Source of the DNA: Octopus bimaculoides
Taxonomy: Eukaryota
Reading direction: 5' to 3'
Assembly: GCF_001194135.2 (NCBI RefSeq)
Contig: NC_068991.1
Location: forward strand, 54,224,809 to 54,288,808
DNA: 64,000 nucleotides
The notes beneath the pieces were generated by a model. It was not told where the DNA came from. It saw only the letters and a list, made by a program, of their open reading frames with translations, and did not search any database. The stretch's first letter is position 1, and each line of letters starts with the position of its first letter. Positions 1-64,000 of the stretch are shown here, in pieces. The position numbers and the translations under genes are program-made.

Positions 1-1
1 T

Positions 2-500
2 GTAGATTCTGCTTATATCGGAATATGTGGTGAAAAAATATTTTCCCGAGGATGGGGTGCAGAGTTTCGGAAAATTCACATTACATTCAGAAAAATGGGT
101 AATTTCTTAATTACATTTTCTATAAATGATTTTTAGAGTATGTGGATTACAATTGCAATTATATCTGAACTTAATATGAAAGAAAATATTTGGTGAACTC
201 GTACACATACATACTGACACACGTCACATAGATCTACAATATGAAGCTTGAAATTTCGAAAAAGATTGTGAAGTCAGTATATATGCATGAGTGGTAACTA
301 TTTTTCTTTTCGCATCAAATTCCGATATAATCGCAATTTACACACTGGCAAAAAGTATTTGTAGAAAATTTCATTAAAAATTACCCAGTTTTCTGAAAGC
401 TATGAGAAAACAAAGCCAACCAGTGTGAATATTCCGAAACTCATTTTCCCACCCATAGAAAAATCTTTTTACAACAAATTCCGATATAATCGGAATCTAC
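2..500. mobile_element. MITE-like element with long imperfect inverted arms
   Basis: gtagattc..tatatcggaat..gagtttcggaa.attcaca..tcagaaaa.tgggtaatt (2-125) is the reverse complement of 361-500. It may extend left of the window. Confidence 0.65.
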
Positions 501-745
501 GACATCTGAAGTGTATTTGTAGAAAATTTCATAAAAAAATATCCATTTTCCGGAAGTTATGAGGAAACAAAGGAAAGGGTTAGTACACATCTGTAGGGAT
601 GCTGAACTTTCAATATCTGTTCATTATTCATTACACAGTTAATTATTTTCGCTAATTCATTTGATCATTGATCTATGCAATTGATCATTGATCTACGCAT
701 TTGATCATTAATATACGATTGAATATAAGAGTATACTTAAAGACA

Positions 746-1127
746 GTGGAGGCGCAATGGCCCAGTGGTTAGGGCAGCGGATTCGCGGTCATAGGATCGC
801 GGTTTCGATTCCAAGACCGGGCGTTGTGAGTGTTTATTGAGCGAAAACACCTAAAGCTCCACGAGGCTCCGGCAGGGGATGGTGGCGAACCCTGCTGTAT
901 TCTTTCACCACAACTTTCTCTCACTCTTACTTCCTGTTTCTGTTGTGCCTGTAATTCAAAGGGTCAGCCTTGTCACACTGTGTCCCGCTGAATATCCCCG
1001 AGAACTACGTTAAGGGTACACGTGTCTGTGGAGTGCTCAGCTACTTGCACGTTAATTTCACGTGTAGGCTGTTCCGTTGATCGGATCAACTGGAACCCTC
1101 GACGTCGTAAGCGACGGAGTGCCAACA
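746..1127 (+). mobile_element. tRNA-derived SINE, family A (~380 bp, CAA tail), full length
   Basis: A box TGGCCCAGTGG and B box GTTTCGATTCC. 11-bp TSD acttaaagaca at 735-745 and 1128-1138. Other copies at 23735 and 59054. Confidence 0.9.
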
Positions 1128-1484
1128 ACTTAAAGACAATATGAGTGTGTGTGTGTATGTGTGTGTGTGTCTGTATGTGCATGTTTGTGCACTCGTATGT
1201 ATTCTTGTGCATAAACATGTACATACGTATGTGTGGGTGCGCGCGCGCGTATTTGTGTATGTGCGTGTGTGCATATTTGTGTATGTGCGTGTGTATATAT
1301 GTATAAAATATAAGAAAAAGAAAATGGAATTCCCGAGACACTTCGTTATTCAAAATAAAGGGTCTCGCGAATTACATTTTCTTTCTCTCGTATTCTATAA
1401 AATCTACGGACACGAAGGAATTCTTGAGGTAAACCCAGTGGCATTTACATTCATATTGTCGATGACATCAGGTAACCGAATACG

Positions 1485-1525
<41 letters not shown>

Positions 1526-2000
1526 NNNNNNNNNNNNNNNNNNNNNNNNNNNNNNNNNNNNNNNNNNNNNNNNNNNNNNNNNNNNNNNNNNNNNNNNNNN
1601 NNNNNNNNNNNNNNNNNNNNNNNNNNNNNNNNNNNNNNNNNNNNNNNNNNNNNNNNNNNNNNNNNNNNNNNNNNNNNNNNNNNNNNNNNNNNNNNNNNNN
1701 NNNNNNNNNNNNNNNNNNNNNNNNNNNNNNNNNNNNNNNNNNNNNNNNNNNNNNNNNNNNNNNNNNNNNNNNNNNNNNNNNNNNNNNNNNNNNNNNNNNN
1801 NNNNNNNNNNNNNNNNNNNNNNNNNNNNNNNNNNNNNNNNNNNNNNNNNNNNNNNNNNNNNNNNNNNNNNNNNNNNNNNNNNNNNNNNNNNNNNNNNNNN
1901 NNNNNNNNNNNNNNNNNNNNNNNNNNNNNNNNNNNNNNNNNNNNNNNNNNNNNNNNNNNNNNNNNNNNNNNNNNNNNNNNNNNNNNNNNNNNNNNNNNNN

Positions 2001-2049
<49 letters not shown>

Positions 2050-2480
2050 TAGATGTGACAAGGGCAGGGGTCACCAACAGGGGTCCGAGGGACCCTCTAG
2101 GGGTCGGCGAGGAATTACAGGGGGTCGATGATAACCAAGGGGTCGAATGGGGGTCGATGTGCGAAAGATCAGTTCACCCAGATGAACTGCTTGAAATACT
2201 TAACGCCACGAAAGGTGGGAAAACATGAGGCGTTTTTCACATTTTCTAATTGTGAAAACAATTTCATAAAAATTGTAAGTTTAATACTGTATACTCGTAC
2301 ATGTAGTTTTAAATGTAATAAGTGTGTCATCTTCAATAGAATTTCTTAATTTATCGTGCATGTATATTTTAGCTAACATTTTAATTGGCAGCATCAGTAC
2401 CCGATACGCATTTAAGATATGGTAAAGTAGGGTAGGGTATTCAGATATTTTAAATGAGGAAGGTGTTTGATGCAGAAGAA

Positions 2481-2699
2481 GTGGCTAAAGGGGATTAAAA
2501 AATACCTACATTGCTAGAAATAAGAGCTAAAACTTACAGGGACTATAATTGTCAGAAAAATATCGACCGGTCGGTATTTTTCAGACAACTATGGTCTCTG
2601 TCAATGTATATGTTTTCATTCAGGTGCGTTAACTACAGCATTAGAGCATTTTATCTCTTATTTCTAGCAATGTAGGTGGTTTTTAACACCCTAGTCACA
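2481..2699. mobile_element. Palindromic MITE (nested inverted repeats)
   Basis: acctacattgctagaaataagag (2504-2526) and its reverse complement (2655-2677). An inner palindrome is centred on cgaccggtcg (2564-2573). Confidence 0.65.
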
Positions 2700-2756
2700 T
2701 TTAGTGACAATTATAATTCACCTATTTAGTGAAACATTGCAATCTGTTGTTTACAT

Positions 2757-2940
2757 TTTGGGGCAGGGGACTAGTCGATTACATCGACCCCAGTGTTTCA
2801 CTGGTACTTAATTCATCAACTCCGAAAGAATAAAAGACAAAGTCGACCTCGATGGCATTTGAACTCAGATCATAAAATCGGATGAAATGTCGCTAAGCAT
2901 TTTGCCCGGCGTGCTAACGATTCTGTCTGCTCACCGCCTT
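2757..2940 (-). mobile_element. tRNA-derived SINE, family C
   Basis: Consensus aaggcggcgagctggcagaatcgttagc...gttctgagttcaaattccgccgaggtcgac...ggggtcgat; more than 20 copies in the window. Confidence 0.8.
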
Positions 2941-3049
2941 TGGCTGCCTTAATAATAGTAACAGTAATATCCAGTTTGCATCCTTTTTTTCCACCTCTCG
3001 CCAGACTTGACAAACTTCCAGACAAATGTCCATTGTCGTGTTGACCAAA

Positions 3050-4230
3050 AACTCTCACGTAGCAGTGAGACATAGTTCAAAAGAAATTACAATATGTAGC
3101 TTCTGGTGTTCATAAACCACGACGACTTCAATAAGTAGTTCGTTTTCCTCGCTTAGGTTTATCAGAGGCTGGACTGCATACACGTACCTCGGTTAGAACT
3201 GGAGAGGGCCAATCTGAACAGTTTTGGTTTGAATCTCGATCGACCGCAGCAATAAATATCTTTTAGAGAAGCATAAAATCCTTGGACAAGTTGTCAGCAA
3301 ATATTCGTAAATCAAAGGTAGCTTCAGACACACCGATAGTAATTACCTCATACTTGGCGTACCTTTCTTTGTTTTTCTTTTGAATGGAATGTCTATCTCT
3401 GTTGGCTTCTGCTCTGGTCCTTCTTGGTCATATGGTTCTCGCTGTTGTTTTTGTTCTCGTTGTTGCTGCTACTGCCGTGGATAACTTACATTGTCATCGC
3501 CAGTTGTGTGTTGGAGAAAATAGTTTGGAAACTTCATGAATCACTTCTGACAATGAGGACAGGTTATTTTTTTTATTTTTGCCAATTCGACAGTTATATC
3601 TGATGTTGCCTTATAACCGTCAATCGCCACGATTTATTGTTGTTGTTGGTAGTGGTGGTAGTGCAATTGTTGTTGCTGCTGCTGCAGTTGTTTTTGAAGT
3701 CTTTCTGTGCAATTTAAACCGCCATTTGCTCTTACTGCTACATATTTAGTCACTGAACCATCTGCCTTCGATGCTGAATTTTAAGGCTTTTCCCTCCGCA
3801 TCCATCCTTTAAACCAAAATTTACTCTGGCACTGACTGCATTCCGTTGTGGTGCTACAAAAGTGAACATTATTCAAGGGTTGTTGTTTTCACCGATGTCC
3901 CTGACGGTGATCCATGTCTCCCTACTTCCTAAATATTATTGAACTAATTTACGGGTCAGTGTGTCACGGATAAATTCGGATTGCATTTAAGCCAAATCTC
4001 CTTTTAAAGCTCACACATATGGTGCCACGTGCTCTCCCTTTCCTAATAATGATTTCACCGAAAATATCTGCTAGAGCTGTTTCCAGGGCTTCTTTCGATG
4101 GAATGCAAAAAGGCCCCGTGGCCTTAGCAAAACAGAAGTAAGTTACTCTTCTCCTCTCGCTCCTCTCTCAAATAAGCTGTGATAGGCTGCACCTGTCTGG
4201 GGCACAAAATCACATCTGGCTTTAGTTCTT
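3050..4230 (-). mobile_element. Degraded retroelement ORF1/gag-like relic
   Basis: Broken - strand frames with Gln/Glu-rich low complexity (QQQREQKQQREPYDQEGPEQKPTEIDIPFKRK) and many stops. Family not determined. Confidence 0.3.
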
Positions 4231-4453
4231 TCAGAAAAATGTACAATATCGAGTTGTTTGCTCGAAGGAACGTTTGCCAAAGATAACGTTTCCTTACTCA
4301 TATTTACATTTGACATAGTATATGTTTGTGTACTGTTGTTGTTGTTGTTGCCGTCGTAGGTGGTGGTGGTGTTGCAGCTACAAAAGCAGCAGCAGCAGCA
4401 GCAGCAACTACAACAACAGCAACAATAACAACAACAACAACAACAACAGCAAT

Positions 4454-4658
4454 GGTTTCAAATTTTGGCACAATGCCAGTACATTCAGGGAAAGGGCTAG
4501 TCGATTAAATCAATCTCAGTGCTCAACTGGTACTTATTTTATCGACCTCAAAAAGATGAAAGGCAGATTCATCAGATTCGGCGGAATTTGAACTCGGAAC
4601 GTAAATGTTGTTAAGAATTTTGCCCGTCATGCTAACAATTCTGCCAGTTCATCACCTT
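4454..4658 (-). mobile_element. SINE family C next to a (CAG/CAA)n microsatellite (4330-4450)
   Basis: Family C consensus. Confidence 0.8.
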
Positions 4659-4758
4659 TTCCTCCTCCTCCTTCTACTAATACTAATTCAAATTATGATG
4701 AACGTAAACAAACAAACGAAGTTTGCTTTAGAAGCGTTGAGATGTCTTAGAAAGTTAA

Positions 4759-5092
4759 AGAAGTGATTTTAAATTCTCAAACGCAGGAAAATGCCAATAA
4801 TATAGCCTGAACAGGTTAAGCTACTCCTATTTTGCAGAAAAAAGTGTTGGCGGCCAGCTATGAGACTCGAACCCACACCTCTGTGATTACGCGTCGCGGT
4901 GCTCTCTTTACCATTAAGGTAAACTGCTCTCATCACAAATTCTTCTGCAAATTTAAGTTGTATAGAAATCTCGCTTTATGAGACGCTATCATACATCAAA
5001 TTCAACACTTTTTCTGCAAAATAGGGGTAGCTTATCCTGTTCAGGCTATATTATTAGCATTATCCTGCGTTTGAGAATTTAAAATCACTTCT
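4759..5092. mobile_element. MITE-like element with ~90-bp inverted arms around a tRNA-like core
   Basis: Arms 4759-4849 and 5003-5092 are near-perfect reverse complements. The core at about 4850-4930 (- strand) has A/B-box-like TACCTTAATGGT and GGTTCGAGTC. Confidence 0.7.
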
Positions 5093-5893
5093 GAAACTTG
5101 CGGTGAGCGTGCGCAGTCGATTACATCGACCCCAGTGCTCAACTAGCACTTGTTTTATCGAGCCCGAAAGGGTCATTCTAAATGGTGGCACACCAGCGCA
5201 CAGGAGGTAACGCAAGGATACTTTCAGGTCTGTGCATTTAAAAACCACACGCCCACGCATGCACGCACACGCATGCACGCACACATTCACACATAGACAC
5301 ATGCATACATGCACACACGTACATCATTATGAGAAAAAAACAGAGGGAGTATGTGTGCGTGTGCGTGTGTGTATGCGCGGCAGGTGGACGTACTTTTTAC
5401 AAGATATTCGTCAACCCTAACCTATAGTAGAAGATATTTTGTTCGAGGTACTAAACAATGAGATCGAACATACAATCTCATCGTTTCGAAGCGAACTTCT
5501 TAAGTGTACATCAATACTTGCATCTATAGGCGTTCTTGCTTGTTGTTTTCAGATTTTTAGCCACATATAGAGGAAGTTTTCGGTTGTTAATTGTGTGGAT
5601 AATTTCAGTTGATCGGAGTTGTTCAAGTCATTATATAACATTATTCAACATATCCATCGCCTATTAAAAAAAAAAAAATTATTGAGTATAATTTGAGAGA
5701 CGTCTGGGTTTGGCTGCTATTTCTAGCAGCCCACTTCGAATCCCTTCACTATCTCGTTTGTGTGACTTCGTCACTATACTGAAAGGAATTCTGAAAGACT
5801 TTCGAGGAGTAAAAATGTTTTCTTTATAATTAAACCTCTTCAAATTTGACGGTTGTTTGGAGAAATTCTTTTCCCCAACATAGCTAAAATATT

Positions 5894-6643
5894 GGTTTCA
5901 AATTTTGGCACAAGCCCAGCAAGTTCGGGAGATGGGGGTAAGTCGATTATATCGATCCCAGTGCGCAATTGGTACTTATTTTATCGATCCCGAAAATATC
6001 AAAGCAAAGTCGACTTCGGTGGAATTTGACTCAGAACATAAAAACTGACGAAATACCGCTCTGCCAACTCGCCATCTTAAACATAGACAAAATATTCTTT
6101 TCTACTCTAGGTACAAGGCCCGAAATTTTTGGGGAGGGAGGTCAGTCGATTAGATCAACCCCAGTATGCCTCTGGTGCTTAATTTATCGACCCTGAAAGT
6201 ATGAAAGACAAAGTCGACCTCGGCGGAATTTGAACTGAGAAAGTAAAGACAAATAAAATACAGCTAAGCATTTCGCCCTGGGGGCTAACTTTTCTTATTT
6301 CTTTACTGCCCACAAGGGGCTACACACAGAGGGGACAAACAAGGACAGACAAAGGGATTAAGTCGATTGCATCGACCCCTAGTACTTAATTTATCAAAAA
6401 GGCAAAGTCGACCTCGGCGAAATTAGAACTCAGAACGTAACGGCAGACGAAATACCGCTAAGTATTTCGCCCGGCGGGATAACGTTTCTTATTTCTTTAT
6501 TGCCCACAAGGGGCTAAACATAGAGGGGACAAACAAGGACCGACAAAGGGATTAAGTCGATTACATCGACCCCAGTGCGTAACTGGTACTTAATTTATCA
6601 AAAAGGCAAAGTCGACCTCGGCGAAATTAGAACTCAGAACGTA
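5894..6643 (-). mobile_element. Run of four family C SINEs (~5894-6077, 6097-6290, 6300-6487, 6490-6643)
   Basis: Repeated family C consensus with two tail variants. The last copy runs into a gap. Confidence 0.8.
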
Positions 6644-6915
6644 NNNNNNNNNNNNNNNNNNNNNNNNNNNNNNNNNNNNNNNNNNNNNNNNNNNNNNNNN
6701 NNNNNNNNNNNNNNNNNNNNNNNNNNNNNNNNNNNNNNNNNNNNNNNNNNNNNNNNNNNNNNNNNNNNNNNNNNNNNNNNNNNNNNNNNNNNNNNNNNNN
6801 NNNNNNNNNNNNNNNNNNNNNNNNNNNNNNNNNNNNNNNNNNNNNNNNNCTATAACAAATAAATATGTCAAAAAGCAATATAGTAGTATTTTGCTTTCAT
6901 GATATCACTAAAAAA

Positions 6916-7350
6916 AGGCGGCGAGAGAGTCGTTAGCATGTCGGGAAAAATGCTTAGCGGCATTTCGTCCACTTTTACATTCTGAGTTCAAATTCCGCCG
7001 AGGTCGACTTTACCTTTCGTCCTTTCGGGGTCGATAAATTAAGTACCAATCAAGCAGTAGGATCGATGTAATCGACTAGCTCCCTTCCCCAAAATTTCAC
7101 ACATTTTGCCTATAGTTGAAAAGATCTTAATATATCACTAAGGCGGCAAGAATCGTTAGCGCGTCGGACAAAATGCTTAGCGGTTTTCATCCGACTCTTT
7201 GCGTTCTGGGTAAAAATTCTGCCGAAATCGACTTTGCCTTTCCTCCTTCCAGGGGTGGGGGTCGATAAAATAAGCACCAGTTGAGTACTGGGGTTGATGT
7301 AATCTAATGGTCCTTTCCCACCAATTTCCGGCCTTGTGCCTGTTGGAGAA
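6916..7350 (+). mobile_element. Two tandem family C SINEs (~6916-7118, 7141-7350)
   Basis: Family C consensus, in opposite orientation to the 5894-6643 run. Confidence 0.8.
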
Positions 7351-7599
7351 AGAACTATTAAATATATTCTCTACAAAAGGACAGCGCCGCTTGCTACGTT
7401 GATATTTGTATTACAAAGAAGTAACAGACAAATCTCCCTCGAATCACTAATCACCGTTTTGGAGAAGGAGAGACGTATTGGATTATGTAGTCCTAGGTAT
7501 ACAAAAAGACAAAATTGTCACGGAGAGGATGCTTTCGCAGGTTCATTCGATCAGGATTGACTTTGGAGCAGGGTGGTAAACAACTGAATAAGAATCTAC

Positions 7600-7635
<36 letters not shown>

Positions 7636-8748
7636 NNNNNNNNNNNNNNNNNNNNNNNNNNNNNNNNNNNNNNNNNNNNNNNNNNNNNNNNNNNNNNNNN
7701 NNNNNNNNNNNNNNNNNNNNNNNNNNNNNNNNNNNNNNNNNNNNNNNNNNNNNNNNNNNNNNNNNNNNNNNNNNNNNNNNNNNNNNNNNNNNNNNNNNNN
7801 NNNNNNNNNNNNNNNNNNNNNNNNNNNNNNNNNNNNNNNNNNNNNNNNNNNNNNNNNNNNNNNNNNNNNNNNNNNNNNNNNNNNNNNNNNNNNNNNNNNN
7901 NNNNNNNNNNNNNNNNNNNNNNNNNNNNNNNNNNNNNNNNNNNNNNNNNNNNNNNNNNNNNNNNNNNNNNNNNNNNNNNNNNNNNNNNNNNNNNNNNNNN
8001 NNNNNNNNNNNNNNNNNNNNNNNNNNNNNNNNNNNNNNNNNNNNNNNNNNNNNNNNNNNNNNNNNNNNNNNNNNNNNNNNNNNNNNNNNNNNNNNNNNNN
8101 NNNNNNNNNNNNNNNNNNNNNNNNNNNNNNNNNNNNNNNNNNNNNNNNNNNNNNNNNNNNNNNNNNNNNNNNNNNNNNNNNNNNNNNNNNNNNNNNNNNN
8201 NNNNNNNTATATATATATATATATGCATATATGAAATAAATGAATAAATAAAGAAAATAATGTAAAACAATGCAATTAGAGTAGACATGTGTTCAGATTA
8301 GCGGAGTTTACTTGCAAAGCTTCTTACGTCATATAGAGAAATCTATCTGGTACGAATATTTTAGTCAACCCCAATATAGAACCAAGCCTAGTAATTTTTA
8401 ATGATTAGTATACATTAAGTATTATCAATAATCGGCTTTTTAATCTTTATTTTCAAATAATTTACCTACTTTTCAAGAGCGAATCTCCACCGTATTTTGT
8501 CACGCTATACAAAATAAATAATTGCCTTAATATAAGTAGATTCATTTACAATACGTATAAAGGAGTTCTATGATAATAATAGTAATAATATAGGTTTATG
8601 GTGTTTATCTAGAATAATTGACGTGTAATAGCTTAGAGATTCTCAATCAATACTGAAAAACAGTTCCTAAAATCATTTCAGATATATTTTTATTAGCAGA
8701 GGTACCTGGTGCTTTTAGTTTAAAGAGCTAAAAGATTTCTGTTTGAAA

Positions 8749-9024
8749 ATGGCAGATTCGGTTTCTCTGACAGTTCCTGAAGCCCCACGGAGAAAATCTT
8801 CCTCGCCACCAAAACCTGCTGGTGGTGGAGATAACAAACCAATTTCTCCGGTTCAGATTTTGACATTTAAAATGTTTATGGTTGTCACTTATCTCAGTAT
8901 CGGTTTTGGACTTGCATTCTTTCTTGGCATCTATTACGTTTTTCTGTGGGAACCAATACGAGGAAATTATAGCCAACACCATGTATATATCGGACATTCT
9001 TCAGCGGTATTCCACCCTCAATGA
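8749..9024 (+). CDS. inaF: InaF-motif (TRP-interacting helix) single-pass membrane microprotein, copy 1 (91 aa)
   Basis: ATG in aaaATGG context. Protein MADSVS...TFKMFMVVTYLSIGFGLAFFLGIYYVFLWEPIRGNYSQHHVYIG. The K-x6-Y-x10-L-x2-YY-x3-W spacing matches the InaF motif as I recall it from Drosophila InaF-B and vertebrate INAFM1/2. The C-terminal FLWxPxRGNYSxHHxYI is shared with copies 2 and 3. Family-level call only. Confidence 0.82.
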   Translation: MADSVSLTVPEAPRRKSSSPPKPAGGGDNKPISPVQILTFKMFMVVTYLSIGFGLAFFLGIYYVFLWEPIRGNYSQHHVYIGHSSAVFHPQ

Positions 9025-9060
9025 AAGAAACATAAAATCAAAGAGATTTAGACGCTAAGA

Positions 9061-9069
9061 AAGGTTCGT
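9061..9069 (+). promoter_or_regulatory. Candidate 5' splice donor AAG|GTTCGT, 39 nt after the stop of InaF copy 1
   Basis: Weaker donor match, at a position analogous to copies 2 and 3. Confidence 0.35.
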
Positions 9070-9199
9070 TGTTTTTGAGTAATCTTTACATTAACTTTTA
9101 AATTTAAGTTACATGCTTAGAACCACTCACACACCCACGTTATAAATATGTAAACTTGTGTATGTGCTATGTATGTATGTATGTATGTATGTATGTATG

Positions 9200-9440
9200 T
9201 ATGTCGTTATTCAGTTTTATTTCAAGATTTCATGCCAATAGAGAAAGAGCCGGTTTCTAACCGAGATCCAAGGCTTCTTCATTGGAATTTCAACATCAAC
9301 CGGGTATTTTTGTAGGTGTGTATGTGTAGGGTTGTATATTTTGTTTTATGTATTCTCATGCAGGTAGTTGCATGTCTAAATATGCTCATATACACTTAAA
9401 TGATAAACTTCTGGAAAGTTTTACTGATTTTTACAGTTCC
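9200..9440 (+). repeat. Interspersed repeat associated with (GTAT)n (copies at 31773-31975 minus and 56285-56400 plus)
   Basis: Shared ttattcagtt.tatttcaagattt..tgccaatagagaaagagccggtttctaa...ggaatttcaacatcaac. Confidence 0.75.
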
Positions 9441-9477
9441 ACTACGTACGTACGTACGTACGTACGTACGTACATAC

Positions 9478-9508
<31 letters not shown>

Positions 9509-9599
9509 TGTATGTATGTATGTATGTATGTGATAAATATTCACAATACGAACAGTTTTTACTCCAAAGATTCATGACACTTTTTCAATTTATATTTTT

Positions 9600-10440
9600 T
9601 TAAATAGTTAATATCTTTTAAGAAAATCTTTCCTTCAATACTGTGAAATATTTTTTTGCAAAAACTTTTACATATATGATAATTTTCATGTACCAATAAA
9701 TGTCAATTTTGTCCCATTCATGTTTTACAACTTCCCAAAATTGATCAGAGTTTGTCAGTTTACTTCCTACAAGTTTGTCCCCTGTACAACTCCAACTATT
9801 GTCTACAGGATTCAAATCCAGTCTCTGTTCTGACTAAAATATAATTAACAGGCAGTTTTTCTTCAGCTATTTTTGTCTTTGTTCCGTTATTGTTTAGACA
9901 AAAATACCTGCTTATTGAAATATGATTTCATTGGTACTCTTTTCTCCAGGAAATAATGTTGCAGCCTAGCTTGAAAAAGTAGTCCTCTCTCTAAAAGTTT
10001 TATAAATTCCAAGGCAGTAATTAATTTTTCACCAAGAACTGCAGATGGAAATGCACACCATACCAAGATTCCAAATTTTCTATGCTTCATAGTCATTGAA
10101 ATACAATTAGCATAGAATATCAAACAAGGCAATGTTCACTAAAAGACAGCATTCACAACAATCTTGGTTTATTGCTCCAGAAGACTCTGTAAAGCATTCC
10201 TGAATTTCAGTTACCATTCCTGGTAAAAAAATATGCCACTTTTCTTTAAATTTTCTGGATTAACAGAGACGACGTAGCAAATAATCTACAGATAATATCT
10301 ACATCTTTCAACTGTTTTACAATTATCTTTCTGGAGGCAGTTATATTTCCAGCAGTTTCCTCTGAAAAACTAAGGCTTTCTGTCCCTATAGACTCATGTA
10401 GTTCCAACCTTGTCTAAATACTGTAATCCCTACAACAGAG
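9600..10440 (-). pseudogene. Tc1-like transposase relic
   Basis: Decayed motifs KHRKFGILVWCAF (~KHGGGSVMVWGAF) and NPVDNSW...KL...NSDQFWEVVKHEWDKI (~LNPIENLW...EW.KI), with stops and frameshifts. Confidence 0.65.
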
Positions 10441-10459
10441 CTAATTTCCTGGAAATATA

Positions 10460-10895
10460 GGTGCAGGTGTGACTGTGTGCTTAGAAGTTTGCTTCCCAAC
10501 TACATACTATTCAGTCGTACTGCATATAACCTTGGGCAAAAGTCTTCTATTATAGCCTCAAGTTGACCAAAACCTTGTGAGTGGATTTAGTAGACGGAAA
10601 GTAAAAGAAACCTATGGTATATACACACACACACACACACATATGATGTGTGTACGTTCGTGTGTATGTGTCTTTGTGCATATGTTTGTCCCTCACCATC
10701 ACTTGACAATCGGTTTTAGAGTATTTATAAGTCCCCGTAACTTAGCGTTTCGGCAAAGAAACCGATAGAATAAGTACCAGCTTCTACAACAAATAATAAG
10801 TTCTGGGGTCGATAAGTTCGATTTAAAATTCTTCAAGGTGGCACCCTAGAATGGCTGCAGTCTACTGACTGAAACAAGTGAAAGATAAAAGATAA
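10460..10895 (+). mobile_element. tRNA-derived SINE, family B (internal CA/GT microsatellite)
   Basis: Head gtg.ctgtgtg.t.agaag, body ccttgtgagtggattt.gtagacgga, tail ccccgtaacttagc..ttcggcaa...gactgaaacaagt. Confidence 0.8.
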
Positions 10896-11323
10896 AGAGA
10901 AACCCATACTTTTTATATTAAGTAGAGAAATATGTATTTTGTTCCTCGTTAGCTTGTGCAGGGAGCCCACTAAATATGTTGTGAGTGCTTCAGAAAGAAT
11001 TGTAATTGGATTCTTATTATCCACACCAACATGCAATATCGTTTTCTTTAATATATCTAACACAAACGGGAGATCTGCCTTTATTTAAATAGTTAAGCTA
11101 TAATTAGAGCTATTTATACACAAATTTTGATGTAAACACAAAAATAACAACAACAAAAAATCTTGTTTACTTCAATTTAAAAGAAACCTGAAAGTAAACT
11201 TAATAATATTTAACCCTTTGCCTGTCCAAATCATTTTTATAACTTTTTCCGAGATGTCCAGGTTTGTTTCCAAATTTTAGTTAATCTTTGTTTTATATAT
11301 ATATATATATATATAGGAGACTG

Positions 11324-11816
11324 TCAGAAGGATGTAAACGCCTTTGATGAGAACTCAATAAGGTTCGAAATTCGATTAAGGTTGTCGTTTGTCCAAAGTA
11401 TGTGCTCATTGGCAAAGACTAACCTCGTTTTCCAGTTTTTCACACTGATGAGAGGTTTAATGGCAGGAGAATGAGCATAAAGTCTAACTTTCTTCAAATG
11501 ACAAGCCACAGTCTTCCGAGAGATATTCATCCCGTAATCACGATTTACTTGGCGAGAAAAACCTGCTACAGTATCCAAACGGTCTCTTAATAACAGCCGC
11601 TGAATCACAGGGTCTTGCCAAACACTTGTCTTCCATGGTCTCTTTCGTTTTTCTAATGACACAAACGAACTTGTTCCCTCACAAAGCTTGAGTATTCATA
11701 AAACAATACTCTTTGATCTGTTAATGTCTCTGGCTAGCAGAAATTGCCATTCCTTCTTCTTTCAATCTGACCGCTCGCTTTCTGAGACTTTCATCAACTT
11801 TACGTCGGCTTTCCAT
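11324..11816 (-). pseudogene. Tc1-like transposase N-terminal half (HTH), frameshifted
   Basis: MESRRKVDESLRKRAVRLKEEG... then KRKRPWKT...RLLLRDR...ISRKTVACHLKKVRLYAHSPAIKPLISVKNWKTRLVFANEHILW. Confidence 0.8.
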
Positions 11817-12071
11817 GGTTGTTAATTCCCTACTGTTTAATATAAATCTTTGCACTGTTAGGTCAACTTAGTTTACATTGATCGGAGTGTTGCCAGATTT
11901 TACTTTTTGAATTTTACACCATACGTTCTCTAATTTTGTCCATCTTGTATAATTATAAACAGGGCAAATTTTTAGCCATTTCTCCGTAGACTAAAAAAAA
12001 CGACAAGCAACCTTAATCGAATTTAGAACCTTATTGAGTTCTCATCAAAGGCGTTTACATCCTTCTGACAG

Positions 12072-12104
<33 letters not shown>

Positions 12105-12508
12105 NNNNNNNNNNNNNNNNNNNNNNNNNNNNNNNNNNNNNNNNNNNNNNNNNNNNNNNNNNNNNNNNNNNNNNNNNNNNNNNNNNNNNNNNNNNNNNNN
12201 NNNNNNNNNNNNNNNNNNNNNNNNNNNNNNNNNNNNNNNNNNNNNNNNNNNNNNNNNNNNNNNNNNNNNNNNNNNNNNNNNNNNNNNNNNNNNNNNNNNN
12301 NNNNNNNNNNNNNNNNNNNNNNNNNNNNNNNNNNNNNNNNNNNNNNNNNNNNNNNNNNNNNNNNNNNNNNNNNNNNNNNNNNNNNNNNNNNNNNNNNNNN
12401 NNNNNNNNNNNNNNNNNNNNNNNNNNNNNNNNNNNNNNNNNNNNNNNNNNNNNNNNNNNNNNNNNNNNNNATATATATATATATATATATATATATAGGT
12501 ATGTATGT

Positions 12509-12888
12509 ATCTGTTATATGCAACAGTAGAAATATTAGAGTGTAATAGCCGTTTGTGTCTAATATTTGATTTAAATGCATCATGAATAAATATCAATACT
12601 GGGGTACTGGTTCATGTACAATATCTCTTATGGACCTACTATGTGTAAAATTACAAATACATCAATAGCAAACGAAAATTCATTCTTGCAGCCACATGTG
12701 AGAATGCTTGATGCGTATTTCTGCCTCGTTGAGCTTTGTCAGTTGCATGAACTCATTACCAACCGCATACTAAGACGAAATCTGGTGCTACTGATATAAG
12801 AAAACGGTGATTGAACAGCCACTGCTGTTGCAATTAGGCATAAATGACAGTTTTAACAGAATACTGCTTCTATTGCATATAACGGACT
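12509..12888. mobile_element. Possible non-autonomous DNA transposon with imperfect ~28-bp TIRs
   Basis: atctgttatatgcaacagtagaaatatt versus the reverse complement of aatactgcttctattgcatataacggac. Confidence 0.45.
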
Positions 12889-13253
12889 TTTATTCAGCTG
12901 GACGGCTAATTGCAGCATCAGTGATTGTTCTTCGGTTTGTTGGCTCAGTTTTCATTGAAATTTTGTCATTGACCGAAGATCATTTTATCCCTAGCTATGC
13001 ATGATTAAGTCTAAGACAAGGAATACACATAACGACAAGCAAAATTTGAATTTTAGTATTATATGTANNNNNNNNNNNNNNNNNNNNNNNNNNNNNNNNN
13101 NNNNNNNNNNNNNNNNNNNNNNNNNNNNNNNNNNNNNNNNNNNNNNNNNNNNNNNNNNNNNNNNNNNNNNNNNNNNNNNNNNNNNNNNNNNNNNNNNNNN
13201 NNNNNNNNNNNNNNNNNNNNNNNNNNNNNNNNNNNNNNNNNNNNNNNNNNNNN

Positions 13254-13286
<33 letters not shown>

Positions 13287-13294
13287 CCTTTTAC

Positions 13295-13479
13295 TTGTTT
13301 CACTCATTTGACTGCAGCCATGCCGGAGCACCACCTTAAAGGGTGCTAGTCAAAGAAATTGACCTCAGGACTTATTCTTTGTAAGCCTAGTACTTATTCT
13401 ATCGGTCTCTTTTGCCGAACCGCTCATGTTACGGGGACATAAACACACCAGCATCGGTTATCAAGCGATAGCAGGGCTA

Positions 13480-13515
<36 letters not shown>
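13295..13515 (-). mobile_element. SINE family B, 3' half
   Basis: Family B tail consensus. Confidence 0.75.
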
Positions 13516-13516
<1 letters not shown>

Positions 13517-14319
13517 GATACGGTTCTGTAATACATTAGCGGTGCCAATAAGTAGTTGTTAAATCTCAATATACTCATATTCACAGTATTAGAAAGGGCC
13601 GGTGGTGAGGAGTTGAAAACTGTCAGACATTAAAAGTACTCTGAGAAAGCTATAACATTCCACACAGACACTCAGCTATTGGTGGTCATTTCCTTATAGC
13701 AGAAAGAACAGTAAGCTTTTGAAAGTGATTACGTAACTCTTGTTCTTTTGTGATTCGAATACAAATGCACACACATACGTGAATGTATACGTACACACGT
13801 AAATGTATGGTGTGTGCGTATTATATGCTGTAAATATTAAATACCGGTTAAGTAATCTTTCCCTCCGGCCACCTGACCCGTCAAACAATTAATTCTATTT
13901 ATCTGCACGAATATTTGGGATAAAAACAAACATTTTAAGACGTCAAGCATTAATTAAAGCGGTTCTAATTAGGACCTGAAATCATGTCGACCAAATGACG
14001 GTCTAATAAAGAGTGGTGTATGTGTGCGTATATATGAGTATGTGTGTATGGGCATGTGCATGCATAAGTGAATGCATATACTTGTATGTGTGTGTAAATG
14101 TTAAATCTGTATACATGTGTGCATATGTATACATATGCATGCGTATGATACACACACACACACATACACACACAGACACACACAACACACACACATATAT
14201 TCTCCGAAGCAGACGTAAATTGAGTTTATACGCACACTCACACACACTCTCTCTTTCTCTCTTTCTCTCTTTCTCTCACACACACGCGCACACGCATATA
14301 TATGCATACGATGGGCTTC

Positions 14320-14470
14320 CACGCAGTTTCTGTTAACTAAATTTACTCTCAAGACATTGGTCGACCCGGAGCTATAGAAGAAGGCATTTCCCCAAAGTGT
14401 CGCGCAATGGGATTGAAATCCAAACCACACGGTTTGCAAACCGAGCTTCTCAGCCACACAGCCATGCCTG
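14320..14470 (-). mobile_element. SINE family B, 5' half, followed by a compound CA/CT microsatellite
   Basis: Family B head consensus. Confidence 0.7.
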
Positions 14471-14859
14471 CTTATGAAGCCTGCATACCCGCTTTAATAA
14501 ACCACGGTAATATCGAACAACGTACAATCAGAACTTATTGACTGAAAATAGCTTTCTTGCAGAGAATGAAATTTGATATATTTCCCTCAGGTTCAAACGT
14601 TGCAGATTTGATTAATTTCTGGTGACCATTGTTCTGCAAACATATTTCAAAATTAATGAAATTTGCCCCGACTTCAGAACGACATCCAATTGTGAACAAA
14701 TATTTTCATCGATGAAATTCATATTAAATAATCTCACGACTGACTGAATGAAGCTTGAAAAGTTTTCTGTTGTTCTCCATAACTAATTTAAGAACAAACA
14801 TTGACGGAATCAAAACAGACTGAAAAGTCTCATCAAAAATGATGTTTACATTGTTTCTA

Positions 14860-15013
14860 GGGGTGCGGCGTGGCTGTGTGGTAAGAAGGTTGCTTTCCAA
14901 CCACATGGTCTCGGGTTCAGTCCCACTGCGTGGCACGCTGGGCAAGTATCTTCTATAGCCTCGGGCCAACCAAAGCCTTGTGAGTGGTAGACGGAAATTG
15001 AAAAAAGCCCGTC

Positions 15014-15048
<35 letters not shown>

Positions 15049-15250
15049 TGTCAATGTTTGTCGCCCCACCGTCGCTTGACAACTGATGTTGATGTGTTTA
15101 CGTCCCCGTAATTTAGCGGTTCGGCAAGAGAACCGCTAGAGTAAGTACAAGGCTTACAAAGAATAAGTCCTGGGGTCGATTTGTTCGACTAAAGATGGTG
15201 GTCCAGCATGGCCGCAGTCAAATGACTGAAACAAGTAAAAGAATAAAAGA
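14860..15250 (+). mobile_element. SINE family B, full length
   Basis: A box TGGCTGTGTGG, B box GGTTCAGTCCC, internal (GT)n, tail aaaagaataaaaga. Confidence 0.85.
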
Positions 15251-15694
15251 ATATTATCGAGTGAGCAATAAACAAATAAATAGTAAAAAGAAAATTGTAT
15301 ATCTCACAGAACATCCCAAAACTAGACACCAATATTTAAGCATTATCTAATCCTAATTAGGTTACATATGAAGAAAACCAAACAATACCAAAGTAAGTGA
15401 TCCTCACAAACTTTGAATCCACAATCAATTACCACTTTACACGAATGAAGTACAACCCAGAATAACTAGACTAAGATATAAGAAATTTACAGTTGAGCAT
15501 AACATGTGCATTCCCATCATTAGCTGCCTAAACGGATACCACTATAGTTTCGACACTGGTATATCCAATGCTTCTTCCTTGGACTTCGACTTAAAATTAA
15601 AACTTCTAATCCCTGATTAATTTAATTTGAAATGATTGTCTCGCTTACAATTACTGGTCATCAGGGCACGCCACATATTATTATAACATGTTTT

Positions 15695-15880
15695 AAGGAG
15701 GCGGGCTGGCAGAACCGTTAAGCACGCAGAGCAAAATGTTTAGTGATATTTTGTCTGCCTTTACGTTCAGATTTCAAATTCTGCCAAGGTCGCTTTTACC
15801 TTTCATCCTTTCGGAGTCGATAAAATTATCACTGGTCAAATACTAGGGTCAATGTAACTGACTTTTCCTTCCCTTCAAAA
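15695..15880 (+). mobile_element. SINE family C
   Basis: Family C consensus. Confidence 0.75.
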
Positions 15881-16056
15881 ACAAGATTTGGAACCACCAT
15901 AACACATTTCACAGGAACAAAATGTTGGTGCAAGACACATAGGGTGAATTTGAACTTATGCAAGAAATAACTGTCGTCTGAAATGGAAAATAGTGGCGAG
16001 CTGACGTAACTAAACCGTACAGTTGACTAGAAAAAGCATACATACATACATATATA

Positions 16057-16183
16057 CAGGGTGTCCACAAAGTCTGGGTACGTGGAGTAAATAAAATCAT
16101 GACATAAACAATTAAATATAAGAAATAATAATTTCTTAAAGTACGTGTTAATCCCCATGTACCCAGACTTTGTGGACACCCTG
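16057..16183. mobile_element. 127-bp Tc1/mariner-type MITE
   Basis: Perfect 25-bp TIR cagggtgtccacaaagtctgggtac, with TA on both flanks. Confidence 0.9.
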
Positions 16184-16320
16184 TATATATATATATATNN
16201 NNNNNNNNNNNNNNNNNNNNNNNNNNNNNNNNNNNNNNNNNNNNNNNNNNNNNNNNNNNNNNNNNNNNNNNNNNNNNNNNNNNNNNNNNNNNNNNNNNNN
16301 NNNNNNNNNNNNNNNNNNNN

Positions 16321-17013
16321 TATCAGCTCAACATATAGGATCCTGGTTAGCGTAGTATTCCAATATTCGAAGGAAGATCGGTTAGACACCGATCAATAGG
16401 AAGAGGAGCACTTCATAATTCCAAGATGTGATCTTGGCTTAAAATAAGACATGCAGAGTGAACAACAACAACATTAATGATGATAATAAATGTCCTGATC
16501 CAGACAGATGCTCTTATAGCTTTTGATCATAACTGATTGGAAGTGTTATCATGCACATTGTTTTGTCTTGGTATAAAAGATGGGCTACAACAAATATTCT
16601 GCTCAATATCACAGATTTGCTTGTCAGTTGTTTGACCTTAACTAGTTGAACAAGTCCTTTAGTGGATGATGATATGTGCATCTTTGATTATGAGCAGAAA
16701 TAGTGGGGTAGCATCACAGCGATGTGTTGAGAGGAATTCTTTGGAGTTTGAATAATTCACCTCTGGGAACATGGGTGCTTTGTTCCTCTTCCTTAAGTAA
16801 ACCTTATTCAGGGACCTTTTAAGCTGGATGGGCTCCTCGATCTGAAAGTAAATTCTGACTGGACCCCACCTGCAAGCTCATGCGCAGTTTATCGTGACAT
16901 GAGATCACCATGTGCCTAGTGTACCCTTATCAGACAGGTAATCATGATAGGTATATTGGGCTTCGTACATTTGTACCCCAGTGTCACTTTGGTGGCATGC
17001 ATTGCTCTCTCAC
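16321..17013 (+). mobile_element. Retroelement 3' portion, possibly Penelope-like, ending at an (AAC)n(AAT)n array
   Basis: Resembles from memory an abundant cephalopod repeat ending ...gctctctcac.caataataa. No intact ORF; the family assignment is tentative. Confidence 0.35.
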
Positions 17014-17048
17014 CCAATAATAACAACAACAACAACAACAACAACAAC

Positions 17049-17113
<65 letters not shown>
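17014..17113 (+). repeat. (AAC)n/(AAT)n microsatellite
   Basis: Direct reading. Confidence 0.95.
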
Positions 17114-18479
17114 TTTAGATGAGGAAAGGAGAAATCATGTCGGCATTACGATCGTTTCCGTAAACCAACAATTTTTTATTTCATATTTCATACAATATTA
17201 TGTTATACATTCCGTGTATAGAAATATGTAATAACAATTTTATAGTTCGTTCACTTACTCAGACATCTTCAATTACATACGTACATACATACATACATAC
17301 ATACATACATACATACATACATACTTAAACTCAGACACACACGCAGACACATATATTATAGGTAGTTAGGATAAATCCCAACTGTTTCCTCTTGAAGCAC
17401 ATCTGCTTAATACATTATTACAGTCAATATGTATCCAAAGTCTATTAAGCATGTGAATCTTTGTTATTCCTATTAGCAAATGAAACACCTGTAATGGAGA
17501 ATAAATAATACGCCCAAAATTCCACTTTCGTGTTTTGTTATACATACATACATACATACATATATGGTGGTTGTCTACTCCTTAAACAGAGTTTGACCAC
17601 CTCCTGCACCTACACCTTAGCCCTTTCATGGCGTCTGATGTGGCTTTTTAAACCAGACAGTGTTNNNNNNNNNNNNNNNNNNNNNNNNNNNNNNNNNNNN
17701 NNNNNNNNNNNNNNNNNNNNNNNNNNNNNNNNNNNNNNNNNNNNNNNNNNNNNNNNNNNNNNNNNNNNNNNNNNNNNNNNNNNNNNNNNNNNNNNNNNNN
17801 NNNNNNNNNNNNNNNNNNNNNNNNNNNNNNNATATATATATATATATATAACTCGAACGAAAGTATTATAAGTAATGCCAGAAAAATCGCTAAAACTCTT
17901 TTTCTTTCACGGTCAGATGTCAAGTCTGTTAACTGATTGCTCGAAAAGCTTCTTATTTTAAATTGATCTTGAAAGTATCCTAGCAGCACATGAACGGGGA
18001 TTAAGTATTCATTCTATTAAGTGAGGTGAATACGACGAGTATTTTTCCTTAAATGCCGTTAGGTAGCTCGTATATAAGCACCGTTAACAAAAGTGAAGCT
18101 TTGACAACGTAACGAAGAACATTCTGGAGTTTGTCTTTGTTTATTAGTTTCATAATTACGAACTTTGTAGCAGTTTTCGTGATTATATCTCCTCGATTAA
18201 AGGTTAATCTTACGTGGTGGCTCATTAGGAACACTAGCTAGCAATTACACAATGCATAGATTATAATAACATCACAGCAACACACACACACACACAGGCT
18301 TTTGTTACTTACTTCGAATAAAAAAATTAGCCTGTTTTATACTTCAGAATCTGGAATTTTATTGCTTTATATCGAATATAGTTTGTCATAATTTCAAATA
18401 ATTCATTGAAAAAATATATAAATTTATTTATCTATTATTTATTTTATTATTTTTTTTTTAATGGTTTACTTACTTATTT

Positions 18480-18990
18480 AAGCGCTTCGCTTCCTTTGGA
18501 GCAGAGGCCATCGGCGAATTTCTTCTACTCTTCTCGACTTTGAGTTGTCGTTCCTGATTCCCTCGACTCGGATCCTTACTTTTTCCTTTCAGATTTTGCT
18601 GCACCACTTCCTATGTTTCCCTGAGGGAAAGCCTTCCTCTTCTAGATCTTTTGTTTATGAATTATTATTGATGTTTCTGTAACTTTGCTTTTTCTAGGTA
18701 AGGATGTTGGCTTTATGCAAACCCATTTTTGCCTCTGGGAAGAGAAGGTTCATGTTAGTCTAACCTTTACCCTCTGACCTATCCAGCATGGGAGGCCCTG
18801 CCAGGAGCTTGCAATCTGGTGGCTTAGCTCTCTCTGGATCACTGAGGCATGCAAGCCACCACACTACAAAAAGTATTTGTAATAGATTTAATGTCTTTGT
18901 CGAAGGAAAATTTGCAGTGCCCACAACCCTTTTCAGGGGATCCGTAACCAATGGGAACAAGGAAGGAAAACTCGGTTTCAATATTTGCTA
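18480..18990 (-). mobile_element. Internally deleted RTE-like LINE (5' UTR-like part joined to 3' end)
   Basis: Minus strand reads ...KSRRVEEIRRWPL / DGLCSKGS, resembling the RTE C-terminus (WR.FV.GLC). The upstream part resembles an RTE 5' UTR. Confidence 0.45.
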
Positions 18991-18994
18991 CAAA

Positions 18995-19430
18995 AGCGGT
19001 GAGCTGGCAGAATCGTTAGCACACCGGAAAAAATGCTTAGCAGCATTTCGTCCGTCATTACGTTCTGAGTTCAAATTCCGCCGAGGTCGACTTTGTCTGT
19101 CATCTTTTCAGGGTCGATAAATTAAGTACCAGTGGAATTCTGTGGTCGATGTAATCGACTTGTCTCCTCCCTTAAAATTTCAGGTCTTGTGGCTTTAGTA
19201 AAAGGGATTATTATTATTATTAAGGTGGCAACCTAACAGAATCATTAGCAAAATGCTTAGTGGCATTTCCTCCGTCTTTACGTTCTCAATTCAAATTCCG
19301 CTGAGGTCGACTTTACTTTCCATCATTTCGGTGTCGATAAAATAAGTACCAGCTGAGCACTGAGGTTAATGTAATCGGTTTACGTCTTTTCTTGAATTTG
19401 ATGGCCTTGTGTCAAAATTTGAAGCCAATA
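18995..19430 (+). mobile_element. Two tandem family C SINEs
   Basis: Family C consensus twice. Confidence 0.8.
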
Positions 19431-20499
19431 TTTGCAACAAAGTGAATTCCGCTTAATGCATTCAAGAACCATTTGATGGTGTTTAAAACGCAGCAAAGTA
19501 TAAATTGTGCCATCTTATAAGAGAAATTAGGGATGGTTTCTCTGAGATGGTGGAGTTCCTATTACAGTTGAATGGGAATCAGATACGGTTCCTCTGAAGG
19601 GTGGGACTTCTATGCAGTTTCTGAGTACCAAATTTATTTCACAAGGCGTTTATCAGTTCATGGCATGTTTGGGAAACACTTGATTCAAGTTCTGCGTTGT
19701 GGGTTGACCAGAAGCTATTTAGCAGCAAAGAGAACTATTTAACCAAAAATTAAAAAAAAGAACTGTTTATTTTTGTAACTATAGGCGGCGGTTGTTGTTG
19801 TATGTGCGCGTGTGTGTGTTTCATTGCATTCAGAGAATTATAATTATAAACTTTAGTTTAAGTTAACAAATTTGGATAGACGTGTATGTTCTTTTAAGAG
19901 GTGAAATATGGTTTGATTTCATACATACACATATATGTCTGTGTGTGCGTGTTAACATAAGTGATACATTTTTATCCTGGTTTATTTCCTTGTTGAGGTT
20001 TTGTGCAAATTATTTCTCTGTCCTTCACTTCGAATTCCTCCACGTAAAGCTCTGGCGTGTTGTTTCAAGCAGTTTCTTTCAAAAGTTTGTAATACTTGGC
20101 TTAGGATCTTATATATTTCTCTCCTATTCTTTCTCTTTACTGTTTTTCATCAAGTAAAACATGAAACTCCGGTTAAAACCGACATGTCCTTTTTAAAAAC
20201 TTTCTTTCCTGGTATATTCACGATTTCAACTTTTGGTTTTATATATAGACTAGCAGTAATACCCCTTGTTGGTCGGGCAATTACTTTTACTCTTTCTCGG
20301 GAACCATATTCAAAGTGTTATTACATATATAGATTTACTCCTCCTGTAGGTGTGTATTTTATAAGAAAAAAAAAACATGCAAGAATTGAAGTAGAAAAAG
20401 ATCAATTTCATACACGAACTTCTGTTTGTTTATTATATGGCAATAATAAGTGAGTTGTATGTGTTATTTCATATATCACTACAGCAATGGCAATTATAT

Positions 20500-20628
20500 A
20501 ATACACAAAGCTTTGGTCGGCACGGAGCTGTAATGAAAGAGAATTGCCCAACGTGCCACACAGTGGGACTGAACCCAAGGCGATATGGTTGGAAAGCAAG
20601 CTTCTCAGCCACACAGCCATGCCTATAA
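20500..20628 (-). mobile_element. SINE family B head
   Basis: ggcatggctgtgtggctgagaagcttgctttccaacc...ggttcagtcccactg. Confidence 0.75.
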
Positions 20629-20761
20629 AGGAGAAATTCATTTTGGATAATATACTCCTTGATACAATATGCTTAACAAAAAGATAAGCTGTTTACGGCG
20701 AGAAGACCTTTGATTTTAATATTTACTCGAGCAATGCAACAACTAACAACGCTACACCATA

Positions 20762-21238
20762 CAGGGTGTTCTATAATTAACTGTTTCAATGAAATTGAGT
20801 AAATAAAAAAAAAACTGACAGAATTTTATGTTTATTACCAAAAACAAATAGATTTATAAATCTTACGTCAAACTTTTATGGAAAATTTTCAACATGTCTG
20901 TATCCCTGCATACTTCAAATCTCTCCTTAGCGTTGTGAAACACATTTTGAAGCGTTTCAGAAGTTAGCACCTGCACTGCTAACTGAATGTGTTCTTTAAG
21001 CTCAGCTAAACGATTGCTCCATCTTGGGGAATGAGATAAAGAAAACGATTGCTGCCAAATTGAAAAAAGCTGTCATGGACAAATAAGAGGGGTCTAACAG
21101 GAATGAAAATAAAATTATAAACAAAATTCAATATTTATACACTTTTAACACAATTTAAAGATGATAACATAAATAAAAGTGAGTTTTAAAAAATGCATCC
21201 GATTTCACTCAGGTCATCATTAATTCTGGGACACCCTG
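20762..21238. mobile_element. Internally deleted Tc1/mariner element
   Basis: TA|cagggtgt ... acaccctg|TA termini, with a residual transposase C-terminus inside. Confidence 0.7.
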
Positions 21239-21411
21239 TATTTACAGTCCCTGTTCTTCTAACATTACTCTATGTACTCTCTCTCTCTCTCTCTATCTCT
21301 CTCTCTGCTCTAAATAGGATTAAGTTATGCTGGATTAATTGTCAATATTCAGTACTGGATTAATTTCACAGAATGGATTTTATGAACTTTAAAGGGTGAA
21401 GATAAATAATG

Positions 21412-21598
21412 GTTTCAAATTTTGGCATAAGGCCAGCAAGTTGGGGGAGAGGAGTAAGTTGATTACATGGATTCAAGGGCCCAACTAGTGCTTATTTTAT
21501 CGATCCCTAAAGTAGACCTCAGAATTTGAACTTGGAGCATAAAGACGGGCGAAATGCCACCAAGTATTTTTCCCGGAGTGTTAACTATTCTGCCAGCT
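21412..21598 (-). mobile_element. SINE family C
   Basis: Family C consensus. Confidence 0.75.
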
Positions 21599-22699
21599 GG
21601 AAATAAATAATGATTGCGATACTTATGACTTGTTCTAAGGTATAAGTGAATTAAAATAACCACGATTAGGGATGGAAACCTAGTCATAGATTTTGCTTGT
21701 AGGGAACTTCATGATAATTCTCGGCGTTTACTTTATGATAAAATATTGGTATCTTTTGCGGAAGCGCAAAATCAAATGTATTCGTGGAAAAATTAAAGTC
21801 AAATGACATAAAAAGAATACATCTATCCTAGTTTATCACTGATCCAGGATAATGTTGTACGCTCAGTATGAGCGGAGTTTACAGGTTATCGATCAGTCAA
21901 AGATTCTTCTTTGGGAGCAAAAGCGTACCCCAGCAGTTATCCACAAGACTCAGGACAGCTTGGGGAGTCTTAAAACAAAATCTATTTCCCTAGACATTCT
22001 ATTATTTACTGAATCATTTAAAACACTGTGGGGTTTTCGGGGGAGAACGAAACACCCGTGATAAATGAGGATAGACATACTAACTTTACTAACTGTACTG
22101 ATGTTGGAATAAGTAAAGAAAACATTAACTTCAACGGGATTTGAATTCAAAAGACGGCGGGGAATATGATATAATGTATATAGTCTTTTTTTTCTCTATG
22201 CTACTAACAAAAACTATAGTTTTTATGAATCTGATATTAGACTATACACACTAAATAATTATTATATTGCTATAAGTGTGTAGATAATGGATCATATGCA
22301 TCGTATTTGCTATCTATGATCCAAATTAAACAAATCAAACAACAGCTTCACTCTCTTTATAAATTTTCAGCATAAATTTTCAAATTTATCTAAATCTATA
22401 TTGAAATTAAATGTACAATATAGATATTTACATACGCATGTTGCGAAATAAATAAATATAAAGAAAAGTAAAAAGCTTGAATATTTTTTTAAAATGTTAT
22501 CAAAGTAAGCAAGTATTTGGCATCGTATACACATTTGTATCAAAACTGATAATCTCACTGTTAACAAGAACTCCTCCTCTTTAAGAGGTTTAATATGTTG
22601 GGAGAGGCGAACGGATGAGGTTTAATCTTTATAATCTCTTTTGCTCGTGTCCTTATTTATATTTATATTAAGATTAACTATTTACTCAATGCTTATATT

Positions 22700-23400
22700 A
22701 AAGGCAGATCAGAGATTAAATGATAATGACCTTTTGGGTTGACCAACGATCAGAAAGAGCCGCGTGTTTCAGTGACTCGTGATCCGACGAGAGCAGCTTT
22801 TCAGTGACGGTGAAAGAAGTGCTTCATGCAGATGTTTTTTACACAGCATTCGCCAGTGAGAAAAAGGTGCGTATGAAAGAGATAAATAAATAGATAGATT
22901 GAGAGAGAGAGAGAGAGAGGGGGGGAGTAGGGGAGAAAGAGTGAAGTATGGAGAAAAAGAGATAGAAGATGAGAGGGTAATAAAAATAATAGAAGCCTTG
23001 CTGTGCTAAATGATTCAAAATATTAAATGAAAATTGTATGTTATCCATAGAATTCAGGTTGAAAGTCTTCCTGAAGAGACTGTTCAATTGAGCTTCGTCA
23101 CATCTAATGTTTCAGTGTCGATCTAGTTGCTATTGGTGATTTTACAACGTATATTCGTGAAATGTGTAACCCAATTATGATTGCTTTGAAACGAGAATGA
23201 ACAATCAACTTTGCATCAGTTTTAAAGCTTGAATGCCCATCATCAACGCCACAGTAGCAATCTCTCAAATCTGACGCTTTTTCAGTTTTGCTATCAAACT
23301 CAGAAAAAACCACAAATTTTCACTTTAAATGCTCTCCGAGTTCTCGATGCAACGCATAATTTTTTTTCTTTTGATTATATTATAAACAGATGATGAATTC
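22700..23400 (-). pseudogene. Mariner (Mos1-like) transposase relic
   Basis: Decayed EF...KASDLR...KT.AK...RFK (HTH) and CDEAQLNSL segments, with multiple stops. Confidence 0.4.
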
Positions 23401-23734
23401 ACCAATTCCAAATTGTTTGGTTGAACAGCTATTTCGTGTTTCTTCATATATTTTTTAATATTTGAAGTTTTTCACCAATTTTTAAAAAAGCAACGACGCG
23501 TCGAAGCATTCACGTACATATAATATTGTTGTAACCCGTGTACAGAAGATTACACATTAATTATGCAGAAAAATGAGCGTGTAATCAGTTTACTGTATTT
23601 CCAAACCGGACCGCGTATGTTAAAAAGCATATGATCACAGGACCAGCGTTATTCAGTCGACCAGTTTTCCCCAATCTTTACCCACATTTTCTTCGCCTCT
23701 CTTGATTCAATTCTCGCTGTTGTACCTTACGATC

Positions 23735-23994
23735 GTGGAGGCGCAATGGCCCAGTGGTTGGGGCAGCGGACTCGCGGTCATAGGATCGCAGTTTCGATTC
23801 CCAGACCGGGCGTTGTGAGTGTTTATTGAGCGAAAACACCTAAAGCTCCACGAGGCTCCGGCAGGGGATAGTGGCGAACCCTGCTGTACTCTTTCTCTCA
23901 CTCTTACTTCCTATGTCTGTTGTGCCTGTAATTCAAAGGGTCAGCCTTGTCACACTGTGTCACGCTGAATATCCACGAGAACTACATTAAGGGT
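23735..23994 (+). mobile_element. SINE family A, truncated by a gap
   Basis: Same head and body as 746-1127. Confidence 0.85.
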
Positions 23995-24292
23995 NNNNNN
24001 NNNNNNNNNNNNNNNNNNNNNNNNNNNNNNNNNNNNNNNNNNNNNNNNNNNNNNNNNNNNNNNNNNNNNNNNNNNNNNNNNNNNNNNNNNNNNNNNNNNN
24101 NNNNNNNNNNNNNNNNNNNNNNNNNNNNNNNNNNNNNNNNNNNNNNNNNNNNNNNNNNNNNNNNNNNNNNNNNNNNNNNNNNNNNNNNNNNNNNNNNNNN
24201 NNNNNNNNNNNNNNNNNNNNNNNNNNNNNNNNNNNNNNNNNNNNNNNNNNNNNNNNNNNNNNNNNNNNNNNNNNNNNNNNNNNNNNNNNNNC

Positions 24293-24526
24293 GTGCTACG
24301 GATGAAAGCAAAGCAACAGTTAAGGAGTGGCATATTTTACCACGACAGACACGTACACAGCATCGAATACCACGATGTGAGTGAAAGCTGCTCTCACTGT
24401 ATTGTCCTGTGTCTGGTAATCCCTTCGATACCGACATCAAAGCAAAAAAAGAATCCTGACCACAGAGTGTGGGTAATTATGTCAAATGTCACTGGCAATG
24501 TGCATTCAGCTGATTGCAACTGTTAA
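24293..24526 (+). pseudogene. Fragment resembling a SWIM-type zinc-finger region (transposon-associated)
   Basis: CLVIPSIPTSKQKKNPDHRVWVIMSNVTGNVHSADCNC* resembles V.pS....Y.vWv.....G.i.sa.C.C(.AG.g..C.H), truncated at CxC. Confidence 0.4.
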
Positions 24527-25519
24527 AGCAAATCACTGAGCATGCGTACATGTCATACGGGAGAGATCCAATCAGGGGTGGATAACACCTTATAGGAAAG
24601 CCCTATAGATAGTAGGAAAAACTCCGTATTTGGCAGATAACTTTATACACATTTGACGAAGAAATTTAAAAATAGTGTTATTAATATATAGTTAGTTGAG
24701 AAAACTCTGTATCTAGGGAAAACCGTTATACACATTTTCTGAAGAAAGTTAAGAATATGGTTATTAGTATATAGAAAGTCGGAAAGACTCCAGAAAATAC
24801 CTTTGTGCATTATACGAAGATGGTTAGATACAGCGATTAGTATATTTGTGTTCGAGTCTGCCGGGACATATTAAGAATGAATATGAAAGTAATCGTCTAG
24901 ATTCTCGCAGTTCACCGTGCAAATATCGATTCATTATCTGTTAGAAGATATCAGCATGGATCACCAAACAGTTTATTCGCTGAAATTATAAACAAGGCTA
25001 TCGGCTCTTCTCAGATTCGTTAGTCGGGGTGCTTCTGGCTGATGAAACACAACATGTCGAAACATCGATATCCTAGAATCACTTACATGAATGAACCGAT
25101 TGTATTATGAACGCTTAATCGGCGTAAAGGAGGAGCTGTTTTCATGTGATGAATGCAACAGCGATTACCATATTTGCGTTCGAATCTACCGGGACGCATT
25201 AAAAATAGATATGTAAGATATCTTGTGCGCATGTGTGTGTGTGTGAGTGATATATATTACATAAACATATACATGCATACATGCAAGCACACACATATAC
25301 ATACGTAGTTAAGATCTCTATAGGCGGTTTCATGTGGATTTCCAGCGCTTATTTTTTTTATGTCTTCTCAAATGAACTAAGACACCTATTCAAATAGTTA
25401 TATATATGGTCATACTTCTTTAATAGAAGAATATAGAGTCCACATTTTCAGTGTATTGAGTCCTCTATTTTGAGTTGTTGCCTACTTGATTCTTATTCGA
25501 GAATTACAGTACATTAGAA

Positions 25520-26450
25520 ATAATGACGGGAGCTAGGCTAGAAGTTTGAGAAAACACTCGAAGCGCTAGGATAGTTTAGGAGGAAGTTTCAAACAGATCA
25601 ACGTGCGCGACTTATCATCACTCGAATCAGAGATGGTTTTCAGGTAGATGGAATTGTTTATAATGTCAACAAGAAACTTTCAGGAAGACCGCGGACATCG
25701 AAGAGTCCCACAAAGGAAGAAAGGGTATTAGAAACGTATTGCCAGAATTCAAGAAAATTTACGCAGCAAATGATTCTTGAGACAGAGATTTTAAAATTAA
25801 GAGTATATTGCAATTTGAAATACTGCCATTGAAAAAGTTACATTCCAAGAATTGTTTGTACTTCAAATGAAAATAATCGGGAACGAAGAGTGTAGTTTTG
25901 CGAGTGGCACTTGGCAGAATGTGCACAATTGCGCCTATTGAGGACCTGAGAATCCACATGTTACTAAGGAATATCTTGTTAATTTACCAGAAGTTAAAGT
26001 ATGGTGCAGCTTATAGTCAAAAGGATTAATTGGACTATAAATTTTTGACTGTACTTTGACTGGTTCTATTTACTTGAACTCGCCGAGCACCAGGGAGGGC
26101 TTTAGAGATGTGGATTTTTATTTCCAACAAGATGAGCGTCCTAACACTTCCACAGTAATGTAAGGGCTTACTTCGTTGAGAAAAATGCTTCCCCTGGACG
26201 AGGAGGTTAATTAGAATATTCTCTGAATTCACCAGACATCATACTACTAGACATTTTTATGGAAATACATAAAAGACAAAATTTACAAAACACAACCGGT
26301 GACAGCCGTCAAATTGATGGCCGCCATTGAAAGAAAATACTCACAAATACGGAAAGAAATGTTTCTTGATGTTTGCGATTCCACTACTTAGCTTCATCAG
26401 TTGTGCCTAGACCAGAATGGTCACCAATTTGAAAGGAAGCATTTATAAAA
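25520..26450 (+). pseudogene. Tc1/mariner transposase relic
   Basis: FRRKFQTD...GIVYNVNKKLSGRPRTSKS near the 5' end and LMAAIE...VCDS...LCLDQNGHQFE at the 3' end. Confidence 0.6.
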
Positions 26451-26533
26451 TAGTATAATTCTTCTGTGTAGATTCTATTAAATTTTGAAAATGAAATGTA
26501 TTTTAATAAATACTGACTTTATAATCCATTTAC

Positions 26534-26735
26534 GGCGGCGAGCTGGCAGAATCGTTAGCACGTCGAGCGAAATGCTTAGCGGTATTTCGTCTGCTGTTAC
26601 GTTCTAAGTTCAAATTCCGCCGAGGTCGATTAAATAAGTACCAGTTACGCACTGAGGTCGATGTAATCAACTTAATCCTTTTGTCTGTCCTTGTTTGTCC
26701 CCTCTATGTTTAGCCCCTATAGGCAATAAAGAAAT
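26534..26735 (+). mobile_element. SINE family C
   Basis: Family C consensus with tail variant cttaatccttttgtctgtccttg. Confidence 0.8.
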
Positions 26736-26985
26736 AAATATGTGTATTCATTTTTGGGAGGACGCCCTATGTATACATATATACTTAGCATTATAGTAGA
26801 TTCACCATCTTAAATACCTCCAGTCAGACACAAATAACTTTGTAACTGAAACTAATTCAAGGATGATCAGTACAGCATTTGTTGTACCTTAATTCGATGT
26901 AAATCAGAAAAATTACAATTGGTATATCGTAATCATTATAAAGTAATTACAGGAAACGTTATGTAACTAATATTAGCTCGTGTGA

Positions 26986-27220
26986 AGGCGGCGAGCTGAC
27001 AGAATCGTTAATGCGGGGGTGGGGTGGGGGGTGGAGGGAAAATGCTTAACGGCATTTTGTCCGCCTTTACATTCTGAGTTCAAATGCCACCGGGGTCGAC
27101 TTTGCCCTTCATCCTCTCGGAGTCATTAATATATATAGTACCAGTTGAACACTGGGGTCGATGTAATCGACTTATCCCCTCCTCTGAAACTGCTGGCCTT
27201 GTGCCAAAATTTGAAACCAA
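26986..27220 (+). mobile_element. SINE family C
   Basis: Family C consensus with tail ggccttgtgccaaaatttgaaacc. Confidence 0.8.
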
Positions 27221-27818
27221 TATTAGCTCGTTTGTTATTGTCGTTTAATACCAATTCATACCTGATCGTGAAAACCTAGAATCAAAAGCGTTTCATTTGT
27301 GATCAAGCCGTCTTTAGGATTTTAGGTATAAATGCATCAAGGAGTACATTATCGAAAATGCACTTATAAGTACTTATTATTTACTTCTCAATTTTTAAAA
27401 TTTTTGAATGTATCAAAAGATAAAGTATTGTTTATTTAAGAGGATAAAATGCGATGAAAGAATATTAGATATTAAATAAAAGTGTAAATGTAAAAGGTCA
27501 ATCTGTTTCAGGCCTCAAGACTCGGATTAACAAGAAGAGTAAAACAAGAGTGAAAATGTGATAGATCAGTGAATTTCGTTTAAAAAAGAAAGAGATGAGG
27601 TATAAACCAAGAAAGAACAGAAATAGAGAAAGAAGCGAATGATATTTAGAAGGGAAAGTATTTAAGATTCAAGTAGTTTAAAAACTATGAGAATATATTA
27701 AGAGTGTCCAGTGTTTTCATTCATTACTGAACGGACATACCTGAAACAGGAGCCGTGTGGAACTATTTCTAGTGTATTCTCTATTCTATTATTCCGAATT
27801 ACAAGGAAGGATATTAAA

Positions 27819-28079
27819 ATGTTGACTGATACAAACAGGATAAAATACGCGGGCACTGGTTATGAAGATGAAGTAGAACCAGACAAAAGGGATCATATGA
27901 TTATGAAATATAAATATTTGGCATTTAAAATGGTTATGATTTCAATTTATGTTTCTCTGATACTTGGTACTGCCGTCTTTTTAATGGCTTATATATTTTT
28001 GTGGCATCCTATCAGGGGTAATTACAGTTCCCATCATATCTACATCGATCATCAGAAACCTCTTTACCATTCGGAATGA
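27819..28079 (+). CDS. inaF: InaF-motif microprotein, copy 2 (86 aa; one Tyr of the YY pair deleted)
   Basis: First in-frame ATG (aaaATG) inside track ORF 27711-28079. Protein MLTDTNRIKY...DKRDHMIMKYKYLAFKMVMISIYVSLILGTAVFLMAYIFLWHPIRGNYSSHHIYIDHQKPLYHSE, with one hydrophobic segment. Confidence 0.8.
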   Translation: MLTDTNRIKYAGTGYEDEVEPDKRDHMIMKYKYLAFKMVMISIYVSLILGTAVFLMAYIFLWHPIRGNYSSHHIYIDHQKPLYHSE

Positions 28080-28088
28080 AGCATTTCA

Positions 28089-28097
28089 GAGGTAATA
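28089..28097 (+). promoter_or_regulatory. Candidate 5' splice donor GAG|GTAATA, 12 nt after the stop of InaF copy 2
   Basis: Exon would end at 28091. The identical site is conserved after copy 3. Confidence 0.55.
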
Positions 28098-28496
28098 CAA
28101 TTATTTATCTGCTTTTACTGTTGTAGAGTGTCCCAGCATCTGTTATGTGAAATTGTTAAGAATGTTTATGCTTTGGTAAAGAGAAGGGTGCTCTAAATTA
28201 TGACTTCAGATCAAGTTGATTATAATCAACCATATATGACTTAGAGGTGATTGATCTCGTGTTTTCGAGGACAGTGGCAATATTCAAATTTCTTCTTTGA
28301 GCTAGTTGCTGGTTCAAACTTAACATCCTTGATGGCATTTGCTTTCAAACGAACATGTACAACTGTTTTTACAATACCTGTATCGCTATAAGGTACTGAG
28401 TTTATAATATCACCGTATATACTTAAACAGTTTACTTTAGAGATGAATTAAACAATTTTTGAACATAAAATAATCAGATCAAATATCAGCGTATAT

Positions 28497-28762
28497 GTGG
28501 AAACGCGTGGCTTAGTGGTTAGGGTGTCAGCATCATGATCGTAAGATTGTGGTTTCGATTCCTGGACCGGGCGACGCGTTGTGTTCTTGAGCAAAACATT
28601 TCATTTCACGTTGCTCCAGTTCCACTCAGCTGGCAAAAATGAGTAATCCTGCGATGGACTGGCGCCCCGTCCAGCTGGGGAACACATACGCCATTGAAAC
28701 CGGGAAACCGGGTCCATGAGCCTGGCTAGGCTTTAAAAGGGCGCATTTATCATATTATTATT
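28497..28762 (+). mobile_element. tRNA-derived SINE, family D
   Basis: A and B boxes (TGGCTTAGTGG; GTTTCGATTCC). 13-bp TSD tatcagcgtatat at 28484-28496 and 28763-28775. A degraded relative lies near 61445-61640. Confidence 0.85.
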
Positions 28763-29326
28763 TATCAGCGTATATATAATATTATACACATGGATATTAA
28801 TGACTTCACCTTAAAATCACTGAAGACTTCAAAAAGAACCAAAAGTTGACAACTTAATGCATTAAACAATTATGTAAATTGTGTGTATGTGTGTGGGGAG
28901 AGGTATTTACAAATTTATGATACACATACAAATATCAATCAATGTTAGCTGATTTGGAAACATTCATAACTCATTTATTCCACACATATAAATCTGCACA
29001 AAATACGTACAACTCAATCTAAACTAAACTACACCTAATCTAAACTAAAACCAGATTTTGTCTGTCTAAATCCATTGATGATTGTAAAGGTTTTGTACAG
29101 ACATGGTTGTTTTATGAGCTGTAAGCTAAATGTTTGCTTGAAAGTTGCCCCTTTTGGAATGCTATTCCAAGACATCAGTTGTCAGGTGTACTCACTCCAT
29201 ATTTCACATTTTGTGATGGGGTATCTTCAGTCTCAACTGGTCAATATTGGCGCCATCTGTGCATGATTCATTAAAGTTCAGCCTGCAGACAAACTACACG
29301 ACAATCTCCCTTACTCGTAATATATT

Positions 29327-29520
29327 GATTTCAAATTTTGGCAAAAGGCCAGCAATTTTGGGGAAAGGGGTAAATCGATTATTTCGACCCCATCGCTCGA
29401 CTCCGAAAGAGTGAATGATAAAATTGACTTCTGCGGAATTTGAACTCAGAACGTAAAGACGGACGAAAAGCTGCTATGTATTTTGCCCGGCGTGCTAACG
29501 ATACTGCCCGCTCGCCACCT
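29327..29520 (-). mobile_element. SINE family C
   Basis: Family C consensus. Confidence 0.8.
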
Positions 29521-30329
29521 TTCTTAGTTCTAATATGACATGGAATGTTAGCAACTGTGAAAATTCTTTGATAAGATTTGGACATTTGTTGTTTATCCTC
29601 ACAGTGCATCGCTTTACTTTAAACTTAAAAGTCAAAGGGTTTTCTCATCCATAAACGCATGAAAGAGAGCAATTGCTCTGCATGTTGTATCTCCTAAGCA
29701 GTAGCGTAGCTTGGAGGTTAGGCGAGGGAATGATCCTCCCCGAGCGACGCTTTTATGTAGGTGGTACTTTTGGGTCTATGAGCCCCGGAAAGGGGGCAAA
29801 AATCTAAAGGGCTGCCTCTGATAACACACACTCTAGTAATACCAATGCTCTTAAGCTAACGATTCTGCCAACACGCCGTCTTACATCTAAGAAATATTAA
29901 TCAACAATACGGTATACACTATAGAGGCAGCATTTAATTGAAATAGCCACATGATACATCGGTGGCTACTTTACTTAAATATTGCTTCAATTGAGGATAC
30001 TGGATTATTAATCAGCCATGCAGCTGTTTGCAACATCAGTGATTGTTTTATTCATTTTTCCTTTTATCAGAGACGAGGGATTCTCGCCCGATCATGTAAC
30101 TGGTTGCGAGTACACGCCATTGAAAAAGCGCAAGTTTGCCGAAATGTATGTGGAGTGCTTACTGTCCGCTGCTGGGACAAATTTTCTCCTCTGATACTTG
30201 TGTTTTCAACACAGCATGTTAATAAGAGTTGTTATCTCAAGACATACTGCAGTAACTGGCCTGTCAACGGGGTATATACATTGAGTAGGATGTATATAGA
30301 TGGCTATTTTAATTAATCAACAACTACCT

Positions 30330-30660
30330 CTGGGCAGATGTTTAAGGTAATGTGCCCCTCAGTGTTCCAGGTAGTGTGTCACTCATAGTTGCAGGTAGAG
30401 TATCACTTAGTACTCTACCCTCAATAATAATGAGCGGACAAGCATTGGACAATATGAATTGTTCATTTCCTGTCATTGATTTGCCCAGTGTTCATAATAT
30501 GATATGATGTAGGAGTTGAGAAACCTCTCAGGAGAGAGTACCGGGTTGGGATGGGAAGAAAGTTAATGGCATCCATTTGTGTTCAGATGGAACTATCAAT
30601 TCAAACTTTAGAGTTCGATGAATATTGTTACTTTCCAGCGAAAGACAGGTTCATGTCCTT
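30330..30660 (-). pseudogene. Possible Ty3/gypsy pol relic (region preceding the integrase Zn-binding domain)
   Basis: LIIIEGRVLSDTLPATM...LPGTLRGT weakly resembles G.l...gRv.IP..lr..iL..LH.gH.G. Confidence 0.3.
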
Positions 30661-31959
30661 AGTCTCTATATTTCCCTGAATTAACTTTTTATTGTCTGTT
30701 GGGGTTGAAGTCATACTTTAGCTTTGATATACACTTGTTAACGGTTTAAATATGCTTGAGGCATATTCAAACCAGTAAGAAAATCATTCATTACGTTTTG
30801 TCATGGAAAAGAATTCTCCATGTCAGTTCGGAGCGCCCTCTACTCAGATTAATGGATGCGTGCATTTAGGAGTAGTTATCTCCTCTTCAAGAGCGCTCCG
30901 AACTGATTGGTCCGAACTCGTTTACACCTATTTGGCTACAGTGAGAATTTTTGTCATGACAAAATATAGTGAACAGCTTTCATACGTGTTCGAATATGTC
31001 TGAAACATATTTGAACAAGTAACAAGTCTATATTTGTGCACATCATTGCTTAGCGCTTCTAATCCGTATCTTACCTTTTAATATTATATTAAAAAGTAAA
31101 CTCTAGCATCAGTTTGGAATGAAAATAAAATTTTTCATTTTGACACTTACCATAAACGTCATTAAAATTTACCAAGTTACGTCATAAAACTGCTTCTGTA
31201 TGTTTATTCAAGCCAATTATTTATGTTTACTTGTGATTATTAGGATTCTGCTAAACACACACACACACACACACACNNNNNNNNNNNNNNNNNNNNNNNN
31301 NNNNNNNNNNNNNNNNNNNNNNNNNNNNNNNNNNNNNNNNNNNNNNNNNNNNNNNNNNNNNNNNNNNNNNNNNNNNNNNNNNNNNNNNNNNNNNNNNNNN
31401 NNNNNNNNNNNNNNNNNNNNNNNNNNNNNNNNNNNNNNNNNNNNNNNNNNNNNNNNNNNNNNNNNNNNNNNNNNNNNNNNNNNNNNNNNNNNNNNNNNNN
31501 NNNNNNNNNNNNNNNNNNNNNNNNNNNNNNNNNNNNNNNNNNNNNNNNNNNNNNNNNNNNNNNNNNNNNNNNNNNNNNNNNNNNNNNNNNNNNNNNNNNN
31601 NNNNNNNNNNNNNNNNNNNNNNNNNNNNNNNNNNNNNNNNNNNNNNNNNNNNNNNNNNNNNNNNNNNNNNNNNNNNNNNNNNNNNNNNNNNNNNNNNNNN
31701 NNNNNNNNNNNNNNNNNNNNNNNNNNNNNNNNNNNNNNNNNNNNNNNNNNNNNNNNNNNNNNNNNNNNNNNCTGTAAAAATCTGTAAAACTTTCCAGAAG
31801 TTTATCATTTAAATATATATGAGCATGTCTAGATATGTAACTATATGCATTAGAATACATACATACATACATACATACATACATACATACAAACAAAAAT
31901 ACCCTGTTGTTGATGTTAGAAACCGGTTCTTTCTCTGTTGGCAAGAAATCTTAAAATAA

Positions 31960-32460
31960 ACTGGATAATGACATACATTCATAGAAGAGTTGACTATATC
32001 TCAAAATATGAGTATCGTCCTGTCTGACCATAATTCTGAAGGTATTGAGATCATTGCTAGGCATTGTTTTTTGAGCATGTCTGGTGTTCACAGTAATATT
32101 CATCCATCCTCATCTTTAGAACACGAGAAGTTTCTGCAAGACATCATAGAACTTATTAGTCTAAAGGTATGCAAATTAATTTCTCGTCTTGCTTTTCAAG
32201 AATAAAAGTGTCGTTCATACTGATCCGCTGGAGTTAGGTCAGTAGTAACGATTAATTGCTGCATTGGTTTACCTTACCCAGGTAATGCGTAAACTATTGA
32301 CGTCATTTTTATGAGCATGGAACACCCCATGAATATCAAGAATAATTCCTTTCCTGAGAGTTCGAATATTTGTGTGACGCAGCTGTACCAGCTGCTGCTC
32401 AACCCTCATGGAAGGAATCTGAAGGAACTTTGGCTTTTCACCTGATAGAAGTAGAAAACC
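31960..32460 (-). pseudogene. Highly decayed Tc1/mariner transposase relic
   Basis: Weak resemblance to VFW..G / WPP.SPDLNP blocks. It abuts the 5' edge of cassette B. Confidence 0.3.
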
Positions 32461-32917
32461 AACAAAACAATAAACTTACTCTTGGATGTTAAAAGTCGGC
32501 ATTTGTATGTGTCAAAAGATAAAGTATTGTTTATTTAAGAGGATAAAATGCGATGAAAGAATATTAGATATTAAATAAAAGTGTAAATGTAAAAGGTCAA
32601 TCTGTTTCAGGCCTCAAGACTCGGATTAACAAGAAGAGTAAAACAAGAGTGAAAATGTGATAGATCAGTGAATTTCGTTTAAAAAAGAAAGAGATGAGGT
32701 ATAAACCAAGAAAGAACAGAAATAGAGAAAGAAGCGAATGATATTTAGCGGGGAAAGTATTTAAGATTCAAGTAGTTTAAAAACTATGAGAATATATTAA
32801 GAGTGTCCAGTGTTTTCATTTATTACTGAACGGACATACCTGAAACAGGAGCCGTGTGGAACTATTTCTAGTGTATTCTCTATTCTATTATTCCGAATTA
32901 CAAGGAAGGATATTAAA

Positions 32918-33181
32918 ATGTTGACTGATACAAACAGGATAAAATACGCGGGCACTGGTTATGAAGATGAAGTAGAACCAGACAAAAAGGATCACATGAT
33001 TATGAAATATAAATATTTGGCATTTAAAATGGTTATGATTTCAATTTATGTTTCTCTGATACTTGGTACTGCCGTCTTTTTAATGGCTTATTATATATTT
33101 TTGTGGCATCCTGTCAGGGGTAATTACAGTTCCCATCATATCTACATCGATCATCAGAAACCTCTTTACCATTCGGAATGA
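32918..33181 (+). CDS. inaF: InaF-motif microprotein, copy 3 (87 aa; intact YY)
   Basis: Near-identical to copy 2, with DKKDHMIMK...LMAYYIFLWHPVRGNYSSHH. DKK-x2-M-x2-K-x6-K matches the recalled INAFM2 segment DKKAKMAAKTNKKWVR, followed by the full motif. Confidence 0.82.
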   Translation: MLTDTNRIKYAGTGYEDEVEPDKKDHMIMKYKYLAFKMVMISIYVSLILGTAVFLMAYYIFLWHPVRGNYSSHHIYIDHQKPLYHSE

Positions 33182-33190
33182 AGCATTTCA

Positions 33191-33199
33191 GAGGTAATA
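33191..33199 (+). promoter_or_regulatory. Candidate 5' splice donor GAG|GTAATA, 12 nt after the stop of InaF copy 3
   Basis: Exon would end at 33193. Confidence 0.55.
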
Positions 33200-33622
33200 C
33201 AATTATTTATCTGCTTTTACTGTTGTAGAGTGTCCCAGCATCTGTTATGTGGAATAGATTAAAAAAAACCTACGTTTCAGTACCACATGAAAGATAAGGA
33301 TCTACTAGTAGACAATATATGGAAATGGTTTTAGTGACGCGTTATCCCGAATACTCGGAGAAGTGACAACGATTCTGTTGATGGTTCAATCTGAACATAT
33401 TTCAATCCATTTGCTATCAAATAACGATCCAAATAACGATCTACAATTGTATTTATAAAGGTTTTATTTCTATAATGTATTGCATTAATGAAATCAATGT
33501 AAATCGCTTAACTTTGGGATATTTTAGAAATAATTCAGAAATTATTTAGAGATAATTTTCATATACTTAGAAACCAAGGAAAGAAGTCATAAAATGGAAT
33601 ATCAAACAAAGTTTATGTAATA

Positions 33623-33900
33623 TCTATATATATAAAATTGAGAATGTGTGTGTCTGTCGGTCTACCTGTCTTTATGTATGCATCACTAAAAGTCGAGAAC
33701 TACCCAACCAATTTCATTCAAATTTTACACATGCACTACTTAGGGTCCATAGAGTGTCGTGGGCCAAAACATTTTCAACCTCTTACCTAAGGCGAGCTCA
33801 GAGCAATCGCTTACATTGTTTTGGTATTACGTGTCTAAAGTGAAACAATAACATCTCTAATGTAATGTGAGATAAGTTACACTTTAAATAGTTTCACTAT
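33623..33900 (+). mobile_element. Non-autonomous Helitron-like 5' end
   Basis: A|TCTATATATATAAAATTGAGAATGTGTGTGTCTGTC start, typical of non-autonomous Helitrons. Confidence 0.5.
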
Positions 33901-33911
33901 TAATAGTGAAA

Positions 33912-33970
<59 letters not shown>

Positions 33971-34694
33971 CATGTATATACATGTATATATATATGTATA
34001 TGTATACAGCCAAGCTGTATCGGCCTTTGCCTTTCCCTTGGATAACATCAATGGTGTGGAGAGGGGAAGATGATATGCATGGGCGACTACCGACTTTCCA
34101 CAAACAACCTTGCCCAGACTTGTGCCTCGGAGGGTAACTTTCTAGATGCAATCCCATGGTCATTCATGACCGAAGGGGGTCTCCTCTCTTCTATATGTAT
34201 ACACATGTATATATATGTATATATACATACATATATATATATATATATANNNNNNNNNNNNNNNNNNNNNNNNNNNNNNNNNNNNNNNNNNNNNNNNNNN
34301 NNNNNNNNNNNNNNNNNNNNNNNNNNNNNNNNNNNNNNNNNNNNNNNNNNNNNNNNNNNNNNNNNNNNNNNNNNNNNNNNNNNNNNNNNNNNNNNNNNNN
34401 NNNNNNNNNNNNNNNNNNNNNNNNNNNNNNNNNNNNNNNNNNNNNNNNNNNNNNNNNNNNNNNNNNNNNNNNNNNNNNNNNNNNNNNNNNNNNNNNNNNN
34501 NNNNNNNNNNNNNNNNNNNNNNNNNNNNNNNNNNNNNNNNNNNNNNNNNNNNNNNNNNNNNNNNNNNNNNNNNNNNNNNNNNNNNNNNNNNNNNNNNNNN
34601 NNNNNNNNNNNNNNNNNNNNNNNNNNNNNNNNNNNNNNNNNNNNNNNNNNNNNNNNNNNNNNNNNNNNNNNNNNNNNNNNNNNNNNNNNNNNNG

Positions 34695-35035
34695 TTTTGA
34701 TTTGAAAACACCTACATCCACTTTGTGTAGGTGCCTCAGGGTCTTTGGGAGAATATAAAAAAACGGTGGGCTCCTGAAACTCAGGTTGTTGCAGGAACTG
34801 GTCCTGAAGCGCAACAGCATTGCTGGATCTTTGGCACTGCGCAGTGTCAACCCGTTCTGGCATTGGTGTAGCTTTCTATCCAAAATTTGGCACAATTCCT
34901 TCCAGGATCTTCCAGAGAGTATAGACTTAGCTGTTTCACCCTTTTCCAGTAGCTGAGCTGTTGCAATGAGACGATCTTCTTTGTGAAGCTTCGCTGGATT
35001 GCTTCAAGGTCCGCTGTTAGTTTTACATTCAAACG
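34695..35035 (-). mobile_element. CR1/L2-like LINE 3' fragment
   Basis: DLEAIQRSFTKKIVSLQQLSYWKRVKQLSLYSLE followed by ...LPKTLRHLHKVDVGVFKSK, a CR1-type post-RT region. Confidence 0.75.
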
Positions 35036-36570
35036 GATGAATATCGCACAGCACAAAGAAGGAGTAACTGAAGACGAATGATCATTCACCTCCTCATTAT
35101 TGCATTGTTTCATTGTTGTTCATTTTGCTTCATTGAATTGTTGACTCCTTGATGTAATATTGATAGATTTATCATTTTTGAAATGTGCTTCCATAGGCTT
35201 TATTGGAAATTATGAAAACAACTTCTTGTCTGAATTTTTCAAAAAGTTGTGCCAGGTTTCTAGGTCTTGATACTATAATAGACACGTTTTATATATAATT
35301 TATTTGCTTCTCCTTCACGTACCTTTCATTGTCACTGTGAGATACTGATCTTGGACAATATCTATGGTTGCTACCCTTTTCAAATTATGTTGAATTCTTT
35401 TTTGGGGAAGACATTTTCATGAAACATTCATCAAAATCTTGTCTTTGACATTCGTTTCAGGTAGAGCATACTTCAGTACTTCACTATCAATAATAATAAA
35501 CTAAGCACTGGAAGGTATAAAGAAGGCTCATGGCGGAATATTTCCTCCTAATATATTTAGATCAGACCATAAATTCAAACGTATGATGCAGTTAAATATT
35601 GTCATTTTCCGCAAAAATATTTACTCGTGGTAACCTAAACTAGCCCCACACTCTTACTGGACAGATTATCATTTACTCGGACTTGGCCGTTACTTTTAAG
35701 ATAGTACCAAAAAGTAAACTTTAACCTCAATTTGAAATGAAAAGGAAATTTTTAAAATTTCGTTTCCACAATATGAAAGCCTTTACTAAATTTCAATAAA
35801 AGTGACACAAGTTGTGTTCTGCACTAACATCTGTAATTAAGTCAATTAATCCTCTTTTGGATAATTAGGATCCTAACCATGTTGAGACACACACCTACAC
35901 ACATGCATACATACATGTTATGGTTGCAACTCGATTTTGAGCAATGCCATCGATTGATTGTTCTCTTAAAGCAGCACGGATGTGACTTTTCCGTCCTCTT
36001 AAAGACTGACACTTTTTTCTACAGAAGTTGCAACGATGAGCGTCCCTTGCAACAAGTGTTTAGAGAGCTTACCACCCACGCTGACACATGCCTTCGTTCC
36101 ATCTTATAATTTTTTCTTGAGTGATTTGCTCTTTTTGGCTACGGCGAGGCATAGTATACAGTTCATAATAGAGGCATTAAAATATCAAGCGATGCCTGAA
36201 GCATTTTTAAAGTGAGCCTTGTACAGGGTCAACCCTACTCTCTAAACAACGTATCTATTTGACCACAACCAAGAACTATACATCACTGGATGCTGATGGA
36301 GCCACAGGTATTACATCGGAGTTTTCCTTCTAGAGAGAGATGTCTAAAAAAGACTAGGGATTCTTCACTCCAAGCTATTGGATGCCCACTTACTCTACCG
36401 AGTTCATCTGATTCTTGATTCGTTTTGGTTTTCTTCTTGTAGGGTATCCAACGAAATCCACCCTCTTTACTAAGCAGGCTTGGTAGAGTTTCTGGTTTAG
36501 TCGCTGATGGTTCGGCTGTGCAACACGTACTAGGTTACATGTTGCCAGTAGCACTAAAAGTAACCTTCCA

Positions 36571-36648
<78 letters not shown>

Positions 36649-36745
36649 ACACACAATTCATACATGCATACATACATGCATACGTGCATAAATGCTTCAT
36701 ACATACATACATGCATACACACACACAAACACACACATTGTACAA
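36571..36745 (+). repeat. (CA)n plus degenerate (CATA)n microsatellite
   Basis: Direct reading. Confidence 0.95.
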
Positions 36746-38699
36746 TGCCGAGCTTACATATTAATGCAGACATGTACGCATAATTTCTTCCATACTGTAA
36801 TTAATACTACATGAAAAAGGTCACGAAACGGCTGTAATCTTATGGGAATCATATGACTATTATGTATATTTACCTTACATATATGTATACGTACATATAT
36901 ACACACAGATATATACATACGCATAAGGATTAACAAAATCACAAAGAACACGCTAATCACAAGATTACGGTTATAAGCTGTTAATGCTGCTGTCAAAATA
37001 TGTTTACGAGCTTCAGTCAGTGCTGGTTTGCCATCATTTTGGAAAACGATTTTCAAAAGTTCTTCCACAAGAAACATTTTAGTCATTTTTCACTAATAAT
37101 TCGAAAGTTCAAAGAAAACAAAATTTAAAAACAAAACACGCACACAGATGTGTTGCNNNNNNNNNNNNNNNNNNNNNNNNNNNNNNNNNNNNNNNNNNNN
37201 NNNNNNNNNNNNNNNNNNNNNNNNNNNNNNNNNNNNNNNNNNNNNNNNNNNNNNNNNNNNNNNNNNNNNNNNNNNNNNNNNNNNNNNNNNNNNNNNNNNN
37301 NNNNNNNNNNNNNNNNNNNNNNNNNNNNNNNNNNNNNNNNNNNNNNNNNNNNNNNNNNNNNNNNNNNNNNNNNNNNNNNNNNNNNNNNNNNNNNNNNNNN
37401 NNNNNNNNNNNNNNNNNNNNNNNNNNNNNNNNNNNNNNNNNNNNNNNNNNNNNNNNNNNNNNNNNNNNNNNNNNNNNNNNNNNNNNNNNNNNNNNNNNNN
37501 NNNNNNNNNNNNNNNNNNNNNNNNNNNNNNNNNNNNNNNNNNNNNNNNNNNNNNNNNNNNNNNNNNNNNNNNNNNNNNNNNNNNNNNNNNNNNNNNNNNN
37601 NNNNNNNNNNNNNNNNNNNNNNNNNNNNNNNNNNNNNNNNNNNNNNNNNNNNNNNNNNNNNNNNNNNNNNNNNNNNNNNNNNNNNNNNNNNNNNNNNNNN
37701 NNNNNNNNNNNNNNNNNNNNNNNNNNNNNNNNNNNNNNNNNNNNNNNNNNNNNNNNNNNNNNNNNNNNNNNNNNNNNNNNNNNNGCATTATTCATCCACC
37801 TCGAGGGTCCCTTCGTAGCGTCGAGCCTTTCCATCCGGGCTATATCCGTAGGAACCCTACCCGTTTAACCTCTGACCAGAACCTAATGGCAATTCCTTCC
37901 ACTCCCGAGGCCATCACATTCGTCTCGAGTGACAGCCCCAAAGTAAAAGAGGCCAACGCTAATCATCCACCCGTTCAAATGACCCCTCTCTCTCCCTCCT
38001 CACTTTCTAGCAAAGTTCCTCGGCTGTTCACATGACGTTACTAACCCTATACCTCCGGCCCACCGCAGCCCCATAATCTGAGATGCCAGAACATTGTTGA
38101 CTTATAGCAAAGAAAAGTTGTTTCCTTGGTTCTTCTCTCAAACAAATTAACTCATTCAATTTTCAATGGTTTTGACAACTTTTCAATGTACCGAGATTAC
38201 TGTTTTTAATTTATTTTTGATTTAATAAGTAATTAGTAAATGGGCGTATATTACATGACTAATATACCTGGTGTACAAGCTACTCACACACCAACCCACC
38301 CACACATACATACACACACACATGTATAAGCGCGCGCGTGTCTGTGTTGTTTTGTTTTCCTTATCCATTGACCAACCAAAACCTTTAAATTTTACTGAGG
38401 CCTTAATTGTCGTAAACATGTGCTGCATATGAATTATGGAGTTACGTTCCTTTTCTTTCTCCAAGAATCCAAGCTTAGCCATACGCTGCTCCACACAAGT
38501 AAGCACATGTCTTGTCGCTCCAGTAATCAGAAATATAATGCTGAATGTGTTTTCAAACACTTCGCCAATAGTCCGTCCACGTTTTCTTTTTCCCGTGATA
38601 TTGACATTAAAGGGACAGCTGACTAGCACAGTGAAACATACTTTTATTGTGCGGAATCATAGTCAAACGCCTTCTTTTAATGTAGTCATGAAATCAGCA

Positions 38700-39400
38700 G
38701 ACTTTGGTAGTGATACTTCGCTTCCTTAAGGATAGTTTCGTTAATAAGGAGCAGTTCGGAACAGTTCATATGTCACCACAATGTGTATTTCACACTGATT
38801 CTGGAGGAAAACATTCAAGCAGTACATTCAAGTATTCTATGCGCTTGTAATTTTCGGCCACAAGCGTCTCTTCTCTTAGTTTTTATTTATGAGTGTCGTG
38901 CGTATAACTATCAGTTGGTCTGCCAGATCGAGTTCAGCGCTCATTGTTCTTTTGATTCGGTTAACGAGGGTTGTCAGATATACCCCGGATGATTTTTCTG
39001 TCCGGTAATTTTGCAACAACCATCGGAAGAGTTTCACTGATGATATATATTTTGGAAAAGACGTTTGCGTAACACTTACTCTGTCGCTCGTTTAACTGCA
39101 TTGCATCAACATTGTATTGTTTGTGTATATTCCAAACCTCACGAGAAAATGATCACGAATCATTCTGGTGACGGGATTTTAGAATTTCTGATCATATTTC
39201 ATCCATTACTTATGGATTTAATGTAAACTTGCGATTGATAGTTCTATGTTCTAGGAATTTCTGATGATTACGAAATTTCTCGCCACCGTTCGTTATTCAC
39301 GTTTAAGTGCAATTATCTTCGCTCCCATAGACCTAAGATATCGAATCGTAAAGTCGCTGCTGGTGGTTTCTGAATTTATTATTCATTTTGCATATAACAT
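38700..39400 (-). pseudogene. Decayed Tc1-like transposase relic
   Basis: Weak resemblance to the R..R.KP.LT..QK..RL..A region, with many stops. Confidence 0.35.
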
Positions 39401-40019
39401 TAGTGTCTAATTAGACAATATTTTCCCTCAATCTGTCACCTTTTTTTTAGAGAGGTCATCTATTTTGGTGGTGTTTTCTCGTTACAGTTAATTACAGTTA
39501 CTGCCATCTGCTGGCGAATAGTAATTGCTACACAGTACAGTAAGACATTCGATGTCTCCAGTCTGTGCTGGATGTTCTTTTACAATTTTAGTGATCACGG
39601 ATAACATCAAGTAGATAGGTTTCCTATCATAATCGTCCTTTTAGTTAGATGATATAAATAGTTGTTAGTTGATATAAATGGTGAAGTTTTGCTTCAATTT
39701 TGCTGTTAGCTGTAGATCCGAGATATATTTATTCTTCACTCTTTTCTGTTCATAAGCAGCTACCGCTTGCCTGTTTAATAACAGTAATCTTGTCTTAGTA
39801 TTGTTATTATTGTTGTCGCATCAGTCGGTTCACGTACTTCTCAGGAGAGAATCTACTGACAGTTTGTTCTGAAAAGCAAACTTTTTTATATTCATTAACA
39901 AAAGCAACTTGTATCTGTTTGGCACCAAAATCTGAATAGCTGGGGTATTTTACACCTCAGTACTTCATCTTTTTCAGGCAACCGATTGAGGGATCTTCCC
40001 TAGACTTACTTTGTAAAAT

Positions 40020-41458
40020 TTATACAGATCTTGACTGAATTCAAAAGTCCATGCCGTCCAACAACGTCGTTGGACGCTGGACGGTAAAGTTGCTTGGGGT
40101 TTGGTTCGGACCAGATTTCCAGATGGATAAGAATTGGGACGAGGTGACGAACAGAGTAGCCAGTCTCACCCAGAAATGGGCTGCGAGGAAGCTATCACTG
40201 AAAAGTCAGGTAGAGGTGGCAAATGCGTACATCGCGTCCATCATCTACTACCGCCTGACCATCGTACCTTGCTCCCGTTCGCGCCTCGCCAAGTTGGAGC
40301 GCCTCCCCTTCAAATTCTTGTAGAAGGGGCAGGTTTTGTTGATGAGGCAGTCCATCTGCTGCCAATACCCTCGACGTGGAGGGCTGGGCATGCCGCGGAG
40401 GCTGAGGCATCTCCAGATATTTTGCCTAAACGGTGAACAGGTGTGGTTGCCGTTTGTCAAACAAGCCTTTCCCCCAGCTCGTCTTCTTGACTGACCTACA
40501 GTCCTGGGTCAAGAAAAGACTCAGATAGGGGGACCGGCACCTGGAATGTTGCTAGGCACTCACTGCGCTCTACCAGGCGGGAAAATTGGTCAGTGGAACA
40601 CCCACCCTTGAGTTCTATAGAGAGTTAGTGGTGGAAAAGTGTGATGACGCACTCGGAGAGGCGCTGGGCGTCGACGAAGTCGAACTGACCAGCTTGTTCA
40701 GGAGAACTTTCGAGCCTGGGACGATGGATAACTTCCAGAAATCCCTCGCTTGGCAGTGCTACCGAGGGGCACTGTTGGTTCGAGATAAATTCTATAGGAA
40801 CAGAAGTGCTGTCAGACGAACCTGCCCAAGATGCGGTATCCATGCATTATTGACTTGTGGAGTTATATCGAACAGCTGTTGTCGCGTGTAGGACGGATCC
40901 AGCTATCCACTGAGTCTATAATGAAGATTGGCCCGCCGCCTTCCTTTGGCCAGGAAGAGAAGACAATTTTCCTGTCTGGTAGCAGTAGCGAAAGAGATTG
41001 TATGATAGACCAGTTTGAAAGGGCTGAAGACAGACACTTTTCTCTTCGACCAATCCCTCATCAGCTTTTTAAAATTTCTCTTGGAAAGGAAGATGAGGGT
41101 GGGGAGAGAGGTGATTCCTCCCAGTACATTTACTGAAAGGTGGGTGAATGTAGCGAAAATGGCACGTGTGAATGGACCTGCTCTATTAATGCGCCTGTAG
41201 GCTGGTGAATTTGAGAAAGGGAGGTGTACTCTTCCCGAGTACCCTCAAAGTGTCAGGTGGTTCAGGATTGGTGGGGTACCTGAGCTAACCCTGGGTGGTT
41301 ATCGCCCCTATTGGGGAAATCTCATTGTTATATCGATTTTGTTTAATCTTTATTGTTATTGTTTTCCTAATTGCCTACTTGTTGTTTTGTGTAAAACCAC
41401 CACTGTCCCCGTCTACTGTATTGTTCCCTATATGTCGGCCCTAGAGGCCGATAAATGA

Positions 41459-41460
<2 letters not shown>
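40020..41460 (+). mobile_element. 5'-truncated L1/Tx1-like LINE (RT C-terminus plus zf-RVT), pseudogenised, with (TAA)n tail
   Basis: VKLLGVWFG...KWAARKLSLKSQVEVANAYIASIIYYRL, GGLGMP, DNFQKSLAWQCYRGALLVRDK...CPRCG..HAL. Stops and frameshifts are present. Confidence 0.85.
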
Positions 41461-41514
<54 letters not shown>

Positions 41515-41519
41515 TAATA

Positions 41520-41551
<32 letters not shown>

Positions 41552-41562
41552 AATAATAATAA
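41458..41562 (+). repeat. (TAA)n(TGA)n(TAA)n compound microsatellite
   Basis: Direct reading. Confidence 0.95.
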
Positions 41563-43245
41563 TAAACAGAACTGGATGAGGATACAACTGTTACGGCAAA
41601 ACAATCAGCCACCTCTTATATGTGGATGACCTAAAACTGTACGCTATAAACGATAAACAGCTGGAAACATTGCTANNNNNNNNNNNNNNNNNNNNNNNNN
41701 NNNNNNNNNNNNNNNNNNNNNNNNNNNNNNNNNNNNNNNNNNNNNNNNNNNNNNNNNNNNNNNNNNNNNNNNNNNNNNNNNNNNNNNNNNNNGCCAGACA
41801 TACGAATACTTAGGAATCAATGAACTAGATACGATACAACACACACAAATGAAAGAGAAGATAAGAAAAGAATACTATAGACGAGTTAGATTAATACTGA
41901 AAAGAGAGCTCAATGTGAAAAACAAGATAAAGGTATCAACACTCTGGCCATCCCAGTTATAAGTTACAGCTACAATATTCTTAACTGGACTCTAAATGAA
42001 CTAATCAAAATAGACAGGAAAACAAGAAAAATAATGATAGGATTTAGGATGCGCCACCTAAAATCTGACATAAAAAGGTTATATATACAACGTATCAAAG
42101 GTGGAAGAGGCCTTATACAGCTAGAAAGCTATTACAAAATACTCACCATATGACTACAGAAATACCTACTTCAGAAGCAAGGAAAACTAATACAAATAGT
42201 CGCAAAACAGGAACAAAACAAAAAACTTTTCAGTATTTAAGGAAGCTGACAAATACAAACAAGAAGTCATACTATCTTACAGCTATGAAGAAAAAGAAGA
42301 AACAACAAAAACTGTAAAACAATTGAAATCCAAACTAAAACTAGAACAGCAACAGATCATGATAAAATGATAGCAAGAAAGCTTCTTCATGGCAAATATT
42401 GCATTAAACAAAACGCAAAAGAAATAGACAAAGCAAAATCCCAACAATGGCTGAGAAGCTTAGAACTCAAAGCAGAGACTGAAGGATTTTTAATTGCAGC
42501 ACAAGACCAAAGCCTCCCTATCAGAAGTTACCAGAAACATATAATGAAAAGAAACATAACAAGTAACTGCAGAATATGTGGAAATGGACAAGAAACAATA
42601 AACCATATTGTCTCTGGCTGCCCAGTCCTGGCTAAGAAGGAGTATATTCATAGACACGACAGAATTGGGACCTATATACACTGAAAGCTATGCTAACACT
42701 ATGGAATAACACCAGAAAAGGACACAGAAAATGAGAAAGCAACATTACTATGGAATTTGCCAATACATACGAATAGAGAAATTAAGGCCAATAGGCCGGA
42801 TATAGTTGTCAGAGATCATCAAGAAAAAAAAATGCTTTATAATTGATGTATCTATAGTAACAGATGACAACGTTTCTCTAAAAGAAATGGAGAAACATTC
42901 AAAATACAAAGACCTGGAAATAGAGGTTACTCGAATGTGGAGCCTATAAACAGGAACAATTTCTATCATAATAGGCGCAGCAGGTATGATAAAAAAATAT
43001 ATTCAGACAAGTACATAACAAAAACACCAAGACTAACAAATATATATAACATACAGAAAATTGCACTACCAGGCACCACATACATCTTAGGTAAAATACT
43101 TTCAATACAGTAACAATAACAGCATCGCAACAAACCACAGCACATACCCAAGGCACACAGAGCTGCGTTCGGTAGTGCAGTGAAAACACGTGATAAAAAT
43201 AAGACTATTGAACAACAACAACAACAACAACAATAATAATAATAA
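41563..43245 (+). mobile_element. 5'-truncated R4/Dong-like non-LTR retrotransposon (RT, CCHC finger, restriction-like endonuclease), pseudogenised
   Basis: ISHLLYVDDLKLYA (RT), GGRGL, AETEGFLIAAQDQSL, CRICGNGQETINHIVSGC (C-X2-C-X8-H-X4-C), ANRPDIVV...IIDVS...K..KYKDL (PD-(D/E)xK type). (CAA)n(TAA)n tail. Confidence 0.9.
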
Positions 43246-43586
43246 TTATACTGTAAAAGGAACTCTCATAACAATGGACCAGTGACATTTACCAGTACCA
43301 GCTGATCTAGGGCTATAGCTAAGATACTTTTGTGATATTTTGTAAAGTACTGCAACTTTGCTTTAAATATTACATGTTTTAATGCACTAAAATATGTACT
43401 GATGAAATAAGGTGCATCTAATATGCCTGTATATTTTTTATGCCATCAGATACTGTAAAAACGCTTAAGCTAATCTTGAAGCAAAACAAATAATAAAAAA
43501 TAAATGGAGACATACATGATCACAATACTTTTCTGTTTGATGATTTCAAATTTTTTATTGATTTTTCTTTTGCTTTTCTTTTACAG

Positions 43587-43764
43587 ATTTTGTCAAAAAC
43601 TTTGCGGAAACAAACCACGACAGCATGCTCGCACTACAGGATTCTAACATCAGGACTGGAAAAATTGTAGAAATATTAACAGTTGTAGGAAATCTCAGCA
43701 TTATACTACACAGATCATTTCGGTGTTGTGAAATAACTACAAATCCAATAGTAACTAGGACATG
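43587..43764 (+). other. Candidate 178-nt spliced exon of unknown product
   Basis: Strong acceptor tttttcttttgcttttcttttacag|A and donor ATG|GTGAGC. One frame is open throughout (FVKNFAETNHDSMLALQDSNIRTGKIVEILTVVGNLSIILHRSFRCCEITTNPIVTRT). Confidence 0.45.
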
Positions 43765-45036
43765 GTGAGCTCCAGTGAGTCGAATTCATAATATGGTTTT
43801 GCATCCTTGTTTCGCTATTTCACTTCACTAATATTGCTGAAACTCTTATTAAAGGCATCAATGCCATACAATTCCTTATTCTTTACCAATGAGTTTGTGG
43901 CCATTTCTTTAAATAAAAATGTTCATAGATTCCACCAAGATATAGCTAGACAATATACTGCCATTAACCTCTCAGAACATCACATAGACTTTATTTCAAA
44001 GAATAGTTAAAATCTCAAAGAATAGTTAAATTTCCTTAACAACTGACAAAAAATTGGTAAAAAAACATCACGTTGTTCTTGTTATGTTTTCTTTGAGCGC
44101 TCCCAAAACTAAATCCAAAGTACAATAATGAATTTTTTCCTTCGTAACAATATTTTAAAAATCATGACTCGCACCACTCAAGTTTAATAAAAATGGTTAC
44201 ATCACTTATAATAATGGTGTTTCGGCTTTCATTTTTATACTTCCATTATATGTCTGTTATATATCTATTATATGTCCATTATATGCTTATTCCATTCGCA
44301 ATTATATAAAGCTGTGTCTTGAACACAAGTGATGCACCTAAAAAAAGTTTTATTCATTCGGTTTTAATTTTTTAGATTTGTAATAAAAATCGTGGCTGCG
44401 TGGTTAAGAAGCTCTGTTTGCAATCACGTGGTTTCGGGTTCAGTTCCACATTAAAAAAGTGTCTACTAATATAGCATTGGGCCAACAAATGCCTTTGTGA
44501 GTGAATTTGTATGGAAGCTCGTCGCGTATATGTATATATATATTTATGATTTTTCTTTGAGTTTAATTTAAGTTCTTGAGAGAATCCAAGCTAGTTGCTA
44601 ACAAAGCAACAAAACTTTTTCAGTTAACAGAGTTCCCAGTCTTTGTAAATATGTGGTTGAGTTGGTGTGTTGGTTGAACTGTTGATGCATACACCCAAGT
44701 GTGTGCTTCTATACACATAAGAATCTCACATGGAAAATTTCTGGAATGTCTTACAAATCTTCACCGTGCTACTAATAGATTGGATTTGGAGAATCCGTAT
44801 CAGTTTTTTTTTGTTCTTTTTCCGTGAAATCAAGTGTTTCTTGGTTTTTGTGCAAATTTGTTGGTACATAACCTAATGCACCTATGATGATAAGTACAAA
44901 TGGGAATTCATAGTCCGCATTAATTTGCTATAAATATTCTCTTTTTCCTGGACTTTTGATTGTCCATTTACATCTGCTGTGCAGCTGACCTCTACAACAG
45001 TAAATGGCTTTTGTTCCCTGTTCTTTAAAACAATAT

Positions 45037-45312
45037 AAGGCGGCTTGCTGGCAGAAACGTTAGCACACCGGGCGAAATGCTTAGCAGTATTTCGTCTGTC
45101 TTTATGTTCTGAGTTCAAATTCTGCCAAGGTCTACTTTGCCTTTCATCATCTCGGGGTCGATAAATTAAGTACCAGTTGNNNNNNNNNNAGGTCTACTTT
45201 GCCTTTCATCATCTCGGGGTCGATAAATTAAGTACCAGTTGCGTACTGGGGTCGATCTAATCGACTTGCCCCCTCCCCCCAAATTTTGGGCCTTGTGCCT
45301 AGAGTAGAATAG
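45037..45312 (+). mobile_element. SINE family C (short internal gap with a duplicated overlap)
   Basis: Family C consensus. Confidence 0.85.
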
Positions 45313-45315
45313 AAT

Positions 45316-45490
45316 GAGGATTAAGTCGATTACATCGACCCAGTACGTAACTGGTACTTAATTTATCGACCTCAAAAGGATGAAAGGCAAAGTCGATCTC
45401 GGCGGAATTTGAATTCAGAACATGAAGACAGACGAAACGCCGCGGTGCATTTCACCCGGTGTGCTAACGATTCTGCCAGCTCGCCGCCTT
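45316..45490 (-). mobile_element. SINE family C, inverted relative to its neighbour
   Basis: Family C consensus. Confidence 0.85.
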
Positions 45491-45519
45491 AATAATAATG
45501 ATGATGATGATGACGATGA

Positions 45520-45710
45520 TGATGATGACAACGTTTCTCTAAAAGAAACGGAGAAACATTCAAAATAAAAAAATTTGGAAATAGAGATAACTCGAATGTA
45601 GAGCCTAAAAACAGAAACAATTCCTACTATAGTAGGCGCATTAGGTATAATAAAAAAAATATTCAGACAAATACATAATAAAAACTCCATGACTTATATA
45701 GCAACATATA
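45520..45710 (+). mobile_element. Second short R4/Dong-like endonuclease fragment
   Basis: DDNVSLKETEKHSK*KNLEIEITRM*SLKTETIPTIVGALGIIKKYSDKYI is homologous to 42860-43030. It follows a (TAA)(TGA)n array. Confidence 0.8.
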
Positions 45711-47144
45711 CAACATCATCAAAAACATCAACAAAAGCAACATCAACAGCAACGATAACATAATCAGGCTTCCATTCGAGGCAAGCCATAAAATAATATA
45801 GGCATTGGTACAACTGTATTGAAGTAAAAAGAAAATAAAAGAATGTCTGAAAGAATTGAAACATAGATAAGAAATGGAACTCAAACAATATTTCAGGGGA
45901 GAAAACTTGAGTTCAACTTATGTTACCTCCCTTGATGTTAACGGCCTGTCATTCATGTCACTATCTTAACCATTAATTTGTTTTTATAGGTGAAAAAAAT
46001 AATTAGAATGTTCAATGAGTACTAAATACTGGCCGTATATAATTAGTAATTATTTTACCAATAGGAAAAAATGAAGATTCGATTCGGTGTTGACAGAATT
46101 TGTAGACTGAAACTGAATAGGGAAAGGAATTTATTCTTAATTCCGGGTTTATGTTACTCTGATTGTAGTACACTGCTGGAAAAGGATTGAGCAATTCTCC
46201 GGTTTGCTGTTAAATAGTTTATTTAAATTTTTTTTTTTTTTATATAAGTTCACAAAAGGCATAGATTGCTATTATACAGTCATATACACTCAGATATACA
46301 AATTCACACATACATGCATGCACGCGCACATACCTACCTATATACGCACATATATAAAAACAATNNNNNNNNNNNNNNNNNNNNNNNNNNNNNNNNNNNN
46401 NNNNNNNNNNNNNNNNNNNNNNNNNNNNNNNNNNNNNNNNNNNNNNNNNNNNNNNNNNNNNNNNNNNNNNNNNNNNNNNNNNNNNNNNNNNNNNNNNNNN
46501 NNNNNNNNNNNNNNNNNNNNNNNNNNNNNNNNNNNNNNNNNNNNNNNNNNNNNNNNNNNNNNNNNNNNNNNNNNNNNNNNNNNNNNNNNNNNNNNNNNNN
46601 NNNNNNNNNNNNNNNNNNNNNNNNNNNNNNNNNNNNNNNNNNNNNNNNNNNNNNNNNNNNNNNNNNNNNNNNNNNNNNNNNNNNNNNNNNNNNNNNNNNN
46701 NNNNNNNNNNNNNNNNNNNNNNNNNNNNNNNNNNNNNNNNNNNNNNNNNNNNNNNNNNNNNNNNNNNNNNNNNNNNNNNNNNNNNNNNNNNNNNNNNNNN
46801 NNNNNNNNNNNNNNNNNNNNNNNNNNNNNNNNNNNNNNNNNNNNNNNNNNNNNNNNNNNNNNNNNNNNNNNNNNNNNNNNNNNNNNNNNNNNNNNNNNNN
46901 NNNNNNNNNNNNNNNNNNNNNNNNNNNNNNNNNNNNNNNNNNNNNNNNNNNNNNNNNNNNNNNNNNNNNNNNNNNNNNNNNNNNNNNNNNNNNNNNNNNN
47001 NNNNNNNNNNNNNNNNNNNNNNNNNNNNNNNNNNNNNNNNNNNNNNNNNNNNNNNNNNNNNNNNNNNNNNNNNNNNNNNNNNNNNNNNNNNNNNNNNNNN
47101 NNNNNNNNNNNNNNNNNNNNNNNNNNATATATATACATATATAT

Positions 47145-47425
47145 ACTTTTTCTTATATTTGTTTCAGTCATTCGATTGCGGCCATGCTGGAGCACCGCTT
47201 TTAGCCGAACAAATCGACCTCAGATACATACAGAAACACATAGATATACACGACAGGCATCTTTCAGTTTCCGTCTAACAAGTCCACTCACAAAGCTTTG
47301 GTCGACCTTGTAACTGGATTTGATAGGTATAATAAATATTTATAAGACACTAGCCTAAAGTGCCACTCAGTGGGAGTAAACCCAGAACCATGTCATTGGG
47401 AAGCAAGCTTCTTACCACACAGCTA
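47145..47425 (-). mobile_element. SINE family B (internally deleted)
   Basis: Family B head and tail. Confidence 0.7.
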
Positions 47426-48689
47426 TATATATATATATACACACACAGACATATACATGTGTGTGTGNNNNNNNNNNNNNNNNNNNNNNNNNNNNNNNNN
47501 NNNNNNNNNNNNNNNNNNNNNNNNNNNNNNNNNNNNNNNNNNNNNNNNNNNNNNNNNNNNNNNNNNNNNNNNNNNNNNNNNNNNNNNNNNNNNNNNNNNN
47601 NNNNNNNNNNNNNNNNNNNNNNNNNNNNNNNNNNNNNNNNNNNNNNNNNNNNNNNNNNNNNNNNNNNNNNNNNNNNNNNNNNNNNNNNNNNNNNNNNNNN
47701 NNNNNNNNNNNNNNNNNNNNNNNNNNNNNNNNNNNNNNNNNNNNNNNNNNNNNNNNNNNNNNNNNNNNNNNNNNNNNNNNNNATAATTGAGATTCAGATG
47801 AATTAAGTACTTAAGTTGAGGCACCAAAAATTAGTGCGGTAATATCCGTAGTTTCAAAATAAGGTGAACAATAATGAGTTATTTCCCTTTGCCATTGGCT
47901 ATTGACTTCTGGCTATGTCGCTATCTTGCGGGTTCTAAAACGTTAGCAGGAATTTCCTAAAATGTAAACATGGCCTAAAAATCTCCGTTCTGGAGTTAAG
48001 GATGTTCCCTGGTTCTAGCAAGTCTTTTAGGATTCTCGCAACGCTTCGTCCTGTCATTGTAGGGACCTAGGTTTTCGAGTATTGGACCCCACCCCCATCG
48101 TCTCTTAGTTGCCAGACGTAACTGACCAGCGATGTTACGTATCTCCTTTCCGGAACTCTGAAGAAGGACCTATGGCTGGAAAGAGGCTGCTTGAGAGAAT
48201 TCCCAGTACATCCAATGTATTTCCGTGGGCGCGTGTTGTCGGTGCTGCACCTGTTGCTGATGTTGTTGCTGCTGCTGCTGTTATCGCCTGTGGTATCGTT
48301 GCTGTTGGTCTGGGGATGCTGGTGTTGGCGTCGCTGGGTGAGGTGGTGGCGTCGGTAATGTTATCACCCCTTTGCGTGTGGCCAGTGCTGCACCTGCTGT
48401 CGCTGTTGTTGCCGTTGCTGCTGCTGCTGCTGCTGTCGCCGATATTGTTGTTGGAGTCGGGGCCGCTGGTGTTGGCGATGCAGGAGGTGGTGGTGGCGTC
48501 GGGGATCTATTTTAAAACGGGGGCGCCAGTATTTTCTTAACGGAACACTAACGAAACACTTTGAAACTTGAGACACTGGTAGAATGTGTTATATAAAACA
48601 CTTTTTACTCTTAGTCTTCTTAACAAAAAAAAGAAGGAATTCGCAAGTTATTNNNNNNNNNNATATATATATATACACACACAGACATA

Positions 48690-48726
<37 letters not shown>

Positions 48727-48764
48727 ACATTTGCATACACATATATATGTATAAATACGTATGT

Positions 48765-49132
48765 GGTTGTGTGGTATGGTACTTACTTCCCAACCACAAG
48801 TTCTGGGTTCAGTCCCACTAAACCCAGCACCTCGGACAACTGTCTTCTACTATAGCCCCGGGCCGACCAAAGCCCTGTGAGTGGATTTGGTCGACGGAAG
48901 CTGAAAGAAGCTTGTCGTATATATATGTATATGTGTGTGTGTGTGTTTGACAATCGGTATTGGTGTATTTATGTCCCCGTAACTTAGCGGTTCGGCGTAA
49001 ATTACGGAATAAATTCTAGGCTAAAAAAAATAAGTTCTGGAGTCGATTTGTTCGAGTAAAATCCCTTCAAGGCGGTACTTCTGCTTGACTACCGTCAAAT
49101 GACTGAAGCAAGTAAAAGAATAAAGATTAAAG
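48765..49132 (+). mobile_element. SINE family B nested in the TIR element
   Basis: Family B consensus. Confidence 0.8.
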
Positions 49133-50213
49133 AATATATATATAGCAAAATAATTGAGATTCAGATGAATTAAGTACTTAAGTTGAGACACCAAAAATTA
49201 GTGCGGTAATATCCGTAGTTTCAAAATAAAGTGAACAATAATGAGTTATTTCCCTTTGCCATTGGCTATTGACTTCTGGCTACGTCGCTATCTTGCGGGT
49301 TCTAAAATGTTAGCAGGAATTTCCTAAAATGTAAACATGGCNNNNNNNNNNNNNNNNNNNNNNNNNNNNNNNNNNNNNNNNNNNNNNNNNNNNNNNNNNN
49401 NNNNNNNNNNNNNNNNNNNNNNNNNNNNNNNNNNNNNNNNNNNNNNNNNNNNNNNNNNNNNNNNNNNNNNNNNNNNNNNNNNNNNNNNNNNNNNNNNNNN
49501 NNNNNNNNNNNNNNNNNNNNNNNNNNNNNNNNNNNNNNNNNNNNNNNNNNNNNNNNNNNNNNNNNNNNNNNNNNNNNNNNNNNNNNNNNNNNNNNNNNNN
49601 NNNNNNNNNNNNNNNNNNNNNNNNNNNNNNNNNNNNNNNNNNNNNNNNNNNNNNNNNNNNNNNNNNNNNNNNNNNNNNNNNNNNNNNNNNNNNNNNNNNN
49701 NNNNNNNNNNNNNNNNNNNNNNNNNNNNNNNNNNNNNNNNNNNNNNNNNNNNNNNNNNNNNNNNNNNNNNNNNNNNNNNNNNNNNNNNNNNNNNNNNNNN
49801 NNNNNNNNNNNNNNNNNNNNNNNNNNNNNNNNNNNNNNNNNNNNNNNNNNNNNNNNNNNNNNNNNNNNNNNNNNNNNNNNNNNNNNNNNNNNNNNNNNNN
49901 NNNNNNNNNNNNNNNNNNNNNNNNNNNNNNNNNNNNNNNNNNNNNNNNNNNNNNNNNNNNNNNNNNNNNNNNNNNNNNNNNNNNNNNNNNNNNNNNNNNN
50001 NNNNNNNNNNNNNNNNNNNNNNNNNNNNNNNNNNNNNNNNNNNNNNNNNNNNNNNNNNNNNNNNNNNNNNNNNNNNNNNNNNNNNNNNNNNNNNNNNNNN
50101 NNNNNNNNNNNNNNNNNNNNNNNNNNNNNNNNNNNNNNNNNNNNNNNNNNNNNNNNNNNNNNNNNNNNNNNNNNNNNNNNNNNNNNNNNNNNNNNNNNNN
50201 NNNNNNNNNNNNN

Positions 50214-50280
50214 AGGGTTAGGGTTAAGGTTACGGTTACGGTTAACAGTCTAGTTAGGGTTAGTGTTAGGGTTAGGGGAT
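50214..50280 (+). repeat. Degenerate (TTAGGG)n-like interstitial repeat
   Basis: agggttagggttaaggttacggttacggtt...ttagggttagtgttagggttagggg. Confidence 0.8.
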
Positions 50281-51022
50281 TAATACGATATACACCGTTA
50301 CAGCGCTAACTGTTTTCAACTGAATAGACGTCAGTGATTAGTAGAAATTATCGAAATAAGACAATTTTTTACATGAAATAAATTCGAATACAAAAATATT
50401 TTTCTGTTCTATAACACAAAATAGATAAGTATACGAAGTTTGAAAGTCTTTCCGTACCAAAAACACTACATAAAACATAAATGAAAACTGGCGCCCCCGT
50501 TTTAAAATAGATCCGGCGTCGGTAATGCTATCGCTACTGCCGGTTATGGAGAAGGCGCTGTTGTTGTTAATAATGTTATTGTTGTTGTTATTACAATTAT
50601 TATTGCGGTCTTCGCCAATGGTGGGGGAACTGCTACTGCTGCTAGGGGTGTCATTAGCCGTGGTTATGCCGGTGCTTCTGCTAGGGCCGCTCTCACTGCT
50701 GCTACCGTTGTTGCCGTTATAACTGATGATGGCACTGGACCTGTTTCTACTGCTACTATAGGGGCCGTCAGATCTGCTACTGCGGACGTCAGGGAAGCTA
50801 ATTAGTAAGGCTGGTATTGATGGCGATGTTGTTGTTATAGTTGCTACTGATGCTGACGTTGGGGTACCAAAGTTGTCGTCAGTGTTGTTATTGCTAACGT
50901 TGTCCACTGCTGCGATGGTGGCGGTGTTGTTGGTTCTATTCTCGTATCCACGGCTGCTATTGTTTCTACCGGTGGTCAGCTTTGATAGATGACTCCTTTG
51001 ATAGATGACACTCGCAGAGAGC

Positions 51023-51505
<483 letters not shown>

Positions 51506-52249
51506 GTACCGGGGTCGATTCATTTCTCTAAAATTCTTCAAGGCGGTGCTCCAGCATGGCTACAATCTAATGACTGAAACAACTGAAAGATAAACGATAA
51601 AAGAAATATATATTTGTATGAAAGAGGAATGAAGGTCAAATAAACTGTAAAACCCATCAATGTAATTTCCTTTATAGTTGATGGCATCTCATGAAAATTT
51701 AATTTCAAAACGATTCTAGCTATGCACGCCAACATAGACATATATATTTATATCTATATATCCTTATATGGCTCTACATATCAAAAGCTCTTTGACATTG
51801 TTACACAAAAAGCCAAACTTCTGCATCACGTTCTGAGTTACATGTCGGAAACCAAAATGGCGAAACAAGATTAATATTGATTTTCCTTTTTTTTTTTTTT
51901 TTTCGGCACTCAATAATTTGTAGTAATATTATACTTTCCTATTGTAGTGTTCCGTATTTGCAGTACGCTATCATGGTTTGTCTATCTATTCTCAATTGTC
52001 TGTGCCATATTTCTATGCTATCGTTTGGCTCAATGAAAATCTTATTGTTTTTTGCAATCGATCAATTTCAGTTAAAAGTGTGTTTCATATATTTATTATA
52101 TCGTTCTAAAGTGATTTTTATTCAATAGATAATCCACAGTTTTGGTGTCACACAACTCTGATTCTGCTACATGCAAAATATAAGAGGAATTTTGAGTGTT
52201 TTAGTGGCTGGAGTCGTATTGAATGAAAGGAAGGACTCCACTGCTTGAT

Positions 52250-52615
52250 AATCAACAAGATGAAGACAGCGTGCTGGCAGGATTGTTAATGCGTCAGACA
52301 AAATGCTCTTTCTTCTGGCTCTTTGTATTTTGAGTTCACCTCCTTTCATTCCTTCAGGGTCAACAAACTAAAGTACCGGTTAAGTAGTGAAGTCGGTGCA
52401 ATCGACTTGTCCTCTCGCCTCAAATTGCTGGCCTTGGGCCTTGCACGTATCGGGGGAAATGTGATCTCAGTCACTTATATTGGGCAAGTGTCTTCTATTA
52501 TAGCTTTGGGCCGACCGAAGCTTTGTGTGTGTGTGTGTGTGTGTGTGTGAGANNNNNNNNNNNNNNNNNNNNNNNNNNNNNNNNNNNNNNNNNNNNNNNN
52601 NNNNNNNNNNNNNNN

Positions 52616-52669
<54 letters not shown>

Positions 52670-52880
52670 ACTGTGTTTGTCTCCCACCACCGTTTGACAA
52701 CCGGTGCTGGTGTGTTTACATCCTCGTAACATAGCGGTTCGGCAAAAGAGACCGATAGAATTAGTACCAGACTTTAAAAATAAGTACTGGCGTCGATTCT
52801 CCAAGAAAAATTCTCTGTGACGGTGTCCCAGCATGGTCGCGGTCTAATGACTGAAACAAGAAAAAGATAAAAGATAAAAT
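52250..52880 (+). mobile_element. SINE family C (52250-52440) joined to a 5'-truncated family B SINE (52445-52880)
   Basis: Family C consensus runs directly into the family B body (ttgggcaagtgtcttctattatagc), (GT)n and tail. Confidence 0.7.
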
Positions 52881-53146
52881 AAAAATCGATGACATACCAA
52901 CATAATTATTGGTTATTGAACTGATTGTATTGCTAATCTTGATTTTTTTTTTTCGTTTTTGACAATTGTACATTGTGAAAATCGAAGGTGTTTTACAAAA
53001 ATATTGTTTTTGATGATAATGTTTGAATATTGTATTTTATTGATTTGTCAGTGGAAAAGAGGTGAATGAGTTAAACATTTTAAGTTTTAATAAGCATCTG
53101 ATGAAAGCAGAAAGAATGGAGATTTTTTTCTTTTTACTATCAGAGG

Positions 53147-53332
53147 AACCAGGTTTGAAATTTGGAAGGAGGCACTAGTTGTTTACATTGCCCCATTGCT
53201 CTACTGGTACTTATTTTATCGATCCCGAAAGAGTGAAATGTGAAGTCAAGTTCGATGGAATATGAATGTAAAGCAGGAAGAAATATTCTGAAATATTTTT
53301 TCCGGCGTGCTAACGATTCTGTCAGTTCGCTG
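53147..53332 (-). mobile_element. SINE family C
   Basis: Family C consensus. Confidence 0.7.
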
Positions 53333-53912
53333 CCTAGAAACCAGCGACAAATGAAAATAGTAAATATAATTCCTTCAAGGATTATTGGTCTGTATAAAGA
53401 ACTTACATATTGGATTGTTGTTTTTGTTCTTGTAAAAATAAAGATAAAGGTGCTAGATTTAAGTTCAGGTAATTCACCATCCCTTTTACTTACTATACCA
53501 AAATAATTTTACCTAGTCTCGGTTTTCCATACATTCTATGTATAAAGAGAAAATTTTGTATGTATAGTTTGAATCGTTGGTGCAACTATGATATTCTGGT
53601 GATCTGATTAGCTAGCTTTCTTTATTTGCATTGATTTGCGATTATACAATTGTATTGAACAATGCATACCATGCATAATAATGCAGACATGTAAACAATT
53701 TATTATACACTGAAATTATTATTACACGAAGAAGGCTGCGAAACTGCCGTAGCCCTAAGCATGTCAAATGATTAAATAAATATATTCACTTCTCATACCT
53801 CCTGGCTTTTTATGGTCATATCCACCCCTAGGGGTCAGCCACACTTAAGTGGCAATACACTTCACTTTATCGTGCAGTTACTGTTAATACTTCATTTAGA
53901 GAATTAACATTG

Positions 53913-53949
<37 letters not shown>

Positions 53950-53964
53950 TATATAACTGAATTA

Positions 53965-54152
53965 ATGTTTCTAATTTTAGCACAAGACTGGCAATTCTGA
54001 GGACAGGGAGAAGTCGATTAGTGCTCATCTTCGACTGCTACTTCATTTTATCGACCCCGAAAGGATGAAAGGTAAAGTCGACCATGACCAAGTCGGAAAA
54101 AATGCCCCTAATTATTTGATCCGAGTACTAACGATTCCTCTAGCTCGCCGCC
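53965..54152 (-). mobile_element. SINE family C
   Basis: Family C consensus. Confidence 0.7.
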
Positions 54153-54305
54153 TTATCGTTATTAGAGTGGTGAACTGGCAGAATGATTTAAATCTATCAA
54201 TGAAATACAACGAACACAAAAATAATGCTTCAATTGTTTTTATAAGTTGAAGCATTTCTTACAGTTTTTATTTTTTGTTTTAATATTAGCAATAATTGAC
54301 AAACA

Positions 54306-54311
54306 TTTATT
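54306..54311 (-). terminator. Candidate polyadenylation signal AATAAA of the TPPP-like gene
   Basis: tttatt on + strand, about 160 nt downstream of the TAG stop on the - strand. The hexamer is common in AT-rich DNA. Confidence 0.4.
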
Positions 54312-54472
54312 GTATGGACGTTCATGTTAGAAACATCCACCTTTAAACTTGTATTTTTCTATATTTTTCCTTCCTTGATAGATTCATCAAGCTTTGAAAT
54401 GTAGAAAATATCAGCGATATAGACCCCAGAAAACAACCTCAATAAGCACTAAAGCTATAGATCTTCAAATAG

Positions 54473-54970
54473 CTAAAATTTCTTGACATGTGTTTTTTCC
54501 TCTTTAGAGCCTTTCACATGACCAGTGTGTTCTGACATATCTTTGTGGTGACTTATTACCTTTCTCTGTTTTATAAAATGCACGTTGGAAGTTTTCGTAT
54601 CATCAGTTTTTGATACCTTTATCTCTTTTACGATTGGCTTCCCATTTAGAAGGCCATGAGTAAATTCTTGGTAATATTTGTCAACCTGCGGGTCCCCTTC
54701 ATGCAGTCTGGGATTTTTACTCTTCTTTTTAGCATATTCATAAGCACAACCGTGAATAAAATGTCGGAAGTTATTAATAAGGAAATAGGGCTTATTTCTC
54801 TCTTTATATATTGGGAATATACAAGCATCTGCGATTTTTACAACTCCTTTCGGTAGACACTCTTTCACCATTTTTTCACAAGTTTTAGAATTCATTCGTG
54901 TTTCTTCTACAGGGTTCTTTGCACCTGCAAGTTTAGTGAACGCTTGAAAAACATCATCCAAATTCGCCAT
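54473..54970 (-). CDS. TPPP: Divergent TPPP/p25-alpha family (tubulin polymerization-promoting) protein, 165 aa, intronless ORF
   Basis: LDDVFQAF..., RMNSKTCEKMVKEC, IF, F..FI..CA, L.NGKP and DMSEHTG occur in the same order as the p25-alpha blocks (MnsknF.KlcKDC; D..F.K.K; F..aL..lA; l.gk.P; ltDtskyTG). aaaATGG start; AATAAA about 160 nt past the stop. Confidence 0.72.
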   Translation of the reverse strand: MANLDDVFQAFTKLAGAKNPVEETRMNSKTCEKMVKECLPKGVVKIADACIFPIYKERNKPYFLINNFRHFIHGCAYEYAKKKSKNPRLHEGDPQVDKYYQEFTHGLLNGKPIVKEIKVSKTDDTKTSNVHFIKQRKVISHHKDMSEHTGHVKGSKEEKTHVKKF

Positions 54971-56177
54971 TTTAAGGGATCCGGATGTGAAGTTCCGAAA
55001 GTTACAGTGGTCTGTATCGTTACGCTGACTTTTTGTTTTTGTTCTGCAATTGAGAACGATGCTTGTCTTTTAAAACAAGCAAATGGCTTCTATTGATGAC
55101 GTATGCATCACGATAATATGCCTGACCAATATTTTTCAAGCACATTTTCGTTTTCATCATCAAAAATGTCTCGATGTCATAATATAAATAAACCGTCTCC
55201 ATTTCAAAATGAATAAATAAAATAAAATTGGACTCAAATTAATTATACAATTGCAAAAAAATTAAATTTAAAAATAAAAAACAAGAACACTCCCACCGAA
55301 CGTTTTCTTTAGAACATTATGCTAATTTATCTAATCATCGATTCAGCCTGAAAGTGTCTCTGATGTCGTTATTTGAGCAAATCAATTCGTGTATACGAAT
55401 GGCAACATCTTTAGATCTTAAAATGGCGATCAAGTTTTTCCACGACAGTTACTTTGAGACTGAAGAAAATTTCAGATGGCGGTGCCACAGCATGACCACT
55501 GCTCCCGAGATGAAGTTAGCAAAAGAGTAGAAAGGTATATGTGCATAGCAGCAAAAAGAGTGGGATTGCTAGAAACCCAGTAGGACTAAAAACAAGACCA
55601 GTCAAACAAAAGAGCGGATAAACCTAGTGAAGGAGTAACGACTATCAAGTTATAGCACAGAAACATCAGAAATTCGGGGTTGGTGTTTAGCGTGCTGGAA
55701 GACCAATGGGAGTGAGAAGTTCTTAGCTTTTGTTGAAGCGTGTCCCTAGGAGACAGTCACTCTGATATAAAATGGGATATACATGGAATGGCCATTGGAC
55801 ATTATGGGGACCTTTTTCTTACGTTCGAGATCAGGCGCTCCAACATTCTTGAATCTGTATCCCATATTAGAACTGGATATTTTGCCCTTTTTTTAGTTTC
55901 TGGATCATGTCAGTTGAGTGGAAAAGATCTGGAAAGAGTTGTGCAAGACTTATTGGACCTAAAAATTTACGCTGCGCAATCGCCGGCGAGGTAACTTTCC
56001 GGTTGAATGGGGATTAGGTGGCGAGGGGCGCTGGTGTAAGCATCGGAGCTGCGGGCGCAAGCCTGGGTGAAGCGGATCGCGAGTGCAAGAAACTCATGCA
56101 CTCATGCATTCATACACAGCTGACATTTCTCATGCGCAAAGGCCAGTGCTGGTCTTCTTCAGTCACGGGTGGACAAC

Positions 56178-56260
56178 CATGTATGTATGTATGTATGTAT
56201 TATGTATGTATGTATGTATGTATGTATGTATGTATGTATGTATGTATGTATGTATGCAAG

Positions 56261-56288
<28 letters not shown>
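56178..56288 (+). repeat. (GTAT)n microsatellite
   Basis: Direct reading. Confidence 0.95.
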
Positions 56289-56291
<3 letters not shown>

Positions 56292-56639
56292 TTATTCAGT
56301 TTATTTCAAGATTTATTGCCAATAGAGAAAGAGCCGGTTTCTAATCCAGATCCAAGGTTCCTTCATTGGAATTTCAACATCAACAACAGGGTATTTCTGT
56401 ATGTATGTATGTATGTATGTATGTATGTATGTATGTATGAGCTTCCGTCCACAAAAATTCCCTCACAAAGACTTTGTCTGTTTATCAATTAAACTTTTTG
56501 ATATGATCTTTTTCCTTACAGAAATCATTATGTAAATTGACAGCGATTCTCATTAGTTTGTGACGCGTAAGACAGCTTTTCTCAGGGTAAAGTAATGATG
56601 TAGAATCCCTGTGATGAGTAAATAGACGATATTGTTATA

Positions 56640-57020
56640 TATTTAGAAAGTGTACAATTACGAATACAAACGGCCATAATGGGATTCCACCGAAGGATCT
56701 CTGGAGTAACGTTACTCGACAGGATGCGGAGCTCTGAGAACAGGGAGTCTCTCTCCAAGTCAAACCGCCACATCTCCGCATTGAGAGATCACAGGTCTGC
56801 TACTACGGACATCTGATTAGTATCATGAGAAAGAACCAGCCGGTAGGAGACCTAGGTTAAGGCCAAAAATGTGATGGTTGGATAATATCCGTAATCTCAG
56901 TTGGTCACACTTGGGAACCCAGCCGGAAAATCTAATGACAGTTGCTTCTGACTGTAACCTATGGAGGAGGTGCTTGTGGACTTTACCTCCATAACCCTCC
57001 CAGGAATCGTAGGCAGAGAT
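56640..57020 (+). mobile_element. RTE-like LINE 3' fragment
   Basis: RIQTAIMGFHRRISGVTLLDRMRSSENRESL resembles the RTE post-RT motif (EM.FLRR..G.T..DR.Rs..IR..L). Confidence 0.7.
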
Positions 57021-57369
57021 TGATAAATATATATTTAATTTTCCGAACGTAAAATGTTTAAGAAGGGACACAACTCCAACATAAATATTTAAGAATTATT
57101 TCCCTTGATTATTTGCAGATTATTGATTTTGAAAATATTTTTATGGTAATTAGTGAACAATAGCTGTGACTGTCACAAGTTTTCATCGTTGGAAATCATT
57201 GTTTTAAGGTTTTCTTGCTGATGTTTGCCCTATTAAAAGGGTGAATAATAGTTCATACGAGAAGACGGCATTGTCCCACTGAGCCATTGACCACTTCTTA
57301 TAGTTTAGACACCATTTTCTCCGCTTATTAGTGCTAATGGGGGTCAGGAGAGATTACGACCATCCCCTG

Positions 57370-57620
57370 GTACCCAACACTATGGAGCTCACAACGAACA
57401 GCTTTTTTAAACACATGTCTAGCTCTACTGTTACTTTTGCTGCGGGAGTTTGTCGGATTTTAGATACGATACGTTTTACTATTAGGCGATCCTTCTGTGT
57501 GAACTTTGCCGTACATCCAGAATTACGCTCGCTAGAACTGGTTTGACCTTGATTTTGGAAAGCCAACATGATTTTAGAGACTGTAGCGTTTCGAAATATG
57601 AAGCAATTCAGCAGTTTTAG
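57370..57620 (-). pseudogene. Tc1-like transposase HTH fragment
   Basis: FQNQGQTSSSERNSGCTAKFTQKDRLIVKRIVSKIRQTPAAKVTVELDMCLKK. Confidence 0.7.
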
Positions 57621-58551
57621 TGACTAAACATCTAGCCATCTGCGTTCCAACAAATTATCCTCTTTAGAAATCATATAGGTCACGCATTTTAACGCATTTA
57701 AATATAAATAACTGCAAAAACAAAACAAAAACAGGTTATATCATGGAGTATAAAGCATGCATAATGCATATGGACTCATCTATACAGACTAAAATAGTTC
57801 TTCTAAATCTGTCATATTGCCAATAGGAGTAAAATGATTAAATATATTGTGGTGTTTCCATTATTTTGCCAACTCTCTGTATACATACATACATACATAC
57901 ATACATGCAAGTATATGTGTGTATATATAATACAATGTATATAATATTTATGTATGTATGTATGTATGTACGTATGTATGTATGTATGTATGCAAAGGTA
58001 GATGTGTGTGCGCGCGCATGCGCTTGCGCAACAGGAATGAAACATCGATATTTCGATATTGAATGTAACTCAAATAGGCTGTGGCTAAACGTCGAGGTAA
58101 ACCAGTTGTGGACAGCTGTATGGATCCAGTCAATACCACCAAATTCATATAATAAAGATATTACGAATAAAAAGTATAAAAGTTAAAAAATGGAGAACGC
58201 TCTCAATAGTTATAAATTACCCAGCGAAAATGTACAGCGTGCTATTACACATGGCGGAACATATGTAAACAGAAACCGTTTTAAGCTAATTAGATAGATT
58301 CGTTCAAACTGGGCTCCGCGCCAACAGAAGGCCTCGTGCACACGTTCGAACGGAGGACGCCTATGATGGATTTTTACTATATCATTGTGGTTAATGGTGG
58401 AGCCTCAAGCTCTCAACTTTTTTTGGCTGAAACTGGCATACTGCACGAATCAAGAAACACCAATCTTCAGCTTTGCTGAGTAGATGGCCCCACTGACAAT
58501 CCTCTAATTGGGCTCGGCACTTGCTAGCGCCGGCCCTGTAGTTTTTAAAAA

Positions 58552-58908
58552 TTCTTCTTACTTGTTTCACTTATTTTACTGTGGCCATCCATGCTGGAGC
58601 ACCGCCTTGACGCCAGGACTTATTTCTTAAGCCTAGTACTTATTCTATAAGTTTCTTTTACCGAACCGCTAAGTTACGCAGACGTAAACACACCAAAACC
58701 AGTTGTCAAGCGGTGATGGTGGGGGGAAAATACACACACACACACACATATGACGAGATTCTTTCAGTTTCCGTCTGCCAAATCCACTCACAAGGCTTTG
58801 GTCGGTCCGAAGCTATAGTAGAACACATTTGCCTAAGGTGCCACGAAGTGGAACTGAACTTCGAAGCATGTGGCTGGAAAGCAAGCTTCTTACCACACAG
58901 CCACACCT
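58552..58908 (-). mobile_element. SINE family B, full length
   Basis: Family B consensus with internal (CA)n. Confidence 0.85.
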
Positions 58909-59053
58909 ATAAACATTCATTACATTAAAAAGCATTAATAAATAATATTACTTTAAAATATTACTTAAATAACAACGCAATTTCATGAGGAATGTTATTC
59001 GAGTAACCTCGCAACCATGAGCGAAGTTTAAAACGTTTGTAATATTGTCATGT

Positions 59054-59440
59054 GTGGAGGCGCAATGGCCCAGTGGTTAGGGCAGCGAACTCGCGGTCAT
59101 AGAGTCGTGGTTTCGATTCCCAGACCGGGCGTTGTGAGTGTTTATTGAGCGAAAACACCTAAAGCTCCACGAGGCTCCGGCAGGGGATGGTGGTGAACCC
59201 TGCTGTACTCTTTCATCACAACTTTCTCTCACTCTTACTTCCTGTCTCTGTTGTGTCTGTAATTCAAAGGGCCAGCCTTGTCACACTGTGTCACGCTGGA
59301 TATCCCCGAGAACTACGTTAAAGGTACACGTGTCTGTGGAGTGCTCAGCCACTTGCACGTTAATTTCACGAGCAGGCTGTTCCGTTGATCGGATCAACTG
59401 GAACCCTCGACGTCGTAAGCGACGGAGTGCCAACAACAAC
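59054..59440 (+). mobile_element. SINE family A, full length
   Basis: Same sequence as 746-1127, with (CAA)n tail and degenerate 13-bp TSD aatattgtcatgt/aatattgccacgt. Confidence 0.9.
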
Positions 59441-60174
59441 AATATTGCCACGTGGATCAGAAATTAAATGAAAATTAAATGAAAAACGTGAACTTGAATC
59501 AGACGTTTTATACATGTCACCCGCAATTTTTTTTTCTTTTTGAACACAAACATGAGCATTTTCTTTATAACTTCCATGCGATATTTCGAAAATATATTCA
59601 AACAGTAGATGCTTCAAGGAAAAAGCAGGATCAGAGAAGCAGCTGAATGATTAGAAATGTCAAACTGAAAGTACTGGAATTAGGAGCCTTTTAATTACGA
59701 TGAATTAAAGAATACTCAATATTTAAGTTCTATGATATATTTAGTTGTACAATTTATCGCTTCTGGTGAACCAACAGAGTTACAAACACACACACGTACG
59801 CACGCGCGCACACACATACACACACACGCACACACGCACACACACACACACACACACACNNNNNNNNNNNNNNNNNNNNNNNNNNNNNNNNNNNNNNNNN
59901 NNNNNNNNNNNNNNNNNNNNNNNNNNNNNNNNNNNNNNNNNNNNNNNNNNNNNNNNNNNNNNNNNNNNNNNNNNNNNNNNNNNNNNNNNNNNNNNNNNNN
60001 NNNNNNNNNNNNNNNNNNNNNNNNNNNNNNNNNNNNNNNNNNNNNNNNNNNNNNNNNNNNNNNNNNNNNNNNNNNNNNNNNNNNNNNNNNNNNNNNNNNN
60101 NNNNNNNNNNNNNNNNNNNNNNNNNNNNNNNNNNNNNNNNNNNNNNNNNNNNNNNNNNNNNNNNNNNNNNNNNN

Positions 60175-61002
60175 GTGAGTGCATAGTGAAAAGTAATTTT
60201 TGTTTTTAATTGAACTTTGTTAAATCACCTGTCACTTAACACATGCGCATCCCAAACTTGCCGTTCACTTTAGAAAGAAACCAGTTTCCTGTTTGCCTGT
60301 CATATGCAATGACTATCAATAAATCACAAAGGCAGATATTTGATAAAGTGGGGCTGTTCTTGCCTGAACCTGTATTCAGCCATGGTCAGCTATATGTTGC
60401 ATTCTCAAGGGCTCGCAAATTATCTGAAGTGAGAGTTAACGCCAAGAAACAAGGGAAAAGAAGAGAGAGAACTTACATGAAGAGCATAGTCTGCAAAGAA
60501 GTATTGGATTGAAAGGTGCACGCAAATTGAAATGTGTGTTGGCTCTGACCCATCGCCTTGGCTTATAAGTTACCAACGATGTGGTTTTCATGTTGCATTA
60601 AATTTTTACCCCCGTGAAACTGTGACCTCTATATTTTACATACCAAACAACTTTTTTTTACTATAAAATTTTTGTTTCCAAGATAAGAAATTGTTGACTA
60701 TGTAAATTTTAAAATATAATTTTTTCTGTTTATGGGAAAAAATGGAAAAAATAAGATTGAATATTTATTTTATGAGTGCTGTGTATTAAGTCGATAAAAT
60801 TGTGCATAATGTATATATATAAAGTGCCTTAGTAATCATTGTATTTCAATTTCTTTCACTTTTCAATTAATAGCAGATGAGCGACTTATCTTTTGATACA
60901 GACACAACACAAGCTATCCTTTCAGGTTTTTTGGATAAAGTTTTTAGGAATAATCCAATAGGTTTACTATTAATTCCGTGAAAAATTCACGGGTCCCGCT
61001 AG
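60175..61002 (+). mobile_element. Helitron 3' fragment: PIF1-like helicase C-terminus plus canonical terminus
   Basis: [18 protein letters not shown]...[21 protein letters not shown] (60243-60512). Hairpin ccgtgaa-aaa-ttcacgg at 60976-60992, then CTAG (60999-61002) followed by T. Confidence 0.9.
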
Positions 61003-61689
61003 TTACTTAATACTTTTGGTAAACAATAAGTTCATTATTCATTCGCAAGAATAGTATTCACTGTGACTTCGAAGTTTCGGCCAGCTAAGCCATTCTATAT
61101 GGTATTAAAAGAAGCGTGAAGCTAAAGTAAATCGTAAAAGCTCAAGAAAGCTGCTCTGTAATGCCGGCAGTATTTCGAAAATATTTCATTGCTAAACAGT
61201 TCAATTTTTCCGAGCCAACAAATATATTTGCGTATTTATTTAGCATTTGGTACCCAGATACTGTATTTTTTTTTCATAAAAGCTATATCTTTCAATCTTT
61301 ACTAGAATTATTTCTTGTTCTAATCTAATCTGAAAAACAAATGGGGAAATCTGATAACCGACTGATATCATATTTTCCTCTTCATTGCGTGACTGTTTCA
61401 CATCTTTTAACCTTTTAGTTTTCCATGTATTAAACAGTGAAATCACGTTGTCTAGTGGTTTGAGAATCGAGCTTACAATCAATATGTCATCACTTTGATT
61501 CTCGGATCGAGTGGCGCGTTGTATATTTGAACAAAGCATTTCATTTCATTTTATGGTGCACCAAACCATTGGTTTGAAAATATGTACCAGCAATTAATGG
61601 AGAATAACCGTATGATGGACTGGCATCTCGTTCAGGAGACAGTAACAATATAAAATTATAACAATGAATAATTTCCCAAAACAAGGAGA

Positions 61690-62200
61690 CTTCCTAGTGC
61701 CGCTCGTGAAAACCCTCACAAAACCACGGTTGTCTTGACCGTTTAGGTAAGTGTCCTCTCCGCATTATTTTCCTTCAATTTGCAGGAGCATGCTTAGCGT
61801 AAACCTATTTACACGGACCATTCTTGCAACATACACTCACTTTCTAACAAAATTGCTGGGAGGCAGCCCTTCCCTCTCGGCCAGCAGCGAGATGATCTTC
61901 ACAATGGACTCAGCAGATAGCCGGATCCGTCCTATGCGCAACGGCAGGTGTTGGTGGTGGGGACGGTGATGGCGGTCATCCCTGCGTCATTTTTAGATAT
62001 ATCTTGCACATCGCTGCTGCTTCTGTTGGTTGTGGTTATTGTTGCTGCTACTGCTAATGCTGCTTCCTGTGCATCGTTTTTCGACCACATCAACTAGCGG
62101 CAAGAAAACAATGCCATAGCAGCCATTCGAACAGCCATTGCTTCCCTCGATTTGGGGGGGAGGGCCATATTGATATTTTTGTTTTGAAATAGGAAATTCT
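61690..62200 (-). mobile_element. Degraded retroelement ORF1-like low-complexity relic
   Basis: GC-richer, Ala/Thr/Gln low-complexity frames similar in character to 3050-4230. No intact ORF. Confidence 0.25.
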
Positions 62201-62679
62201 CGACAAACCAGCTCGACCCGCTTGCAGCGAGTTGGGTTATTTTGTTAACAGTTCAACAAAATTTGTAATACCAACTAATAAACCAACAAATTTTAAAGAA
62301 AACTTACGTGACCAGAACACGCGCCCCCTTGCTCCGCACAAAGACGAGTCAAAAACAAAAGCAAACAAAAAAAATAATAATAATACAATCCCTTAAAATT
62401 TGAAATTGCAAAAATTAGGAATATGAAAAGTGTGCGCTTATAAAAGGTTGTGCCTATGATAATTGGTACATTAAGAACTGTAAGCAAAGATCTAGACAAA
62501 TGTTGAAAGAGACTGGAATAGAATGTCCTGTAGACCTAGCGGCGGTGGACAAGATGCACCACATATGCTATATAACTGATGTTGCGTTCCTCTTTGACCC
62601 ACAAATAGTCAAGAAGGAAGCATTTCTCCCAGCGTGTTTTACGATTCTGCCAGCTCGCCGCCTTAATGATAATTGCAAT

Positions 62680-63020
<341 letters not shown>

Positions 63021-63024
63021 ATAA

Positions 63025-63240
63025 TGGCTTCAAATTTTGGCACAGGGTTAGCAATTTAGGGGAGGAGTAAGTCGATTACATCGACCCAGGTGCTCAACTG
63101 CTTCTTATTTTATCGACCCTGAAAGGATGAAAGGCAAAGTTGACCTCGACAGAATTTATTTGAATTCAGAACGATAGGACGGACAAAATGTCGCTAAGCA
63201 TTTCGTCCGGCATGGTAACGATTCTGCCAGCTCATCACTT
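63025..63240 (-). mobile_element. SINE family C
   Basis: Family C consensus. Confidence 0.8.
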
Positions 63241-63367
63241 TATTATAAAAGTGAAGCAGATCTCCGTCTGCTCGTCCGTCACAGCATCTATTAAAGAAAG
63301 GAAAAGTAGGGGAGGAATCAAAATATGTCACAATGTATTTTTAGAAGGGGAAGAGAANNNNNNNNNN

Positions 63368-63410
<43 letters not shown>

Positions 63411-63449
63411 GTAGGTAGGTAGGTAGGTAGGTAGGTAGGTAGGTAGGTA
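63368..63449 (+). repeat. (TAGA)n(TAGG)n microsatellite
   Basis: Direct reading. Confidence 0.95.
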
Positions 63450-63667
63450 AGTAATGTTGTCACCATAGTAACTAACAAGTTTTGATTTAAAACGCGGGAA
63501 TTTTAAGTGCAATCTGTCGACACAACAAAACATAGTTTAGAGACATTATTCGACAATATAGAGAATCATTGTTTTGGTTGTGTGTATGTGATGTGTGTGT
63601 GCGTTTCAACATACAGAGGACGCAACGCAGCTTCAAAATAAAAAAAGCCCCTTTCATTATATAAAAA

Positions 63668-64000
63668 TACTAGCAGTATAACCCGACCTTGTCCGGGTGT
63701 GACTTATGCCATCTACGAAAAGTCTTGCTAGCTGAAAATCAACTAAAAAAGAAAGCCTTACAACGAAAAAACCCTTATGATGTAAATATGTTCATAATTC
63801 AAAAGACGATGAAATTAATAGGGAAAGTCTGAAGGCTGTTTTGCGTAAAATTATTAAGCATACGTAAATTTCATCCGTGTAATTGGCTATAGAAGTGCTT
63901 GTGCAAAACAACTTTTTGCGCTGCCCTGATTATACGTAGCAGGGTAATCCCTTTTCACAGGAGCTAGGATGGCAATTTGTGATGAAGCAATTGCTGGCGA
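63668..64000 (+). mobile_element. Possible Helitron/Helentron-type non-autonomous element start
   Basis: actagcagtataacccgaccttgtccggg (short hairpin after ACTAG). A similar start occurs near 20250. Confidence 0.4.

Follow-up and report, generated by a model that had tools for sequence, protein, structure and literature searches.

InaF proteins are single-pass partners of TRP channels (PMC3433705, PMC13012068), and the Drosophila genes that encode them are organized in an unusual way: in FlyBase, the sharing of 3′ UTRs by inaF-A to inaF-D is called an "extreme example" (PMC4528330), and INAF-B is encoded in exon 1 of its transcript (PMC3433705). An earlier sequence-only reading of the octopus locus considered here had described the fly design as separate exons that each encode one small InaF protein and splice to a common noncoding exon, and this description agrees in essence with both sources. 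A search of the literature returned no paper connecting InaF with cephalopods. To our knowledge, no dedicated auxiliary subunit other than the InaF proteins is known for the TRP channel of Drosophila phototransduction, and we know of almost no work on them outside flies; cephalopod phototransduction is rhabdomeric and TRP-based, as in flies. A conserved InaF cluster under strong purifying selection, in which each gene has a conserved upstream module, would single out specific genes to consider as partners of TRP channels in the eyes and skin of cephalopods.

Here, we analyze such a cluster in a 64,000-nucleotide stretch of the Octopus bimaculoides genome (hereafter, the window). Our preferred reading, to which we assign a probability of roughly 60%, is that the coleoid tandem InaF cluster is made up of self-contained units, each with a promoter, an ORF exon, and a donor, and each giving rise to an intron in the 3′ UTR.

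InaF reading frames and their upstream regions

When coordinates and lengths were re-derived, the three ORFs were recovered where they had first been placed, all on the plus strand: ORF1 at 8749–9024 (91 aa), ORF2 at 27819–28079 (86 aa), and ORF3 at 32918–33181 (87 aa), each lying whole within one uninterrupted exon. The proposal that they encode InaF-family proteins, in tandem and on one strand, is borne out by a Pfam match for ORF1 together with mutual homology. Against the InaF motif PF15018 (gathering cut-off 21.8 bits), ORF1 scores 24.7 bits, ORF3 falls under the cut-off at 16.4 bits, and ORF2 gives no match, such that the membership of ORF2 and ORF3 follows from their homology to ORF1 (BLASTP of ORF1 against ORF3, 1e-22). 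PF15018 is also matched by three Argonauta copies and one Octopus copy; scores among the relatives are 23.3 (Arg_a), 24.5 (Arg_c), 27.1 (P0002), and 24.3 bits (P0004). All copies have W-x-P-[IV]-R-G-x-Y-S-x-H in common, and in the proteins of 86–91 residues a single hydrophobic stretch, FKMFMVVTYLSIGFGLAFFLGIYYVFLW, read from the sequence, coincides with the Pfam match (residues 41–71). The three ORFs are additions to a known family, and the first half of their architecture is fly-like. From their homology with Drosophila INAF-B and INAF-C, we infer that the cephalopod proteins most likely act as auxiliary subunits of TRP-type cation channels, to which they would bind and which they would stabilize.

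No further InaF copy beyond ORF1–ORF3 was found in the six frames of the window, Rfam and tRNA scans of the whole window gave no matches, and an exact-protein look-up returned no record for ORF1, ORF2, or the O. bimaculoides protein P0003. A check for assembly gaps, done first, found no N in the ORFs, in the donors, or in the candidate exon discussed below. For the ORF1 unit (8312–9074), the flanking gaps are those at 7636–8207, 104 nt away, and at 12105, 3030 nt away; no gap comes within 3.1 kb of the ORF2 unit, and the gaps flanking the ORF3 unit are 730 and 984 nt away.

ORF1 is under strong purifying selection. It shares 71% amino-acid identity with Arg_c, the Argonauta copy c (record BAAFZT010000086.1) of which it is the ortholog, and comparison with the Argonauta hians ortholog gives a dN/dS of 0.11, with dS saturated; in its start context, position −3 is A and position +4 is G. 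The cluster is conserved in Argonauta, whose contig (L005) carries three InaF ORFs on one strand within 9 kb, with the units spaced by 1.9–5.4 kb. Alignment pairs positions 8312–9074 of the window with 15713–16497 of L005 and nothing beyond, and along this unit the identity runs from 35% through 67%, 52%, 73% (CDS), and 62% to 8/10 bases at the donor and then 39%. The noncoding block 5′ of ORF1 at 8310–8570 (plus strand), a putative promoter or cis-regulatory module, is 67.5% identical to L005 and reaches 80% at 8369–8448, where the background is 35–39% and synonymous sites are saturated. This block has stop codons in every conserved frame, abundant TAAT/GATTA cores, and a TATAAA at 8556–8561, 193 nt 5′ of the ORF1 ATG.

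TATA-like hexamers are found 160–220 nt 5′ of the ATG in six of the seven genomic copies, and at −193 and −218 in the window. We note that such hexamers are frequent in DNA of 37% GC. In the 460 nt 5′ of each ATG in the window, no acceptor reaches 6 bits. We also considered that the ORF exons might be internal exons with an upstream acceptor, for which TTATTAG|CAG at about 8696 is conserved in part in Argonauta, but this site scores below 6 bits.

ORF1 is an ancient copy, and ORF2 and ORF3 stem from a recent 760-bp duplication. The segments 27403–28162 and 32502–33265 (about 760 bp, both on the plus strand) are 98% identical and have unrelated flanks, and the duplication is confined to the putative promoter, the ORF, the donor, and 71 nt of what would be intron: copy 2 holds the upstream region, a TATAAA at 27601–27606, ORF2, and its donor, and copy 3 a TATAAA at 32700–32705, ORF3, and its donor. 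One Tyr is missing in ORF2 from a YY that is otherwise invariant across the family, and the dN/dS between ORF2 and ORF3 is about 0.9, from only five changes, and thus offers no evidence that both are maintained. We think it rather unlikely that either ORF3 or ORF2 represents an artefact of the assembly or a duplicate in decay, which would leave the cluster with only two functional genes. Such an explanation would fit the draft scaffold, with its gap at 31277–31771 between the two copies, as well as their near identity, their dN/dS, and the joint loss of the Tyr and the Pfam match in ORF2; it is at odds with the flanks, which on either side of the copies are contiguous with them and yet unrelated to each other, with a sole indel that is in frame, and with two reading frames that are both intact.

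Putative donor sites behind the stop codons

The sequence-only reading had placed a donor-like site shortly after each stop codon, AAG|GTTCGT at +39 for ORF1 and GAG|GTAATA at +12 for ORF2 and ORF3, and the sites are found exactly as claimed. In the case of ORF1, the 3′-UTR stub and putative donor occupy 9025–9073 (plus strand), with 39 nt preceding the site; the three boundaries are 9063|9064, 28091|28092, and 33193|33194, with the last exon base given first in each pair. Scored with generic, approximate position weight matrices that were not trained on cephalopods, the sites are weak (4.7 bits for AAG|GTTCGT and 5.5 bits for GAG|GTAATA), and, since equally good sites occur 2.8–4 times per kb, the corresponding probabilities per 45-nt window are 0.16 and 0.11. 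Taken singly, each donor in the window is therefore at chance level.

It is the comparative data that raise these donors above chance. The ORF1 donor block agrees with its Argonauta counterpart, AAG|GTTTGT, at 15/18 bases, a value reached by 7/5000 shuffles (P about 0.0014), and just 3′ of the donor the identity drops from 62–80% to 38.6%, that is, to background. The T at position +3 of GTTCGT and of GTTTGT, an uncommon base there, speaks against these sites. Furthermore, a donor is present 1–42 nt after the stop in all seven genomic InaF ORFs examined, from three cephalopods, and no donor (score about 0) follows the stop in the transcript-like contigs L006 and L007, the first of which comes from SRR3011300, an RNA-seq run of the cuttlefish Sepia pharaonis (PMC5541922). 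For the donors of the genomic copies, the Fisher P over four independent lineages is 0.0023. The claim of a donor-like site shortly behind each stop, at 12–39 nt in the window, is supported, with the ORF1 site conserved in Argonauta and such a site recurring in every genomic paralog examined. Taking the conserved ORF1 block, the seven genomic donors, and the absence of a donor from the transcript-like contigs jointly, we consider an intron in the 3′ UTR likely to be real.

The behavior of polyadenylation signals is less telling. It had been observed that the ~150 nt after copies 1 and 2 hold no AATAAA, which is true but uninformative, as the combined frequency of AATAAA and ATTAAA is about 2.2 per kb; the first poly(A) hexamer after the stop lies at +671 (ORF1), +368 (ORF2), and +77 (ORF3). 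In L006 and L007, which correspond to a Sepia paralog, the stop is followed by about 510 nt of unbroken sequence, which ends at poly(A) hexamers. This continuous 3′ UTR fits an unspliced 3′ UTR in that Sepia paralog. No homolog of the Sepia 3′ UTR was found in the window, in Argonauta (20 kb), or in the Octopus contigs by blastn (word 7) or tblastx.

These data also bear on whether the ORFs are instead independent single-exon genes, in which the GT sites after the stops go unused and polyadenylation takes place a few hundred nucleotides downstream. We regard this as unlikely. The chance-level scores of the individual window donors, the positions of the poly(A) hexamers, and the continuous 3′ UTR of the Sepia contig would all be compatible with it, as would the single-exon structure of vertebrate INAFM2 (PMC13012068), but it leaves unexplained why the ORF1 donor block is conserved despite saturated synonymous sites and background identity immediately after it, and why a donor stands within 42 nt of the stop in 7/7 genomic copies and in neither transcript-like contig. 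In our preferred reading of self-contained units, each unit would comprise a conserved promoter-like upstream region, a 5′ UTR of about 160–220 nt, a one-exon ORF, and a donor 12–39 nt after the stop, a donor position that would yield mRNAs with an intron in the 3′ UTR. The remaining 3′ UTR and the poly(A) site would then be supplied by one or more downstream exons.

Candidate downstream exons

One way of supplying this sequence would be a fly-like common downstream exon, which is the most economical design given that the cluster grows by copying the ORF exon only, and for which 43587–43764 (plus strand) would be just one candidate, its link to InaF transcripts being hypothetical. This candidate exon combines an acceptor at 43586|43587, TGCTTTTCTTTTACAG|A, of 11.8 bits (top 5 of 3147 plus-strand AG sites) with a donor at 43764|43765, ATG|GTGAGC, of 9.5 bits (top 12 of 3338). 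The acceptor had been singled out as very strong, which its score upholds, but similar pairs are found elsewhere, at 18593–18697, 18698–18998, and 40954–41139 on the plus strand and at 42147–42282 on the minus strand; as comparable pairs occur several times per strand, this one is good but not exceptional. Frame 3 of the candidate is open throughout (58 codons, P about 0.05), an AATAAA at 43912–43917 would be usable if the donor at 43764 were skipped, a plus-strand LINE fragment lies about 0.5 kb to its 5′ side, and the nearest gap is more than 1.4 kb away.

Neither a k-mer homolog search nor Pfam returned a match for 43587–43764, and blastn (word 7) and tblastx detected no similarity to the rest of the window or to the Argonauta (20 kb), Octopus, and Sepia sequences. 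The sole hit of an exhaustive HMMER search with the candidate exon, P0008, was rejected as a composition/repeat artefact: this tandem-repeat ORF of 168 nt comes from a metagenome contig of 24% GC and gives only about 24 bits, at 30% identity, per stretch. What speaks for the predicted acceptor at 43587 is solely its consensus score.

That all three donors join this acceptor, as the sequence-only reading had suggested, is in our view very unlikely. The acceptor does belong to the best-scoring plus-strand acceptor–donor pair downstream of ORF3, it lies 3′ of all three ORFs on the same strand, and with the AATAAA in use the terminal exon would be about 350 nt long, near the size of the Sepia 3′ UTR past the junction. 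Set against this are the recurrence of pairs of similar quality on each strand, closer acceptors of 10.6–11.2 bits at 34950, 36443, 39978, and 40954, the lack of conservation of the exon in the Argonauta, Octopus, or Sepia sequences, a fully open frame that hints at an unrelated coding exon (yet one with no homolog), and nine assembly gaps, totalling 2822 N, between 9064 and 43586, within the proposed intron. Because of these gaps, it is the scaffolding that determines how the ORFs are ordered and oriented with respect to the acceptor and how far from it they lie. We note that exons might be hidden inside the gaps in this interval.

Alternatively, each ORF could have its own 3′-UTR intron leading to a private downstream exon, with no sharing. 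This arrangement is possible, although we lean against it. There is space for such exons, in the 18 kb that follow ORF1, the 4.4 kb that follow ORF2, and the spacers between the Argonauta units; strong acceptors lie nearby, for example at 9950 (12.0 bits), and L006 and L007, which are Logan de Bruijn contigs, are unbroken across the presumed junction, which would be easier to reconcile with exons that are not shared. However, the 760-bp duplication that produced ORF2 and ORF3 copied no downstream exon, and paralogous similarity outside the CDS, sought in Argonauta and in the window, was limited to SINE-type repeats. If the introns do not lead to a common exon, the finding amounts to a small gene family with a 3′-UTR intron and nothing more; if they do, the locus would represent a second, very distant case of an unusual architecture in which everything that is shared is untranslated, and would allow the persistence of this architecture to be tested over more than 500 million years.

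Comparison with fly, vertebrate, and other clustered loci

Among vertebrates, INAFM1 / INAFM2 (ROME) resemble the octopus proteins in that the InaF motif forms the transmembrane helix of a small single-pass protein (PMC13012068). Unlike the members of the octopus cluster, INAFM2 is a stand-alone gene encoding 153 aa, with neither a cluster nor a 3′-UTR intron (PMC13012068).

The likeness to Drosophila melanogaster inaF (-A, -B, -C, -D) goes further, as both loci carry several small InaF-motif ORFs in tandem, and in both a complete ORF in an upstream exon is followed by an intron in the 3′ UTR, this intron being putative in cephalopods. They differ in that a shared 3′ exon is on record for the fly but hypothetical for the octopus, and in scale, since the octopus introns would extend over tens of kb. 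At the protein level, the Pfam motif (about 30 residues) alone matches between fly and cephalopod, the rest not being alignable on the evidence gathered, and beyond this motif the cephalopod copies have an extra C-terminal block, W-x-P-[IV]-R-G-x-Y-S-x-H-H-x-Y-I. It is a speculative and, we believe, improbable extension of this comparison that the complex-locus inaF design, with tandem exons that each carry a promoter and one complete auxiliary subunit and splice behind the stop to a single untranslated 3′ exon, is common to flies and cephalopods, through either protostome ancestry or two origins, with the stop-to-junction distance kept below about 50 nt as if selected; the distance of 1–42 nt in the seven genomic copies would evade exon-junction-dependent mRNA decay.

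Clustered protocadherins and UGT1A likewise consist of tandem units of a promoter and one exon ending in a donor, and expand by unit duplication. The octopus cluster would share with them this tandem arrangement of promoter, exon, and donor. In those clusters, however, it is coding sequence in the shared exons that completes the protein, whereas any shared exon in the octopus would be untranslated, because the stop codon precedes the donor.

A tandem cluster of InaF-motif genes

The sequence-only reading described three tandem small open reading frames, and its positions proved exact, all on the forward strand: ORF1 (8749-9024), ORF2 (27819-28079) and ORF3 (32918-33181), with no InaF ORFs beyond these found in a six-frame motif scan of the window. 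Against the Pfam cut-off of 21.8 bits for InaF-motif ("TRP-interacting helix"), ORF1 scores 24.7 bits and ORF3 16.4 bits, which is under the cut-off, while ORF2 gives no match. ORF1 and ORF3 are clearly homologous as judged by BLASTP (1e-22), and every copy has a transmembrane helix with W-x-P-[IV]-R-G-x-Y-S-x-H after it, as well as an A at -3 of the start codon.

The nearest relatives of ORF1 are proteins from Argonauta hians and Octopus bimaculoides. The A. hians locus L005 (BAAFZT010000086.1) carries three InaF ORFs on one strand within 9 kb, and the Octopus-like genomic contig L001 carries one more. At L005 only copy b (P0002) is annotated, copies a (7455-7688) and c (16173-16448) being missing from the called genes. 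At 71% identity, ORF1 stands as far from an unannotated Argonauta copy as Argonauta does from Octopus for a sister copy (72%), and a cuttlefish paralog is equidistant (49-55%) from both copy types. These relatives place the window in a coleoid cephalopod, probably an octopod and not a squid. ORF1 has its true ortholog in copy c; between ORF1 and its Argonauta ortholog, dN/dS is 0.11 at a dS of 1.6, where synonymous sites are saturated, which marks ORF1 as a genuine gene under constraint.

ORF2 and ORF3 belong to a duplicated 760-bp segment (27403-28162 and 32502-33265, 98% identical, 5.1 kb apart, with unrelated flanks on both sides), which comprises ~415 nt of upstream sequence, the ORF, a donor-like site and 71 nt past it. 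ORF2 lacks one Tyr of a YY pair kept by every other family member, and the two ORFs differ too little for selection to be judged.

No acceptor scoring 6 bits or more was found in the 460 nt upstream of any window ATG, and TATA-like hexamers lie at -193 (ORF1), -218 (ORF2 and ORF3) and, in most of the remaining copies, at -160 to -214, one being kept between Argonauta copy b and Octopus. A conserved block upstream of ORF1 has stops in the conserved frames, and so is non-coding, and is conserved beyond synonymous sites. On these grounds, each ORF exon looks like a first exon, which would have its own promoter. We note that 8369-8448 (within 8310-8570), located 300-380 nt before ORF1, reaches 80% identity with Argonauta, is conserved like coding sequence, and is dense in homeodomain-type cores (TAATGATTAG, TAATCGG, TTTAATC). 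ORF2 and ORF3 are also preceded by GATTA/TAGAT-type motifs (CGGATTAAC, ATTAGATATTAA), as is Argonauta/Octopus copy b (ATTAGATTATCA), and this may be a common cis-regulatory signature.

A putative intron in the 3' untranslated region

The donor-like sites reported past the stops are present, AAG|GTTCGT at +39 of ORF1 (4.7 bits) and GAG|GTAATA at +12 of ORF2 and ORF3 (5.5 bits), but on the window alone they do not exceed chance, as under our approximate metazoan PWM the probability that 45 nt of random sequence hold an equal or better donor is 0.16 and 0.11, respectively. Comparative data raise them above this level. A donor-like site lies 1-42 nt past the stop in 7/7 genomic InaF ORFs (window, L005 and L001), those outside the window being AAG|GTAAGA at +1 (Argonauta copy a), CAT|GTAAGC at +42 (copy b), AAG|GTTTGT at +38 (copy c) and CAA|GTATGT at +39 (L001), and combining four independent lineages by Fisher's method yields P = 0.0023. 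Window 8312-9074 aligns to L005 15713-16497, and nothing past these ends does. Against a 35% background, identity is 67% in the upstream block 8310-8570 (80% at 8369-8448), 52% over 8571-8748, 73% in the coding sequence, 62% in the 39-nt 3' stub and 8/10 over the first ten intron bases, falling to 39% beyond these ten. The ORF1 donor block equals Argonauta at 15/18 bases, a match as good being obtained in 7 of 5000 shuffles. From these comparisons and the transcript-like contigs described below, we consider a real 3'UTR intron likely, with a probability of roughly 0.6-0.7, the main internal counter-argument being the weak ORF1 donor, with its unusual T at +3.

About 100 nt inside this putative ORF1 intron, a (TATG)n-containing element (9159-9325), which is a dispersed repeat and no gene feature, has a second copy 47 kb downstream (56247-56412, 87.6% identity) and an inverted one at 31772-31983. 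The lack of AATAAA in the ~150 nt after copies 1 and 2 was also read correctly, the first poly(A) hexamers lying at +671 (ORF1), +368 (ORF2) and +77 (ORF3), but it carries little weight because AATAAA and ATTAAA jointly occur only ~2.2 times per kb.

Transcript-like Logan contig L006, from a Sepia pharaonis whole-animal RNA-seq run (SRR3011300; PMC5541922), and contig L007, 85% identical to it, both carry an InaF paralog. In the standard code each encodes a 93-aa InaF protein ending ...HPEGR* (L006 231-512, L007 261-542), with a 5'UTR of 230-260 nt, 282 nt of coding sequence and a 3'UTR of ~510 nt; in the proteins on record (P0006, 131 aa; P0007, 150 aa) the gene caller read an in-frame TGA stop as Trp. 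The contigs look near full-length because they stop 10-26 nt beyond a poly(A) hexamer. No donor-like site was found past the stop in either (score ~0, P 0.6), which fits a spliced mRNA and, equally, an intronless paralog.

Shared or private 3' exons

That the ORF exons share one 3' exon is a tentative reading, to which we give somewhat less than even odds. In its favor, the sole recent duplication carried promoter, ORF and donor but no downstream exon, and we found no paralogous similarity outside the coding sequences. Each ORF exon could instead have a private 3' exon, for which there is ample space between the units; moreover, the Sepia contigs cross the presumed junction unbroken, and a shared exon would tend to break de Bruijn assemblies.

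Joining of donors 9063, 28091 and 33193 specifically to the acceptor at 43586|43587 appears improbable. This acceptor is as strong as had been noted (11.8 bits, among the best 5 of 3147 forward-strand AG sites), and donor 43764|43765 (9.5 bits) is among the best 12 of 3338, but the pair is not exceptional: at slightly lower thresholds there are 16 per strand, comparable ones being 18593-18697, 18698-18998 and 40954-41139 (forward) and 42147-42282 (reverse). Closer acceptors of 10.6-11.2 bits lie at 34950, 36443, 39978 and 40954. One frame of 43587-43764 is open over 58/58 codons (P ~0.05), and could be a coding exon of another gene; a k-mer search with its peptide returned no homolog, and an exhaustive HMMER search yielded a single match, to a tandem-repeat ORF from a metagenome contig of 24% GC, which was judged spurious. 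The region has no similarity in the Argonauta, Octopus or Sepia sequences or the rest of the window, and lies ~0.5 kb 3' of a forward-strand LINE fragment. Were donor 43764 skipped, AATAAA at 43912-43917 would end a ~350-nt terminal exon.

The window (37% GC) is draft scaffold with 20 N runs, none within the ORF units or the candidate exon, the gap closest to the ORF1 conserved unit lying 104 nt upstream. Nine gaps (2822 N), one between ORF2 and ORF3, fall in the 34.5 kb from first donor to proposed acceptor, so that continuity over this distance is a scaffold assumption.

Genomic surroundings and comparison with Drosophila inaF

A SINE-like repeat family of ~190 nt has >15 copies on both strands (2755-2941, 6926-7125, 19009-19208, 27036-27224, 45339-45531, 62742-62934 and others). 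These repeats are common to the window and L005 (75-89% identity), and ARAGORN found no tRNA-like gene in the window. Transposon remnants comprise a Tc1/mariner transposase HTH (11327-11695, reverse; PF01498, 45.7 bits), a weak HTH_32-like fragment (25575-25829, forward), a Pif1/Helitron-like helicase C-terminal fragment (60240-60509, forward; UvrD_C_2, below cut-off) and LINE C-terminal fragments (non-LTR retrotransposon; 40039-41133 and 41890-43110, forward; zf-RVT match 42289-42681), whose 3' portion 42863-43052 is repeated at 45524-45716 (84.5%). On the strand opposite to the InaF ORFs, an intronless TPPP/p25-alpha-like frame (54476-55069; ~165 aa from a Met near 54970; PF05517, nearly full-length, 22.0 bits vs a cut-off of 22.6) is possibly a single-exon gene or retrocopy. 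A low-complexity, Ser/Asn/Thr-rich frame of 256 codons (50341-51108, reverse) adjoins long (AAT)n/(ATT)n microsatellites; it matches no Pfam family and is unlikely to be a gene.

Overall, the sequence-only reading was largely correct in observation, and its interpretation is plausible but only half supported. In Drosophila, InaF proteins act as auxiliary subunits of TRP, and the human gene INAFM2 has a single exon (PMC13012068); FlyBase describes inaF-A to inaF-D as an extreme instance of 3' UTRs being shared between genes (PMC4528330). Our literature search found no paper connecting InaF with cephalopods. The Drosophila locus is defined by its common 3' exon, whereas in the cephalopod cluster such an exon is hypothetical. 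The two agree in family, tandem layout, an ORF within a single exon and a probable 3'UTR intron, and the cluster belongs to a known gene family, its gene structure being conserved and mildly unusual.
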